Assembly (NCBI GenBank): GCA_964401695.1 | Contig: CAYNZS010000004.1 | Coordinates: 1 to 44,366, forward strand | Reading direction: 5' to 3' | Source of the DNA: an uncultured Nitrospirales bacterium | GTDB taxonomy: Bacteria; Hydrogenedentota; Hydrogenedentia; Hydrogenedentales; GCA-2746185 | DNA length: 44,366 nt | Shown here: in pieces, positions 1-44,366 of the stretch | Position numbering within the stretch: position 1 is the stretch's first letter | Layout of the letters: each line of letters begins with the position of its first letter | Program-made: the position numbers and the translations under genes | Notes under the pieces: model-generated | Told to the model about the DNA's origin: nothing | Database searches by the model: none | The model's input: the letters and a program-made list of their open reading frames with translations, nothing else

Positions 1-175
1 GCTTCAATCTCATTGGCTCCGGTCGCCGACGGGTCCATATGGGTAATCTCGGATAGCCATGGAAACACCGCATACCCCGATATCTTGACATTGTATTCAT
101 CGGATGTCCAGGGGCGTCTTGACCAGGGCCCAGAATTCCCGGAGGCGATCTTGTGCCAAGTCTGGAGAGATCATT

Positions 176-754
176 ATGGCCGGAAAGACAGTCAGCAAAG
201 TATTTACCAGTGGTGAAGTAGCCCAGATCTGCGGGGTCTCCGCGGACACGGTATCCCGCTGGTTCGATCTGGGTCGAATCGAAGGGTACCGCTTGGGTCC
301 GGGTGGCGACCGCCGAATCCCCTACGAGAACCTGCGGAAATTCATGCTAAGCCGCGGCATCCCACTCGAACGTTTGGAAGAGGATGAGCAGAGGATTCTT
401 GTCGTTGACGACGATCCGTATTACCTCGATATCATCCCGGCGATTCTTGCTAAAGAAGGCAACTACAAAGTTGTCGTCGCTTCCACCGGCTTCGACGCCG
501 GTTCGCAAGTGGTCGAGCACAATCCGCATCTGATTATTCTGGACATCCACCTGTCGGATATGGACGGGCGAATGGTGTGCGAACGCGTCAAGGCGCGTCC
601 CGAAACAAAGGCCACGCGCGTCTTGGCGATCTCCGGTTATGTGAGCGACGAGGAAGCGAAGAAGCTCAAAGAGCATGGCATCGACGACTACCTGAAGAAG
701 CCCTTCAGCGTTGCCAAGCTGCTCGAACGTGTCAGAACGACCTTCGAAACTTAG
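176..754 (+). CDS. Response regulator: N-terminal excisionase/MerR-like HTH plus C-terminal receiver (REC) domain
   Basis: VFTSGEVAQICGVSADTVSRW (HTH_17-like); ILVVDDD, LIILDIHLSDMDG (phospho-Asp) and YLKKPF REC motifs. Start moved from 104 to ATG 176 because GGAGAG lies at 164-169. Confidence 0.88.
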   Translation: MAGKTVSKVFTSGEVAQICGVSADTVSRWFDLGRIEGYRLGPGGDRRIPYENLRKFMLSRGIPLERLEEDEQRILVVDDDPYYLDIIPAILAKEGNYKVVVASTGFDAGSQVVEHNPHLIILDIHLSDMDGRMVCERVKARPETKATRVLAISGYVSDEEAKKLKEHGIDDYLKKPFSVAKLLERVRTTFET

Positions 755-804
755 CCGAACAAATCCGTCAGGGCCAACGGTTAAGGGTTAAGGGACCGGC
801 TTCC

Positions 805-1374
805 GTGTCGGTCAGCGTCCTCCTCTCCGACACCTTCGCCCTCGAGCGGAAACTCCACGCGGATCAGACGCGCAAAGGCTCCGGCATTCCCTACATCACA
901 CACCTCATGTCCGTGGCCGCGCTGGTCGGGGAGTATGGCGGAAAGGAAGACCAAATGATCGCCGCGCTGTTGCACGACGCCGTGGAAGATCAAGGGGGTC
1001 CGCCAACCTTGCGCCGCACTCGGACGGCCTTCGGCGAAACGGTGGCGGATCTGCTGAACGGATGCTCTGATGCGGACACGCTTCCCAAGCCCCCGTGGCA
1101 AGAACGAAAGCAAGCCTTCGTCGACCGGACGCGCTCGGCGCCGCCGTCGATCAAACTGGTGGTCGCGGCGGACAAACTGCATAACATGCAATCGATCGCG
1201 CGCGACGTCGAGGGTGGCGGTGCCGGTGTGTGGGATCGATTCAAGGGGAAGCGAGACGATACGCTTTGGTACCATCAGGAAATGCTGCGCGCCCTCGCTA
1301 CGAACTGGGAGCATCCGATTCTCGCGTCGCTGGAAATGGCGCTAAAACGGTTGCAGGAAAGCGATTCTGGCTAG
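805..1374 (+). CDS. HD-domain hydrolase, RelA/SpoT-hydrolase-like (Mesh1/small alarmone hydrolase type)
   Basis: HADQTRKGSGIPYITH, AALLHDAVEDQG and ADKLHN motifs. GTG 805 is in frame with ORF 577..1374 and has AAGGGA at 790-795; the start is uncertain. Confidence 0.8.
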   Translation: MSVSVLLSDTFALERKLHADQTRKGSGIPYITHLMSVAALVGEYGGKEDQMIAALLHDAVEDQGGPPTLRRTRTAFGETVADLLNGCSDADTLPKPPWQERKQAFVDRTRSAPPSIKLVVAADKLHNMQSIARDVEGGGAGVWDRFKGKRDDTLWYHQEMLRALATNWEHPILASLEMALKRLQESDSG

Positions 1375-1467
1375 CCCGGTCAGTAACCACCTGCAGAACT
1401 GGTGGCCTGAGGAAGGCCTCGAAAAGGGCCGGTCGATCCAATCGGCGGCCGGTGGCTTGACTATGGG

Positions 1468-2472
1468 TTAGTAGAGGACCCGCTTCATGTCGGCGTACAT
1501 CGCGCCGACCTGTTCGCCGTAGCCGTTGTACCATTGGGTGGGCACACTTTCGGGCGGGCTGAGGTCGCTTAGCATTTTCTCGGACGCTTGCGACCACCGC
1601 GGGTGCGGCACTTCGGGGTCGACGTTGGAGTAGAATTTATATTCTGAAGCGAGTGCGGTATTCCAGAGGGTCGCCGGCTGGCCGGCTGTGAGCGTTATCT
1701 TGACGACGCTTTTGGCGCCTTTGTAACCATATTTCCACGGGGCAATAATGCGCAACGGCGTTCCGCTCTGCGGGAGGAGGCGCTTGCCATACATGCCGGT
1801 GACCGCCATGGTCATCTCGTTCATGGCCTCGTCGAGCCTTAGCCCCTCTTTGTAGGGCCAGTCGTAATTCTGAGCTTTCTGACCGGATGCGCGCTCGGGA
1901 TCCAGAAAAGTCTGGAAGGCAACATACTTCGCTTCGGGTAAGATGTCGACTTTCGCCAAGATCTTAGCCAAGGGCACACCCACCCAGGGCACTGTCATCG
2001 CCCACGCTTCCACACAGCGAAAACGGTAGACGCGTTCTTCGACCCCCAGCGCCTCGACGTCCTCGAGGCCCAGCTTGACGGGTTCCTTGACGAGGCCGCC
2101 AATCTCCAGCGCATAGGGGTCAAGAGTGAAACCTCTGGCGCTGATGGCCGGTTGATATTTCCGTGTGCCGAATTCGTAGAAATTGTTGAACGCCAGAGGA
2201 TTGCGTTCGTCGTCCAGACTGGTGAGCGGCCGTCCAGGGTCGCTGAAATTTGGGTTGGTTTTGTAGGCGGGTAGCGGCCCGAGCTTTTCGACGGAAGGGT
2301 CGGTCCGCGGCACGGAGATCGGCTGGGCGACGCCACACCGTGCCGTAACGGCCATGGCCGCGGCGCCCAAGCCAAGCGCTTTTATGAAATGACGCCGGTT
2401 CAGGTAGATGGATTCCGCAATGGCGGCGCTATCGGGCAAGTACCACGAGGGCCGAGAAATGATGTTTGGCAT
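1468..2472 (-). CDS. msrP: Protein-methionine-sulfoxide reductase catalytic subunit MsrP (YedY), Tat-exported molybdoenzyme
   Basis: Tat motif NRRHFIK; FNNFYEFG, YRFRCVEAW (Mo-ligand Cys), WPYKEGLRLDEAMN, PWKYGYKGAKS, PHPRWSQASE. ATG 2472 is preceded by GGAGG. Confidence 0.92.
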   Translation of the reverse strand: MPNIISRPSWYLPDSAAIAESIYLNRRHFIKALGLGAAAMAVTARCGVAQPISVPRTDPSVEKLGPLPAYKTNPNFSDPGRPLTSLDDERNPLAFNNFYEFGTRKYQPAISARGFTLDPYALEIGGLVKEPVKLGLEDVEALGVEERVYRFRCVEAWAMTVPWVGVPLAKILAKVDILPEAKYVAFQTFLDPERASGQKAQNYDWPYKEGLRLDEAMNEMTMAVTGMYGKRLLPQSGTPLRIIAPWKYGYKGAKSVVKITLTAGQPATLWNTALASEYKFYSNVDPEVPHPRWSQASEKMLSDLSPPESVPTQWYNGYGEQVGAMYADMKRVLY

Positions 2473-2616
2473 GGCGAGACCTCCAGGGGCGCGGGCTATC
2501 TGAAGAAGTGGCGTAGCAAGCGAAGCGTGTGCCCCGCCGCTATCGGGTACGTGAGGTGCATTATCGCATAGGAGGCAAACGCCCCTAACCAGCCTGGCTA
2601 TTCCCATGCCCCGCGC

Positions 2617-3471
2617 TTATTCCCGCCCTCCCAGGTGCAAGCTGGCGAGTTCAGACTTGAGGTAGCTGAAGGTTTCCTCCACATCGTCGAAGGTTCGGAA
2701 GAGGCTTAGGTCCGCGGCTCCGATCGTACCCCACTTGGCCATGTTCTCAAAATTGACGACATTATTCCAATACTCGCTGCCGTACAAGACGATGGGCATG
2801 CGCTTGGTTGTCTTTTCCGTTTGAACCAAGGTGAGCAGTTCGAAGAATTCATCGAAAGTTCCGAACCCTCCGGGAAACACGACGATGGCCTTGGCCAAGT
2901 AGACGAACCAGAACTTGCGCATGAAGAAGTAGTGGAACTGAAAGGCGAGCTCTGGTGACTGATAGGGGTTGGGCGCTTGCTCGAAGGGAAGGCTTATGTT
3001 GAAGCCGATGGAGCGTCCCTTCGCCCGGCTCGCGCCGAGGTTGGCCGCTTCCATAATGCCGGGGCCTCCTCCGGAACAAATATAGAAGCGATCCCCCAGT
3101 TTCAGAGAGTCTTTCGACCACTGAGTCAGCTTCTCCGCGAGCCGGGCCGCGTCTTCGTAGTAGCGCGCCAAGGTTATGCCGCGCTTTGCCGCATCGCGGG
3201 CGCGCCGCAGTTCCACGGTTCGCTTGCCGACGTTGCGCAAGTCCTTGTTGGCCGCGGCCAACCTCGCATCCGCCTCGTCGCGCGGCTGGATACGCGCGGA
3301 CCCGAAGAAGACAATGCTGTTCTTGATGCGCAGGCGCCGCAGCCGGTTCGACGGTTCCTCGAACTCGGCCAGAATGCGGACGGGGCGGGCGTCGGGGCCG
3401 TGGAAAAACTCAGAGTTGTCGTAGGCCCTAAGCGGCCTGATGTCGGTCGCTCTCCTTCGTGGCGATTTCAT
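2617..3471 (-). CDS. LOG-family (Rossmann-fold) nucleotide phosphoribohydrolase
   Basis: IVFFGSAR, SGGGPGIMEAAN, FHYFFMRKFWF and PGGFGTFDE motifs. Start ATG 3471, or the upstream start at 3495. Confidence 0.9.
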   Translation of the reverse strand: MKSPRRRATDIRPLRAYDNSEFFHGPDARPVRILAEFEEPSNRLRRLRIKNSIVFFGSARIQPRDEADARLAAANKDLRNVGKRTVELRRARDAAKRGITLARYYEDAARLAEKLTQWSKDSLKLGDRFYICSGGGPGIMEAANLGASRAKGRSIGFNISLPFEQAPNPYQSPELAFQFHYFFMRKFWFVYLAKAIVVFPGGFGTFDEFFELLTLVQTEKTTKRMPIVLYGSEYWNNVVNFENMAKWGTIGAADLSLFRTFDDVEETFSYLKSELASLHLGGRE

Positions 3472-3698
3472 AGAAAGGATGCTCCAAAGTTTCAATGGAC
3501 GTATTGATGAAGCGAGGTGAGGTTACAGTCCGTGCCGTGCCCCCGCCTCACGGCAAATGGCGGGCAGGATGCCCGCTCTCCCCTGATTGTTTACCGATAA
3601 TGGATTGCGGTTCCACATTGGCATGGGTTGGCTTCTTCTTAGCGTTTTCGCGCGAGACGGAAATGGGCCGCGCAAAGACGCAGGTGATTGAATTGCCT

Positions 3699-4208
3699 TC
3701 AGTGCTTGGGCGCCGTGAAGGTGGCCGAGAAAGCCAATCCTTTCCCATCGCGGGCCGCTTCCAGGTGATCCAACTTCTGGAGCACAATTAAATTGTCGCT
3801 CGCGTAAATGAGATGGAGGAAATTGACGAGTTCTTTCATGCTGACGCCATTGAGCGCCAGTTGCACGCGGTCAAAACGGCTTCCTGGGTTGGGTTTGGTT
3901 TTCAGTTGGTTGCGGTCTTGTAGTTTGGCGGCGCGCAGGCTCTCGTTCACAAAGGAATACAGATTAAATTGACGCCTCTTGCGATCGCCAATTTTCGCTT
4001 TGATCGCCTCCTCGCCGCGGCGGTCCGATTCCACCTCGGCGCGGATGATCCGAGCATCGCGCAAGCGATTCTCTGCCTGGGCCAGTTGGCCCTTCGACTT
4101 GGAGTACGCGTCCAACCTATTGGCGATCGGTTTCCATACTACCAAGAGGGTGAGCACGATCGCTCCCGCCACCACAATCCCCCGTTCGCGTTTGCGCAAT
4201 TTGACCAT
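3699..4208 (-). CDS. gspM: Type II secretion protein M-like
   Basis: KRER followed by an N-terminal TM, a coiled coil and a ferredoxin-like C-terminus (LNGVSMKELVNFLHLI). Last gene of the gsp operon. Confidence 0.72.
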   Translation of the reverse strand: MVKLRKRERGIVVAGAIVLTLLVVWKPIANRLDAYSKSKGQLAQAENRLRDARIIRAEVESDRRGEEAIKAKIGDRKRRQFNLYSFVNESLRAAKLQDRNQLKTKPNPGSRFDRVQLALNGVSMKELVNFLHLIYASDNLIVLQKLDHLEAARDGKGLAFSATFTAPKH

Positions 4209-4224
4209 GCCGATTCTATGATCC

Positions 4225-5754
4225 TTAAAGTGTTGCGACTATCGTGAAAGTCTGTTTTCCGCCGTTCGATTGCCGGGCGGCGCCGTCCTCGCCTACATGG
4301 AACAGGAGTGACGACTGCATGCCTTCAAGCACTTGGGCGAAGTCGGCGTCGGTTCTCACCTCGCCCATGATGGTGATCTGCGTCGTGCGGACGCCGCCAA
4401 TGGCAATGCGGGTCAAGCTGACCTTGCTGTCCGGCATGTGCGTCGCCAATTCCTTCAGCACTTCGAGGAAGGTCGGTTTCGAGTAGGTCGCCATATTGAA
4501 CGATTGGCCAGCCTTTTGTTCGTCTTCCTGAGCATCCCGCAGGGCTTCGAGGCTCTTGAATCCACCGATATCACCCAGGGGCCGCCGTTCCGCCGCGTCC
4601 GCCTCGGGAAAGATCTCGACCAACACGTCCCAGACTTGCTGTCCAACGGCGTCGATTCGTTCGGTGTTCCTCTGGTATTCCATGGCGCGTCCGCCAAAAT
4701 AGGCTGAGAAGGCGATAATCGCCAACAGGCAGGTCGCACCGGCGTGAGCGAAGGTCGAACGCGAGGAGCGTCCGGCGGCAAGGTCGTCGGCCAGAAAGTC
4801 GAGAGCGAACGGACCGCCGGCGCTAGCCGCGGCTACGCCGATGGGCGCGGCCCAGCGTTCTTCGAGACCCGCGCCTCCGTTCACGCTCTGCGGGTCGGCC
4901 CCTGGCGTGCCGGCTCCGGCGCCCTTAAGGTTCGACACCAAGTTCAAGAATTCAATGTCGAGCCCCATCTCGTCGGCGAACAGTTCTTTCTCTTCGTCAA
5001 AGAATTCCGCGCCGGTGACGGTCACCGACTCGATTTCCGCTTCAACGCCCCAGCTTGCTGTGAAGGCGCGAAGAAGGTTCCTGATCTCTCTGGCGGCGGC
5101 CTTCGGCGTATCGTGGAATTTGGCGGCCGGCAACGGCATATGGCGTATGTAGGCCAACTGCTTGTTGTGCGTGATCGCCACCACGGAGCCTTCTCTACGC
5201 ACGTGGAACGCGGCGTGAAGGCCGCTCAACGGACCGGCTATCGCGCGCCAAAGGGCCGTCAAGCCGATCGAATCGACGCCCACGCCTTCGACGGCGATGC
5301 CCGCATCCTGCAACACGGATAGTTGGCGTTCAATGGGTTCGCGCCGAAGACCGACGACGAGGACTTCGCTCTGGCCGTCGACCTCCCGCACAGGCAAGTG
5401 CGCCACGGTAAGATCGTCGATGGGAAAAGCCAGATAGGGCTCCAACTCAAACTGGACGGCGGCACCCACTTTCCGGCGCCCCTTGAAGGGTATCGTCAAT
5501 TGGCGCACAACGCTCCACGCGCTCGACACGCACAAGGTATAGACCGTTGGGCGCGACTTTATCTTTACGAGAACTTCCTTGGCAGCCGCTACAAGAGTGT
5601 CGTGTCCTTCTTCCCACGCGTCGCTCAGGGATACTTGCACCGAAACGCTGTGCAGTTCGAGGACTTTCGGGCGTTTTCCACCCGTCTTCACGACCGCGAC
5701 CCGAATCTCGTCGTCCGCGAATTCAATGGCCGCTACTTTGGCTGTTAGTTGCAT
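4225..5754 (-). CDS. gspL: Type II secretion protein L (PilM-like actin-fold domain, TM, PilN-like periplasmic domain)
   Basis: AAIEF...IRVAVV, VRQLTIPF...AVQFELEPYLAFPIDD, one TM, then LEVLKELATHMP. Lies between gspK and gspM. Confidence 0.8.
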   Translation of the reverse strand: MQLTAKVAAIEFADDEIRVAVVKTGGKRPKVLELHSVSVQVSLSDAWEEGHDTLVAAAKEVLVKIKSRPTVYTLCVSSAWSVVRQLTIPFKGRRKVGAAVQFELEPYLAFPIDDLTVAHLPVREVDGQSEVLVVGLRREPIERQLSVLQDAGIAVEGVGVDSIGLTALWRAIAGPLSGLHAAFHVRREGSVVAITHNKQLAYIRHMPLPAAKFHDTPKAAAREIRNLLRAFTASWGVEAEIESVTVTGAEFFDEEKELFADEMGLDIEFLNLVSNLKGAGAGTPGADPQSVNGGAGLEERWAAPIGVAAASAGGPFALDFLADDLAAGRSSRSTFAHAGATCLLAIIAFSAYFGGRAMEYQRNTERIDAVGQQVWDVLVEIFPEADAAERRPLGDIGGFKSLEALRDAQEDEQKAGQSFNMATYSKPTFLEVLKELATHMPDSKVSLTRIAIGGVRTTQITIMGEVRTDADFAQVLEGMQSSLLFHVGEDGAARQSNGGKQTFTIVATL

Positions 5755-5802
5755 GTATAACTTTCTGAGCCCGGCCGGGGGCCCGTTGGCCGCGTCACTC
5801 GG

Positions 5803-7011
5803 TTAGCGGATAACCCGCCAATCAATTACGCGAAACATCTGCTCCGAACCGCTGGCTTCGACGCCTCGGTCGGTCATCTTACCCGTGTCGCGCCACACGT
5901 AGGCCTCGATCCGCACCTTGGCGTCGCCGCTTTGGCCATCTCCATATAAACGGAAGACCTGGCTGGCGAGAGTCAGCATGGGTTTGAATGGAATGATTTC
6001 TTCCTCATCTTCGCCGTTCTCTCGGTTGTTGCCGCGGTTCGCCCCGGCTGGGCGCTCGCCACGCCGGTCGGCAGGCGGTATGATTTTACCGTCTTCCTCG
6101 AGTTCTTGCACGGTGGTGTAGGGACCCATATCTTCGAGCCGCTCGAGCGTGGCCACGGCTTCGTTGTACGGATCGGGGATTTGCTCGTCCGCCGAGAAAT
6201 ACGCCTCTAAGACCTCCAGCTCGGCTGTGTTGATGTTGAGCTTGCCTTCCGGATGGCCATGGACCGTTAGAAGTTTGTTGAGCGGCACCTGCTCATCGTC
6301 GGGATCGCCGAAGTAGAACTCCGGCGTTATGCCTGGGATGAGCAGCAGTTCCTCGATGGAATCCATGGGGCCGTTCTTGGCCGCGTAGGGCGGGTCAAGG
6401 CTGCTGTAATAATCCGTCTCGGCGCCATTGACCGAAGGCTCGTCGTCGAAGTCGAGCCAGTCGATAATCGAATCCACCATTTCCTCTGGCGAGCCCTCTT
6501 CCGGTTCGCGGACACTGAACAGCGTGTAGAGCGCCTCCCGCAGGTATTCATCCACCATCTCTATGCCCTCGATCTGCCCTTGTCCTACGTCTCCAGCGCG
6601 CGTATCTGACGGATAAATAACCAAAGCGTTCAGGTTGAGCTTACCGTATTCGTCTTCGATCTTGCACTGCATGACGCCTTGGTTCACCGGCACCACGGGC
6701 ACGCCATCCGCCCAAGCATCCTCCGAACTGTCAACCACCTCGCTGTTCTGGTAACTCGCATCTTCTTCGCTAATCAACAGGTCCGCCGCCAGCACACCGA
6801 GTCCGCTCGCGATGGCCGATTTCGCAGCCATATACGCTTCCAGATCCGAGATGTGGACTTCCGCGAAGGAGGCCTCGACCTGCATCTCGTAGGTAAAATC
6901 GACGACAATCGCCGTGAGCAGCACAATGATCAACAGGGCCAGCACGAGGGCGAGGCCCTCCTCCCCGCGGCGCCCGAAGCACCCATCGGCGCCTGTCAAA
7001 CGGCCCGTCAT
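5803..7011 (-). CDS. gspK: Type II secretion minor pseudopilin K
   Basis: Prepilin end G|LALVLALLII lacking Glu5, as is typical of GspK; IEDEYGKLNLNAL, IIDWLD.D, KNGPMDSIEELLLIPG, KLNINTA. Confidence 0.92.
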   Translation of the reverse strand: MTGRLTGADGCFGRRGEEGLALVLALLIIVLLTAIVVDFTYEMQVEASFAEVHISDLEAYMAAKSAIASGLGVLAADLLISEEDASYQNSEVVDSSEDAWADGVPVVPVNQGVMQCKIEDEYGKLNLNALVIYPSDTRAGDVGQGQIEGIEMVDEYLREALYTLFSVREPEEGSPEEMVDSIIDWLDFDDEPSVNGAETDYYSSLDPPYAAKNGPMDSIEELLLIPGITPEFYFGDPDDEQVPLNKLLTVHGHPEGKLNINTAELEVLEAYFSADEQIPDPYNEAVATLERLEDMGPYTTVQELEEDGKIIPPADRRGERPAGANRGNNRENGEDEEEIIPFKPMLTLASQVFRLYGDGQSGDAKVRIEAYVWRDTGKMTDRGVEASGSEQMFRVIDWRVIR

Positions 7012-8006
7012 CGACGGCCCCCGCCCGACCGCTGGCCCGCCGCATTGGGGGAATTCGAGCGCACCCGCCGGTCTCCGCGACCCTGCTGGTTTCCCTGGCT
7101 CGACTGGGTCAGTTCTTCCTCGACGTACACATCCTGCATAGGCTCGGTAATTCCCATCCCGGCCGGCACGGTAACAATCAATTGAAAATCGGGATCCTTC
7201 TCGAAATCGATCCCCTCATTCCGCAACGACTCGATCTCTTCTTCGGGGCGCGCAAAGTTGATTCGAAAATGAATACTCCATGGCAGGCGCCCCTCCGCAA
7301 AGGAATCCCATTCGTCTATCCACTCCTCGCCGTCAAAATACTGCATGTCCAGTGTGCGGATCGGAACGCTCCAGCCGGGCGCCTCGAAGCCGACGTCATC
7401 GACAAGATCCTCTGCGTCGCGCTTACCGATGTCGCGCGGTCCTATCATCTCATCCATCTCGCCGGGGGCCTCCATCGTCGGCGTTTCCGTCATCTCGAGC
7501 GTCAGCCTGGGCGGTTCGGCATCTGGTTCGCCGACCCCAAACTTTAACTCTCCCTCGCCTTCGCCTTGCTGAATCTCGAGCGTGACTTGCTTCATAAACC
7601 CTGGCAACGCCATGCCGCCAACCAAGGGCGCGCTCGTAGTAAACGTCAGTTTGTCCGCTGGCCCGTAGGGCCCCGTGTCGTCGACGCCCTCCATCCAATA
7701 GCGCGAACTCGGGCCTTCCTCAATCATCTCGTCTGCCTCGTCGAAATTCGACGCCATTTCATGCAGCGCCGCGCCAGGCCGCCAGTCGCCATACGCCTGG
7801 GCGACGTTGTTCGAGAGGGTATAGGTTAAGAACTCGCGCAAACGAAGCTCCTCCGCCTTCAGCCGCGTATCTTCGGTGGATGATACGACCGCGAAGAAAC
7901 TGCTGGACACAATCGCCGTGATGACGGCAAACAGAGCTACTGCCACCATGATTTCGATGAGCGTGAAGCCGGCGTTAGCGGCGCCGCTGTTTCGATTTGG
8001 ATTCAT
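7008..8006 (-). CDS. gspJ: Type II secretion minor pseudopilin J
   Basis: AG|FTLIEIMVAVAL prepilin motif; C-terminal YFDGEEWIDEWDS...LP. ATG 8006 is preferred over 8069 and overlaps the gspI end. Confidence 0.82.
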   Translation of the reverse strand: MNPNRNSGAANAGFTLIEIMVAVALFAVITAIVSSSFFAVVSSTEDTRLKAEELRLREFLTYTLSNNVAQAYGDWRPGAALHEMASNFDEADEMIEEGPSSRYWMEGVDDTGPYGPADKLTFTTSAPLVGGMALPGFMKQVTLEIQQGEGEGELKFGVGEPDAEPPRLTLEMTETPTMEAPGEMDEMIGPRDIGKRDAEDLVDDVGFEAPGWSVPIRTLDMQYFDGEEWIDEWDSFAEGRLPWSIHFRINFARPEEEIESLRNEGIDFEKDPDFQLIVTVPAGMGITEPMQDVYVEEELTQSSQGNQQGRGDRRVRSNSPNAAGQRSGGGRR

Positions 8007-8397
8007 TAATCTTCGTGTCCGCGCCCGGGTCCGATTGGTTGCCGTCGTAGGCGAAAAAAACCATCTCAATTGAATCGTCGTATCCCTGTACCGTCACCGT
8101 AATATGCAGCAGCCCCGGCATTTCGTCTTCACGGATTTGGGTCGCGGTATAGGAGTACGAGTAATCGGGATAGCGCTCTCCAAAATCTCCGTCGCCCGCG
8201 TCACTGCCCGTCATGGCGTCGCGTTCCGCCTCGCCGATGGCCCATTCGAGCAACATGCGCTCGGTAACTTGGGTCTGCGCGTCGTCAAACAGAGTAAGAG
8301 TTCCGAACTGCGTTTCCATGAGCATGACGAGACCCGTGCACAATATGGCCAGGGCGACGACCACTTCGATCAGGGTAAAGCCGCCCCGTCTATTCAT
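7975..8397 (-). CDS. gspI: Type II secretion minor pseudopilin I
   Basis: GG|FTLIEVVVALAIL; short protein between the H-like and J-like genes. Confidence 0.82.
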   Translation of the reverse strand: MNRRGGFTLIEVVVALAILCTGLVMLMETQFGTLTLFDDAQTQVTERMLLEWAIGEAERDAMTGSDAGDGDFGERYPDYSYSYTATQIREDEMPGLLHITVTVQGYDDSIEMVFFAYDGNQSDPGADTKINESKSKQRRR

Positions 8398-9235
8398 CGT
8401 AACCTAGCTTCCCTTCTCGAAGGCGGGCGCTGCCCGTGATGGGATCCCATTCAACGGTAAAGTACTCTCGTTCGTCGTTGACAATGTAGAACGTAACCTG
8501 CTTCTCGGGGCCGGTCGGCATGATGTCGAATTCGGCGAGGCCGGAACGGTGCTCCTCCTCGCCGTGGCGCACGGATTCGATGGCGACGTTCTTGCGCACG
8601 CGCGTGCGCCGCAGGAGCGGCTCGACGATCTCCTCGGGCTCGACTTCCTCTTGTTCCTCGCCTTCATCGAGGAGATTCAGATTTTCCTCCATCCGCGCCG
8701 CCGTCTTGTCCAAATTGCTTTGCTCGTGCTCGACACGGTTCGCCCGCGTCGTCGTGGCCAAGCGGGACATCCGCTCGAAAGCTTCGAACATGATTTCCGA
8801 TTCGTCTTCCAGCCGTTCGGTGTCTGCTTCGGGATCGACCCGGCCGTCTTCGTCCGGCATGGCCTGCTTGGCGAGAAGCAGCAACTCGATGCTGTCCATG
8901 GGCTCCCGCTTCTTCCCGCCGTCCTTATTGAGAAACGCGTCGTCCTTCTCCTCGGGCTCCGGTTCTGGCCAGCGTTCGCACCAATACTCCTGGCTGTCGA
9001 GGTCAATCTTGACGGTCATTCGCTCATGCAGCAACGTAGCGCGTCCCATGGCGCCGCGTCCGAATCCGGCCAGATGCCGCGCGGCACCCTCGTGGTTGCT
9101 AAATGCGATGGAAGGCGCTAATTGAGGGATGGCCACTGCGCAGACAAGACTGATGATTCCGACGACGACCATCAACTCGACCATCGTGAAGCCAAAGGAG
9201 CGATTGCGATCCCCTATGGAAGAGCGCGAGGACAT
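8390..9235 (-). CDS. gspH: Type II secretion minor pseudopilin H, with a long acidic insertion
   Basis: FG|FTMVELMVVVGII; C-terminal VEWDPITG; directly after gspG. Confidence 0.78.
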   Translation of the reverse strand: MSSRSSIGDRNRSFGFTMVELMVVVGIISLVCAVAIPQLAPSIAFSNHEGAARHLAGFGRGAMGRATLLHERMTVKIDLDSQEYWCERWPEPEPEEKDDAFLNKDGGKKREPMDSIELLLLAKQAMPDEDGRVDPEADTERLEDESEIMFEAFERMSRLATTTRANRVEHEQSNLDKTAARMEENLNLLDEGEEQEEVEPEEIVEPLLRRTRVRKNVAIESVRHGEEEHRSGLAEFDIMPTGPEKQVTFYIVNDEREYFTVEWDPITGSARLREGKLGYDE

Positions 9236-9241
9236 GGTTTC

Positions 9242-9679
9242 CTATTCGTCGGCCAGGTCGTCGCTGCTGATGTCTGCGTCGTCGTCGCTGCCGCCAGGCG
9301 TCCCGTCGGCGCCGTAGGAAGTGATGGTGAAGTTGCGGCCCTCCGATTTGTAGTCGTAGGGGTTGCCCCACGGATCTACAGGAACGGTTTTGCTGTCGAG
9401 GAAATTGCGATTCTTCGAGTTCTCCACCAAGTCTTCAAGGCGTCCTGGGAACTCGTTGAACTGAATCTTGTAACCCATGACAGCGGTGTTGAGGTTCTTG
9501 ATCTGCGCCTGTGCCGTGGCGCGGTCGGCGTCACCCAACGCACCCAGCACGTTCACGCCTACAATCGTAGCGAGCCCCGCGATAATCGCGATCACGACCA
9601 TCAGTTCTACAAGCGTAAAGCCCGCCTCGCCCCTGTGGCTCTTCGGCCGTCCAGTCCAGTTCGGTCGTCTCGGTTCCAT
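9242..9679 (-). CDS. gspG: Type II secretion major pseudopilin G
   Basis: AG|FTLVELMVVIAII, PVDPWGNPYDY, SYGADGTPGGSDDDADI. ATG 9679 follows AAGGAGG. Confidence 0.93.
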   Translation of the reverse strand: MEPRRPNWTGRPKSHRGEAGFTLVELMVVIAIIAGLATIVGVNVLGALGDADRATAQAQIKNLNTAVMGYKIQFNEFPGRLEDLVENSKNRNFLDSKTVPVDPWGNPYDYKSEGRNFTITSYGADGTPGGSDDDADISSDDLADE

Positions 9680-9754
9680 GTCTCTTATCCTCCTTATGTT
9701 CTGGCGCACGCCCATTTGTCGAATAGCGGGGCGCGAAAGGGCCTCTACTCTCTA

Positions 9755-10978
9755 TTACCCAATGTTGGTGCTCATGTTCAGTATGGGCAGCAAGATGGCA
9801 AGCACAAGCAGGCCGACGAACAAGCCCATGATAACGATGATCACCGGCTCGAGGAGGCTTACCAGCGCGTCCAACGAGAGCCGCACATCCTCGTCGTAGA
9901 TTTCGGCGACCTTGATGAGCATTCCCTCGATTTCGCCACTTCGCTGGCCCAGCTCGACCATGTGTATCAACATGGGAGGAAAGACGCCACTTTCCTTCAT
10001 GGGGATCGCGAGATCCCGACCGCGCCGCACACCGGCCTTGATATCCTCCATCGCGTCTTCAAAGTGCTTGTTTTGCACGACCGTGTTGACGACTTCAAGC
10101 GCCTTCATCATCGTGAGGCCGCTTTCGAGCATGGTGCCCAGCGTGCGCGCGAAGCGGGCGCAGACCATCTTCACCTGAAGCGAGCCATACACGGGCACGG
10201 TCAGTTTGAATCGGTCCCAAGCCCTGCGTCCATCCGGCCGCGTTACCCAATACCTCCACACGAATAGTAGGAGCAAGACAGCGCCGGTGATCAGATACCA
10301 GTAGGCGCCGATAAAATCGGTCGTTGTGATAAGTATCTCGGTGAGCCGCGGCAATTTCTGTTCGCGCCGCTCAAACAGAGCCGTGATGCGGGGAACGATG
10401 ACGAGCATGAGAAAGCTGATAATGGCGACGGCAAACAGGCACATGAATGCGGGATAGGCCAATGTTGAGAGCACCTGGGCGCGCATTTTCGCGTCGTGCT
10501 CCATAATGTCGGCGAGCCGAAAGAGCACTCGCTCGAGAGCGCCGCTCGATTCTCCGGCGCGAACCATATTCACGTAGAGCGGGGCGAATACTTTCGGGTG
10601 CGCGGCGAGCGCGGCGGCCAGGCGGCTCCCTTCGCGCACCCGGTCGCGCACATCGAAGATGGCTTTTTGCAGTTTGGGGCGGGTGGTCTGCTCGATCAAC
10701 GCCGAAAGCGACTCGACCAGGGGCATCCCGGCGTTGAGCAATACGGCGAGCTGGCGGGTCATCAGCGCGATATCGCGCACCGTGACGCGGCTTAGGTCCA
10801 CCTCGCCCAATGTCACCGTGCCAGGCTTCGCCGTGCCGAAGGTCTCGTCGAGGCGCGTAGGGAAGAGTTTCTGCTCGCGCAGCTTTCGGCGGGCCGCCGC
10901 GGGCGAATCCGCGTCGATGACGCCTTTCATTTTCTTCCCGCCTTCGCGGGAAATCGCATGATATTCGAAAACCGCCAT
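9755..10978 (-). CDS. gspF: Type II secretion inner-membrane platform protein F
   Basis: TRQLAVLLNAGMPLVESL, YVNMVRAGESSGALE, LAYPAFM, LLEPVIIVIMG. Confidence 0.95.
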   Translation of the reverse strand: MAVFEYHAISREGGKKMKGVIDADSPAAARRKLREQKLFPTRLDETFGTAKPGTVTLGEVDLSRVTVRDIALMTRQLAVLLNAGMPLVESLSALIEQTTRPKLQKAIFDVRDRVREGSRLAAALAAHPKVFAPLYVNMVRAGESSGALERVLFRLADIMEHDAKMRAQVLSTLAYPAFMCLFAVAIISFLMLVIVPRITALFERREQKLPRLTEILITTTDFIGAYWYLITGAVLLLLFVWRYWVTRPDGRRAWDRFKLTVPVYGSLQVKMVCARFARTLGTMLESGLTMMKALEVVNTVVQNKHFEDAMEDIKAGVRRGRDLAIPMKESGVFPPMLIHMVELGQRSGEIEGMLIKVAEIYDEDVRLSLDALVSLLEPVIIVIMGLFVGLLVLAILLPILNMSTNIG

Positions 10979-11025
10979 GTGTTATGCCTCTCGGCTGCGC
11001 GAATGCCAATGGAGCCAGCGCGCGA

Positions 11026-12762
11026 TCAATCGAGTACCACCTCTTCGAGCATGTCGTCGCGGGTGACGCGAAGGACTTCCTCGACGGTGGAAACGCCATC
11101 GAACACTTTCAATGTGCCGTCTTGCCGGAGCGTGTGCATGCCGCCGCGGATGGCGGCGCGCTTGATCGCGTTGGAATCGCCGTTGCGCAAGGTCAAGTCT
11201 TGAATCTCAGGGTTCATGACCAGCAATTCGAATATGCCCAAGCGCCCATAGTATCCGCGCTGCTGGCAAGCCGGGCAACCCTCGCCATAGTAGACTTCCA
11301 TTGCGGCGAAATCGTTGATGTCCTGGACGCCCAGTTCACGCAGGCTCTCCGGCCCGGGGATGAGCGAGCGCTTGCACTTCTCGCAGATCCTCCGCACCAG
11401 GCGCTGCGCCAAGATGGCCAAGGTCGACGAAGTGACCAGGAAGGGCTCGATCCCCATATTGACCAGGCGGGTGACCGCGCCCGAACTGTCGTTGGTGTGC
11501 AGGGTGGAATACACGAGGTGGCCGGTCAACGAAGCGTGCACGGCCATCTCGGCCGTCTCGTGGTCGCGAATCTCGCCGACGAGGATAACGTCTGGATCCT
11601 GCCGCAATATGCTTCGCAACGCACTGGCGAAGGTGAGGCCGATTTTCGGTTTCACTTCGATCTGGCCAACGCCCGCCATCTGGTACTCGACAGGATCTTC
11701 GACGGTGATCACGTTGATATCGGGCGACAGCACCCGTTGCAGGGCGGCGTAGAGCGTGGTGGACTTGCCCGAGCCAGTTGGCCCGGTGACCAAGATGATT
11801 CCGTGCGAACTCTTGATGAGCCGGTCCATGGTCTCGTAGTCGCGTCGCGCCATTCCGAGCTGTTCGAGGCCGAGGAGAAAAGTGCCCTTCTCGAGAATGC
11901 GCATGACGACCCGCTCGCCGTGCTGGGTGGGAATGACCGAGACGCGGATGTCAATCTCTTTTCCGCCTAGAAGGATCTTGATGCGGCCGTCTTGCGGCAG
12001 GCGGTGTTCGGCGATGTTGAGGCGGGCCATGATCTTGATGCGCGAGACGACCGCGGCCTGCTGCGATTTGGGAACGTTGAATTTTTCGTAGAGCACACCG
12101 TCAATGCGGTAGCGGACGATCACGTCCTTCTCGAAGCACTCGACATGGATGTCGGAAGCGCGTTCCTTGATAGCCCCGGATATCATCAGGTTGATCAGCT
12201 TGATGATCGGCGCTTCGTTGGCAAGGTCGAGCAAGTCGCGGTCCACATCCTGGTCGTCGAAGGAGATTACATCGCCATCGTCTTCCATGGTGATAGTCTC
12301 GATCATTTCGGCGGCATTCTCGCCCGCTTGATCGAAATATCCGTCGATGACGCCCTGGATGTCGGCTTCCCGGCACAATACGGGCCAGACATTTCCGCCG
12401 AGCAGGAGGCGCAAGTCGTCGAGCGGAAGCAGATTGATGGGGTCGTGAATGGCGACTAGATAGCCGTCGCCATTCTGCTTGTAGGGCACCATCTGGTATT
12501 CGCGGATGAAACTGAGCGGGGCCTTGGTTGTCAGCGACGCATCGAGATCCGCGGAGATGTCTTTCTCGAAGGGGATATCGAACTGTTCGCTCAGCGCTTC
12601 GAGCAGGTGATCTTCCTCGATGTATCCCAAATCGAGCAGCACTTGCCCGATCCGCCTGGGGCGGAGTTTTTGAATTTCGAGGGCCTCTTCGATCTGCTCC
12701 TCATGCACACAGCCCATACTTAAGAAGATGCCGCACAGAAGCTGATCCTGTCCCACACTCAT
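11026..12762 (-). CDS. gspE: Type II secretion ATPase E with N-terminal MshEN-like domain
   Basis: Walker A GPTGSGKST, TVEDPVE, LRQDPDVILVGEIRD, TLHTND, and tetracysteine CEKC...CPAC. Confidence 0.96.
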   Translation of the reverse strand: MSVGQDQLLCGIFLSMGCVHEEQIEEALEIQKLRPRRIGQVLLDLGYIEEDHLLEALSEQFDIPFEKDISADLDASLTTKAPLSFIREYQMVPYKQNGDGYLVAIHDPINLLPLDDLRLLLGGNVWPVLCREADIQGVIDGYFDQAGENAAEMIETITMEDDGDVISFDDQDVDRDLLDLANEAPIIKLINLMISGAIKERASDIHVECFEKDVIVRYRIDGVLYEKFNVPKSQQAAVVSRIKIMARLNIAEHRLPQDGRIKILLGGKEIDIRVSVIPTQHGERVVMRILEKGTFLLGLEQLGMARRDYETMDRLIKSSHGIILVTGPTGSGKSTTLYAALQRVLSPDINVITVEDPVEYQMAGVGQIEVKPKIGLTFASALRSILRQDPDVILVGEIRDHETAEMAVHASLTGHLVYSTLHTNDSSGAVTRLVNMGIEPFLVTSSTLAILAQRLVRRICEKCKRSLIPGPESLRELGVQDINDFAAMEVYYGEGCPACQQRGYYGRLGIFELLVMNPEIQDLTLRNGDSNAIKRAAIRGGMHTLRQDGTLKVFDGVSTVEEVLRVTRDDMLEEVVLD

Positions 12763-12764
12763 AG

Positions 12765-14975
12765 CTAATTCCCGATACGGCTGCGGCCAAAGCCGCGCCG
12801 CACGCCCTTCGGATTGTTGAAGCGCTGTGTAGGATTGTAGACGTTCCGGACTTCGTGCTTGTTCTTGAGCTTCTTGAAGAACATTTCCTTCTCGAAGATA
12901 ACGTCGATGTTGCGGTCGTGGAACTCGTCGAGCCGGAATTCGGTGACCCGCTCGAGATCTTGCGCTTCCTTGATGATGTGAGGGGTCAGCAGGATCACCA
13001 GGTTCTGTTTGCTGCGCGCGTTGACCTTGTTGCGAAAGAGCCAGCCGAGCAGCGGAAGGTCGGACAGCCCAGGCGACCCGCCCACGGTGCGGTTCTTCCC
13101 TTCGCGGAGAAGCCCTCCAACAATTCCAGTGCTGCCGTCGGGGATAACAACGTTGTTTACGACTTCGGTGAGTTGAATGGTGGCCCCCCCCTGGTTGTCG
13201 TCATTGATCCCCACCGTGCTTTCCACCGGGTCCGACACTTCAATCTTAACTTCCATGGACACATAGTCGCCTTCGTTGATCTGGGGCGTCACGGTCATGA
13301 TGACACCGACCCGCTGCCGTTGAACGCGGCCCCGCGACTGAAAACCGGTGCGGTCGTCGGTGTCCATCAAGGACGAGAGAATGGGAATATCCTGTCCGAC
13401 GGTAATCTTGGATTCCTGGTTGTCGCGCGTTAAGAGATTCGGCTGCGAGAGCACCTCGACATCCGTCACCGTCTCTAGCGCCTTGAGGAGCAACGGCACG
13501 TTGGGAATGGTTTGTAGTCCAGTTCCGCCGCTGAGAGCCCCTTCCCCGACGATGCCTGGCACGGGGATCTGGGTTGTGCCATCGAGGATGCCAAAGGTCG
13601 TGCCCGGTCCCGCGAGCGCAAGAGGGCCGCCCAAGATGGCGTTCGTGAGGCTCGCCACGTTGTTGAGCCCGAACGCGTCGTTCCCTGTCAATCCCAGCAG
13701 TTCCACGCCCAGCTCGAAGCGGTCGGATATGGTCACCTCCATAATAATCGCCTCGACGTTGACCTGGCGGATGGGTACGTCGATATAGCCAATCAATAGC
13801 TCCAAACGCCGAAAATCTTGAGGGGTCGCGACGACGATCAGCGAGTTCGTGGCCTCGTATGAAGTGATCGAGATTTCTTTCTCGAAGGGCTGGACTTGCG
13901 CGCCCTGGGCGCCTCCGCCGGCAGGTCCTTCGCCCCCTTGCCGCGGGGCCAGGCCTGCCAAGCTCTCTAACACCTCGGCGACTTCTTCGGCGTCGGCGTT
14001 TCGCAACTCGACATATTGGATCGTGTTTTCTTCATAGGGCGTGGGCGTGTCGATTTGGTCTATCAGATCGCGAACCTGAACCATAAGCGGCTCGGAGGCC
14101 ACCACGATAAGCGCGTTCAGGCGTTCGTTGGGCACCATCCGCAGGACATCTTCGCGCGAGCCCACCTGGGTTGGGGCCGTGCGCCCCCCCGGTACAGCGA
14201 TCTGCCGCACACGCTGGGTTTGCGCGCGCGTCTGCACCGCGGACCGCGCTCCCGAGGCTGGGCCGCTGCTGCTGTCATCGGAAAGCACATCTTGCAGATA
14301 CTGTTGGATGGTTTCGGCGCGCTCGTACTGAAGCGTGAAAATATCCATGACCGCCTGGTTTCCGGGAACGTCGATGGCTTCGAGCAACACCAACATGTTC
14401 CGCATACCTTCGGACGTGTCGCGAATGATCAAAGTGTTGGTCGAATTCCAAACTTGAATATCGTTTACTTCAGAGGCGACCGACTTCAGCAATGTCGCGA
14501 CTTCGTCCGCAGCCGCGAACTCCACGTTGACAATGCGAATCAAATAGTTGTCAAAACCAATTCTGGGCTGTGTCGTGCCTTTCTCGATATCGAGCTTTTC
14601 TTGATTCTTGCCGATCGGCACGATCTTGACGAGGTTGCCGTCGAGTGTATCGACCAAAGAAAAACTGTTCGCCGCAAGAAGCGATTCGAGCACCTCGTAG
14701 GCCAAGTCCGGCGGCACCGGGTGGTGTGAAAAAATGGTTACTTTAGTCCCCAGATTTTGGCCGGGAGGCAACAGGAAGTTCTTGCCGATCTGCGCTCCGA
14801 GCGCCTCGACCACGTTCTGCAACTCGGCATCAACGAAGTTGAGCTCGATAGGCCCCGTCGGCCCCTGCGCATTTTGTGGGCGCCTGGGATCGGCTTGCTG
14901 CGCGGCCGCTGGCCAAGCCGCGGCGCCCGCCCAAAGTACCGCCAGCGCGAGGCGAAGAGGCATACTAGTCTTCAC
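12765..14975 (-). CDS. gspD: Type II secretion secretin D
   Basis: Signal peptide (AAA|QQ), N-domains, QVNVEAIIMEV, VLSQPNLLTRDNQES, PGLSDLPLLGWLF, LVILLTPHII. Confidence 0.95.
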   Translation of the reverse strand: MKTSMPLRLALAVLWAGAAAWPAAAQQADPRRPQNAQGPTGPIELNFVDAELQNVVEALGAQIGKNFLLPPGQNLGTKVTIFSHHPVPPDLAYEVLESLLAANSFSLVDTLDGNLVKIVPIGKNQEKLDIEKGTTQPRIGFDNYLIRIVNVEFAAADEVATLLKSVASEVNDIQVWNSTNTLIIRDTSEGMRNMLVLLEAIDVPGNQAVMDIFTLQYERAETIQQYLQDVLSDDSSSGPASGARSAVQTRAQTQRVRQIAVPGGRTAPTQVGSREDVLRMVPNERLNALIVVASEPLMVQVRDLIDQIDTPTPYEENTIQYVELRNADAEEVAEVLESLAGLAPRQGGEGPAGGGAQGAQVQPFEKEISITSYEATNSLIVVATPQDFRRLELLIGYIDVPIRQVNVEAIIMEVTISDRFELGVELLGLTGNDAFGLNNVASLTNAILGGPLALAGPGTTFGILDGTTQIPVPGIVGEGALSGGTGLQTIPNVPLLLKALETVTDVEVLSQPNLLTRDNQESKITVGQDIPILSSLMDTDDRTGFQSRGRVQRQRVGVIMTVTPQINEGDYVSMEVKIEVSDPVESTVGINDDNQGGATIQLTEVVNNVVIPDGSTGIVGGLLREGKNRTVGGSPGLSDLPLLGWLFRNKVNARSKQNLVILLTPHIIKEAQDLERVTEFRLDEFHDRNIDVIFEKEMFFKKLKNKHEVRNVYNPTQRFNNPKGVRRGFGRSRIGN

Positions 14976-15057
14976 GCGTTTTCCTTTCTAGGGCTCAAGC
15001 GCGGACTCCGATTGCGCCGCGCCAGGATGGGCGGGGCCGCGGCGCGCTTTCCATACG

Positions 15058-15984
15058 TCATTTCAGAGAGTAATTCAGGTACTGCTGTTTTCCGCCTCGG
15101 ATGATGCCTATGCGAAACGATCGGGCGCCGGCAAATCTGTTTAACACTTTGAGTATCGAATCGGTGCTGTCGACCGGCTGGTTGTTGATGGTGGTAAGAA
15201 TGTCGTTATCTTGCAGGCCAAGATCCTTTGCCAATCCGATTTGAGAAACGTTAGAGGAGGTCAGTCCGATCACCTTGCCGTTCGCGTCTTTATGTTCTTT
15301 TACATCGACCTTGGTCGCGATGTCCACGTACTCGTCGAGCAGCCGCTGGTGAATCTCTTTCTGATTCAGTTTGATTGTATTGGCGCGCAATTCGGCCAGC
15401 TTCGGCCGTGTGGCCCGGTCTGTCCGGGGCGCCGGGACGGCAGACGTATTGGCCGCTATCTCGTAGGGCTCAAGCATGGGGAGATGCTCGAGCTTGTTCT
15501 CCCGCTCGTTCCGCAAGATCACCTCGTGCGCGAGCACCTCGTCGAGATAGACCTTGTCGAGAACCTCGTTGCCAATGAAGTACGTCATCGTCAGTTGGCC
15601 GCGGTCCTTGTGTTGAACTATTGCGCTGGCAAAAGGGTCGCGTCGTCCCGCGAGCATCGTGCCTTTGAGCAATAGCGGGAGTTTCGTTATTTCTTCGGTC
15701 GGAGGAGGCACAACCACAGGTAGAGGAACATTGGCCGCGCTATCCTTCGCGGCAGCGCCAAATATGCCGCTGCGGATAATTTCGCTGTAGGCCCCCGGGG
15801 GGCCGGTCCGGGCAAACTCGAATTCGCTTTCAAAAACGCCGGGGAACGAGTCTTGCTTGGAGGGGCCACGTGTCGCCAGGACGAAGTTGTTGAACACAAA
15901 AAACCCTACCCATAGCAAACACAGGCCCGCCAGGGCGCCTTCGGCAAGCTTGAAGAGATGCCGATATAAGAGTCCGCGCACCAT
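15058..15984 (-). CDS. gspC: Type II secretion protein C (TM, HR domain, PDZ domain)
   Basis: N-terminal TM; LPLLLKGTM...AIV HR domain; PDZ-like LGLQDNDILTTINNQPV...IIRGGK. First gene of the gsp cluster. Confidence 0.85.
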   Translation of the reverse strand: MVRGLLYRHLFKLAEGALAGLCLLWVGFFVFNNFVLATRGPSKQDSFPGVFESEFEFARTGPPGAYSEIIRSGIFGAAAKDSAANVPLPVVVPPPTEEITKLPLLLKGTMLAGRRDPFASAIVQHKDRGQLTMTYFIGNEVLDKVYLDEVLAHEVILRNERENKLEHLPMLEPYEIAANTSAVPAPRTDRATRPKLAELRANTIKLNQKEIHQRLLDEYVDIATKVDVKEHKDANGKVIGLTSSNVSQIGLAKDLGLQDNDILTTINNQPVDSTDSILKVLNRFAGARSFRIGIIRGGKQQYLNYSLK

Positions 15985-16152
15985 GGATACTTAAACTCCT
16001 GCCCCGCTACGCTGCCGACGCATGGGCACTGTTAGGGGAATAAGGAAAACGAGAAAACACCGCCGCCCGCCTGGTCCGGCCCACCCCCAAAAGGGGCAAC
16101 TCGGGCCTTACCTGATCGTTAACGCAGCCGCGCAGCCTTAAGTTGACTCCGA

Positions 16153-16310
16153 CGCCTTTTTTCTTGCGTTTTGCGGCCAAAAGCCCTGTGTTTGCGGGCT
16201 TCCGTTTCTGGATGCCCGGCTTACTATAAACCGGCGGGGTGGGCGCATTAACCGCGGTTTCAGCGGTAATGCGCTGGTATGCGTTCAAGCCGAACGCAAG
16301 AAAAAAGGCG
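16153..16310. repeat. 158-bp intergenic element bounded by perfect 18-bp inverted repeats, with internal hairpins
   Basis: CGCCTTTTTTCTTGCGTT (16153-16170) is the exact reverse complement of AACGCAAGAAAAAAGGCG (16293-16310). Inner hairpins at 16181-16201, 16243-16274 and 16280-16298. Confidence 0.85.
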
Positions 16311-16347
16311 GAAGAGGAGCGGCGTCGGCCAGGCACGCTGACTAGCG

Positions 16348-18663
16348 CTAACGCTGCTTGCGAACCTCGCTGCGCACAAACGCCTTGTAATCGTCCAGTT
16401 TCACGTAGGGTTTGAGCTCGGCCTCGTCGGGTTCGACGCCTTTTTCTGTCAGAACGGACTTCGAGACCTGCTTCATGTGATGCTGGGATACGAAATCAGC
16501 GACTACGTATTGTTCGCCATCTTCAGAACTGGTCGTGATAGCGTGTTTTCCGCGTGTGCCTCCGAGCGGAATGAGAACGCCCGATTCCCCCTCGCGGAGA
16601 AACAAGATTGCTTCCTCGCCAACGGCGTAGGTGGGTGTCTCCGAGGCTCTCACGACGTAGTTTCCAACGCGGCCGTACGGAAGATCGATGTAGACTGTGC
16701 TCTGTTTGTTCAGCGAGCCCTTCAAGTTATCGTTGACGGTGATTCCCACGGTCGTGACGATGCCGCCATGATCGTCCCTGATTCGGCTTTCCACGCTGGC
16801 GACGGTACCCTCGACAATACTATCCGCAAGGCTAATTAGTTCGTTCTCCGAGACCGGGTAGATCGCGGCGTGAGCGCTAGGCCCGGCGAGGAATCCGAAG
16901 ATGGCAAGCGCTGCCAACGCGGCCGCTACGGCGGCGCGGCGGCGCTTTCTGGCAACCAGCGCGAGGGCGGTTAGTGCGCAGGCTGACAGAAGCGTGGCGA
17001 AGGATCCGTCCGTCAACAGCCACTCGGCGAACAGGGCCGCGAGACCGAAGACCTTGAGCAGGAGGGGCTTTTCGCGAAGCATTCGCGCCATGGCCGGACC
17101 GGCCTGATAGTATGCATCGACCACGACGACACCTGCCGCGGATTGAAGCAGTACGCGGTCGCGAAATCCGCGCAACAGATTTGGGCCGGCGGCTACGCCG
17201 AGTTCCTGCTCGATTACCAGCAGCGGGCATACCTCGCTCTTGTCTCCAAACATGGGGGTGTCGTTCGCGACCATTGACGCGAATGTTCGCCCAGAGACTG
17301 GGTCGACAACCTGGCCGCGAAGGGGATCCCACGCGAGCGCCGTGCCCGCCTCCCTGTTTTCCTCGCCGAAGAGCTCACCGTCCGCAAAGAAAGTTTCGGT
17401 CTGAACGATGGTGTCGTAGGGAATCGTCCACTGGGTGCCGTCGCCGAGTGGGGAGTGCATGGAATCGAAGCCGGCGGGCCCCTCGGTTCCGGAACCCAGT
17501 TGGTTAGTTGGGTTGATGGGAGCCAAGGTGAAGGTGTAGGTTGCCTGAAACGAAGCTCCATCGCCGAACCCGATGAACTCCCTCAAGAGCCCAGGCATGA
17601 CAAACTGTCCCCGGTTCGAGATCTCATGGCTCGGCGTATACAGTCCCGTCATCGTGGCCATGAATGGGACGCGCGGGGTCGAAGGATTATTATCGACATC
17701 GGCCCATGCCGTGACCAGACTTCCGAGCAAGGGGGTCGATGGAATCTGTGCGCGGGATTGAGTTCTGGCTTCGCCACGAATCGAAAAGAAGGCGCTTTGG
17801 TCGGTTCGGGGATACAAGAATGAGACGACGCCGATATCTGCCGGCGAAAGATCTTGGTATCCGCCAACGAAGTTGCCCGCGCCGTCGTCGGTTATAAAAA
17901 CGCTCGGGAACATGGTTGGGGTGACCCCGACACGCCGCAACGCGCCGGTTGCGTCGGGCTGCGCGTAGACCGCCGTCTCTACATTGGTGTTCAGCGTAGC
18001 GTCGAACGCGAGATTGCTCATGGGGTTGTGGCCGATGCCCATCCAGTGGCCGGCCTCATGCACGACGGTGCCTTTGAGGTCGGCTATCGGATTCGCGCCG
18101 CGGTGCGATGTCATCTCGATCACGATATCGGCTTCGAGAATCCGCGTGCCTTGCACTTCATATGTCATCGTGCCGTCTGGAGAAGTCTGGAATCCGTCTT
18201 CGAGAAAGAAGTTGACGAACGTTATCCCTAGTATGGGGAAGGCAATGCCTGAATTGACAGGATCCCCCGGTACTTGCGCTGCAATCAGGTTCAGGCCATC
18301 TTGCGTACCGAGCCCGGTGAAAATGCCGGCGGGATCGATGATGGGTGTCGTGTAACGCATCCCGATAAACGAGGTCGGCACGTCTTCCCACACCTCGAAC
18401 GAGTCCATGACGATGTCTTCTTCGACGGCGGTGAATCCGAAATCGCCTCGTTCGACCGTCACCGGGATTCCCTCGTCAGGACCGGTTACATCACCGTCGC
18501 CGTTGACATCCATGTCTTCGATGAACCATCGATAGACACGCATCTCCAAGTCGACAGCTGAAGTTCCGCCGAGGGGAAAGAACGCTAGCGTTTGCGGCGC
18601 CGTCCCCAGCAACGCGGCCAAAAGTAGATAGGTCACCAGTTTTCGCTTTAGGCTCGAATTCAC
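16348..18663 (-). CDS. Secreted metzincin (matrixin/M10-like) Zn protease with an internal CFI-box-CTERM-like anchor, a second signal peptide and an extra C-terminal domain
   Basis: Signal peptide (TLA|FF); EADIV; HEAGHWMGIGH at 18028-18060; Met-turn PTMFP; FRDRVLLQSAAGVVVVDAYY. GTG 18663 follows AAAGGGAG. Confidence 0.85.
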   Translation of the reverse strand: MNSSLKRKLVTYLLLAALLGTAPQTLAFFPLGGTSAVDLEMRVYRWFIEDMDVNGDGDVTGPDEGIPVTVERGDFGFTAVEEDIVMDSFEVWEDVPTSFIGMRYTTPIIDPAGIFTGLGTQDGLNLIAAQVPGDPVNSGIAFPILGITFVNFFLEDGFQTSPDGTMTYEVQGTRILEADIVIEMTSHRGANPIADLKGTVVHEAGHWMGIGHNPMSNLAFDATLNTNVETAVYAQPDATGALRRVGVTPTMFPSVFITDDGAGNFVGGYQDLSPADIGVVSFLYPRTDQSAFFSIRGEARTQSRAQIPSTPLLGSLVTAWADVDNNPSTPRVPFMATMTGLYTPSHEISNRGQFVMPGLLREFIGFGDGASFQATYTFTLAPINPTNQLGSGTEGPAGFDSMHSPLGDGTQWTIPYDTIVQTETFFADGELFGEENREAGTALAWDPLRGQVVDPVSGRTFASMVANDTPMFGDKSEVCPLLVIEQELGVAAGPNLLRGFRDRVLLQSAAGVVVVDAYYQAGPAMARMLREKPLLLKVFGLAALFAEWLLTDGSFATLLSACALTALALVARKRRRAAVAAALAALAIFGFLAGPSAHAAIYPVSENELISLADSIVEGTVASVESRIRDDHGGIVTTVGITVNDNLKGSLNKQSTVYIDLPYGRVGNYVVRASETPTYAVGEEAILFLREGESGVLIPLGGTRGKHAITTSSEDGEQYVVADFVSQHHMKQVSKSVLTEKGVEPDEAELKPYVKLDDYKAFVRSEVRKQR

Positions 18664-18713
18664 CTTTGCTCCCTTTCGTTTCAACGAGGGGCAATCATCC
18701 CTCGTACATTCGG

Positions 18714-21700
18714 CTAATTCCTAGCGGCGCGCCATCTCCGCCGGCCAAGCGAGGCGCCCGCAACCGCTAGCAGCGCAAACGTCAACGCTATCGGGAACTC
18801 GAGGAACCACGCCGCCGGAATAAGAACCATTCTGACAACCGACGCGAGCCAGGGCCGCGCTGCGACCTCATCGGCCAGGGCCGGACTCGCCGTGTAGTAG
18901 GCATCCACCAGAGCAACGCCCGCCGCGGATTGCAGCAAGACACCGTCGCGGAATGCGCGGAAGGTGTCGAGCCGCGCCTCAAGGGGCGAGCCAAAGGCGG
19001 CGGTCGCGATGAAGCACGGGCCCATTAGAGCCGGATCGTTCAGGAACGTAAATCCGGACAGTAGCGTATCCTGCGATGCCAGGACGCCGACCTTCGAATA
19101 GTTCTTCACCTGCACATCGAGAGCGCCTGTGTCTGGCATGCCGCCTGGTGGGAAGCCGACCGAAATGGAGGTTCCATCTTCGGACACGCTAATCACCGGC
19201 ATAACCATCTCGCCGAAAATAACTTCGATGAGCGGCGGCTGCGAGAAGTTCTCGCCGATAACCGTGACCGAGAAATCGACTGAGGATCCGCGCGAGGGCA
19301 CCACGTCAAGGACCCGCGTTCCCTGGCTCGCCTCGATGAGCGTGAAGAGATCGGCCCGGGTGGCCTCTTCGAGTGTAAAGGGATTGCGCACAATGGTAAC
19401 CACCGGGGTCTGTGGTTCCACGTTCGGAAGGTCTGACAGCGCTAAGCGAATGACGTAGTCGCTCGACTCTAACACCTCGACGGAGTAGCCGCCGATCGCC
19501 ACTTGCGCCGCGCTGCCGAAGTTGTCGCCGCGCAGAAGCACCTCAATGGTTTCGCCCTCAGGAATTGCCAACGGCAGTCCGCCGGGCGTTGCCGAATCAA
19601 TCACAATCATGGTTGGCGTTACCAGAGCGTCCTGCGTGGTTATCGTCCCGGACTGGACCTTCTTGCTGGTCGTCGAGCGGATCCAGCGGAGCGGGCTCGG
19701 GTCCGGCTCGCTGTAGGCCACCCGCTCGCGCATCCAGTAACGGGTCGGCGCTTCCTCGTACATGGTGATAAAACCCAATCCGCGCGAGCCAAAGGGAAAT
19801 TCGCTGAACTTCTTGAATTCGTCCGCGGGCTGTTCGGGCGGCAGCGGGAAGGTGAAGGTGTCAGGATCCGGCTCGGAGGGAGTATTGGGACCCCACGATA
19901 CGATGGCAGCCGTGAAGTCGGCGCCTTCGCCCAACTCGGCCGAAGCGCGCACCACGACAAAAAAGTCAGGCCCCTCGAATTCGACTGCGCCCGGGCCTCC
20001 TTGAGCGTTGGGCACCCACTGGCGCAGGCGCGGTTGCTCTTCAATCGGGACTGGGAAGTCGTCCGTTCCCGGCGACGACATTACGAACTTGACTTGTGCC
20101 GTCGGTTGGCCCGCGCCGCCTACAAGGACAGGCGAATCATCCAGCACCACGGGAATGTCAATGCCCGGATCGAATACACCGTTGAGGTTGTCCGGATGCC
20201 CATCGTTGTCGCGGTACAAGGCGACGCCGCTTACCGACTGATCCGCCGCCAAAGGCAACAGGTCGACAAAGAAGCTGAATGTGGACGCCGTTGAAGCGCG
20301 CTCGAATTCGACGATAATCTGCTCAAGGAAGGTGGGATCCTTCACGACGAGATAGGAGCCCGCATGGGGTTCGCCGCTGACGAGCGTGAGGCGGTCGGCG
20401 GTGTTGCCCACGATCGCGAAGGTTTTGTAGCCGCTGTCCACCAGATACTTGCCGCGGTACACGTCCGCGGCCCACGCCTTCGATGTATCCAGGAACTGCT
20501 CGGGCGCGCCGACGCCCTCGGTACCCGAATCGACTGTCAATTCGGGCCGGTTCGTGTAGGCGTCGATACCGAAGACCGGGAGCGCCGGGCTGTTCGGACG
20601 CAACTGCACGTTGTGCGACGCGATGTTCGTGATATCCACCGGCACGTTCACATTCAGCATGTCATGGCTGTAGAAATCGACAACGGTTCCTTCTTCTGGA
20701 TTCCGCTTCGTCAATGCGCTGGCGCTTACCGTGCCCTGCGGCGTAATCCGCATCCCCGCCTGACGCTGCCCCGCATCGCGCGAGGGCAGCGTGAAGGGAA
20801 CAAACGCGCGGAATTTCTCGTGGGCGGAGATATCCTTCGAGGTCTTCACGACGAAGAACAGGTCGTCGCCGAAAGTATGCGGCGAATCAGCGGTCCCTTC
20901 GTTATCCTGGTCATTCCCGGGAAGAACGATCGGGGTCTGCGGCGTCAACGTCAATACCCACGCGTTGTCGCCGCTGTCTACATCGCCGTCGCCATCGACG
21001 TCATCGGCGACGCCGTCTCCGTCGATATCGACCGGCTCGGCTGCATCCTTCCAACCCAGGAGGTTCAGCGGGACGACCGTCTCATCGAATTGGAATCCAG
21101 CAACGCCGAAATTGGCCTCGGGCGAACTTAGGAATACGCCGTCCCCGGCATTGATATCGTCATCGGCCCAAAGCGTGACGCCCGAGTCCAGGTCGTCGCC
21201 CTCCGGATCGAGGGGCAACAGGTCGGATGGGTCGAAGCCAGGACCCCAGATGGCAACCGTCAATTCGTCGAGGGTGCTCGGATTCGAAGCCAATACGACC
21301 GGGTCTCCGTTTCCGACAAGGTTAAAACCGAGTATCGGCATCAAGCCGCTGCGCGAATCGACACGCTGCACAAGAAGCCGCGCCTGCCGGTCCTCCGGCG
21401 CCCAGTCGGTCAAGTGCGGATAGGCGCCCGGAGCCAGCTCGGCCGGCCAAGTAAGATAATCCGGCATGGACGGCAACGCAAGCGGATTCTGATAGAAGCG
21501 TGAACGAGGCCCCAATATGCCCCCGTCGAATTCGGGAAGGAAGAACGGCACGGACTCGAACGCGGGGTACGAACTGTCCGTTCTGCTGTTCGTTGTATAG
21601 AGCGGAACACCAAACGCATTGTACGAAACACTAACCTCCCAGTACCCAACCGGTGGAGTATCAAAATTCAGGAAGCGACTGGCGGTGAGTCCGAGCGAAT

Positions 21701-24700
21701 CGAGCCACAGCGGGAACGCGCCGAGAGCGAATGGGATAGTCGGAAAGCGAGCGGTCAATGCCCGCGTCTCATAAACGGATACCAGGTCATGGACCTCCAC
21801 ACCCGTCCGAAGAGGCTTCACGACGGTGGAATTGAGCGTCCGCTCGGGCCACCATGGCTCGATTTCGCCCCAACGGGGATCGTCTTGCCAAACGGGGGCT
21901 ACCACGTCCACATTCTCCGCGTACGGAATCATGCTGTCAATATAGATACCGCCAGTGTTGCTTCCCGTTGTTGGATTGACGCGGCGCGGCTCGACAAACA
22001 CGCGGGTGTCCGCGCCGGGTGTCAGTCCGATTCCGTCTCCCGGTTCTGTGGAGACATCAGTGAATCCGCCATCCGGTCGGAACACGAGAAAATAGTCGAC
22101 GCGAGCCGCGTCGGCAAGCCCGTTTCCGCCGCCCTGGATCTCTTCGTCAGCGCCTTCCCGTGCGTCGGGTACCGGCTCCAGGAATCCTCCAAGCCCGTCA
22201 AGCGGTGATCCAAGCCGTTCGCGGCTCCCATCGCGGAACTGCAGCTTGATCTTCCACCAGGGATCTCCCCCACCCGGTGGGAAACTGATGTATTCCCATT
22301 CGGGCGGTATGATTTCTGGCAGCAGATGGTAGTCGGTGAACGTGACGCCGAACCCATCGGGAGCCGGAGTAGGCGGATCGAAGAGTCCATTGTTATTGGT
22401 GTCGGCAAATATGGCGACACCATAGAACCCGGGGTCGCGCCCTATGGCTGTCTCGACTTCCAGGAATTCGGAACCGTCTTCGAATATGTCCGGGAAGTTC
22501 TCCAGACCGCTTCTCGGATCAAAACCGCCGCTACCCGGTCCTGCGAAGGGATCGCCGCCGATATCTGTAAACACTACGTTGACCTCGCGCAGCGTAGCCT
22601 GTGGTATAGCAGGATCTTCACCCGTGGTGTATACGGGGTGATCCGTATGAGAGAGCCCGGTAGAATGGGCATCAATGCCCACCGCTTGCACCCAAGTGTC
22701 GACCGCGAAGAGCTGCCGCATTCCCTGGAAATGGCCCGCTACAATGTCAAACACCGTTCCCGCCGGGTTGAATCGTGGCCTCGAGAATTCGACCATGGGG
22801 ATCTGGGCCGTGTGCGGGGTAATCCACGAGTTGTGGTAGGCTTCGAGGTACGGCTCGGCTGGGCCTGCCGTGATGTCATAGACGCTGAAACTCGACGTGT
22901 AGAGCGGGTTGTCCTCGAGAATCTCCGCATCGAGGAAGTTGGGACTGTACGAGTCGGCCGGTTCGCCATCTTCGTTTACGGCGAACGGGGTCATGCGCGC
23001 GTCGAGCACTTCGTAGCCAAGGTCGATGCCGTCGCGCCATGTAGCCGAGGTGCGCATGGCGACAATATAGGACAGCCCATTCTCGTCGAATCCGCTCTGT
23101 ACGCGGTACTGGGGATCGTTCGTGCTGCCCGTCCCTATGAAACTCAGGTTGTACTGAATCGAACCGCCCAGGTCCACTCCAAAGCCCACCGGCGCACCGG
23201 TGTTGTCCCAGGTGAACAGCAAGGTGTCCAGCGAGTCAAGCCCCCCATCGAAGTCCTCTTCCGGATCGCCTCCTTCGACGAACAGGCCGTATTCGAGGAT
23301 GTCGGACATCCTCGGATAACTCGACAAAAGCGTGGGGCCGGGATCGGGGTCGGGGTCGGAGACCAGCGAGTAGGTCAGCGTTTGGAGGAACCGCGTCGCT
23401 GGCGCCTCCGCGTCGTCGGACGACATATTGATGTTGAAGAGCGGCACCCAGTCGTTCAACGGCACAAGCGCGTGGCCGCTGCGGTCAACATCTCCCGCAG
23501 CAATCGAATCGGCGACGGTGAGGCTCGCAGTGGGTCCGCCGACGACCGTTCCGCCTCCGCCACCGCCGCCCAGCCGCACGGTGATGTATTGGGGCTTCTC
23601 CACGGTGTCCACTGAGCCATCGGCAAAGGTCACCGTCAGTTCGACCGTGTAGAACCCGGCCATGGTATACAGGTGAAGCGGATTCGGGTCGGCACTCGTG
23701 GGGCTCCCATCGCCGAAATCCCACAGATAGCTCACCGGATTGCCCGACGGCCCGCCATCGGACTGATCCAGGAAGCTGACTTGCAGCGCCGCTTCGCCAT
23801 CCCGCAGACTGGCTATAAATTCGGCGAAGGGCTGCAGGAGAATCTCAATGTAGTCGGGCTTCGTTTCGGTGAATTTGATACCGGTCAGGTCGGTAACGGT
23901 CAAGGACACGGTATAGAGACCTGCGACGGTATACGAATGCGAGGGATTCTGGTCGGTCGATGTGATTCCATCTCCGAAGTCCCACAGATACGCCGAGGCC
24001 AGGGCAGGGTCGGTCAAACTCGTGAACTGTACGGGCAGATCCCGCCCTTGACGCGTGGGTTCCGCGATGAAATCGGGGGTCAGGCCTTGCGCGCCCGTAA
24101 TGACCTCGGTCAGAAGATTCTTGGAGACCGTCGTTCGCACCCAGTTGTAGCCGCTGATGTCCACCTCTTGATGGGCGGTATGCTCATCCATCCAGTAATA
24201 GAGGGGCGGTTCTTTGAAGAAGCTGATGTATCCGATCGCCCGGGTGCCCCAAGCGAATTCACTGAAAACGTCAAACTCGTCGGCCGGTTGTGCCGGCGGC
24301 GGCGGATCGGAGAAGGTGTCGGGATCGGGTTCGGTCGGCGTGTTGGGGCCCCACGAAACGATGCCCACGCGGAAGTCGTCGCCGAGCACCATGTCGAGGC
24401 TACTGCGCAACACGACGAAGAAATCGGGCTCATTCCCCGCTTGAAGCCCGCCAAAAGAATCCGGGATCCACTGGCGCAACCGCGGCTGGTCGGCGATCGG
24501 CGTGGGGACGTTGTCGGTGCCGGGCGAAGAGAAGACGAAGCGGATCTGGTTTGTAGGCTCGCCCGGAATACCAAGACGGACGGGCCGGTCGTCGAGGCGG
24601 ACGGGCAAGTCTATGTACTGGACTGCGCCATTGACAACGACGGGCGGATCGAAGACGCCACGCCTGTTGTTCGGATGGAAGAAGTTGTCGCGGTAGATCG

Positions 24701-27700
24701 AGACACCACTGGATACGCCGTTGGCCGGATCTTCGAAGTCCAGCGAGGCCAAGTCTTCGGCCATGTTGAACTGGCCATCGGGTTCGTCCGGAAATCCGTC
24801 ACCATCGGTGTCGATGCCTTCGTCGTAGATCTCAACGATCATCTGCTCGAGGAAAGTTGGCGATCGCGCGATGAGCCACGCCCCCTCGCGAGGGCTTCCG
24901 CTCAGTAGCGTAACGACGTTCGCGGTGTTCCCGACGATCTCATACGGTTCGAATTCGCTGTCGATGACAAAATCGCCAACCAACGCGCCAACCGGCCAGG
25001 GCAAGCCGCTCACCACAAGGGTAGAGTCGCCGCGTGTGCCCTCACCCAGCGTTTGGGAACTATACGGAGTCGCTTCCGAAGAGGGCCGGTTGGTGGAGGC
25101 GTCGACGCCAATGACAGCGACCGGGATGCCGGCACCGATTTCCGAGTTCGGCGCCAGCAAGGACACCAGCGCCGTCGGCACGTTGAACTCGAGCGTGTCG
25201 TGTCCGTACCAATCTTGCACCGGGTTTTCGTCGGGGCTGCGACGGATAAGCGAGTCGGCCGGCATATGAACATTGGGCGAAAATGCGATACTCGCGTCCT
25301 GTTCTGCCGGTATGCGGCTCGGAAGCTTCGCCGGTATGACGACGCGAATCTTCTCGAACTGACGCACGGAATCCGACGGCCGGATCACGACGAACAAATC
25401 ATCGCCTTCGTTGCCTCCGTCAGGAAGCGCTTTGGGCGTAGCCGCTTTCGCAGCCTTCTCCGCTCGCGCCTCGTCCAGCATGGCATCGACCCCGTCTTCG
25501 GTGAAGCCGCCTTCGGGAATGTCCATGGGCGACACGGCCACAGCAACTTCTTCGACGACAGCGCGAGACTTGCCCCCGTCGCCAGTGCCTAACCCGCCAC
25601 CATAGCGAATGTCGGAAATGGGCACGCGCCAGAGATCCTTCGGCCGCATGCGCAACACCCAAGCGTAGTCATCTTCATCTGCGTCACCGTCTCCATCCAT
25701 ATCGTCTGGGATTAAGTCGCCGTCAAGGTCGATGGGTTCCGGCGCGCCGGCCCACTCGAGGTTGTTGAGCAGCACAGGCGAGTCTGCGCCAAGAACGGCA
25801 TTGAAATTGGAATTGGCCGTTCCATTGAAAATGCCGCCCGTCAAGCCGCTGCCGCTGTTGGAGTCTTCGTAGAGCATCACACCGGACTCAACGTTGGCTC
25901 CATTCGGATCGAGGGGTCGAAGATCGCTAGGCGTAAAGTCGGGACCCCAGAACGCAACGGTCACTTCCTCGAAGAAGGATTGCGAAATGCGATTGACTAC
26001 GGGGTCGTCCGCGCCGACCATGTTGATGCCGATCATTGCCGTGGGCGGGTCGTCGTTGTTCGCGTGCTGCTGAAGCAACCGCGCGGCCCGGTCCACCTGC
26101 GCCCAATCGGATTTTCTCGGATATTGGCCGGGGGGAAGCGCGTTCTCAATGAGATCTTTGCGAGGCCAACTGTCATAACTTGGCAAGGAGGGTCGCAGCG
26201 GTGGATTCGGGAAGAATTGCGAGCGTGGACCGAATGGAGCTTCATCGAAAATCGGGATAAAGAACGGCACCGTTTCATACGACTGTTGATTATAGGCGAA
26301 GATATCGTCGGATACGATGGCAATCTCGTCCCCAATGTTGATGGTGGTTAGAATGACGTCCTTCGCATTCGTTCCAACAAAGTGAATCCCAGAGAATACG
26401 GTCGGGAAACCGGTCCAGTTGTCAAAGGAAACCGCAGCCGAATCGCCCCCCCATTGGCCGAAGGGATCGATCCAAAAATCGAACAGAGATAACTGGCCCG
26501 GCAGGCCTAGGGTATCATCGGCACTGAACGAGGCGTAGTATCCGACCCCCAGCAGGGCTTTCGCGTCCTGGTTGTTCGTGCTATACGTAAGGACGAGATC
26601 ATGCACCTCGACCGCGCCCCGTTGGGGCTTCGCGTTATTCTGGTTGAGGAAGCGCTGTGGCCACCATTTTTCGTTCGCGCCCAGGGTATCTACAGGCTGG
26701 TTCAGGCCGATAGGCGGCGGCTGATCCATCAGCGAGTGATAATGCAGGCCTTCCGGTCCGGGCCAATTGTTGGCAAAGTGTGCTTGGGGCGGGTTTACGA
26801 CGGTCAGCGGGTCGAGTACAATGGAGTCAGGAGAAAAGATCTGAGCGTCGGTCCAGATGCCGCCGTCCCATTCGCCCTCGTTAAGGAAGGGGTTGAACCG
26901 GCGCGGCTCGATGAACGCGCGGAAGTCTGCACCCAGGCCGAGGCCCGTGCCGTCCCCCGCAACCAGCGTCGCGTCCCGGAAGCCACTATCCGGGCGGATG
27001 GTGATAAAATAATCGACCGCCCATGAGGAAGGATCCTCATTGTCGCGGCTGTCCGGCGTGGGGTCCAGATGGCCGGTGGGCTCGTCATCGGAATTGCTGC
27101 GGCGGCGGCCGCCATCGAAGCGCAGCCGAACCTTGAAGGCCGGATCGCCACCCCAAGGCGGGTTGGGAATGTACTCCCAACCCGGGTTGTACGGTTCGAC
27201 CTGCTCGCTGGGAATACTTATATCCGGATCCATCGGATAATCGCCCTGGAAATTCACGCCGCTGTCCGTAGTCGCCACGGGGACGTCGAAGATACTGTTG
27301 TCGTTCGTGTCATGAAACATCCAGGCGCCGTTGAAGGGATATTCCCTGCCGAGGGTCTGATCCGCGGGGACGTAGTCGGGGTGCTCGTCCGCAATCGTGA
27401 ACGGGTCGAACCCGTCGCGCGGATCGAAGCCACCGTTACCCGGAACGGGGTTGTTGGGATCGGCTCCGATGTCCGTGAAGACCAGGTTAACTTCGCGGAT
27501 TCCTCCGTTGCCATGCATGTTGATGCCAATGACCGAGGTCCACGTCTCGAGGGCGAACAGTTGCCGCAGGTCCAGCCACTCGCCGGTGACCATATCGAAG
27601 GTCTGGCTCGCCCCGTCGAAGCGCGGCCGAATGTGCTCCGCCGCGGGCGTGTAGAGCTTATTGACCCATGTCCAAGGGTTGGGATTCGGGCCGGCCCCTG

Positions 27701-29165
27701 TTGCGTCATATACCGAAAAACTCGAGTACATGCGGGTGCAATCGCCGTCTCCGGGATATGGATCCGGCGGATCGCCATCGAGTAGCTCACCATCATCGGT
27801 TAATGGAACGGGGGTTTCGCCCGTGAGGGGATTGAACAGATTCGGGTCGACCATTGTCCGTTCAGTAAGTTGCGCCGAGTAAAACAAACTGGTCGCGTTT
27901 GCCCACGCCGCCGAGGTGCGAAAGAGAACGAAATAGGCGTTGCCGCCATCGGCCGTCGAAGAGCGTGGCCAGGCGGCCCGAAGCTCGGGATCCGCGAGCA
28001 GGTAGCCATTCTCGTAGAAGTCAAGGTTAAACGTCAGGTCGTCGGTCGGTTCTTGATACGGGAAACCGTCGTTGGCCCAAGTGAGAATGGGAGGGGAGTC
28101 GATGACGCCGTTGGGGCCTGGATTGTATACGCCATCCGGGCCTCCTTCGCCAAAATCCTGGACGAGGGCGAACTCGAGAATGGAGTTCATAGTGGGGCTG
28201 ACGAACGCATCGAAGGGCGGGTTCTCTGGAAAGCAACCCGAATCGATACTGTAGACGACTTGACCCAAGACGCGCTCCGCGAAAACACCTGTGTCTTCGT
28301 CCAAGTCGGCCTCCATCGTGATCTGGAACAACGTCGTCCAATCGTTCAGGGGGAGAAGCGAGCCGTCATCGGGAAGCATGTGAGCGAACGAAAGCGACGC
28401 CGACGGCGGATCGTCGGGCGCTTCGGTGACGATAATCTGGATCGTCTCGAAGGGAGGCAGTGGGTCCTCGGCATCTGGGGGCGGCTGGAGAATAAGCGTG
28501 TATGTGCCTTGCTCCCAAATGCGGAGCGTGACTGTGTCTACCGTATCGTCGGTGAGGAGCGGAATGCAGTTGGCCCCGGCGAATCCATCCCATACCCATC
28601 CAGGCGGGTCGCCAGCGGGGTCGCACTCGGCGGCATCGGGATCGTTATTGGACAGATTCCATTCCCGGATTCTGGGGGGCGCGTCGAGGTCGGCCAGCGT
28701 GATCGGTTGCCCTTCGCCGACGACGATCGTTCCGCCAGCGAGCGGGGGCAGCGTGACGAGGGCTTTGGCGCCAGCCTGGGCCATCTGGAATGGTTTCAGC
28801 GCGGCGGCGGAGTTGTCTTTGGGCACATCACGCTGTGTGCCGGGCGAAAAAGATGTGGCCGGTTGGTCGGGCTGCGATGATTCTTTCAATGGGGCCAAGG
28901 GCGTAGCGATGGTGGAATCGCCGAATTCAATTTCGGTGGCGAAACCGATAGCCGCGAACTTGGCTTGCATGGACGGGTACGCTTCGAGCGATGCGTCTGT
29001 TTCCGACACCGCGCGGCTCCCGGCCGCCCGAATAAGCGGTTCGGCTTTCCGCTCGAACTTCGCTATCTCGTCATTATCGACAGTCCCCGGCGAAACCGCC
29101 AGAGCCCCGATGGTGGCTCCGGCCAAGAGGCCCACGATCACAAACGTGCCAATCTTTTTTATCAC
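18714..29165 (-). CDS. Giant (3483 aa) acidic surface/secreted protein: signal peptide, two large internal repeats, 2 PKD, 2 IPT/TIG, CFI-box-CTERM anchor
   Basis: N-terminal signal peptide; two PKD signatures YLWDFGDG...NP.H.Y (about 23575-24085); IPT/TIG-like LRGDNFG and VIGENFS (about 19040-19620); C-terminal GPCFIATAAFG...FRDGVLL...YY..SP, TM, RRRWR. GGAGG precedes the GTG start. Confidence 0.88.
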   Translation of the reverse strand: MIKKIGTFVIVGLLAGATIGALAVSPGTVDNDEIAKFERKAEPLIRAAGSRAVSETDASLEAYPSMQAKFAAIGFATEIEFGDSTIATPLAPLKESSQPDQPATSFSPGTQRDVPKDNSAAALKPFQMAQAGAKALVTLPPLAGGTIVVGEGQPITLADLDAPPRIREWNLSNNDPDAAECDPAGDPPGWVWDGFAGANCIPLLTDDTVDTVTLRIWEQGTYTLILQPPPDAEDPLPPFETIQIIVTEAPDDPPSASLSFAHMLPDDGSLLPLNDWTTLFQITMEADLDEDTGVFAERVLGQVVYSIDSGCFPENPPFDAFVSPTMNSILEFALVQDFGEGGPDGVYNPGPNGVIDSPPILTWANDGFPYQEPTDDLTFNLDFYENGYLLADPELRAAWPRSSTADGGNAYFVLFRTSAAWANATSLFYSAQLTERTMVDPNLFNPLTGETPVPLTDDGELLDGDPPDPYPGDGDCTRMYSSFSVYDATGAGPNPNPWTWVNKLYTPAAEHIRPRFDGASQTFDMVTGEWLDLRQLFALETWTSVIGINMHGNGGIREVNLVFTDIGADPNNPVPGNGGFDPRDGFDPFTIADEHPDYVPADQTLGREYPFNGAWMFHDTNDNSIFDVPVATTDSGVNFQGDYPMDPDISIPSEQVEPYNPGWEYIPNPPWGGDPAFKVRLRFDGGRRRSNSDDEPTGHLDPTPDSRDNEDPSSWAVDYFITIRPDSGFRDATLVAGDGTGLGLGADFRAFIEPRRFNPFLNEGEWDGGIWTDAQIFSPDSIVLDPLTVVNPPQAHFANNWPGPEGLHYHSLMDQPPPIGLNQPVDTLGANEKWWPQRFLNQNNAKPQRGAVEVHDLVLTYSTNNQDAKALLGVGYYASFSADDTLGLPGQLSLFDFWIDPFGQWGGDSAAVSFDNWTGFPTVFSGIHFVGTNAKDVILTTINIGDEIAIVSDDIFAYNQQSYETVPFFIPIFDEAPFGPRSQFFPNPPLRPSLPSYDSWPRKDLIENALPPGQYPRKSDWAQVDRAARLLQQHANNDDPPTAMIGINMVGADDPVVNRISQSFFEEVTVAFWGPDFTPSDLRPLDPNGANVESGVMLYEDSNSGSGLTGGIFNGTANSNFNAVLGADSPVLLNNLEWAGAPEPIDLDGDLIPDDMDGDGDADEDDYAWVLRMRPKDLWRVPISDIRYGGGLGTGDGGKSRAVVEEVAVAVSPMDIPEGGFTEDGVDAMLDEARAEKAAKAATPKALPDGGNEGDDLFVVIRPSDSVRQFEKIRVVIPAKLPSRIPAEQDASIAFSPNVHMPADSLIRRSPDENPVQDWYGHDTLEFNVPTALVSLLAPNSEIGAGIPVAVIGVDASTNRPSSEATPYSSQTLGEGTRGDSTLVVSGLPWPVGALVGDFVIDSEFEPYEIVGNTANVVTLLSGSPREGAWLIARSPTFLEQMIVEIYDEGIDTDGDGFPDEPDGQFNMAEDLASLDFEDPANGVSSGVSIYRDNFFHPNNRRGVFDPPVVVNGAVQYIDLPVRLDDRPVRLGIPGEPTNQIRFVFSSPGTDNVPTPIADQPRLRQWIPDSFGGLQAGNEPDFFVVLRSSLDMVLGDDFRVGIVSWGPNTPTEPDPDTFSDPPPPAQPADEFDVFSEFAWGTRAIGYISFFKEPPLYYWMDEHTAHQEVDISGYNWVRTTVSKNLLTEVITGAQGLTPDFIAEPTRQGRDLPVQFTSLTDPALASAYLWDFGDGITSTDQNPSHSYTVAGLYTVSLTVTDLTGIKFTETKPDYIEILLQPFAEFIASLRDGEAALQVSFLDQSDGGPSGNPVSYLWDFGDGSPTSADPNPLHLYTMAGFYTVELTVTFADGSVDTVEKPQYITVRLGGGGGGGTVVGGPTASLTVADSIAAGDVDRSGHALVPLNDWVPLFNINMSSDDAEAPATRFLQTLTYSLVSDPDPDPGPTLLSSYPRMSDILEYGLFVEGGDPEEDFDGGLDSLDTLLFTWDNTGAPVGFGVDLGGSIQYNLSFIGTGSTNDPQYRVQSGFDENGLSYIVAMRTSATWRDGIDLGYEVLDARMTPFAVNEDGEPADSYSPNFLDAEILEDNPLYTSSFSVYDITAGPAEPYLEAYHNSWITPHTAQIPMVEFSRPRFNPAGTVFDIVAGHFQGMRQLFAVDTWVQAVGIDAHSTGLSHTDHPVYTTGEDPAIPQATLREVNVVFTDIGGDPFAGPGSGGFDPRSGLENFPDIFEDGSEFLEVETAIGRDPGFYGVAIFADTNNNGLFDPPTPAPDGFGVTFTDYHLLPEIIPPEWEYISFPPGGGDPWWKIKLQFRDGSRERLGSPLDGLGGFLEPVPDAREGADEEIQGGGNGLADAARVDYFLVFRPDGGFTDVSTEPGDGIGLTPGADTRVFVEPRRVNPTTGSNTGGIYIDSMIPYAENVDVVAPVWQDDPRWGEIEPWWPERTLNSTVVKPLRTGVEVHDLVSVYETRALTARFPTIPFALGAFPLWLDSLGLTASRFLNFDTPPVGYWEVSVSYNAFGVPLYTTNSRTDSSYPAFESVPFFLPEFDGGILGPRSRFYQNPLALPSMPDYLTWPAELAPGAYPHLTDWAPEDRQARLLVQRVDSRSGLMPILGFNLVGNGDPVVLASNPSTLDELTVAIWGPGFDPSDLLPLDPEGDDLDSGVTLWADDDINAGDGVFLSSPEANFGVAGFQFDETVVPLNLLGWKDAAEPVDIDGDGVADDVDGDGDVDSGDNAWVLTLTPQTPIVLPGNDQDNEGTADSPHTFGDDLFFVVKTSKDISAHEKFRAFVPFTLPSRDAGQRQAGMRITPQGTVSASALTKRNPEEGTVVDFYSHDMLNVNVPVDITNIASHNVQLRPNSPALPVFGIDAYTNRPELTVDSGTEGVGAPEQFLDTSKAWAADVYRGKYLVDSGYKTFAIVGNTADRLTLVSGEPHAGSYLVVKDPTFLEQIIVEFERASTASTFSFFVDLLPLAADQSVSGVALYRDNDGHPDNLNGVFDPGIDIPVVLDDSPVLVGGAGQPTAQVKFVMSSPGTDDFPVPIEEQPRLRQWVPNAQGGPGAVEFEGPDFFVVVRASAELGEGADFTAAIVSWGPNTPSEPDPDTFTFPLPPEQPADEFKKFSEFPFGSRGLGFITMYEEAPTRYWMRERVAYSEPDPSPLRWIRSTTSKKVQSGTITTQDALVTPTMIVIDSATPGGLPLAIPEGETIEVLLRGDNFGSAAQVAIGGYSVEVLESSDYVIRLALSDLPNVEPQTPVVTIVRNPFTLEEATRADLFTLIEASQGTRVLDVVPSRGSSVDFSVTVIGENFSQPPLIEVIFGEMVMPVISVSEDGTSISVGFPPGGMPDTGALDVQVKNYSKVGVLASQDTLLSGFTFLNDPALMGPCFIATAAFGSPLEARLDTFRAFRDGVLLQSAAGVALVDAYYTASPALADEVAARPWLASVVRMVLIPAAWFLEFPIALTFALLAVAGASLGRRRWRAARN

Positions 29166-29306
29166 CTGACCCTACCTCCGAAAAAAACGTTTCGCCGACA
29201 TGCCGCGCTTCGTGAGAACGGAATTCACCCAGGGCTTGGGCCTACCCCACAACTCCACTCCCGGCCGAAACGAAACTTTGACGCCGCTACCCTCATCCGC
29301 TCCTGG

Positions 29307-29326
29307 AGCACACAACGGTCGTGTGC
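29307..29326. promoter_or_regulatory. Operator-like palindrome in the 5' leader; 13 bp are repeated in the promoter spacer
   Basis: GCACACAAC-G-GTCGTGTGC (29308-29326). AGCACACAACGGT occurs at both 29307-29319 and 29453-29465. Confidence 0.5.
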
Positions 29327-29447
29327 ATTCACCGCCGCATACGGCCTCGGCAAAACACTCGTAAACACCAAGCGGAAGCGCCCAAGAAAGACGCGGGGCT
29401 GCACCTGCACGTCGACTAATAAACGTTTGGCTTAATACTTCGGCTTT

Positions 29448-29476
29448 TTTATAGCACACAACGGTATAAGTGTCAA
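29448..29476 (-). promoter_or_regulatory. Near-consensus sigma70 promoter for the giant-protein gene
   Basis: Minus strand TTGACA (29476-29471), 17-nt spacer, TATAAA (29453-29448) with an extended -10 TG, inside an AT-rich patch. Confidence 0.8.
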
Positions 29477-29826
29477 TAAAGAAGGGGTCGAAATTCCCAT
29501 AACTGCCTTAGGTTAAGGCGTTCCAAGGCGGCGGCTCGCCTTCCAGTTTTCTCACATTCCTGTAAAGAAACTACGAAATCCACCGATTCCTGCAATTCGA
29601 CCGGCTATTGGGCCGCTCTTTGGCCACCGGATGAAGGTCGCGTATCGAATCACGGTAAAGACGCGGCCGCAATCAAGAAAGGGGACATCGGTCTTGCTCG
29701 CGATTGAACCACATAATGAGGGCAGAAACCAAAAAGTTTTAGGTTGTTGCGGCCCGTTCTCGCTATGGCATCTAACGTATTGACTCACGGGTGGCGCAGC
29801 TCTTGAAAGCACGGCAAAGCGTTCGC

Positions 29827-29925
29827 CTTCTGTCATCCTGAACGAAGTGAAGGAACTCGATACGCCGGAAGTCCAATGAAATGGAGAGATACTTCGCTTC
29901 GCTCAGCATGACGGGTAAGATGGAA
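29827..29925. repeat. REP/REPIN-like palindromic element, copy 1
   Basis: GTCATCCTGAACGAAGTGAAGGAACTC...GAGATACTTCGCTTCGCTCAGCATGAC, with 27-bp imperfect inverted arms at 29832-29912. Near-identical to 33734-33830. Confidence 0.85.
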
Positions 29926-30177
29926 GCAGCATGAGGTCAATGCACCAGCCCGGATATCTCACCGCTCTTCTACTGCGACGGCGAATAAGGCCGCTCGCAC
30001 GAGACTTCTCTCGATTTTCGACTTCGACGTGACGTGCCACGCTGTCGGCGGCGGCTTGTTCGAGATTCGCGCTCGCTGTTTCAATTGACGGCGTTTGGGC
30101 GGGCGCGCGATCTCGGAATGCCGGCCAACCTTTATCTCTTCCATCGACCAGAGAAACATGGGAGGCGCCGCCGCTGT

Positions 30178-30205
30178 TTGACGGCGCGGCACAAGCCGTT
30201 ATAAT
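30178..30205 (+). promoter_or_regulatory. sigma70-type promoter for oppABC
   Basis: TTGACG (30178-30183), 16 nt, TATAAT (30200-30205), 33 nt before the GTG start. Confidence 0.72.
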
Positions 30206-30238
30206 GCGGAAGATTTGCGGCCTCTGGAAAGGACTTCC

Positions 30239-31870
30239 GTGAAATTCACGATCTTGATATCGATGACGTGCGTACTGTTCGCCGTTTGCCTGGCTCTCGC
30301 CGGTTGTGGCGCGGAAACGGATTCGGACCGGATGATCATCCGAATCGGAAACGGAACGGAACCGGAGGGCCTGGATCCGCATATCGTTACAGGGGTGCCG
30401 GAGCACCATATTCTCCTTACGCTGTTCGAGGGCCTTGTCCGCGCTGACACCGGAAATCTGTCGCCGACGCCGGGAGTGGCGGAAACTTGGGAGGAATCTG
30501 AGGACAAGCTGGTGTACACGTTTCGCCTGCGCGAGGACGCCAAGTGGTCCAACGGCGAGCCGCTGACGTCGAAGGATTTTCTGTACGCCTGGGAACGGAT
30601 TCTCACACCGGCGCTCGCCAGCGAGTACGCCTATATGCTCTTCCCAATGAAGAACGCCCAGGCTTTCAACGAAGGGGCGATCGACGATTTCTCGTTGGTC
30701 GGCGCGGAGGCGCCGAACGAGCGCACAGTCAGGATTACGCTCGAAAACCCCACGCCTTATTTCCTCTCGCTTCAACTCCATTACAGTTGGTATCCGGTGC
30801 ACCAAGCGACCATCGAGAAATTCGGCGCGAAGGAGGACCGCATCTCGCGGTGGACGCGCGCGGGGAACTTGGTGGGGAACGGCCCATATGTGTTGTCCAG
30901 GTGGTCGCCGAACGAGATTATCGAAATGACGCCGAATGAGCATTATTGGGACGCGGCAAGCCTGCGAAACGACGGGATTCACTTTTATCCGATCACCGAT
31001 GGGCAGACGGAGGAACGCATGTTCCGCAACGGGGAGCTCCATATCACATCGAATGTTCCCGTTAGCAAAGTTCCCGTGTATCAGGCGGAGAATCCGGAAC
31101 AGCTGCGGATCGACCCATGGATCGGCACGTACTTTTTCCGCTTCAATACGACACGTCCGCCGTTGGATGACCCGCGCGTCCGCCGGGCCTTGGCCATGGC
31201 GCTGGACCGAGACACGCTCTGCGATCAGGTTCTGCACGCGGGAGAAATGCCCGCGCCGTTCCTAACGCCTCCGGGTATCAACGAGTACGTGCCCACAGCC
31301 AGAGTTACATACGACGTGGCCGCCGCGCGGAAATTGCTAGCCGAAGCGGGATACCCGGATGGCGAAGGCTTCCGCACCGTCGACATCCTTTACGCCACAA
31401 GAGAGAAGAACAAGACCATCGCCGAAGCCATCCAGCAAATGTGGAAGAAGGGCCTTGGCATCGATATCACCCTTTCCAATCAGGATTGGAAGGTCTATCT
31501 CTCGACAACCAGCAACAAAGTCATGGACTATGACATCGCCAGTGGCGGCTGGATTGGCGACGTGGTCGACCCGATCAATTTCTTGGAGTGTTTCATCACT
31601 GATAACGGCAACAACCGGACCGGCTGGGGCAACGCGGCCTACGACGAGTATCTCGCCAAGAGCATGGCCGTCGGCGACACCGCACAACGCAACAACCTCT
31701 TTGACCAAGCCGAAACCATCCTGATCGAAAGCATGCCCATCATCCCCATTTACCACTACACCAATCCCTTCCTCATCGACCACCGAATTCGCGGCTTCAC
31801 GTCGAACCTTCTCGGGTACTACGCGTACCACAAGGTGTATCTCGGCGACGGCGGGTCCGGCGATTCGTAA
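30239..31870 (+). CDS. oppA: Oligopeptide ABC transporter substrate-binding lipoprotein (family 5)
   Basis: Lipobox LAGC; EPEGLDPH, LFEGLV, YTFRLREDAKWSNGEPLT, DPRVRRALAMALDR, GWIGD. GTG 30239 follows AAAGGA. Confidence 0.93.
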   Translation: MKFTILISMTCVLFAVCLALAGCGAETDSDRMIIRIGNGTEPEGLDPHIVTGVPEHHILLTLFEGLVRADTGNLSPTPGVAETWEESEDKLVYTFRLREDAKWSNGEPLTSKDFLYAWERILTPALASEYAYMLFPMKNAQAFNEGAIDDFSLVGAEAPNERTVRITLENPTPYFLSLQLHYSWYPVHQATIEKFGAKEDRISRWTRAGNLVGNGPYVLSRWSPNEIIEMTPNEHYWDAASLRNDGIHFYPITDGQTEERMFRNGELHITSNVPVSKVPVYQAENPEQLRIDPWIGTYFFRFNTTRPPLDDPRVRRALAMALDRDTLCDQVLHAGEMPAPFLTPPGINEYVPTARVTYDVAAARKLLAEAGYPDGEGFRTVDILYATREKNKTIAEAIQQMWKKGLGIDITLSNQDWKVYLSTTSNKVMDYDIASGGWIGDVVDPINFLECFITDNGNNRTGWGNAAYDEYLAKSMAVGDTAQRNNLFDQAETILIESMPIIPIYHYTNPFLIDHRIRGFTSNLLGYYAYHKVYLGDGGSGDS

Positions 31871-31895
31871 TTAATCTGTGTAGCGAGTCTACGTC

Positions 31896-32813
31896 ATGCT
31901 CAAGACAATTGTACGCCGGCTGCTCGAATTCATACCGGTGCTCTTTATCATCGTCACGTTGACATTTTTCATGATCCGCCTCGCGCCGGGCGGCCCTTTC
32001 GATGACGAAAAGAGCGTCTCTCCCGAGATTCGCGAGCAACTCGAAGCGTATTACCACATGGACGTGCCACTGTACCGGCAGTATTTCGATTATCTGTCCG
32101 GCCTGGTTAGCGGCGATCTGGGGCCGTCTTTCAAGAACGCCTCTTACACCGTCAACGAAATGATCTGGACCAGTTTTCCGAATTCGCTTGAGCTGGGATT
32201 CTACGCCATGTGCGTGGCTATAACGTTCGGCCTGCTCGCCGGGATCACCGCGTCGCTCAAACCCAATACGATTCGCGACTACCTTCCGATGTCCTTCGCG
32301 ATGGTGGGTATCTGCGTCCCCAGTTTCGTGCTCGGACCCTTGCTCGTGTTAATCTTCAGCCTCCGGCTGGATTGGTTTCCCGTCGCCGGTTGGAACACGC
32401 CGGCCTCGAAGGTTCTGCCCGCGCTGACTCTTGGCGCCATGTATGCGGCGTATATAGCCCGGCTGTCGCGGGGCGGGATGCTGGAGGTTTTGTCCAACGA
32501 TTTCATCCGCACCGCGCGGGCCAAAGGTCTCGGCGAAGCCCGGGTCGTGTTGCGCCACGCTTTGCGCGGCGGCGTGGCGCCCGTTGTGTCTTTTCTCGGC
32601 CCGGCCACCGCGGGGCTTCTGAGTGGCTCGTTCGTGGTGGAGACTATCTTTCAAGTCCCTGGCCTCGGGCGGCAATTCGTAGAGTCCGCGTTCAACCGGG
32701 ACTACACGCTTGTGATGGGCACGGTTCTTTTCTACGCAACCCTCATACTTCTGTTGAACCTGCTCGTCGATCTCGTTCACACCTGGCTCGACCCGAGGCT
32801 CCGCAATGCCTGA
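31896..32813 (+). CDS. oppB: Oligopeptide ABC transporter permease
   Basis: RLAPGGPF, GDLGPSF, EAA loop DFIRTARAKGL, NRDY, LDPR. Confidence 0.95.
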   Translation: MLKTIVRRLLEFIPVLFIIVTLTFFMIRLAPGGPFDDEKSVSPEIREQLEAYYHMDVPLYRQYFDYLSGLVSGDLGPSFKNASYTVNEMIWTSFPNSLELGFYAMCVAITFGLLAGITASLKPNTIRDYLPMSFAMVGICVPSFVLGPLLVLIFSLRLDWFPVAGWNTPASKVLPALTLGAMYAAYIARLSRGGMLEVLSNDFIRTARAKGLGEARVVLRHALRGGVAPVVSFLGPATAGLLSGSFVVETIFQVPGLGRQFVESAFNRDYTLVMGTVLFYATLILLLNLLVDLVHTWLDPRLRNA

Positions 32814-33702
32814 CGCGCCCGCCGAGGAGATTGTGGAAGGAATCGTTATCGAAGAGGGCGCTTCGTTGTGGAGCGACGCGTTACGCAGGTTGGTCAAGAA
32901 CAGACTGGCGCTGTTCGGCTTGGCTACTCTGGTCGCCGTGTCTGTGGTTGCGCTGGCGACTCCATTGATCGCCCCCTATTCCTACGAAACGCAAGACCTG
33001 GACAACATCGCCCAACCGCCAAGCAGTGAGCACTGGTTGGGCACAGACCATTTGGGCCGCGATCTGCTCAGCCGGATAATGTACGGTGGCCGCGTTTCAC
33101 TCATGGTAGGCTTTGCCGCCACTGCGGTCTCTTTGCTCGTCGGCATCCTCTACGGCGCCACTTCTGGTTTCTTGGGAGGACGGCTCGATTCCTTCATGAT
33201 GCGCGGCGTCGATATCATGTACGCCGTGCCGTTCACGATATTCGTCATCATTCTTATGGTCTACTTCGGCAGAAATATTGTGCTGTTGTTCTTCGCCATC
33301 GGCGCGGTCGAGTGGTTGACCATGGCCCGCATCGTGCGCGGGCAGGTCCGCTCGCTGAAAAAGAAGGAATTCATCGAGGCGGCCGTCGCCATGGGCCTGC
33401 GGAACCGGAAGATCCTGACGCGCCATCTCATCCCTAATGCCCTGGGCCCTATCATCGTCTATGCCACGCTGACCATTCCGAATGTCATGCTGCTGGAGGC
33501 TTTTCTCAGTTTCCTCGGCCTCGGCGTACAGCCGCCTATGAGTTCCTGGGGTTCGCTGATCAAAGAGGGCCAAGAGAGGATGGAAGAATTCCCGTGGCTC
33601 CTCGTCTTCCCGAGCATCGCTTTGAGCCTGACCCTCTTCAGCCTGAATTTCCTGGGCGATGGGCTGCGCGACGCGCTGGATCCGAGAGCCTCGAAGGATT
33701 GA
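32806..33702 (+). CDS. oppC: Oligopeptide ABC transporter permease
   Basis: HWLGTDHLGRD, EFIEAAVAMG, FLGLGVQPP, GDGLRDALDP. 8-nt overlap with oppB. Confidence 0.95.
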   Translation: MPDAPAEEIVEGIVIEEGASLWSDALRRLVKNRLALFGLATLVAVSVVALATPLIAPYSYETQDLDNIAQPPSSEHWLGTDHLGRDLLSRIMYGGRVSLMVGFAATAVSLLVGILYGATSGFLGGRLDSFMMRGVDIMYAVPFTIFVIILMVYFGRNIVLLFFAIGAVEWLTMARIVRGQVRSLKKKEFIEAAVAMGLRNRKILTRHLIPNALGPIIVYATLTIPNVMLLEAFLSFLGLGVQPPMSSWGSLIKEGQERMEEFPWLLVFPSIALSLTLFSLNFLGDGLRDALDPRASKD

Positions 33703-33733
33703 GCCGCGCTCGCACGTCGCGGCAGGCGCACGT

Positions 33734-33830
33734 CTTCTGTCATCCTGAACGAAGTGAAGGATCTCGATACGACAGAATCCCAATGAAATAGAGATACTTC
33801 GCTTCGCTCAGCATGACGGATAGGATGGAA
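33734..33830. repeat. REP/REPIN-like palindromic element, copy 2 (same orientation as copy 1)
   Basis: GTCATCCTGAACGAAGTGAAGGATCTC...GAGATACTTCGCTTCGCTCAGCATGAC (33739-33817). Shares flanks CTTCT and GGRTARGATGGAA with copy 1. Confidence 0.85.
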
Positions 33831-34255
33831 AACGCACGAATCAATACGCGAGGACCGGAGTGGATTGCTTGTCGTGCCTCCTTGCAAATACAAGTTTGAG
33901 ACTTCTGTCGGTGGCCTCTCTGACGGGGATTATTGAGGGACGCTCGGCGCGAGGCCCCACCGTCCCGGGCTGTTCCGGGCTCTTGCCGGTATCGTCAACG
34001 GGCGTAGCCGGAACCAAGTTGTTTGCGGGCGTGTTCAAAAGTTACACTGCTAGAAGCTCTCCCCTAACCGGGAACCACCAGTAGGGCCGGATTCCATTGC
34101 GTATATTTCTCACGTGACCGCGTCGTATCCCGATTCCTTCGGTTCGTTCGTGTTCCCTTCCGGGATGGGGGAGGGGCGTCCACTCAGGGGCTTTCTAGTA
34201 CGATTCCATTCTTAAGATATTCAAGTCAAACCGCTTAGCGAGGGTGGGTGAAGAA

Positions 34256-35608
34256 ATGAAAAAGAAGAATCTCAGCAGCGAAGTCGTGGGGCGTCGAGAA
34301 TTTCTGACTTCGGCCGGCGCAGCTGGCGCGGGGCTGGCGTTGTCGCAGACGGCCTTGGGCCAGAGCATTAAGTCCAATCCAGACGACGTAAACATCGCGG
34401 TGGTCGGCGTCGGCGCGCAGGGGCGCGTCTTGACCGAATCGATCCTGAGGATCCCCGGCATACGCTTCAAGGCGATTTGCGATATCTGGTCGTTTAGCAA
34501 GCAATACGGTTCGGGCCTGGTCAAGAAGTTTGGGCACGAAGTTAACGTATACGAGGACTATCGAGAGATGTTGGCCCAGGAGAAGGATCTCGATGCCGTT
34601 ATCGTTGCCACGCCGGATTGGATGCATGCCGAGCACGCGAACGCTTGTATGGACGCGGGCCTGCATGTGTACTGCGAGAAGGAGATGTCGAATTCCCTCG
34701 AGAAGGCAAGAAGCATGGTGCTCACGGCCAGGGAAACGGGTAGGCTCCTCCAGATAGGACACCAGCGCCGCAGCAATCCGCGCTATATCCACGCTGTCGA
34801 TAAGCTGATCTTGGGGGAGAAGCTGCTTGGGCGTGTGACGCAGGCCTACGGCCAGTGGAACCGCGCCAAGAGCGAGGATTTGGGATGGCCAAAGAAGCAT
34901 GAAATTGATGCCGCCACGCTCAGCAAGTACGGCTACGATTCCATGAGTCAGTTCAGAAACTGGCGTTGGTATCGCAAGTACGGCGGCGGTCCCATCGTCG
35001 ATCTCGGGTCGCATCAGATTGATATTTTCAGTTGGGTCTTTAGCGTCGACCCCAAGTCAGTGATGGCCGGCGGCGGGGTCGATTATTACAAGCAGCACGA
35101 TTGGTACGACAATGTCATGGCCATCTACGAATACGAGAACGAAGAGGGTGTCGCGCGCGCTTTCTACCAGGTGCTCACCACGACGTCGCACGGCGGCTTC
35201 GGCGAAACGTTCATGGGCGAAGACGGAGCAATCGAGATCTCCGAAGTGCCTTCAAGAGGGAACGCGGCGAAACGCGAAGCGCACGCCCCGGAGGAGAAGT
35301 GGGACGAGTTGGCGCTGCAAGGCGATCTGAAGAAGCTGGTCGCTCCAATCCGGCCGAGCGCCACGAAGAATGTGGTCGTCGATGCGCGTACGAGTGTCGA
35401 ATTGGGCACGTGGCCACTACCCATCGAGTTGGTCAAGCCGGCCCACCAGCCCCACCTCGAGAACTTCTTCGATGCAATTCGCCTGGGCAAGCCACTGAAT
35501 TGTCCGGCGGAGGTCGGTTACGAGACGGCGGTAGCGGTCCTGAAGGTGAATGATGCCGTCGAAGCGGGACGGAAGCTCGATTTCGCGCCAGGGGAGTTCG
35601 AGGTTTGA
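34256..35608 (+). CDS. Tat-exported Gfo/Idh/MocA oxidoreductase
   Basis: GRREFL twin-arginine signal; IAVVGVGAQG, VIVATPDWMH, VYCEKEM, GGGPIVDLGSHQID. Confidence 0.9.
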   Translation: MKKKNLSSEVVGRREFLTSAGAAGAGLALSQTALGQSIKSNPDDVNIAVVGVGAQGRVLTESILRIPGIRFKAICDIWSFSKQYGSGLVKKFGHEVNVYEDYREMLAQEKDLDAVIVATPDWMHAEHANACMDAGLHVYCEKEMSNSLEKARSMVLTARETGRLLQIGHQRRSNPRYIHAVDKLILGEKLLGRVTQAYGQWNRAKSEDLGWPKKHEIDAATLSKYGYDSMSQFRNWRWYRKYGGGPIVDLGSHQIDIFSWVFSVDPKSVMAGGGVDYYKQHDWYDNVMAIYEYENEEGVARAFYQVLTTTSHGGFGETFMGEDGAIEISEVPSRGNAAKREAHAPEEKWDELALQGDLKKLVAPIRPSATKNVVVDARTSVELGTWPLPIELVKPAHQPHLENFFDAIRLGKPLNCPAEVGYETAVAVLKVNDAVEAGRKLDFAPGEFEV

Positions 35609-37941
35609 GGCGGGCCGCGGCAACTGCATTCGTATTGGCTATTTTTGGAGCGGCGATTGGCGCCTATGGCGAGCCGGATGAGCATGGCCACCAGTGGGAT
35701 GGAAGCCAGACGACGCCGGTTCATCGTTTGCCCCTCGTGGATGAGGAGGAGCAGCGCATTCTGCCTCATTATAGGTACGCCATGCCTTTTTCGGCACGCG
35801 AAACCTGCGGGACCTGTCACGACTACTCGACGATAGCCGGGGGCCTGCATTTTAACACTTCGACAGAAGGACCTTCGGCGGGCCGGCCCGGCGAACCGTG
35901 GGTGTGGGTGGATCCAGCGACGGGTACGCAGCTTCCCTTGTCCTATAGGGGTTGGGCGGGTGCGTGGCGTCCCAATGAGCTAGGCCTGACCGACTGGAAG
36001 TTTACGCAGATCTTCGGACGGCACCTGCCGGGTGGGGATGTTGCGGAACCCGAGGACGTCTTCTCGGACCCCGAGTCGAGATGGAACGTGTCGGGCACGG
36101 TCGAGATTAACTGTATGGGCTGCCACAACGCTGCGCCGTTGCAGGACCAAAGCGAATGGGCCATCCAGATGGCGCGGGAGAATTTTCGCTGGGCGGCAAC
36201 GGCTGCCAGCGGCCTGGGCATTGTCGGGGGAATGGCGTCGCGCTTATCGGGGGCGTGGTCAATTCACGACGGCAGGAATCCGGACGACAACGTGTTTGCC
36301 GTGCCGCCATCGGTCACCTATAACAAAGCTCAGTTTGACAGCAAGAATCGCGCATTATTGGACGTAGCGCACAAGCCGGTGGACAAGCGTTGCCTACACT
36401 GCCACTCGGCTTCGCCGGTGGACGAAGCGAAGTGGCTCACGGACGGGGATGTGCATTCGGCGGCTGGCATTGGCTGCGCGGATTGCCATCGCAATGCTCT
36501 GGACCACAATATGGTGCGCGGTTACGAGGGCGAGGAAGGTGTCGGCCCGGGCGCAAGCGAATTCACCTGTGCGGGATGCCACCTCGGCACTCCCGGCGCG
36601 GAGGGCCTCGCGGCCATGGGTGGCCGACTGGGCGCCGTGCGGCCTGAACACAAGGGCATGCCGGTTATCCATTTCGAAAAAATGAGCTGTACGTCCTGCC
36701 ACTCGGGTCCATGGCCAGAGGAGGACCCGGTTAGAATTCGCACGTCTCGCGCGAATCGCCTGGGTATTCATGGCAGGGCCCAGTGGTTCACGGATGCGCC
36801 CGCCATAGTTGAGCCCGTTTTCATGAAAGGGCACGATGGAATGCTGGCTCCGCACCGCATGATGTGGCCGGCCTTCTGGGGGCGCTTGAACGGCGGCGAG
36901 ATCGAGCCGCTGACGCCGGACGCTGTCGCGGCTGTGGCGGAGGGCATCCTTGACGCGGACTTCCAGATTGGGAGAGTCCTGATTGCGCTCGGCACAGGCC
37001 TGGGCGAGTACGCCATCGCGCAGAACGCGTCGGCGGACGCTGCCGATGCGTCGCCGGTTGCGGCCTGGGAACCTGTGCTCCTGACGCCGGGAAAACTGTA
37101 CCGCGTCAACGTGGACGGTGGCCTGGATGTGACCGCCTATGAAGGCGGAATTGCCGTCGAGACTTCGGCCTGGGCGCGGGCGAACGATGACGAGGTCGTG
37201 CCTCTGATTCCGGACTTCGACTCTAGCGCGGAACTGCTGGATTTGGAGGTGGAGGTCTTGATTGAAGGGTTCCTCAAGGCTCTGGACTCCGATGGAGCCA
37301 CCGCCACACCGGTCGTTGTGCAGGGCAACAAGGCCTATCGCATGGACGAGTTTGGGTATGTCGAAGCTTTTGAAATGCCTGGCGCGGAGGCTGGTTCACC
37401 ACGATTGGGTTGGTGGGATGACGGCGCCCTTTCGCCTTTGGCGTCAGATTTCGCAGTGCGAACCGTGGCTGAAACGGCCGGCGGCGAAGAACCGTTAACC
37501 GAGGAGCAGGTGGGCATGGTGCTCGCGGCGCTGGCCGGCGCGGGAGAAAGGGACACCTTCGGGTATGTGTCGAGCGGACGCCTGTTCCGGCTGGACGAAC
37601 CGGAGGGGGTCGTGGCATCGGAGCACGCTTCGGCGGAACCCTACGCCTGGCCGCTGGCGCACGATGTCCGCCCCGCGGCACAGTCGCTCGGGGCCAAGTC
37701 GTGCACGGACTGCCACGCGAAGGACGCGCCCTTTTTCTTTGGCGAGGTCAGGGCCCTGGGTCCGTTGAAGACGGCGGCCGCGGTCGTCACACCCGCGCGC
37801 GCACTGCAAGGCGAGGATGCGCCGGTGTACATCTACACCAGCAAAGTTTTCAAGTGGTTTATCATCGTCACGATAGGGCTTCTCGTGCTTCACATTATTT
37901 TGGATTTGGCGCACCGCGTCCGAAGCAAGAGGACCGGTTGA
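35605..37941 (+). CDS. Membrane-anchored multiheme (7 CxxCH) cytochrome c
   Basis: CGTCH, CMGCH, CLHCH, CADCH, CAGCH, CTSCH, CTDCH; N-terminal signal peptide; C-terminal TM ending LHIILD. TTG start overlaps the upstream TGA. Confidence 0.88.
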   Translation: MRRAAATAFVLAIFGAAIGAYGEPDEHGHQWDGSQTTPVHRLPLVDEEEQRILPHYRYAMPFSARETCGTCHDYSTIAGGLHFNTSTEGPSAGRPGEPWVWVDPATGTQLPLSYRGWAGAWRPNELGLTDWKFTQIFGRHLPGGDVAEPEDVFSDPESRWNVSGTVEINCMGCHNAAPLQDQSEWAIQMARENFRWAATAASGLGIVGGMASRLSGAWSIHDGRNPDDNVFAVPPSVTYNKAQFDSKNRALLDVAHKPVDKRCLHCHSASPVDEAKWLTDGDVHSAAGIGCADCHRNALDHNMVRGYEGEEGVGPGASEFTCAGCHLGTPGAEGLAAMGGRLGAVRPEHKGMPVIHFEKMSCTSCHSGPWPEEDPVRIRTSRANRLGIHGRAQWFTDAPAIVEPVFMKGHDGMLAPHRMMWPAFWGRLNGGEIEPLTPDAVAAVAEGILDADFQIGRVLIALGTGLGEYAIAQNASADAADASPVAAWEPVLLTPGKLYRVNVDGGLDVTAYEGGIAVETSAWARANDDEVVPLIPDFDSSAELLDLEVEVLIEGFLKALDSDGATATPVVVQGNKAYRMDEFGYVEAFEMPGAEAGSPRLGWWDDGALSPLASDFAVRTVAETAGGEEPLTEEQVGMVLAALAGAGERDTFGYVSSGRLFRLDEPEGVVASEHASAEPYAWPLAHDVRPAAQSLGAKSCTDCHAKDAPFFFGEVRALGPLKTAAAVVTPARALQGEDAPVYIYTSKVFKWFIIVTIGLLVLHIILDLAHRVRSKRTG

Positions 37942-38037
37942 GTTCTTCCATGGTTTTTCTTGCGAACGTGGATCCGTTACACGGGAAATTGGGATGAAGA
38001 AGTCTGAGATTAAAGAGGCAAAGAAGAAGCGGACCGC

Positions 38038-38073
38038 GACATCCCCCTTCAATGGGGGACCAAGGGGGGTGTC
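38038..38073. repeat. GC-rich intergenic hairpin
   Basis: GACATCCCCCTT ... AAGGGGGGTGTC: 12-bp arms with one G-U pair and no U-tract. Confidence 0.5.
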
Positions 38074-38130
38074 CTCCGAGCGTTTCGGACGTCTCATGGA
38101 TTACTTCTTTAACAGGTGACGGGAGGAACG

Positions 38131-38850
38131 ATGCAGGCCAGTCATGCCGAAAAGACGAAGGGTGAGTTCTTTCAACGTTTCAGCCTTCAGTTCCGCATTC
38201 AGCATTTCGTGTTGTTCCTGAGTGTTTTGACGCTGATCGTTACGGGGGTGCCGCTTTGGTGCATCAAGCGGCCGGAGTACGTGTGGTGGTCCGAAAGCGC
38301 GATGGGAGCAACGGGCTATATTGAGGCGGTCCGGTGGATTCACCACGTCGCGGCGTTGGCGCTGACGGCGTTGTCGGTGTACCATCTGTTGTACACGATC
38401 TACACGCGCGAGGGGCGCCGCGAGTTCGTCGCGCTTCTTCCCCGCCCCAAGGACTTTGCCGACGTGACAACGAATTTGATGTATTTCCTGGGGCTGCGCA
38501 AGGAAGGCCCCCGTTTCGGCCGCTACACCTACTTCGAGAAGTTCGACTATTGGGCGGTCTACTGGGGTTGTGTGATCATGATTGGCTCAGGCTATACGCT
38601 GTGGTTCACCGACATCTCGCTGCGTTTCGCGCCTTGGTTCAATTATGAACTGGCGGCGCTTGTCCATGCCGACGAGGCGATCTTGGCTACGTTGGCCCTG
38701 CTGGTTTGGCATTTCTACAACGTGCATCTGAATCCATCGCGTTTCCCCGGCACGATGCTTTGGCTGCACGGAAAGATTTCGCGCGAGGAGATGATGGCCG
38801 AACATCCTCTTGAATACGAGGACATCGAATCTGACGGAGAACGAGAATGA
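38131..38850 (+). CDS. Di-heme cytochrome b (FdnI/HyaC-like membrane subunit)
   Basis: RFSLQFRIQH, WIHH, RFGRYTYFEKFDYWAVYWG, VHADEAILA...VWHFYNVH, EHPLEY; about 4 TMs. ATG 38131 follows GGAGGA (alternative GTG 38116). Confidence 0.88.
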   Translation: MQASHAEKTKGEFFQRFSLQFRIQHFVLFLSVLTLIVTGVPLWCIKRPEYVWWSESAMGATGYIEAVRWIHHVAALALTALSVYHLLYTIYTREGRREFVALLPRPKDFADVTTNLMYFLGLRKEGPRFGRYTYFEKFDYWAVYWGCVIMIGSGYTLWFTDISLRFAPWFNYELAALVHADEAILATLALLVWHFYNVHLNPSRFPGTMLWLHGKISREEMMAEHPLEYEDIESDGERE

Positions 38851-40184
38851 GTAAGCGCAAAACACTGACGCGGCGCGGCTTCCTTAAGGGCGCGGCCGCC
38901 GCCGGCGCAACCAGCGTCTTCGGGGCCGGCTCCGCCCGGAGCCGCATTGTACATGCCGCCGCCTTGGGTGCCGATGGAAACGTCGCGCCGAGCAATCGCA
39001 TCGCTTTGGCTGCCATCGGCATTGGCATCCAAGGCACCGTCAACATGGCGCAGTTCCTCAAGAAGAAGGACGTACAACTCGTCGCGGTTTGCGACGTGGA
39101 CGAGGGCCATCGCGATGAGGCCAAGTCCATGGTGGATCAGGTCTACGGAAACGAGGACTGCAAGGCGTACTCGGACTTCCGAGAGTTGATCGGACGCGAC
39201 GACCTGGATGCCGTCGCCCTGGCGATCCCCGACCACTGGCACGCCCTCCTTGCCACCGAGGTGGCGAAGGCCGGCCTCGATATCTACGGCGAGAAGCCGC
39301 TGGCGCGCTCGGTTCGCGAGGGCCGGGCCATTTGCGATGCCGTCAGCCGCTACAACCGGGTCTGGCAGACGGGCAGTTGGCAACGTTCGAGAGCCCAGTT
39401 CCATCGGGCCTGTGAACTGGTCCGCAACGGGCGAATCGGCAAGGTTCACAAGGTGGAGGTGGGATTGCCGGATGGCGGGTGCCTGGCTACTCAGCCGGTG
39501 GAGGCCGTTCCTGAGGGGCTTGACTGGAACATGTGGCTCGGGCCGGCGCCGTACGTACCGTACCGGCCCTTTGGGGATCCGTCCGGATCCTATAAGCGGT
39601 GCCATTTCAACTGGCGCTGGATCATGGACTACTCGGGTGGACAACTCACCGATTGGGCCGGACACCACATCGACATCGCGCACTGGGGACTCGGGCTCGA
39701 ACACACCGGCCCTGTCGAAGTCGAGGGCAAGGGCGACTACCCCGACGATGGGATTTATAACACGCCAGCAGAATACACCGTGCACTGCACCTACGCCGAC
39801 GGACTGCGCATGACCGTGTCCAACGCGCGCAGGATTCCGATGGGGACCAAGTGGCACGGCGAAGACGGCTGGATTCATGTCTCGCGCGACGGCATCGTGA
39901 CAGAGCCGATAAAGATTCTGAGCGAGGTCATCGGGCCTGAAGAGATTAGACTGTACAAGAGCACGGACCACTTTCAGGATTTCCTGGACTGTGTGAAGAG
40001 CCGCCAATCGACGATCACACCCCCCGAGGACGCGCAGAGGTCCATAAGCGTAGCGTTGCTCGGCGAGATCGCCATGCTCCTCGGGAGAAGGATTCGTTGG
40101 GATCCGGAAAATGAAGCGGTCGTCGATGACCCAAGCGCCAGCGCGCTATTAGGGCGCTCCTACCGTGAGCCATGGTGTCTATAG
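38847..40184 (+). CDS. Tat-exported Gfo/Idh/MocA oxidoreductase
   Basis: TRRGFLK signal; IGIGIQG, AIPDHWH, YGEKPL, WQTGSWQRS, SGGQLTDWAGHHID. ATGA coupling to the cytochrome b gene. Confidence 0.92.
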   Translation: MSKRKTLTRRGFLKGAAAAGATSVFGAGSARSRIVHAAALGADGNVAPSNRIALAAIGIGIQGTVNMAQFLKKKDVQLVAVCDVDEGHRDEAKSMVDQVYGNEDCKAYSDFRELIGRDDLDAVALAIPDHWHALLATEVAKAGLDIYGEKPLARSVREGRAICDAVSRYNRVWQTGSWQRSRAQFHRACELVRNGRIGKVHKVEVGLPDGGCLATQPVEAVPEGLDWNMWLGPAPYVPYRPFGDPSGSYKRCHFNWRWIMDYSGGQLTDWAGHHIDIAHWGLGLEHTGPVEVEGKGDYPDDGIYNTPAEYTVHCTYADGLRMTVSNARRIPMGTKWHGEDGWIHVSRDGIVTEPIKILSEVIGPEEIRLYKSTDHFQDFLDCVKSRQSTITPPEDAQRSISVALLGEIAMLLGRRIRWDPENEAVVDDPSASALLGRSYREPWCL

Positions 40185-40226
40185 GTCCAGTTTGAGCCGG
40201 GCTCGAGCGAACAGCAAGGAGGTGAA

Positions 40227-42209
40227 ATGAAACGAACAGCGATACGCTGCCGTGGCGCACTGGTCCAGGGCGCGCTCATTCTGGCGGCGTTGATGGTCGC
40301 GATGGGCGCCGCCTATGGCGCGGACGACAGCCTCAGAGATCCTTACGCGGCGATCCTGAGTTACGAAGTTGGCCAAAGCCCGAAAGCTCTGAAGGCAATC
40401 GAAGAGGAAATCCGCGGTGCCACGGCCGGGCAACGACTGGCTATAGAAGGAAAGCTCCTCGGCGCCCTGGAGTCGCCCGAAGCAACGGTTGCGTGCAAGC
40501 AATTCGTTTGCCGGATGCTGCGCCGGACAGGCGCCAGCGAATCGCTTCCCGCTCTGGCCAGGCTATTGGCGGACGAGGAACTCTCGCATATGGCGCGCTT
40601 CGCCTTGCAGGAGATGCAGGATTCCAGAGTCGACGAAATTCTCCGCGAGGCCTTGGCCGGCCTCAGCGGCGGCGCTCGAGTTGGCGTGGTCAACACGATC
40701 GCTCAGCGCTGCGACCCAAGAGCCGTTCCGCAACTGGTCAAGCTGCTCAAGAGCGAAGACACGTCCTTGCTGCGGGCGGCCATTTCGGCCCTGGGCCACA
40801 TCGGCGGCGGGAAGGCAGCGAAGGCGCTCAAGCGCGTGAAAGTAGGCGACGATATCGAGACCCACCGGGCTGACGCCTATCTGATGTGCGCGGACAAAAT
40901 GCTCGCCGAAGGCGACGCCTCCAGCGCCCTGGAAATTTACAGCAAGATGGCGGACGAGAAGAACTCCGCGATGGTCCGGGCCGCGGCCTATCGTGGCGTC
41001 GTCTTAGCGGACAAGAAGCAGGCGCTCCGCACCGTGCTGGCCCTGTTGCGGGACGAGAATGCGGATCTGCGGGAGTCGGCCGGAAGGCTCGCCCGCGAGG
41101 CCTTCGCGAGCGAGACGCCCGACCCGGCTGTCACGAAGGCTCTTGCGGACAGCCTCCCCTCGCTGCCGCCTCAAGCCCAGGTCGTGTTGTTGAGCGCGTT
41201 GGCCGATCGTGGAGACGAGGCTGCGCTGCCCGAGGTGGCCGAAGCCGCCAGCAGCAGCGACGAGGCTGTGCGGGTCCAAGCCATTCGGGCTTTGGGTGTC
41301 CTTGGCGACGCGTCGAGTGCCGAGACGCTGATCCAAGCGATGGCTGAGGGCGGCGACATAGCCGTGGCCTCGGCGAGGGCCCTCGACGGGCTCCGGGGCG
41401 ACGGGATTGGCGCGGCCCTAGTCAAAGCCCTCGAAAGCGGCGGCGAGTCTGCCGCTCAGCTCAGCCTTATCGAAGTGATCGAAGCGCGGAGCGAGAGCGC
41501 CGCGGTCCCGGTTCTGCTCACTACAACCCAAAACTCGAACTCGAAGGTTCGCAAGGCCAGCTACACTGCGCTGAAGAAACTCGCCGGCGAGAACGAGCTT
41601 CCGGCCCTGGTCGAGCTGCTCTTGTCGAGCAAGAAATCCTTAGCGCGCCGCAGCGTGGAGCGCGTGATGACCGCCGTGCTCGGGCGCATGCCCGAACCCG
41701 GCGCCGGTACTGGCCCCGTCATTGCGGGTCTCTCCGAGGCAGGCGCCAAGGCCAAGGAGAACCTGTTGGCGGTACTGGGCAACGCGGGTGGAAGCGAGGC
41801 CCTCGCAGCGATACGCGAGGAACTGAAGAACGGCGATGACGCTGCAAAGAAGGCGTCCGTCAAGGCCCTGGGGAATTGGTCCGACACGGCCCCCGCGGCT
41901 GACTTGCTTGCCGTCGCGAGGAACGATTCGAATACGACCTTGCAGATTCTTGCCTTCCGTGGATACGTGGGCCTGGCCGGGCTTCCGAGCGAACGCCCGG
42001 CCGGAGAGACGCTGAAGATGTACGAAGCCGCGATGGGAATCGCGGGTCAGGCAGACGCAAGAAAGCTGGTATTGTCAGGCGTTTCCGCCATGCCGAGCCG
42101 CGAAGCGCTTGAGTTCGTGGAGAAGTACCTCGAAGACGAGGAGATCAAGTCGGAGGCAGAAACCGCCTATCGGAAGATATCCGGCCTACTTGAAGACTCG
42201 AGTTCATAG
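40227..42209 (+). CDS. Secreted HEAT/PBS-lyase-like repeat protein
   Basis: Signal peptide (AYG|ADD); repeated helical units such as LRAAISALGHIGG, VRVQAIRALGVLGD and ASVKALGNW. AAGGAGG RBS. Confidence 0.85.
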   Translation: MKRTAIRCRGALVQGALILAALMVAMGAAYGADDSLRDPYAAILSYEVGQSPKALKAIEEEIRGATAGQRLAIEGKLLGALESPEATVACKQFVCRMLRRTGASESLPALARLLADEELSHMARFALQEMQDSRVDEILREALAGLSGGARVGVVNTIAQRCDPRAVPQLVKLLKSEDTSLLRAAISALGHIGGGKAAKALKRVKVGDDIETHRADAYLMCADKMLAEGDASSALEIYSKMADEKNSAMVRAAAYRGVVLADKKQALRTVLALLRDENADLRESAGRLAREAFASETPDPAVTKALADSLPSLPPQAQVVLLSALADRGDEAALPEVAEAASSSDEAVRVQAIRALGVLGDASSAETLIQAMAEGGDIAVASARALDGLRGDGIGAALVKALESGGESAAQLSLIEVIEARSESAAVPVLLTTTQNSNSKVRKASYTALKKLAGENELPALVELLLSSKKSLARRSVERVMTAVLGRMPEPGAGTGPVIAGLSEAGAKAKENLLAVLGNAGGSEALAAIREELKNGDDAAKKASVKALGNWSDTAPAADLLAVARNDSNTTLQILAFRGYVGLAGLPSERPAGETLKMYEAAMGIAGQADARKLVLSGVSAMPSREALEFVEKYLEDEEIKSEAETAYRKISGLLEDSSS

Positions 42210-42271
42210 AAAATGAAGCAAGATCCTAAGGACCGCGCACGGTCTGGGATCGTCGAAATAAGGAGAGAGAT

Positions 42272-42964
42272 ATGAAGAACACGATAGTGACGCTGGCGGC
42301 CTTTCAGATCCTTGCCCTATTGGCGCTGGGTCCGGTGGCCTTTGGAGAGACTAAGGGAAGCGAGGAGATGGCGCCCCTGCCCATCGTACTGCCCGAAGCG
42401 ATGTTTAGCGGAACGCCAAAAGACATCCGCACGAGCAACCTGGAAAGGCAGACTGGCAGGAAACGCCCTCCATTCCTGGCGCCGGTGGGCGCGGTGAACG
42501 TGGCCCTCGAGAAGGAGGTCACGGGCAGTGACGAAGAACCCATCATTGGCGAGATAGAACAGGTCACGGACGGCGACAAGTCGGGCGCCGACGGCAGTTT
42601 CGTGGAATTCGGGCCGGGATCCCAGTATGTTCAAATCGATCTTGAAGAGGTATGCGAGATTTATGCTGTCGTCTTCTGGCACTTCCACGCGCAGGCGCGC
42701 GTCTACTTTGACGTTATCATCAGAACGGCCGACGACCCGGATTTCATCACGAATGTCCAGACCATTTTCAACAGCGATCACGACAACTCTTCGGGCCTGG
42801 GAATCGGCAAGGACAAGGAGTTCATCGAGACGGACGACGGCAAACTGGTCGATGCCAAGGGCGTCAAGACGCAATACGTTCGCCTCTACAGCAACGGAAG
42901 TACCGCGAGCGACATGAACCACTACAACGAGGTCGAGATTTACGGAAAGCCGGTCGCGGAGTAG
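42272..42964 (+). CDS. Secreted discoidin/F5-8 type C (galactose-binding-like) domain protein
   Basis: Signal peptide (AFG|E); NVALEKEVT, VTDGD, YVQIDL, QYVRLYSNG, NEVEIYG. Confidence 0.78.
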   Translation: MKNTIVTLAAFQILALLALGPVAFGETKGSEEMAPLPIVLPEAMFSGTPKDIRTSNLERQTGRKRPPFLAPVGAVNVALEKEVTGSDEEPIIGEIEQVTDGDKSGADGSFVEFGPGSQYVQIDLEEVCEIYAVVFWHFHAQARVYFDVIIRTADDPDFITNVQTIFNSDHDNSSGLGIGKDKEFIETDDGKLVDAKGVKTQYVRLYSNGSTASDMNHYNEVEIYGKPVAE

Positions 42965-42991
42965 CCGAATACCGGGCCCCGCGCGCATCGG

Positions 42992-43909
42992 TTGGAGGAC
43001 GCAGCCATCCCGCAGGCGCCACAGACGAAGGACGACTCCGGGCTGCATCGGTTCGCCCATGAGGCCATGACCACAGTCTTCGAGGTGGTCATCGCGGGCG
43101 AAACAGGGGAGTATGCCCGGCAGGCCTCGCAGGCCGTCTTCGGGGAAATTGACCGGCTTGAGGGCGTTCTGAGCCGCTTCATCGAATCGAGCGATATCTC
43201 GCGCATTAACAAGCTGGGGGCGCGGGAACCCGTGCGCGTTGGCGCTGACACATTCGAGTGCCTGCAAACGGCAGCGGCGGTCCATCGCGTCACCGGCGGC
43301 GCATTCGACGTCACCATTGGCGCCGTCACCACGCCGGACGGCGAGCGCCTCCCCGCGGAATCCGCGCCTGTGGGCATGGGAATGGTCGAATTCCACGAGG
43401 ACATCTTCGCGATCAGCCTGAAAGCCGAGGGCCTCTCGATTGACCTGGGTGGAATCGGCAAGGGCTTCGCCTTGGACAAGGCGCTCGAAATCCTCGGCGA
43501 CTGGAGTGTCGATTCCGTCCTGCTTCACGGCGGAGAGAGTTCGGTGCTGGGCATCGGCGCCCCGCCCGACGAGGACGGATGGCCCGTAGCCGCGGGGGGC
43601 GAGCAGGGCGAACGGTTTATCCTGCGGGACAAGGCCCTCAGTGGTTCGGGGATCTACGTGAAAGGCAGCCACATCATCGACCCCGGAACCCGCCGCCCCG
43701 CAGAGGGCAAAACCGGGGCGTGGGCCTTCTGCCCCTCCGCGGCCGTCGCCGACGCCCTTTCGACGGCCTTCATGGTCATGCCGCCGCCGGACATCGAACG
43801 GTTCTGCCGGAACCACCCCGGCACCGGCGCTATGTTCGTCGTCGAACAGGAAGGCGACAGTACGCTCACACGGCTCGGGGACTGGGCGCAACTCGGGGAG
43901 CAACGCTGA
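42992..43909 (+). CDS. apbE: FAD:protein FMN transferase (ApbE family)
   Basis: AMTT, SDISRIN, TGGAFDVT, IDLGGIGKGFALD, LSGSG, HIIDPGT, ADALSTA. The start is uncertain and no signal peptide is visible. Confidence 0.9.
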   Translation: MEDAAIPQAPQTKDDSGLHRFAHEAMTTVFEVVIAGETGEYARQASQAVFGEIDRLEGVLSRFIESSDISRINKLGAREPVRVGADTFECLQTAAAVHRVTGGAFDVTIGAVTTPDGERLPAESAPVGMGMVEFHEDIFAISLKAEGLSIDLGGIGKGFALDKALEILGDWSVDSVLLHGGESSVLGIGAPPDEDGWPVAAGGEQGERFILRDKALSGSGIYVKGSHIIDPGTRRPAEGKTGAWAFCPSAAVADALSTAFMVMPPPDIERFCRNHPGTGAMFVVEQEGDSTLTRLGDWAQLGEQR

Positions 43910-43968
43910 ACGAGTCGGGGCCACACGTCCGGATGGACGAGATCGCCGAGGCTGAAGCCGAAGCAGAT

Positions 43969-44364
43969 TCAGTCCGGTTCCTTGGGCAAGAGAAAAGGCC
44001 AGCATCGTCTATGCACGGTGCCCAAATAAACGGGCGCGCGTCTGAATTCGGCAAAGGGCCTTCCTCGAATTCGCTCATACTCCTCGGCAAACTGCTGCCA
44101 TGGATGTTCCTCAAGAGCGGCGTTCGAGGCGATTCCCCCGTGAACCTGATGAAACGTGGCTTCCCCAAGTAACAGGACCGGCTGAATCTCCTTTTCGCGC
44201 TGTATGAGACGGAACAGGTCCGAGTTCACCAGCCCTCCGCCGGGACAGGCAAACTCTTCACAGCACCCGCCCAAATCCAGAAAATCGCTCTTCTTAATCA
44301 TAAAGCAGCCACACTGTTGTCCTAAACAGCGGTCCCATAAGTTAGATTGACGAGGCCCTCCTTC
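43969..44364 (-). CDS. 3' part of a probable glycosyltransferase family 2-like gene, open to the window edge
   Basis: The frame is open from 44364. FLDLGG..E.F..PGGGLVN.D and LLGEATFHQVHGG resemble GT2 C-termini as I recall them; not verified by search. Confidence 0.5.
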   Translation of the reverse strand, partial: EGGPRQSNLWDRCLGQQCGCFMIKKSDFLDLGGCCEEFACPGGGLVNSDLFRLIQREKEIQPVLLLGEATFHQVHGGIASNAALEEHPWQQFAEEYERIRGRPFAEFRRAPVYLGTVHRRCWPFLLPKEPD

Positions 44365-44366
44365 GG

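Follow-up and report, generated by a model that had tools for sequence, protein, structure and literature searches.

Tags of the MYXO-CTERM, GlyGly-CTERM and Synerg-CTERM class are described, in the parts of two reports drawn on here, as shown or predicted to feed a T2SS: MYXO-CTERM and GlyGly-CTERM cargo depend on a T2SS, and a divergent T2SS is found together with Synerg-CTERM (PMC11980579; 10.1101/2023.06.07.544157). In the MYXO-CTERM/myxosortase MrtX/T2SS display system of Myxococcus xanthus, the C-terminal tag combines a Cys that never varies with a TM helix and a cluster of Arg, a layout met again at the locus described below (PMC11980579; 10.1101/2023.06.07.544157). As far as the source text covers them, the GlyGly-CTERM/rhombosortase/T2SS system (Vibrio VesB) and the Synerg-CTERM system handle membrane-tethered protease cargo, whose tag is cut before hand-over to the T2SS, and the tag co-occurs with a T2SS cassette (10.1101/2023.06.07.544157). 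Two other arrangements resemble parts of our locus. In the uncultured phylum Omnitrophota, gspD/E/F-like clusters have conserved neighbours that code for very large proteins with attachment-type domains; these belong to another phylum and protein family and are much larger than the protein reported here, and the portion of the report used mentions no Cys tag for them (10.1101/2023.11.21.568195). Finally, a metzincin is encoded with an OB/NTR-fold protein in MMP-TIMP and in the Listeria pair of metzincin and TIMP-like lipoprotein, as outlined in the source (PMC8235301).

The locus shares with the MYXO-CTERM system, as sketched in those sources, many unrelated candidate cargo proteins per genome, CPBP/Rce1-like genes in the genome and a link to the T2SS, which here comes from synteny. 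It departs from it in that (i) its short tag matches no curated model and no CPBP gene of the genome scores over the myxosortase cut-off, (ii) the CFI form of its tail has an extra helical module of ~60 aa and (iii) the cargo genes lie inside the T2SS operon. Unlike the GlyGly-CTERM system as described, it has no GlyGly motif, and no rhombosortase over the cut-off was found in the genome (43.5 vs 84).

The T2SS operon and its conservation

The window (the whole stretch of DNA analysed, 44,366 nt) comes from an uncultured marine Hydrogenedentota bacterium with a 4.1-Mb genome. On its minus strand, to which all features below belong, the genes for a giant protein and a metzincin are followed by gspC-M, all co-oriented behind a TTGACA-17-TATAAA site; gene positions and a direct reading of the promoter confirm this arrangement, which an earlier note on the sequence had described. 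The sigma-70-like promoter (29448..29476; TTGACA at 29476-29471, a 17-nt spacer, TATAAA at 29453-29448; consensus match) stands ~285 nt upstream of the GTG start of the giant gene, and it is absent from the automated scan list because the scan rule requires T at the last position. The giant gene (29165..18714, 3483 aa) is separated by 29 nt from a gene coding for a 778-aa fusion of a metzincin, a CFI-like hairpin and a TIMP-like domain (18684..16348). A gap of 363 nt, containing a 109-aa ORF without a Pfam match, then leads to gspC.

NCBIfam equivalog cut-offs are passed by the secretin GspD (14975..12765; TIGR02517, 403 vs cut-off 351), the ATPase GspE with an MshEN-type N-terminal domain (12762..11026; TIGR02533, 658.9 vs 630), the platform protein GspF (10978..9755; TIGR02120, 430.4 vs 424), the major pseudopilin GspG (9715..9242; 89.9 vs 88.85) and the minor pseudopilin GspK (7011..5803; 139.2 vs 130). 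GspC (T2SSC + PDZ, 15984..15058; PF11356, 29.4 vs 27; NF041515 GspC_delta, 70.4, under the cut-off of 150), GspL with a PilM-like N-terminus (5754..4225; PF05134 (T2SSL), 33.3 vs 25.5) and GspM (4208..3699; PF04612 (T2SSM), 29.8 vs 27.8) exceed Pfam gathering scores only and stay below NCBIfam equivalog cut-offs. Within the pseudopilin block gspG, H, I, J, K (5803..9715), GspH (9235..8390), GspI (8397..7975) and GspJ (8069..7008) display the N_methyl motif only. The operon itself contains no prepilin peptidase gene. RNA-library contigs from three studies map on the genes of the locus, reaching position 29250, and one of them bridges the giant/metzincin junction; these contigs may hold DNA, and the bridge is no proof of a single transcript.

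Conservation was analysed in 41 genomes of the same order (Hydrogenedentota), 32 of which encode the metzincin, in single copy and for the most part matched full-length. The giant gene lies directly upstream of the metzincin gene in 31 of these 32 genomes, the remaining one being at a contig start where its neighbourhood cannot be judged, and the pair abuts gspC/D on the same contig in 23 (5 have it elsewhere, and the other 4 allow no judgement). The adjacency proposed in the earlier note is thus conserved in relatives, and the giant-metzincin-T2SS arrangement extends across 13 families of the order. Nine relatives from four genera of the window's own family have kept CFI-box genes and a T2SS and lack both giant and metzincin. 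The locus is a T2SS operon conserved in Candidatus Hydrogenedentota, and at its head stand the genes of two proteins predicted to be exported and tethered to the membrane. We consider both of these proteins to be most likely cargo of the co-encoded T2SS, a reading which, taken together with the mechanism set out in the last section, we hold with middling confidence. Against it, adjacency is not the same as being a substrate, the pair is unlinked from the T2SS in the five genomes mentioned, and the nine relatives just named keep a T2SS in the absence of the pair.

The giant protein and its two tails

The giant is an acidic, Ig-domain-rich protein that starts with an N-terminal hydrophobic signal or anchor without an obvious AxA site, has Ig-like domains and ends in a CFI-box tail; taken together, its domains belong to the Ig, cadherin and S-layer type. 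It contains a tandem duplication (aa 254-1804 and 1878-3282) with two PKD domains between the repeat units (aa 1712-1863, 23577..24032; PF18911, E 2.7e-30; ColH PKD matches in PDB). Its orthologs vary from 1700 to 4400 aa. Cargo of 3483-4400 aa would be far above the size of familiar T2SS substrates.

The CFI-box-CTERM module (aa 3384-3483, 18717..19016) matches NF041770 with 75.5 bits (cut-off 40; aa 3384-3450, profile positions 1-67). It is truly C-terminal, with 100 aa from Cys to stop, and consists of an invariant Cys, a CFIATAAFGSP head, a ~60-aa helical part, a hydrophobic segment and RRRWR. Among the orthologs the Cys before the tail is invariant (30/30 aligned giants), and the tail behind it takes one of two forms: CFI-box+TM+Arg in 9 of the 31 giants and a short Cys-TM-Arg tag in the other 22. 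The short tag has the tripartite layout (Cys signature, TM, Arg-rich terminal cluster): its Cys never varies, its TM is always preceded by Asp (22/22 for each) and its end is basic, and it is also borne by about ten other, unrelated ORFs in the window's own genome. The Cys of the CFI box falls in the same alignment column as that of the short tag. The CFI form likewise possesses Cys, TM and Arg, yet ~60 residues stand between its Cys and its TM, a spacing unlike that of tripartite tags which speaks against the cargo reading.

When curated tripartite tag models were run on ten short-tag tails (E up to 10), only JDVT-CTERM was returned, below its cut-off (7.3-8.1 bits vs 27; E 2.5-4.5); the CFI box matches no curated tripartite model. 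As in 'choice-of-anchor' domains, the orthologs of the giant differ in their anchors. With the NCBIfam 'choice-of-anchor' model NF058597 (CoaZ_rpt_PGGG), 8 of 10 short-tag tails gave 15-28.5 bits over the last Ig-like domain of the giant, all of them below the cut-off of 30. Four PF02517 (CPBP/Rce1-like) genes are present in the genome; one is ABC_perm_CPBP (725.9 vs 435) and the remaining ones score below the Mrt_core, MrtJ and MrtA cut-offs. A sorting role connected with the T2SS finds its best support in this exchange of tails, which, as far as sequence comparison goes, is a hint that the giant's tail serves as a secretion tag.

The same tails could be plain anchors. The giant and the metzincin would then be permanent inner-membrane-anchored periplasmic proteins, e.g. 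an envelope scaffold or a T2SS accessory, and nothing would be cut or secreted. A TM with a basic cluster, present at both tails, suffices for anchoring, the giant's N-terminus, lacking an obvious AxA site, could be a second anchor, and the giant's size is very large for a T2SS substrate. A plain anchor, however, needs no Cys, whereas this residue is invariant before the tail of the giants and in all 25 metzincins; nor does it account for Gly-rich linkers ahead of the Cys, for domains of the Ig, cadherin and S-layer type or for the presence of one short tag on unrelated ORFs, in the manner of sorting signals. We regard this alternative as somewhat unlikely.

The distribution of the CFI box was also analysed beyond the locus. 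Apart from the giant and the metzincin, no further match was found in this genome. The relatives have 2-8 matches each, dispersed and mostly not near a T2SS. All of the 20 further CFI boxes read in the phylum end in TM + basic cluster, 100-109 aa after the Cys, and Gly-rich linkers precede the Cys. Both the CFI box and the T2SS are near-universal in the phylum; therefore, their co-occurrence cannot discriminate, and a phylogenetic comparison of the CFI box with gsp genes is uninformative. In 43 plasmid records (proteobacterial plasmids and an archaeal plasmid) the box is found C-terminally on signal-less proteins; in the three that were read it is fused to a cold-shock domain, to TPR repeats and to an Mrr-like nuclease, and none has a TM tail. 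Since the box outside the phylum occurs on proteins without signal peptide or TM tail, the box itself is no export tag.

These plasmid proteins, together with the helical nature of the box proper and the dispersed genes without T2SS neighbourhood, agree with the box being a general membrane-association or oligomerisation domain that has no sorting role. On the giant it would then have taken the place of the spacer in a Cys tag of earlier origin, and the T2SS link would be a matter of the giant alone. This explanation is possible but doubtful: within the phylum TM and Arg follow at a fixed distance, behind Gly-rich linkers, the CFI Cys aligns with that of the short tag, and the C-F-I-A head is putatively CaaX-like. 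As to the connection between CFI box and T2SS drawn in the earlier note, it has support at this locus, where synteny is conserved and tails are swapped behind an invariant Cys, and the evidence speaks against a general link.

The metzincin and its TIMP-like domain

The product of the second gene is a metzincin/TIMP-like fusion and no simple CTERM cargo. The metzincin signature, HExxHxxGxxH plus Met-turn, is present in this genome as HEAGHWMGIGH (aa 209-219, 18028..18060) and TPTMFP (aa 255-260). Profile matches to MMPs and karilysin fall at the zinc motif (best E 4.7e-5); no Pfam peptidase match was found. All 17 orthologs with an intact motif share the residues H, E, H, G, H and M; the motif is lost in 8 of 25, and retention of the protein despite this loss is what the plain-anchor explanation would expect of a structural protein.

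Further along the chain (16936..17229) lie an invariant Cys486, a CFI-like module that is helical in the AF2 model, TM1 (aa 562-578) and RKRRR (aa 579-583). This block is homologous to the tail of the giant (28/56 residues identical, 50%; E 2e-15), which bears out the claim that both proteins carry the same Cys-led block. That both are CFI-box-CTERM proteins holds for the giant and is borderline for the metzincin, whose block covers positions 17-58 only of NF041770, scores 36.6 bits by hmmscan and 40.4 in a six-frame genome search (cut-off 40), and is internal, with 195 residues after the basic cluster.

Those residues begin with a second hydrophobic segment (aa 584-606, 16867..16935) ending in AHA, which we read as an internal signal peptide. 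Ala is nearly invariant at its positions -3 and -1, and the segment can be aligned to the signal peptides at the N-terminus of stand-alone homologs of the domain behind it, which are secreted proteins of ~190 aa. That domain (172 aa, aa 607-778, 16351..16866) is a beta-barrel in the AF2 model (mean pLDDT 82.5; mostly 79-97 over this domain), with a putatively TIMP/NTR-like fold. Foldseek ranked agrin NtA, TIMP-1/2, PCOLCE NTR, meteorin NTR and the C3 C-terminal domain highest, all with weak scores (E 1e-3 to 7e-2; target-normalised TM-score 0.3-0.54); for agrin NtA, TIMP-1/2 and PCOLCE NTR the E values span 1e-3 to 1e-2, and the likeness to TIMPs has E about 1e-3 and TM 0.47-0.54. Unlike TIMPs, the domain lacks Cys1 (the position right behind AxA holds A, S, R, Q, L or D) and the disulfides, has no Cys at all in the window protein, and shows no detectable sequence similarity to them.

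The predicted complex of this domain with the metzincin reached an ipSAE of 0.84 in three runs (best control 0.00), with at least 77% of contacts in common and a partner pLDDT of at least 88; since solved MMP-TIMP complexes exist, this score may owe something to memorised structures. Of 80 solved complexes 58 attain that ipSAE mark, as do 2 of 110 mismatched pairs. The predicted interface joins the first five residues after AxA (partner residues 130-134) to the Met-turn and to the H, E, H and H positions that ligate zinc, so that, in this model, the TIMP/NTR-like domain is predicted to plug the protease's own active site. Insertion of the partner's free N-terminal segment into the active-site cleft, if correctly modelled, resembles MMP-TIMP. 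Unlike MMP-TIMP or the Listeria pair, as those are described, the two partners form one polypeptide here; a TM hairpin links them, and its second helix is the putative internal signal peptide.

These features bear on the proposal of the earlier note that the locus is a dedicated system for displaying CFI-box-CTERM proteins, with an S-layer or adhesin coat made from the giant through processing by the protease next to it. The near-constant adjacency of the two genes, their common Cys-led module and the intact zinc motif in this genome accord with it. Nevertheless, the box is found on a minority of the giants and most CFI-box genes are distant from a T2SS, the zinc motif has been lost in orthologs that keep the pairing, the protease is fused to a domain that, by prediction, would obstruct its active site, and the nine relatives mentioned above have CFI-box proteins without such a protease. 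Processing of the giant by the protease is thereby weakened, and we consider the proposal very unlikely in this form, the earlier note as a whole being partly supported.

A possible route and its meaning

Returning to the cargo reading, the giant would present its last domain, the invariant Cys and then a 'choice of anchor', in the CFI form here and as a short tag of the MYXO-CTERM kind in most other families. The following steps can be envisaged: (i) Sec would export both proteins, and their C-terminal module would keep them in the inner membrane, a topology suggested by hydrophobic segments and the positive-inside rule; (ii) an intramembrane enzyme, by analogy possibly encoded by one of the four CPBP/Rce1-like genes, would modify and cut the tag at the Cys; (iii) the co-encoded T2SS would carry the products to the cell surface, as conserved synteny and the tail swap suggest; and (iv) signal peptidase would free the N-terminus of the TIMP-like domain, which, according to the complex model, would sit in the active-site cleft and keep the metzincin silent in the periplasm. 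We tentatively propose, at well under even confidence, that the CFI-box+TM tail represents a new sorting signal led by a Cys, which can trade places with an uncurated MYXO-CTERM-like tag and feeds a giant coat protein or adhesin to the T2SS of its operon, and that its partner is the first single-chain MMP/TIMP-like pair. If this is true, the CFI box, an orphan NCBIfam domain, would get its first export route. An internal signal peptide would then make the free N-terminus of an inhibitor, and the protease would be armed only once the T2SS parts it from that periplasmic inhibitor.

Organization of the locus and its conservation

The genes for the giant protein, the MMP-like metalloprotease directly downstream of it (the metzincin) and gspC to gspM are co-oriented throughout, on the minus strand from 29165 to 3699. 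The giant ORF (29165..18714, minus strand, 3483 aa) opens with a GTG codon that has GGAGG 10 nt upstream; the metzincin ORF (18684..16348, minus strand, 778 aa) follows after 29 nt. The gspC, D, E, F, G, H, I, J, K, L and M genes begin 363 nt after the metzincin and extend down to 3699 on the same strand; neighbours among them overlap slightly or are separated by no more than 82 nt. NCBIfam equivalog cut-offs are passed by GspD (403 bits versus 351), GspE (658.9 versus 630), GspF (430.4 versus 424), GspG (89.9 versus 88.85) and GspK (139.2 versus 130); GspC, GspL and GspM are over Pfam cut-offs only. The promoter claimed in the earlier note is present on direct reading of the minus strand (TTGACA at 29476-29471, 17 nt, TATAAA at 29453-29448); it is absent from the output of the promoter scan, which requires a T at the final position. 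Terminator and promoter scans of the minus strand found nothing in the gap between the metzincin and gspC.

The giant, the metzincin and gspC/D are matched, with at least 99% identity, by RNA-library contigs from three studies. One of these contigs (18617-18884) bridges the giant/metzincin junction and another (28994-29250, recovered in two runs of a single sample) extends over the giant's start codon and 85 nt upstream; these contigs leave parts of the window uncovered, and among the pieces listed none bridges the metzincin/gspC gap. The libraries may hold DNA, and a single transcript is not proved by them. At 21468, inside the giant gene, one contig is 4 letters short, and at 29146 two others, from runs of one sample, have C in place of G; either strain variation or an assembly error may underlie these differences.

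Conservation was analysed in 41 genomes of the order, in which neighbourhoods were ORF-called and compared with the proteins of the window. The metzincin is single-copy in 32 genomes and was not found in the other 9, all of which belong to four genera of the window's own family. The adjacency on which the notion of a dedicated surface-display system had been built held up in these relatives: in 31 of the 32 genomes the metzincin has a giant homolog (1700–4400 aa) as its immediate upstream neighbour (24 loci by ORF calls, 6 by metzincin search coordinates, and the window itself), the remaining one (G021) being a contig start where this neighbour cannot be judged. The pair is followed by gspC/D on the same contig in 23/32 genomes (21 by search coordinates of the metzincin and GspD, plus G007 and G002), stands elsewhere on a long contig, apart from gspC/D, in 5 (G016, G022, G023, G037 and G031), and coincides with a contig end in 4 (G001, G029, G030 and G014). 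The locus is a T2SS operon conserved in the phylum, and two cargo-like genes with Cys tags are part of it.

Genome-level co-occurrence of CFI boxes with a T2SS, which the earlier note had offered as a check, turned out to be uninformative. CFI-box matches occur in 41/41 genomes of the order (2–8 per genome), the CFI-box-CTERM model NF041770 is present in 125 of 126 genomes of the phylum, and a GspD ortholog was found in 39/41, both genomes without one having other secretin and GspF genes; since the two features are near-universal in the phylum, their co-occurrence cannot discriminate. Three relatives (G010, G031 and G070) hold 8–12 secretin-family and 6–7 GspF/PilC-family matches each, and, judging by such matches, a single Hydrogenedentota genome seems to encode several systems resembling a T2SS or type IV pilus.

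Several features of the neighbourhood were also recorded. A divergent peptide ABC transporter lies upstream of the giant in the window, and a LOG-like gene and a molybdopterin oxidoreductase lie downstream of the gsp operon. In the relatives examined (loci L077-L080, L084, L032, L034 and L037) the giant is preceded by genes for an ABC ATPase, an ABC-2 permease, a GldG-like protein and a DUF4340 protein, a cluster absent at the corresponding place in the window; in two genomes that have neither giant nor metzincin (G006 and G008), the DUF4340 gene is directly upstream of gspC. The window also encodes a 778-aa multihaem cytochrome c (35605-37941, plus strand; NrfB, c7 and MtrC-like matches), flanked by GFO/IDH/MocA oxidoreductases with TAT signals and then by a HEAT-repeat protein.

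The CFI box and the exchange of C-terminal tails

The last 100 residues of the giant match NF041770 with 75.5 bits (cut-off 40), in the order Cys3384, CFIATAAFGSP, a helical stretch of ~60 aa, a hydrophobic segment and RRRWR. In the metzincin, aa 502-543 correspond to profile positions 17-58 (36.6 bits with hmmscan, 40.4 in a six-frame search), and the two blocks are 50% identical over 56 residues (E = 2e-15); no other match to this model was found in the 4.1-Mb genome. The shared block reported in the earlier note is therefore real, and the two Cys-led blocks are homologous; the description of both as C-terminal anchors does not extend to the metzincin, however, in which the block is internal and is followed by a transmembrane segment (TM1), RKRRR (aa 579-583), a second hydrophobic segment ending in AHA (aa 584-606) and a domain of 172 aa. 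An Atlas search with the CFI tail returned unnamed clusters only (score 0.91, recognition under its mark), a literature search on CFI-box-CTERM (NF041770) found no paper, and the AF2 model of the giant's CFI module is of low confidence (pLDDT 29–60).

The giant is acidic (D 9.4%, K 1.4%), has 5 Cys in 3483 residues and contains a tandem duplication (aa 254-1804 versus 1878-3282, 35% identity). Pfam and PDB sequence searches recognised two PKD domains and nothing else. The last 1184 residues were modelled by AF2 as beta-rich (mean pLDDT 66.8), and Foldseek matched them only to generic Ig, IPT, cadherin and S-layer-type chains with low TM-scores. Giant genes beside T2SS-like loci have a precedent in Omnitrophota, as outlined in 10.1101/2023.11.21.568195.

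Is the box itself the export signal? Apart from the giant and the metzincin, no CFI-box match was listed near a gspD match on the same contig in the 41 genomes, and a recurrent CFI-box family of ~1300 aa is likewise not near gspD. Outside the phylum, plasmid records were sampled by tblastn with the CFI tail, giving 43 records with a match: 23 from Xanthomonas, 9 from Burkholderia, 3 from Acinetobacter, 2 from Pannonibacter and one each from Paracoccus, a Comamonadaceae bacterium, Calothrix, Haliscomenobacter, Methylophaga and the archaeon Haloquadratum walsbyi. Proteins from three of these records were read (loci L070, 3218-4252; L071, 919-1782; L072, 3656-4240). The box is carried by an Mrr-like nuclease protein on the H. 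walsbyi plasmid, by a TPR protein on a 5-kb plasmid of A. lwoffii and by a cold-shock-domain protein in B. ubonensis. In all three it is C-terminal, the protein stopping 10–15 residues past it, and neither an N-terminal signal peptide nor a TM and Arg tail was found. Since these signal-less, TM-less proteins carry it, the 69-position box itself is not an export tag; elsewhere its occurrence hints at a cytoplasmic or membrane-peripheral role. The genes of these three proteins adjoin restriction, anti-restriction and replication genes. In the phylum, all 20 of the other CFI boxes that were read have a Gly-rich linker before the Cys, 100–109 residues to the stop codon and a terminal TM and basic cluster, and this phylum-specific combination of box, TM and Arg may be an export tag.

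The giants of the window and its relatives bear on this reading. Their 31 C-termini fall into two forms: a CFI box in 9 (G000, the window's own genome, and G001, G002, G003, G007, G016, G027, G033 and G018) and a short tag of the MYXO-CTERM kind in 22. The short tag consists of [FL]GC[AGS], 8–12 Gly/Ser-rich residues, D, a hydrophobic helix of ~16 residues and a basic cluster, its Cys and Asp being invariant in 22/22; the Cys column is invariant across the 30 aligned giant C-termini, regardless of the form behind it. When ten giant tails were scanned against the curated NCBIfam sorting models, only JDVT-CTERM was matched, with 7–8 bits (cut-off 27). About ten other, unrelated ORFs of the window genome end in the short tag (contigs C126, C21, C278, C209, C244, C40, C33, C100, C29 and C105), so that in this organism it behaves as a sorting signal of general use, and it has the look of one that is phylum-wide and undescribed so far.

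In a quick tree of 25 metzincins (G003, G035, G039, G033, G018, G023 and G021 are missing rows), which supports only the grouping of the short-tag lineages, these form one clade (SH-aLRT 97, 19 rows), and the CFI lineages, families f4 and f1, branch outside it. The short tag of G039, a genome inside f4, implies at least a second tail switch. This swap of the short tag and the CFI+TM tail behind the same Cys, on orthologous cargo of a T2SS operon, is the best evidence here for an equal role of the two; from it we infer, rather than prove, that the function of the short tag is also that of the CFI+TM tail. The link between CFI box and T2SS drawn in the earlier note can accordingly be kept for the giant cargo, but not for the domain at large.

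Sorting of GlyGly-CTERM and MYXO-CTERM cargo offers precedents, outlined in PMC11980579 and 10.1101/2023.06.07.544157: both depend on the T2SS to arrive there on the cell exterior, Synerg-CTERM occurs together with a divergent T2SS, and cleavage of Cys tags by CPBP/Rce1-like intramembrane proteases is predicted and, for MYXO-CTERM, shown. The window genome has four PF02517 genes, none over a myxosortase-type cut-off, and no rhombosortase or exosortase over cut-off. One of these four Rce1-like genes, on contig C3 (G000:C3:14144-16243, L073), encodes an ABC permease fused to a CPBP protease (NF041647, 725.9 bits versus 435) and is a candidate for the tag-processing enzyme. As a sorting-enzyme link, the ABC/GldG-like/DUF4340 cluster that precedes the giant in relatives was rejected, since it is not the CPBP-fused ABC permease of C3.

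The metzincin and its TIMP-like domain

Of the 25 metzincin orthologs aligned, 17 retain HExxHxxGxxH and 8 have lost it. A GDPNDVCPLNVI motif, whose Cys is invariant (Cys486 in the window), leads through a variable Gly/Thr linker to the CFI-like module, after which come TM1, an Arg cluster and the second hydrophobic segment with a nearly invariant AxA end. Positions 13-39 of the metzincin profile match EF-hand calcium sensors (consensus FDTNNDGxV...EG), which points to calcium binding at the start of the catalytic domain (aa 36-70; window 18475-18579, minus strand).

An AF2 model of aa 478-778 (23-row alignment, mean pLDDT 82.5) shows a helical bundle followed by a beta-barrel. The top PDB matches by Foldseek were NTR/TIMP modules (agrin NtA, TIMP-1/2, PCOLCE NTR, meteorin NTR and the C3 C-terminal domain), all weak (E = 1e-3 to 7e-2, target TM-scores 0.3–0.54); a sequence search of PDB with the C-domain (aa 607-778) gave no match. 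With an E limit of 1e-3, a profile of this domain retrieved 16,882 representatives, of which the best ~110 are mostly fusions of 750–850 aa; after these come stand-alone proteins of ~190 aa, in which the domain starts at residues 26–35 behind a signal peptide of its own. Seven stand-alone homologs scanned (of P0117-P0155) had no Pfam match, and no second copy of the domain was found in the window genome. The stand-alone profile, signal peptide included, aligns onto the fusions from profile position 2–12, so that the internal hydrophobic segment of the metzincin corresponds to a signal peptide.

For a complex prediction, zinc was supplied with two chains, the metzincin domain (aa 36-305) and the C-domain from the residue just past AxA. 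ipSAE was 0.84 in 3/3 runs, versus 0.00 for the best of three controls; 58 of 80 solved complexes reach this mark, as do 2 of 110 mismatched pairs. At least 77% of contacts are common to the runs, with a partner pLDDT of at least 88, and the predicted interface includes the first five residues of the C-domain as well as H209, E210, H213, H219 and the Met-turn. The model supports, but does not show, binding of the C-domain to the metzincin. Since MMP-TIMP complexes are among those solved, part of the score may reflect memorised structures. Both the loss of the zinc motif in some orthologs (8/25) and the predicted position of the C-domain on the active site weaken the earlier idea that the metzincin processes the surface coat.

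A metzincin and a TIMP-like partner, separately encoded, are described in outline for Listeria (PMC8235301). Whereas that pair is made from two genes, the window encodes a single chain with an internal signal peptide, and our literature search found no other such version. The large stand-alone family may be metzincin inhibitors. In the fusion, the free N-terminus of an inhibitor would be generated in an unusual way, from within a longer chain.

Implications for sorting in Hydrogenedentota

Cys-containing C-terminal tags that pass proteins to the T2SS for surface display have been described in a few lineages; here candidate cargo is kept inside the T2SS operon, in an uncultured phylum. We infer all of the functional steps. 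What is new beside the known theme of Cys tags and the T2SS is the short tag, which has no curated model, and the metzincin/TIMP-like fusion. For the function of CFI-box-CTERM, the swap of tags on one cargo is a direct clue that can be put to the test.

Follow-up and report, generated by a model that had tools for sequence, protein, structure and literature searches.

SslE (YghJ), the large surface-associated cargo of the E. coli T2SS-beta, heads its own T2SS operon (PMC5012682, PMC3707838); it is a lipoprotein, and a dedicated T2SS secretes it (PMC5012682). The T2SS surface protein VesB requires both a GlyGly-CTERM domain and rhombosortase, and its GlyGly-CTERM is tripartite, consisting of a motif, a hydrophobic helix and basic residues (PMC6219818). 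Gram-negative bacteria also have giant adhesins built of PKD/Ig-like repeats, which offer a further point of comparison.

The locus that we compare with these systems lies on the minus strand of a 44,366-nucleotide stretch of DNA from an uncultured bacterium (the window, to which all coordinates refer). With the repeat adhesins, its giant protein shares great size, all-beta repeats, PKD and IPT domains and calcium-type loops, but its unit is uncatalogued, is arranged in a duplicated four-unit module instead of a uniform tandem array, and is linked to a T2SS, not to a T1SS, T5SS or T9SS. SslE is an M60-like protein of about 1500 aa. Like SslE, the giant comes first in its T2SS cluster, the order of which (giant, partner, gspC-M) is conserved. 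Unlike SslE, it has neither a lipobox Cys nor an M60 domain; its anchor is C-terminal, and a separate adjacent gene encodes the putative protease. Among papers on Hydrogenedentes or Hydrogenedentota and secretion, none concerns the giant protein as far as the titles tell.

Layout of the giant protein

The giant gene (18714 to 29165, minus strand), which is present in a single copy in its genome, is an open frame of 3483 aa with a GTG start and a GGAGG 9-10 nt upstream. The domain order is a signal-like N-terminus, module 1, two PKD domains, module 2, two IPT domains and a CFI-box-CTERM; from this sequence and the structural models, the product is predicted to be a secreted-type, nearly all-beta protein. 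The N-terminal region (aa 1-253; 28407 to 29165) has no Pfam match and, as judged by eye, begins with a basic and then hydrophobic, signal-like stretch without Cys (MIKKIGTFVIVGLLAGATIGALAV). Module 1 (aa 254-1690; 24096 to 28406) consists of unit A (aa 254-489), unit B (aa 537-775), a spacer X (aa 776-1030), unit C (aa 1031-1328) and unit D with its tail (aa 1329-1690). The linker between the modules (aa 1691-1877; 23535 to 24095) holds the two PKD domains that had been noticed between the copies; PF18911 (PKD_4) and PF00801 match it with 104.7 and 72.4 bits in two stretches each, the PKD_4 cut-off being 27.

Module 2 starts with unit A (aa 1878-2099; 22869 to 23534), a predicted beta-sandwich, and continues with unit B (aa 2153-2412; 21930 to 22709), assigned by HHalign and by the conservation of its DxNxNGxFD loop. 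A spacer X with few strands and a pLDDT of about 60-70 (aa 2413-2597; 21375 to 21929), which contains the VEVHDLV block, separates it from unit C (aa 2598-2840; 20646 to 21374), where a double DxDGDG, thrombospondin-type-3-like motif is found at aa 2713. Unit D with its conserved tail (aa 2841-3176; 19638 to 20645) accommodates a small beta domain (aa 2875-2944; 20334 to 20543). The two IPT/TIG domains (aa 3177-3383; 19017 to 19637) score 30 bits against a gathering score of 20.9 (PF01833, two stretches) when aa 3177-3483 are scanned separately. TIG is absent from the Pfam result when the giant is scanned whole, and that scan, against Pfam (E <= 1) and NCBIfam, gives PKD and the CFI-box and nothing further.

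The CFI-box-CTERM (18717 to 19016) is made of a CFIATAAFGS motif, a helical part, a hydrophobic segment and an RRRWRAAR end. NF041770 matches aa 3384-3450 with 75.5 bits against a cut-off of 40 (83.1 bits in the genome scan), and in all 13 aligned rows with the end present the box lies at the extreme C-terminus, followed by the hydrophobic segment and basic residues. The own genome has two CFI-box matches in total, one in the giant and one in its 778-aa partner. Across relatives the anchor varies among CFI-box, Gly/Ser-rich and Cys motifs, while the arrangement of motif, helix and basic cluster is constant. The giant and the partner share the tripartite layout of the VesB domain, and one relative (G087) has a Gly/Ser-rich variant; unlike VesB, the giant uses the CFI-box as its motif. 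Rhombosortase can be set aside as the sorting enzyme, since the best TIGR03902 score, 43.5 bits, falls short of the cut-off of 84, and the search for known sorting enzymes found none. We know of no cognate sorting enzyme for CFI-box-CTERM, and a literature search for this term found it in no paper.

The duplicated module and its unit

The first-pass annotation proposed an old duplication in which each copy holds four degenerate sub-repeats of a novel, calcium-stabilised beta-sandwich. All the motifs quoted in its favour lie where they had been placed: LLPLNDW at aa 270 (window 28358) and NWVRTTVSK at aa 1674 in copy 1, LVPLNDW at aa 1900 (window 23468) and RWIRSTTSK at aa 3160 in copy 2, the eight end motifs at aa 410, 718, 1256, 1581, 2032, 2357, 2768 and 3067, and the DxDGD runs at aa 1146 and 2713. 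A self-BLAST of the whole protein gave no off-diagonal rows, and copy-against-copy BLASTP was used in its place. It bears out the duplication with one alignment of aa 254-1690 to aa 1878-3176 (36.0% identity, 1494 columns, 692 bits, E 0). In a tree of 92 modules, all 34 first modules are split from all 46 second modules with a support of 0.956, which places the duplication, on these sequences, before the time when the sampled two-module relatives diverged.

In sequence profiles and models, each module (about 1300-1440 aa) resolves into four beta-sandwich units, A to D, that are homologous to one another; long acidic loops, the spacer between B and C and the small barrel inserted in D come as extras. 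Profile-profile comparison of the family alignments relates C to D (E 1.1e-12, 97.8% probability), B to D (E 1.1e-10, 97%) and B to C (E 4.5e-6, 86.6%). The comparison of A with D is weaker (E 0.0013, 18%) but brings 153 columns into register with the quoted motifs aligned, and it scores 30.1, more than any of 60 column shuffles (at most 23.7) or of 60 block shuffles (at most 25.5). The control segment X is unrelated to the units, with at most 1.7% probability against every one of them. The four-fold sub-repeat is statistically real, and the proposed interpretation holds in its duplication, four units, beta-sandwich build and uncatalogued family; one qualification concerns unit A, the sequence of which is only weakly related to the others.

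Strands predominate in the AlphaFold models (pLDDT 85.6 with pTM 0.84, and 82.6 with pTM 0.86), in agreement with the proposed beta-sandwich. The modelled fold may be cohesin-like or similar to the N-terminal beta-sandwich domain of the Bacteroidetes GH33 sialidases (PDB accession codes: 6mnj, 8gn6, 4fj6, 7qxo, 4bbw), to which the unit is 10-15% identical. The giant differs from these sialidases in having no sequence-profile match to them and no sialidase catalytic domain, and in repeating the unit domain eight times with long acidic loops; as for the type I cohesin modules of cellulosomes, it has no Pfam cohesin match. Foldseek with the C-D model returns just generic Ig-like chains (TM < 0.15), and the ESM Atlas gives a single match (0.76); the matched cluster belongs to the family itself and offers no new lead. 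Sequence-profile searches of the PDB with both family alignments have no match (best E 0.73). Without a match in Pfam, NCBIfam or the PDB sequences, the unit is, by sequence, an uncatalogued family, as had been suspected. The family has 318 representative proteins at E <= 0.001 among 1.84 billion, and the unit also occurs in tandem within other large extracellular proteins; in other giants such arrays comprise 10 to about 20 matched stretches. In the relatives P0063 and P0064 the module is fused to reprolysin-type protease domains.

The loops of the units are strongly conserved: D378 in 50 of 50 rows and F385 in 49 of 50 for unit B; D116, G119, D125, G128 and D136 in 40 of 40 for unit C; D389, G399, D402 and D406 in 40 of 40 for unit D. 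In each module the strong double DxDGD motif is found a single time, in unit C, and the other units are without it. Stabilisation by calcium through these DxDxDG-like loops is plausible from the conservation pattern.

The metzincin-motif partner and the T2SS operon

The features that bear most on function, namely the IPT domains, the CFI-box-CTERM anchor, the metzincin-motif partner and the T2SS operon, had not been part of the first-pass annotation. On one strand, the giant gene is followed by the 778-aa gene (16348 to 18684, minus strand) and, by Pfam, a complete T2SS operon (3699 to 15984, minus strand) with gspC, D, E, F and G, three pseudopilins, K, L and M; the gaps are 29 and 363 nt. 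We describe the partner as a putative metzincin metalloprotease by its HExxHxxGxxH motif (HEAGHWMGIGH), since its scores against metzincin HMMs are below threshold (matrixin E 0.14, 12.4 bits vs 24; M66 E 0.23); a sequence search of the PDB gave no match. Its order is a signal-like start, the metzincin motif, a CFI-box-like domain (aa 502-543), a hydrophobic segment, RKRRR and a second signal-like segment, which ends in AHA|A and is followed by a C-terminal domain of about 165 aa.

A partner homologue lies downstream of the giant gene in all 13 sampled genomes, which are kin rather than independent, and in 12 of them, from eight families, the full T2SS follows in the same order; the other one (G117) has no T2SS within 20 kb downstream. 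Five genomes (G082, with 5163 aa, G087, with 4699 aa, G083, G021 and G022) encode giant and partner in one open frame. In the three of these where the junction was inspected (G082, G087 and G022), it runs from the anchor through an Arg cluster into a fresh signal-like segment. Within the phylum (named relatives: Hydrogenedentota), 122 of 135 genomes have the module, as do 83 of the 86 of high quality, and a strong partner match (E <= 1e-20) accompanies it in 117 of these 122, versus 2 of the 13 genomes without the module. Within the window's own family, however, the giant is lost in 9 of 13 genomes. Eight of these nine, which lack both giant and partner, retain an orthologous T2SS (GspD E <= 1e-165, GspL E <= 1e-61), with ABC-2/GldG-like and DUF4340 genes upstream of it instead. 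A T2SS that serves the giant as its sole cargo is therefore ruled out.

Proposed role and alternatives

The duplicated module and its conserved cluster with a metalloprotease-like gene and a T2SS suggest that the giant is probably the exported surface cargo of the adjacent T2SS, and the best reading, in our inference, is a dedicated T2SS cargo or a surface scaffold that works with the protease. By analogy with the described systems, Sec would export the giant, the tripartite C-terminal anchor (motif, hydrophobic helix, Arg cluster) would hold it at the inner membrane and, after its release from this anchor, the T2SS of the adjoining downstream genes would deliver it to the cell surface or to the outside. 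The co-encoded and similarly anchored metzincin would take the same route, and outside the cell the giant would serve as a scaffold or adhesin, stiffened by Ca2+, to present the protease on polymeric substrates or to position it there. To this whole sequence of events we give somewhat better than an even chance.

The same T2SS linkage would also suit an S-layer or envelope-coat protein exported through it, for which Aeromonas, with its S-layer-specific T2SS-type secretins, offers a resemblance. The near-universal presence of the giant in 122 of 135 genomes, its single copy, its huge all-beta build and its calcium-type loops are what one might expect of such a coat. Yet the loss within the own family, in most cases with the T2SS kept, a C-terminal membrane anchor in place of an outer-membrane or LPS-binding domain, and a tight coupling or fusion with a protease that is unusual for S-layers make a coat improbable. 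The anchor itself raises the alternative that the giant is never secreted and stays at the inner membrane by its CFI-box helix, as a periplasmic scaffold or regulator of the tethered metzincin or of the T2SS. Conservation of the hydrophobic helix and Arg cluster in both proteins and the failure to find a sorting enzyme are in line with it, and the restriction of the CFI-box to the giant-partner pair in this genome is more in keeping with pairing than with a general sorting signal. Two points speak against this alternative: a rod of 12 or more beta-sandwich domains and 3483 aa should far exceed the width of the periplasm, and PKD, IPT and cohesin-like domains are typical of extracellular proteins; and because eight genomes keep the T2SS without the giant, it is not a core part of that machine. 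We consider retention in the periplasm about as unlikely as the coat.

The possible cohesin-like fold brings up a scaffoldin, or a carbohydrate-binding scaffold, for dockerin-bearing enzymes or glycans. A common fold is no proof of a common function, and Pfam detects no cohesin or CBM family in the giant. Cohesin-dockerin scaffolding is rejected for lack of dockerins, the own genome having one marginal match (23.0 bits vs cut-off 22.9), and the scaffoldin reading at large seems to us the least probable of those weighed here.

Returning to the exported surface cargo, a bolder version would have giant and metzincin define a phylum-specific, T2SS-coupled surface-display pathway, with CFI-box-CTERM (or a simpler Cys/Gly-rich anchor) as a sorting tag in a GlyGly-CTERM-like role, cargo made as "polyproteins" with a fresh signal peptide after each anchor, and the eight-unit Ca-loop scaffold as the prototype of a new family of extracellular domains; this we put forward tentatively, as the less likely outcome. 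Under the exported-cargo reading, the largest gene in an uncultured phylum, a conserved partner of what is, by its single GspL, the genome's sole T2SS, acquires a function that can be tested. The unit contributes a beta-sandwich domain family that had not been catalogued, and the reading ties the orphan CFI-box-CTERM signal to one specific secretion machine and one specific protease. If the link is true, this would be the second case, after GlyGly-CTERM, of C-terminal anchor sorting that feeds a T2SS, and a hint at how Hydrogenedentota attach to or digest polymers.

Near-identical short contigs from four metatranscriptome runs (two studies) fall on the giant, partner and T2SS genes, a weak support because DNA carry-over is possible. 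These RNA contigs leave gaps over the stretch, which are no proof of silence, and contig depth cannot rank expression. Between the cluster genes, terminator and promoter scans stay at chance level, and an Rfam scan of the window has zero matches. The ORF at 16007 to 16336 (109 aa), in the gap between partner and gspC, is treated as non-coding because it has no family match and no tblastn match in 12 downstream loci. About 280 nt upstream of the giant start codon, a promoter-like TTGACA-17-TATAAA (29446 to 29474) is seen by eye; the promoter scanner, whose rule requires T in the last position, did not list it. Further upstream, the minus-strand ORF at 29903 to 31237 is treated as spurious, as it overlaps a plus-strand solute-binding-protein gene with a strong Pfam match.

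The giant protein and its repeated units

We begin by considering the single very long open frame in the window (18714..29165, minus strand), which encodes a protein of 3483 aa. BLASTP of its two long copies against each other gives one alignment, aa 254-1690 against aa 1878-3176, with 36.0% identity over 1494 columns and 692 bits; the duplication proposed in the first-pass annotation is thus borne out, and the motifs quoted there are all found where it placed them. Two PKD domains lie between the copies and are the sole Pfam match when the giant is scanned whole. Each copy, or module, consists of the units A, B, C and D with a spacer X between B and C, and copy-to-copy identity is highest in B (50%), followed by D (47%), C (42%) and A (37%). 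The last 307 aa, when scanned alone, contain two IPT/TIG domains, and the C-terminal anchor is a CFI-box-CTERM domain (NCBIfam) at aa 3384-3450, with 75.5 bits against a cut-off of 40.

A word-indexed search finds 63 relatives, which share 30-40% identity and are 1915-6096 aa long; the named ones are PKD-domain proteins of Candidatus Hydrogenedentes. Using a 15-bit cut-off on domain matches, the 64 proteins are divided into 115 module segments. The 92 full-length segments come from two-module proteins (80), single-module proteins (10) and the three-module protein P0062 (two). When the alignment of these 92 modules is compared with itself by hhalign, units C+D fall on B+C at E 6.7e-16, C on D at 1e-9, D on B at 5e-7 and A on D at just 0.015. 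Cleaner alignments from genome loci (A1, 40 rows, for C-D; A2, 50 rows, for A-B) give a probability of 97.8% for C-D (E 1.1e-12), 97.0% for B-D (E 1.1e-10) and 86.6% for B-C (E 4.5e-6), while the spacer X, as a control, reaches at most 1.7% with any unit. For unit A the values are 18% with D (E 0.0013, 153 columns), 6% with B over 18 columns only, and 2% with C. Units A and D align in register (PLFNINM / PVFGIDAY, FLQTLTYSL / FLEQIIVEF, EYGLFVE / GVALYRD, SYIVAMRTS / DFFVVVRAS) with a score of 30.1, which no shuffle reaches: 60 column shuffles average 15.4 and peak at 23.7, and 60 block shuffles average 17.1 and peak at 25.5. The reversed profile scores 8.3. The four sub-repeats claimed for each copy are therefore real, with unit A the most diverged member.

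The duplication is old, as had been supposed. In a FastTree phylogeny of the 92 modules (1173 columns), a split with support 0.956 groups all 34 first modules with four single-module proteins and the two P0062 modules, and sets them apart from all 46 second modules, which fall together with six single-module proteins. Because single-module forms stand on both sides, the tree suggests secondary loss of a module, its basal nodes being weak (0.22).

The window's own assembly has a single occurrence of the module, which is present in 122 of the 135 genomes of the phylum (83 of the 86 high-quality ones); within the window's own family, nine of 13 further genomes lack it. Scanning named species genomes with a pattern yields 122 relatives, 80 of which are kept, with titles mostly of Hydrogenedentes, -ota, -ales or Hydrogenedens. 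Some records carrying the giant's family are titled "uncultured Nitrospirales/Nitrospiraceae" and one a "Bathyarchaeia" archaeon (loci L074-L076, L084, L089-L091, L098 and L102, among others); another title reads "FCB group". Since the matching contigs are placed in the window's phylum, the Nitrospir- and Bathyarchaeia titles look like label problems.

Fold, acidic loops and spread of the unit

The AlphaFold2 models of C-D (aa 2598-3176; mean pLDDT 85.6, pTM 0.84) and of A-B-X (aa 1878-2598; mean pLDDT 82.6, pTM 0.86) are both nearly all strand, and the predicted beta-sandwich agrees with the first reading; spacer X is poorly structured in the model (pLDDT about 60-70). In a VIA-align comparison with 48,161 PDB representatives the match rows are filled by units A, C and D, so that the fold of unit B follows from its profile relation to C and D. 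Foldseek matches the A-B model to GH33 sialidases (E 1.5e-6, probability 1.0) and finds no clear match for the C-D model. The novelty claimed for the unit holds as far as Pfam families are concerned and is probably less than claimed at the level of the fold.

Units B, C and D each carry a conserved Asp/Asn loop after the strand GVxLY in the family alignments. For unit B, D378 is present in 50 of 50 rows, F385 in 49, D386 in 44, N380 in 43, N382 in 37 and G383 in 35; for unit D, D389, G399, D402 and D406 are present in 40 of 40. In unit C a double DxDGDG motif is also invariant (D116, G119, D125, G128 and D136 in 40 of 40 rows). It resembles the established calcium sites of DxDxDG type, and calcium binding is plausible.

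When all 1.84 billion representatives are searched by HMMER with the C-D profile, 318 proteins pass E <= 0.001; 170 of them pass 1e-10 and 101 pass 1e-30. Below the core family this search lists large proteins with many matched stretches of the unit: 17 in P0145 (7445 aa), 16 in P0133 (2546 aa), where the unit recurs at a period of about 170 aa, and 14 in P0152 (7236 aa); these three, P0135 and P0161 have from 10 to about 20. In ten such proteins the Pfam scan finds VWA, Flg_new_2, TIG, Big_13, CHU_C (T9SS) or GEVED and no family over the unit itself. Occurring in these large proteins and matched by no Pfam family, the unit is thus a mobile extracellular domain as yet outside that database.

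The metzincin-motif partner and the T2SS cluster

The first-pass finding is real and its context richer than was seen. The giant gene heads a same-strand run in which a 29-nt gap is followed by a 778-aa gene (16348-18684, minus strand) and, after a 363-nt gap, by gspC, D, E, F, G, three pseudopilins, K, L and M (3699-15984, minus strand). Over the 20 kb that follow the giant gene, compared in 12 genomes from seven families, a homologue of the 778-aa gene comes directly after it in all 12, and the whole T2SS comes next in the same order in 11, G117 being the exception within this span; G001, from another family and lineage of the phylum, has the same giant-partner-T2SS order. The partner matches at E <= 1e-20 in 117 of the 122 module-positive genomes versus two of the 13 module-negative ones, both candidates for assembly gaps.

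The partner runs from a signal-like start through a HEAGHWMGIGH metzincin motif, a CFI-box-like domain (36.6-40.4 bits; it shares 44% identity with the CFI-box of the giant), a hydrophobic segment and RKRRR to a second signal-like segment, which closes with AHA|A, and last to a C-terminal domain of some 165 aa without family. This layout, including the junction of RKRRR with the second signal-like segment, is kept in 13 of 13 rows (the window protein and 12 homologues), and the protein reads like a two-part "polyprotein". In the own genome the CFI-box matches only the giant and the partner, and there is only one GspL. Giant and partner share one open frame in G082, G087, G083, G021 and G022; the junctions read in G082 (L070, contig C31), G087 (L071, C82) and G022 (L072, C9) consist of an anchor and an Arg cluster followed by a further signal-like segment. 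The three differ in anchor type: G082 has a CFI-box, G087 a Gly/Ser-rich tail like that of GlyGly proteins, and G022 a short motif with Cys. In P0063 and P0064 one module is fused to reprolysin-type domains.

Within the 363-nt gap (15985-16347), where no clear terminator is seen, lies an Arg/Ser-rich ORF of 109 aa (16007-16336, minus strand) with no family match and no homologue in 12 related loci; it is probably not coding and would be a mere spacer between partner gene and gspC. Before the giant gene is an intergenic region of about 1 kb (29166-30214) with no Rfam match and a promoter-like TTGACA-17-TATAAA at 29474-29446 (minus strand). Metatranscriptome contigs, short and near-identical to the window, come from four runs of two studies with marine and hydrothermal-vent labels; they fall on the genes of the giant, the partner and the T2SS and extend to 29282, upstream of the giant start codon; expression level and strand are not readable from them, and DNA carry-over is possible.

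The cargo reading and neighbouring genes

The protein would belong to kinds already known, the giant repeat adhesins or scaffolds and the operon-encoded T2SS cargo, but its domain family is uncatalogued and its sorting signal unexplained. By analogy with SslE and T2SS-beta (PMC5012682, PMC3707838) and with VesB and GlyGly-CTERM (PMC6219818), it would be exported by Sec, its C-terminal anchor processed, and the protein delivered to the surface in a T2SS-dependent manner, in cooperation with the partner protease. The cargo reading is limited by the orthologous T2SS, which is kept in eight of the nine giant-less genomes of the window's family. The rival readings make the giant an S-layer protein, a periplasmic scaffold anchored in the inner membrane, or a cohesin-type scaffoldin; the own genome holds one marginal dockerin match only, and a profile search of it gives no rhombosortase above cut-off.

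In three relatives lacking giant and partner, at the loci L066 (G047), L068 (G039) and L069 (G038), ORFs of matching sizes stand upstream of gspC. The set in L068, when scanned, comprises an ABC-2 transporter, a GldG-like auxiliary protein and a DUF4340 protein; a coiled-coil-like ORF of 1799 aa is further present in L069. Elsewhere in the window, a plus-strand cluster (34244-43909) encodes two TAT-signal GFO/IDH/MocA oxidoreductases, a 778-aa multihaem cytochrome c, a cytochrome b561-like protein, a HEAT-repeat protein and ApbE; this set may serve respiration or extracellular electron transfer.

What the first reader, a model, noticed from the sequence alone, without database searches (positions are those of the whole stretch)
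34256..43909. Uncharacterised extracytoplasmic redox operon: Tat Gfo/Idh/MocA x2, heptaheme cyt c, cyt b, HEAT, discoidin, ApbE
Seen: seven co-oriented genes, with TTGA and ATGA translational coupling between the dehydrogenases and the cytochromes. Established: Tat-exported Gfo-family enzymes (e.g. Zymomonas GFOR) carry tightly bound NAD(P); multiheme c plus cytochrome b pairs (CbcL-like architecture) exchange electrons with quinones; ApbE attaches FMN to extracytosolic electron carriers. Inference: a periplasmic sugar/glycoside oxidation complex wired to the quinone pool through hemes and possibly flavin, with a HEAT scaffold and a lectin-like substrate-capture subunit. This would explain how NAD(P)-bound enzymes are re-oxidised outside the cytoplasm.
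Basis: partly seen in the sequence, partly recalled or inferred. Interest (0 to 1): 0.72.

Follow-up and report, generated by a model that had tools for sequence, protein, structure and literature searches.

The report
Cytochrome-wired periplasmic sugar dehydrogenase operon
A widely conserved but undescribed gene cluster pairs an exported NAD-type sugar dehydrogenase with a membrane-anchored seven-heme cytochrome, which may be how such enzymes pass electrons to the respiratory chain from outside the cytoplasm.

Summary
The seven co-oriented genes are real, with both 4-base overlaps. The core is not a chance neighbourhood. An ortholog of the first dehydrogenase (Gfo1, 58-71% identity) lies directly upstream of the heptaheme cytochrome in 71 of 71 related loci that have enough upstream DNA. 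In the window's own phylum all 16 Gfo1-positive genomes are among the 17 cytochrome-positive ones. A complex prediction of Gfo1 with the heme domain passed: ipSAE 0.70, best of 3 controls 0.00. A small membrane protein and an ApbE follow the cytochrome almost everywhere, and cytochrome c-cytochrome b fusions exist.

This ApbE has no signal peptide in any ortholog, and no neighbour carries the flavinylation motif. The discoidin protein's constant partner is a GT-C glycosyltransferase (50 of 53 loci). Gfo2-HEAT is an optional module (22 of 46 loci).

Best reading (confidence 0.55): a periplasmic, probably 3-keto-forming, sugar dehydrogenase wired to quinone, built like formate dehydrogenase-N. 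How the hydride becomes single electrons is unexplained. I found no description in the held literature.

The parts
34256..35608 (+). Gfo1: Tat-exported Gfo/Idh/MocA NAD-type dehydrogenase, the obligate partner of the cytochrome
   Evidence: Pfam PF01408, PF22725 and PF02894. RR-x-F is invariant, GxGxxG (G51, G53, G56) and D76 are invariant, and the YCEKE and DLGSHQID motifs are conserved in 49 orthologs. It forms its own clade apart from Gfo2 and GfoX, SH-aLRT 100. It lies directly upstream of the cytochrome in 71 of 71 loci.
35605..37941 (+). Heptaheme c-type cytochrome: signal peptide, six-heme N-terminal domain (about residues 23-420), non-heme domain of no recognised fold (about 418-697), seventh heme motif (700-704), C-terminal membrane anchor (743-772)
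   Evidence: Seven CXXCH invariant in 49 sequences. Pfam multiheme families. At least 1439 homologs; every name a source gives among the 120 listed is 'hypothetical protein'. AlphaFold2 model of the non-heme domain has pLDDT 89.5 with no clear structural match. Hydrophobic segments.
38116..38850 (+). Cytochrome b of the FdnI/HydC type (Ni_hydr_CYTB): presumed quinone-reactive membrane subunit
   Evidence: PF01292 at 49.9 bits, cut-off 30.1. Weak match to TIGR01583 formate-DH gamma, below its cut-off. The same position in other loci holds a divergent small membrane protein with two invariant His. c-b fusion in P0023.
38847..40184 (+). Gfo2: second Tat-exported Gfo/Idh/MocA dehydrogenase, related to glycoside 3-dehydrogenases
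   Evidence: Tat signal. Nearest solved structures are 8tdf (7.4e-27) and 8tdh (1.9e-24), deposited as dehydrogenases. NF058561 (BT_2158 family) scores 142.9 bits, far below its cut-off of 750.
40227..42209 (+). Periplasmic HEAT-repeat protein, always paired with Gfo2
   Evidence: HEAT_2 2.3e-36. Sec-type N-terminus. Gfo2 is followed by HEAT wherever both were called. Fusions in relatives: ThuA+HEAT in L039 and HEAT+F5/8 type C in L010.
42272..42964 (+). Secreted discoidin (F5/8 type C)-like protein, 50-64% identical across phyla
   Evidence: Weak Pfam match in the window copy; the ortholog passes the cut-off; Atlas neighbours agree. 83 positions are at least 90% conserved in 43 sequences. In other genomes a GT-C glycosyltransferase follows it. 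A paralog sits beside PMT_2 on C96.
42992..43909 (+). ApbE-family flavin transferase without a signal peptide (predicted cytoplasmic)
   Evidence: PF02424 1.8e-43. The H-I-I-D-P and A-D-A-L-S-T-A motifs align with TM1553 and the FAD:protein FMN transferase structures. No N-terminal hydrophobic segment in the window copy or in 57 orthologs. Present in 61 of 62 loci. The genome has a separate, exported ApbE after nqr on C22.

Best explanation
The core of the operon (Gfo1, the heptaheme cytochrome c and the cytochrome b) encodes a three-subunit periplasm-facing dehydrogenase that feeds electrons from a sugar hydroxyl group into the membrane quinone pool.

Gfo1 folds in the cytoplasm around NAD and is exported by Tat. 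It docks on the N-terminal heme domain of the cytochrome. The cytochrome is held in the membrane by one C-terminal helix and hands electrons to the b-type membrane subunit, and so to quinone. The layout copies formate dehydrogenase-N: a Tat catalytic subunit, a single-helix electron-wire subunit and a 4-helix cytochrome b. Seven hemes replace the iron-sulfur clusters, and an NAD enzyme replaces the molybdoenzyme.

The likely reaction is oxidation of a glycoside or sugar to a keto-sugar, probably at C3. The system would then be a net-oxidising counterpart of the redox-neutral BT2158/AL3 pathway.

Shown here: gene content, synteny, co-occurrence, c-b fusions and a predicted interface. Inferred: the substrate, the direction of electron flow, quinone as acceptor, and above all the step that turns a hydride on NADH into single electrons. 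That step probably needs a flavin or another mediator, and the signal-less ApbE is the only candidate gene for it.

Gfo2-HEAT is an accessory dehydrogenase module. The discoidin protein belongs with a GT-C/GT2 glycosyl-transfer unit whose link to the redox core is unexplained.
For: 1. Synteny. A Gfo1 ortholog of at least 55% identity ends within 500 bp upstream, on the same strand, in 71 of 71 loci with at least 1500 bp upstream. ApbE is in 61 of 62 loci. The loci are labelled Aminicenantes/Acidobacteriota, Phycisphaerae, Kiritimatiellae, Victivallales, Lentisphaerae and Verrucomicrobia.
2. Co-occurrence in the window's phylum (135 genomes). The cytochrome is in 17 genomes and Gfo1 in 16, all 16 among the 17. 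The two matches are adjacent on one contig in each of the 15 genomes other than the window's.
3. Gfo1 is a separate clade from the about 29 other Tat-Gfo paralogs of this genome.
4. Complex prediction of Gfo1 residues 36-450 with cytochrome residues 23-420 and 4 hemes. ipSAE was 0.70 (runs 0.70, 0.72, 0.69) and the best of 3 controls 0.00. That mark was reached by 116 of 157 solved complexes and 2 of 215 mismatched pairs; these counts hold only roughly here, because my own alignments were used and a ligand rode along. The runs agree in at least 94% of contacts and the partner's pLDDT is at least 74. The contacts lie near the first two heme motifs of the cytochrome.
5. In family f13 of the same phylum only the heme domain is shared with Gfo1's partner.
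6. Membrane partner. Ni_hydr_CYTB scores above its cut-off in the window. In P0023 the cytochrome c and a Ni_hydr_CYTB region are one protein.
7. Pathway context. Gfo2's nearest solved structures are 8tdf and 8tdh. A xylose-isomerase-like TIM barrel and a cytoplasmic Gfo each lie upstream in 41 of 53 loci, and a DUF1080 3-keto-disaccharide hydrolase lies downstream in 18 of 52.
8. The genome has a heme-copper oxidase and a cytochrome bd-like oxidase, so quinol can be re-oxidised.
9. The literature leaves the question open. Liu et al. 2021 (PMC8121099, passages) propose that BT2158 reduces 'another as yet unidentified sugar'. Nasseri et al. [quoted passage not shown]
Against: - No hydride-to-one-electron converter was identified. 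The ApbE is predicted cytoplasmic, and no neighbour family carries the canonical flavinylation motif.
- Every characterised periplasmic Gfo enzyme that I saw described recycles its bound cofactor with a second sugar and has no net electron output (passages).
- Predicted interface residues are no more conserved than the rest: Gfo1 14 of 30 against 181 of 385; cytochrome 6 of 22 against 129 of 376.
- Neither Gfo reaches any NCBIfam equivalog cut-off, so the substrate is unknown.
- The tight link to a GT-C/GT2 pair (PMT_2 downstream in 45 of 52 loci) is not explained by a purely catabolic model.
- The operon is absent from the window's own family (0 of 13 genomes, including a 99%-complete genome of the same genus), so it is not a core function there.
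- There is no biochemical evidence. The RNA evidence is only exact short contigs in one metatranscriptome library, which may contain DNA.
Confidence: 0.55

Rival explanations
1. Envelope glycan or lipid-linked sugar modification. The GT2 enzyme loads a sugar onto a polyprenyl phosphate. Gfo1 (and Gfo2) then oxidise, or epimerise through a keto intermediate, that sugar in the periplasm, with electrons going to quinone. The GT-C enzyme, with the discoidin protein, transfers the product to a periplasmic acceptor. The recalled precedent is DprE1/DprE2 followed by GT-C arabinosyltransferases in mycobacteria.
For: PMT_2 (GT-C) lies downstream in 45 of 52 loci, GT2 in 26 of 52, and PMT_2 follows the discoidin gene within 300 bp in 50 of 53. 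In L030 the genes from ApbE to GT2 overlap by 1-4 bases. One Kiritimatiellae locus has UbiA and polyprenyl synthase genes between ApbE and the discoidin gene. Gfo1 at about 63% and the discoidin protein at 50-64% identity across phyla suggest one fixed substrate rather than varied nutrients.
Against: In the window the operon has no GT-C or GT2; these lie on another contig with a discoidin paralog. L002 and G002 (same phylum) show no PMT_2 or GT2 in the stretches examined. The flanks carry catabolic-type genes: a DUF1080 hydrolase, a cytoplasmic Gfo and a TIM barrel. The DprE analogy is recalled and was not tested.
Confidence: 0.15
2. Redox-neutral 3-keto glycosidase with a cytochrome 'rescue' line. 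Gfo1 normally recycles its NAD by reducing the 3-keto product, as AL3/BT2158 does. The cytochrome only re-oxidises enzyme molecules trapped in the NADH form when the keto-sugar escapes, so there is little net electron flux.
For: This is the mechanism shown for the nearest characterised enzymes (passages), and that paper names cytochromes as a possible extra route. Hydrolase and TIM-barrel genes of that pathway sit in the wider clusters.
Against: A dedicated seven-heme wire plus a membrane subunit kept with Gfo1 in 71 of 71 loci is costly for a repair role. Gfo1 is a clade of its own, far from Gfo2, the AL3-like one. The window's operon has no DUF1080 or TIM-barrel gene.
Confidence: 0.15
3. Reverse direction. 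Quinol electrons flow out through cytochrome b and the hemes to Gfo1, which reduces a periplasmic keto-sugar or other carbonyl compound. The module would be an electron sink or a detoxification route.
For: Gfo/Idh/MocA enzymes are reversible, and the family includes reductases such as 1,5-anhydro-D-fructose reductase among Gfo1's best solved matches. Most hosts carry names of lineages that I recall as anaerobic (Aminicenantes, Kiritimatiellae).
Against: Reducing NAD+ from quinol is uphill on standard potentials (general knowledge). The window's host has oxygen reductases. No evidence for this direction came from any call.
Confidence: 0.07
4. The genes are merely co-regulated neighbours with no physical or electron-transfer link between the dehydrogenase and the cytochrome.
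For: No experiment links them. Interface residues are not specially conserved.
Against: 71 of 71 adjacency across several phyla, full co-occurrence, frequent start-stop overlap and a passed complex prediction.
Confidence: 0.03

Closest known systems
BT2156-BT2159 (Bacteroides thetaiotaomicron) and AL1-AL4 (Alistipes): periplasmic 3-keto-glycoside pathway with a Tat-exported Gfo/Idh/MocA glycoside 3-dehydrogenase (Liu 2021, PMC8121099; Nasseri 2024 preprint; passages read)
   Same: A Tat-exported Gfo enzyme with a presumed tightly bound NAD. The related clusters hold a DUF1080 hydrolase, a xylose-isomerase-like TIM barrel and a cytoplasmic Gfo. Gfo2's nearest solved structures are 8tdf and 8tdh. 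The Alistipes fosmid also carries GT2 and GT39 genes beside the cluster, echoing the GT2/PMT_2 pair found here.
   Different: Those systems have no cytochromes and are redox-neutral. Here a distinct Gfo clade (Gfo1) is locked to a heptaheme cytochrome, a membrane subunit and an ApbE. Neither Gfo1 nor Gfo2 reaches the NF058561 cut-off: 93.7 and 142.9 bits against 750.
Formate dehydrogenase-N, FdnGHI (architecture recalled from general knowledge)
   Same: A Tat-exported catalytic subunit, an electron-wire subunit with one C-terminal membrane helix, and a 4-helix b-type cytochrome of the Ni_hydr_CYTB/FdnI family.
   Different: The catalytic subunit is an NAD-type Rossmann enzyme, not a molybdoenzyme. 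The wire is seven c-hemes, not four iron-sulfur clusters. TIGR01583 scores 38.5 bits against a cut-off of 115.85, so the b subunit is not an FdnI equivalog.
FAD-dependent glucoside 3-dehydrogenase LacABC, called a cytochrome c-dependent periplasmic 3-ketoglycoside dehydrogenase in Liu 2021 (passages)
   Same: Periplasmic oxidation of glycosides to 3-keto-glycosides with electrons leaving through a c-type cytochrome. This is what the present system would work like.
   Different: LacABC uses a flavoprotein, which solves the two-electron to one-electron step. Here the dehydrogenase is an NAD-type Gfo enzyme and no flavoprotein subunit is recognisable.
Zymomonas glucose-fructose oxidoreductase (GFOR) and Caulobacter aldose-aldose oxidoreductase
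   Same: Tat export of a folded Gfo enzyme with bound NAD(P) (passage). Both are among the solved matches of Gfo1 (1ofg, 1h6a, 5a02).
   Different: These are ping-pong enzymes that reduce a second sugar. They have no cytochrome partner.
CbcL-type inner-membrane cytochromes of Geobacter: a HydC/FdnI-like b domain fused to a multiheme c domain (recalled)
   Same: A multiheme c paired with a Ni_hydr_CYTB-type b, fused in some relatives (P0023).
   Different: CbcL has no dehydrogenase partner and works in quinol oxidation for extracellular electron transfer. No sequence relationship to it was tested here.
ThuA/ThuB 3-keto-disaccharide-forming pair of rhizobia (named in Liu 2021, passages)
   Same: ThuB is a Gfo/Idh/MocA enzyme (recalled). 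One ortholog of the HEAT protein that sits beside Gfo2 carries an N-terminal ThuA domain, PF06283 4e-26.
   Different: The window's HEAT protein has no ThuA domain. ThuAB has no HEAT repeats (recalled).

Membership tests
Gfo/Idh/MocA oxidoreductases (Gfo1, Gfo2) | N-terminal NAD(P)-binding Rossmann domain (PF01408) with GxGxxG | tested here: met
   PF01408 6.4e-20 (Gfo1) and 8.6e-13 (Gfo2), both above the cut-off. G51, G53 and G56 are invariant in 49 Gfo1 orthologs.
Gfo/Idh/MocA oxidoreductases (Gfo1, Gfo2) | C-terminal alpha/beta substrate domain | tested here: met
   PF22725 and PF02894 for Gfo1; PF19051 at 92.9 bits for Gfo2.
Periplasmic Tat-exported Gfo enzymes (GFOR/BT2158 type) | Twin-arginine signal peptide | tested here: met
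   Gfo2: TIGR01409 at 23.2 bits, cut-off 16.7. Gfo1: GRREFL, with R13, R14 and F16 invariant in orthologs.
BT_2158 family glycoside 3-dehydrogenase (NF058561, equivalog) | Whole-protein score at or above the curated cut-off (750 bits) | tested here: not met
   Gfo1 93.7 bits and Gfo2 142.9 bits, N-terminal half only. They are related, not members.
Multiheme c-type cytochromes | Several CXXCH heme-attachment motifs in a secreted protein | tested here: met
   Seven CXXCH, all invariant in 49 sequences, with seven invariant and one nearly invariant further His as candidate distal ligands. Signal segment at residues 4-22. PF14522, PF22678 and PF14537 score above their cut-offs.
Ni_hydr_CYTB / FdnI-HydC cytochrome b | Pfam PF01292 above its gathering score | tested here: met
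   49.9 bits against 30.1 for the window protein.
Ni_hydr_CYTB / FdnI-HydC cytochrome b | Same family as the membrane protein at this position in other genomes | tested here: inconclusive
   hhalign of the window protein against 20 of the other type gave probability 0.5%. The L002 member matches that type at 99.2% and matches the window's first helix at E 4e-4. L037 and P0023 give sub-threshold PF01292 hits.
Formate dehydrogenase gamma subunit (TIGR01583, equivalog) | Score at or above 115.85 bits | tested here: not met
   38.5 bits.
ApbE FAD:protein FMN transferase | ApbE domain with the catalytic His motif and the metal-binding D/T motif | tested here: met
   PF02424 at 149.4 bits. 'shiidp' and 'adalsta' align with the same motifs of 1vrm and 4xdt. 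That these are the catalytic motifs is recalled, and the ApbE review names His257 as the general base.
ApbE FAD:protein FMN transferase | Typical periplasmic location (lipoprotein or signal peptide) | tested here: not met
   No hydrophobic N-terminal segment in the window protein or in 57 orthologous ORFs; the highest 15-residue Kyte-Doolittle mean is 1.19. Cytosolic ApbEs are known in Klebsiella (review passages).
ApbE-dependent flavinylation system | A target with D-x-x-[S/T]-G-A-[S/T] encoded nearby | tested here: not met
   Even with the looser pattern D..[ST][GSA]A[ST], the 13 conserved neighbour families gave only three single-sequence matches, in the cytochrome, discoidin and HEAT families. 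The genome's canonical targets are the Nqr-like and Rnf-like proteins on other contigs.
F5/8 type C (discoidin) domain | Pfam PF22633 or PF00754 above the gathering score | tested here: inconclusive
   Window copy 20.0 bits against 27.8; ortholog L030 29.5 against 27.8; Atlas neighbours are F5/8 type C clusters at 0.99.
Formate dehydrogenase-N-like three-subunit periplasmic dehydrogenase (architecture, not homology) | The catalytic subunit physically bound to the electron-wire subunit | tested here: inconclusive
   The prediction supports binding (ipSAE 0.70, best control 0.00), but it is a model, not a measurement.
Formate dehydrogenase-N-like three-subunit periplasmic dehydrogenase (architecture, not homology) | Electron transfer to quinone | not testable with these tools
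   Needs membranes or purified complex.

The most novel reading that the evidence does not exclude
Gfo1 is the first NAD-type (Gfo/Idh/MocA) dehydrogenase to work as the catalytic head of a respiratory complex outside the cytoplasm. Its permanently bound NADH is discharged into a heme wire through a covalently tethered FMN. The signal-less ApbE installs that FMN in the cytoplasm, on a non-canonical site of a Tat-exported subunit, before export. With the FdnI-type cytochrome b this would form a proton-motive redox loop, so periplasmic sugar oxidation would itself conserve energy. The link to GT-C/GT2 would mean that the complex, or its substrate, is glycosylated by its own operon.
Probability: 0.15. 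Interest if true: 0.9.

Novelty: new variant of a known kind. Interest (0 to 1): 0.72.

Why it matters
Tat-exported Gfo/Idh/MocA enzymes are very numerous in several bacterial phyla; this genome alone has about 29. They underlie a recently described, broad-specificity route of glycan breakdown. How their trapped NAD(P)H is re-oxidised outside the cytoplasm is an open point in that literature (passages).

This cluster offers a concrete candidate answer that can be cloned and tested. It is a dedicated Gfo clade bound to a heptaheme cytochrome and a quinone-side membrane subunit. It was found in 349 species-level genomes and in at least 1439 proteins, and every name a source gives among the 120 listed is 'hypothetical protein'.

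If it works as proposed, it adds a new kind of respiratory dehydrogenase. It also links sugar oxidation in sediments, aquifers and sea water directly to the quinone pool. And it raises a sharp mechanistic question, hydride to heme without a recognisable flavoprotein, with an unusual cytoplasmic ApbE as the lead.

Tried and rejected
- **Cytochrome fold.** The full-length AlphaFold2 model gave pLDDT below 50 for the heme domain. The fold search matched only the C-terminal helix.
- **Non-heme domain alone.** The model has pLDDT 89.5. The best VIA match was Z 4.1 (68 residues aligned, rmsd 3.5, a chemoreceptor sensor domain). No Foldseek match reached E 0.001; the best was 8.5e-3 at TM about 0.12. 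No fold could be assigned. That is not evidence of a new fold.
- **Profile of the cytochrome against PDB sequences.** Only about 57-residue heme-motif matches to NrfA appeared (E 2.6e-4).
- **The invariant-looking 'GGMAS' stretch as a non-canonical flavinylation site.** It lies just before the predicted interface. Of 167 sequences with the anchor, 3 have Phe, 3 have Tyr and 1 has Thr at the Ser position, and the motif differs at two key positions. The idea is weak and I dropped it as evidence.
- **Canonical motif scan of neighbour families.** Nothing conserved was found.
- **Gfo1 fused to longer proteins.** None at E 1e-20 or better among 7998 candidates; the tool itself calls this weak evidence.
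- **An apparent membrane-protein-ApbE fusion in L075.** It is a frameshifted read-through of a noisy contig, not a fusion.
- **Conservation of the predicted interface.** No enrichment.
- **Promoter and terminator scan.** Counts were no higher than in shuffled sequence.
- **RNA.** One metatranscriptome library holds exact 150-290 base contigs in the leader and in five of the seven genes. This shows presence in an RNA library only. The uncovered parts say nothing.
- **Low-support joints in DNA contigs** (sides of 21-24 letters) were ignored.
- **Paper searches.** Searches used a phrase that the tool cannot match across slashes, so their zero results mean nothing. One search (Gfo + multiheme + cytochrome + periplasmic + oxidoreductase) found 0 papers. 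One search listed 20 of 114 papers, none holding either '3-dehydrogenase' term. One search (Aminicenantes + multiheme + Gfo + cytochrome) listed nothing with 'Gfo'.
- **Supplements of the papers** were not opened. Supplementary file 1 of Meheust et al. 2021 could list related clusters, although their method discarded clusters without a signal peptide or lipidation site on ApbE or a flavinylated protein (passages).

Full report
**What is in the window.** Between 34256 and 43909 there are seven ORFs on the + strand. They are preceded by about 550 bp of non-coding DNA that follows an ABC transporter (solute-binding protein and two permeases).

- Gfo1 (34256-35608) and Gfo2 (38847-40184) are Gfo/Idh/MocA oxidoreductases with twin-arginine signals.
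- The 778-residue protein at 35605-37941 has a signal segment, seven CXXCH motifs and a C-terminal hydrophobic anchor.
- The 244-residue protein at 38116-38850 matches Ni_hydr_CYTB above Pfam's cut-off (49.9 against 30.1 bits).
- Then come a secreted HEAT-repeat protein, a small secreted protein with a weak discoidin match, and an ApbE.
- The TTGA and ATGA overlaps were read in the sequence.

Named close relatives of the neighbouring GspE protein (70-74% identity) are labelled Candidatus Hydrogenedentes or Hydrogenedentota in 13 of the 14 names that carry an organism. Near-identical DNA occurs in marine, seawater and hydrothermal-vent metagenomes of 12 studies.

**The cytochrome family and its neighbours.** The cytochrome has at least 1439 homologs at E 0.001 or better among 8000 scored candidates. 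The best 120 are 45-59% identical, and every name a source gives among them is 'hypothetical protein'. A pattern scan of one genome per species found 349 loci that encode a relative, and the best 80 were fetched with flanks.

Counts from tblastn with the window's proteins:
- A Gfo1 ortholog (at least 55% identity, median 63%) ends within 500 bp upstream on the same strand in 71 of 71 loci with at least 1500 bp upstream. Four of the nine loci with less upstream DNA still show its 3' part.
- ApbE starts within 1500 bp downstream in 56 of 62 loci and is somewhere in the locus in 61 of 62.
- The discoidin gene is downstream in 53 of 61 loci.
- Gfo2 plus HEAT are present in 22 of 46 loci with at least 8 kb upstream.

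These 80 loci are the best-scoring ones. They are dominated by Aminicenantes, so they are not independent samples. They also include MAGs labelled Phycisphaerae, Kiritimatiellae, Victivallales, Lentisphaerae and Verrucomicrobia.

**An independent check in the window's own phylum.** Among 135 genomes, the cytochrome is found in 17 and Gfo1 (E 1e-60 or better) in 16. All 16 are among the 17, and the two matches are adjacent on one contig in each of the 15 genomes other than the window's. The seventeenth genome (G091) has only a partial cytochrome match.

The pair is absent from the 13 other genomes of the window's family, including a 99%-complete genome of the same genus. Its distribution is therefore patchy. 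In family f13 only the first ~450 residues of the cytochrome, the heme domain, are shared. In a tree, Gfo1 orthologs form a clade with SH-aLRT 100, apart from Gfo2 and a third Tat-Gfo type. The window's genome has about 29 Tat-Gfo paralogs but one Gfo1, one cytochrome and one such cytochrome b.

**Do Gfo1 and the cytochrome touch?** One complex job was allowed. I gave it Gfo1 residues 36-450 and cytochrome residues 23-420, each as a 49-row alignment, with four hemes. I chose the heme domain because it is the part that always accompanies Gfo1.

The result supports binding. ipSAE was 0.70 (runs 0.70, 0.72, 0.69) and the best of three controls 0.00. That mark was reached by 116 of 157 solved complexes and 2 of 215 mismatched pairs. 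The tool warns that these counts hold only roughly, because my own alignments were used and a ligand rode along. The runs agree in at least 94% of contacts and the partner's pLDDT is at least 74.

The contacts are:
- Gfo1 residues 53-61, 80-93, 203-215 and 308-315;
- cytochrome residues 48-58, 153-161 and 215-229, which lie around the first two heme motifs.

I know of no solved Gfo-cytochrome complex from which the model could have remembered this; that statement is from recall. Against over-reading the result, the interface residues are no more conserved than the rest of these highly conserved proteins. The score is the model's own confidence, not a measurement.

**The membrane side.** In the window the b subunit is a canonical Ni_hydr_CYTB protein. 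In most other loci the same position holds a 180-250-residue multi-helix protein with two invariant His. A profile comparison of the window protein with that type is not significant. The protein of the closest locus (L002) belongs to that type (probability 99.2%) and resembles the window's first helix (E 4e-4). Two members give sub-threshold Ni_hydr_CYTB hits. Distant homology is therefore likely but not shown.

In P0023 (930 residues) the cytochrome c and a Ni_hydr_CYTB region are one protein. L010 has a 944-residue form with an extra C-terminal extension in which Pfam finds nothing.

The overall layout is that of formate dehydrogenase-N, as recalled from general knowledge: a Tat catalytic subunit, a wire subunit with one C-terminal helix, and a 4-helix cytochrome b. 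The genome encodes a heme-copper oxidase and a cytochrome bd-like oxidase, so quinol made this way could be respired.

**What the wider clusters say about chemistry.** Clustering the ORFs of all loci gives a canonical Aminicenantes order:

Gfo2 - HEAT - cytoplasmic Gfo - xylose-isomerase-like TIM barrel - Gfo1 - cytochrome c - membrane protein - ApbE - discoidin - PMT_2 (GT-C) - GT2.

A DUF1080 3-keto-disaccharide hydrolase and another Tat-Gfo often lie on the flank. Counts:
- the TIM barrel and the cytoplasmic Gfo each lie upstream in 41 of 53 loci;
- PMT_2 is downstream in 45 of 52, GT2 in 26 of 52 and DUF1080 in 18 of 52.

The DUF1080 hydrolase, the TIM-barrel 'sugar phosphate isomerase', the Tat-Gfo and the cytoplasmic Gfo are the four enzyme types of the BT2156-2159 / AL1-AL4 pathway. 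That pathway oxidises glycosides at C3 and then cleaves them (passages of PMC8121099 and of bioRxiv 10.1101/2024.03.25.586180). Gfo2's nearest solved structures are 8tdf and 8tdh (E 7.4e-27 and 1.9e-24). Gfo1's nearest is the C-glycoside 3-oxidoreductase DgpA (9.1e-18, Rossmann region only). Neither reaches an NCBIfam equivalog cut-off, so the substrate is inferred, not assigned.

Both papers leave open how the bound cofactor is re-oxidised. Liu et al. propose an unidentified second sugar. Nasseri et al. show recycling by 3-ketoglucose and add that cytochromes might also do it. The present cluster is the arrangement such a route would need.

- *ApbE.* It keeps the motifs that align with solved flavin transferases and is almost always present. 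However, neither the window protein nor any of 57 orthologous ORFs has a signal peptide or lipobox. The conserved domain starts 7-20 hydrophilic residues after the start codon. Where the ORF could be read further upstream, no hydrophobic stretch appears.
  - The genome has a second ApbE with a hydrophobic N-terminus, placed after its nqr genes. The canonical D-x-x-[S/T]-G-A-[S/T] sites are in the Nqr-like and Rnf-like proteins on other contigs.
  - None of the 13 conserved neighbour families carries that motif, even in a looser form.
  - Cytosolic ApbEs exist (review PMC12052999, passages). The large survey of flavinylation clusters discarded clusters without a signal peptide or lipidation site on ApbE or a flavinylated protein (PMC8238504, passages), which may be why this one is not described there.
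  - The only conserved subunits that a cytoplasmic enzyme could modify before export are the Tat substrates. This is a lead, not a finding.
- *The discoidin protein.* PMT_2 follows it within 300 bp in 50 of 53 loci that hold both. In the window's genome a paralog (52% identity) sits beside PMT_2, with GT2 on the opposite strand, on contig C96. The protein is strongly conserved: 83 positions at 90% or more in 43 sequences, including an N-terminal extension of about 45 residues. That suggests a fixed partner or ligand. Its role as 'substrate capture' for the dehydrogenase is untested.
- *Gfo2-HEAT.* It is optional, and it is duplicated on C208 without cytochromes. Two fusions in relatives give leads. 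L039 has a ThuA domain in front of the HEAT repeats, and L010 has an F5/8 type C domain behind them. These tie the HEAT protein to ThuA/ThuB-type sugar oxidation and to carbohydrate binding.

**How it most likely works, and what is missing.**

- *Shown:* the gene set, its conservation, the co-occurrence, the c-b fusions and a predicted Gfo1-heme-domain interface.
- *Inferred:* Gfo1 oxidises a sugar hydroxyl with bound NAD. The electrons pass through seven hemes to the b subunit and to quinone.
- *Unexplained:* NADH gives up a hydride, while hemes take single electrons. Every NAD(P)H-to-cytochrome system that I can recall uses a flavin in between. No flavoprotein is recognisable here, and the ApbE is on the wrong side of the membrane for the usual model.

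Three routes remain possible:
1. a non-canonical FMN site on a Tat-exported subunit;
2. a diffusible mediator that visits the Gfo1 pocket;
3. a cytochrome that serves only as a rescue line.

The persistent GT-C/GT2/discoidin unit keeps an envelope-glycan reading alive.

**Verdict.** The flavin, lectin and scaffold parts of the interpretation are not supported as written.

I found no description of this cluster in the held literature. One search found 0 papers, and searches found nothing relevant. Searches are void because the phrase could not be matched. Subscription journals are not covered. I rate it a new variant of a known kind, with high interest, because it makes an openly stated question directly testable.

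Noticed in passing
window 33726-33831: The intergenic DNA upstream of the operon holds a short element with very high contig depth in three metagenome runs (75-208, against 3-15 over the operon). Many contigs end or diverge there, so it looks like a multi-copy repeat shared with other genomes.
   Followed up: no
window 18714-29165 (-) and 16348-18684 (-): A 3483-residue protein whose only Pfam matches are PKD domains is followed by a 778-residue protein with no Pfam match. Both lie directly upstream of a complete type II secretion operon (3699-15984, - strand), so they may be its cargo.
   Followed up: partly
G000 contig C96:9356-12983 and C208:50-2418: The genome holds a second discoidin gene next to a PMT_2 (GT-C) gene, with a GT2 gene on the opposite strand. 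It also holds a second Gfo2-HEAT pair, away from any cytochrome.
   Followed up: partly
L039:844-3690 and L010:5062-7416: Orthologs of the HEAT protein are fused to a ThuA domain (L039, labelled Aminicenantes) or to an F5/8 type C domain (L010, labelled Phycisphaerae).
   Followed up: partly
G082-G118 (family f13 of the window's phylum), e.g. L084, L085: A variant cytochrome shares only the ~450-residue heme domain and has a different C-terminal part, yet it keeps Gfo1, the discoidin gene and ApbE beside it, with PMT_2 as well in two of the three loci fetched.
   Followed up: partly
L037:13852-15735: In one Kiritimatiellae locus a UbiA prenyltransferase gene and a polyprenyl synthase gene sit between ApbE and the discoidin gene.
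   Followed up: no
paper 10.1101/2024.03.25.586180 (passage): The Alistipes fosmid that carries the AL1-AL5 3-keto-glycoside genes also carries GT2 and GT39 glycosyltransferases and a carbohydrate esterase. This is the same odd company (GT2 plus PMT-type GT-C, and a polysaccharide deacetylase) seen in the Aminicenantes clusters.
   Followed up: no
L003, L007-L009 and about 20 other loci: MAGs titled 'uncultured Eubacteriales' interleave with Aminicenantes in the Gfo1 tree and share their gene order. The submitter labels are probably wrong.
   Followed up: no
window 1468-2607 (-): An Oxidored_molyb (sulfite-oxidase-type molybdopterin) protein gene lies near the start of the window, next to a LOG/lysine-decarboxylase-like gene.
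   Followed up: no
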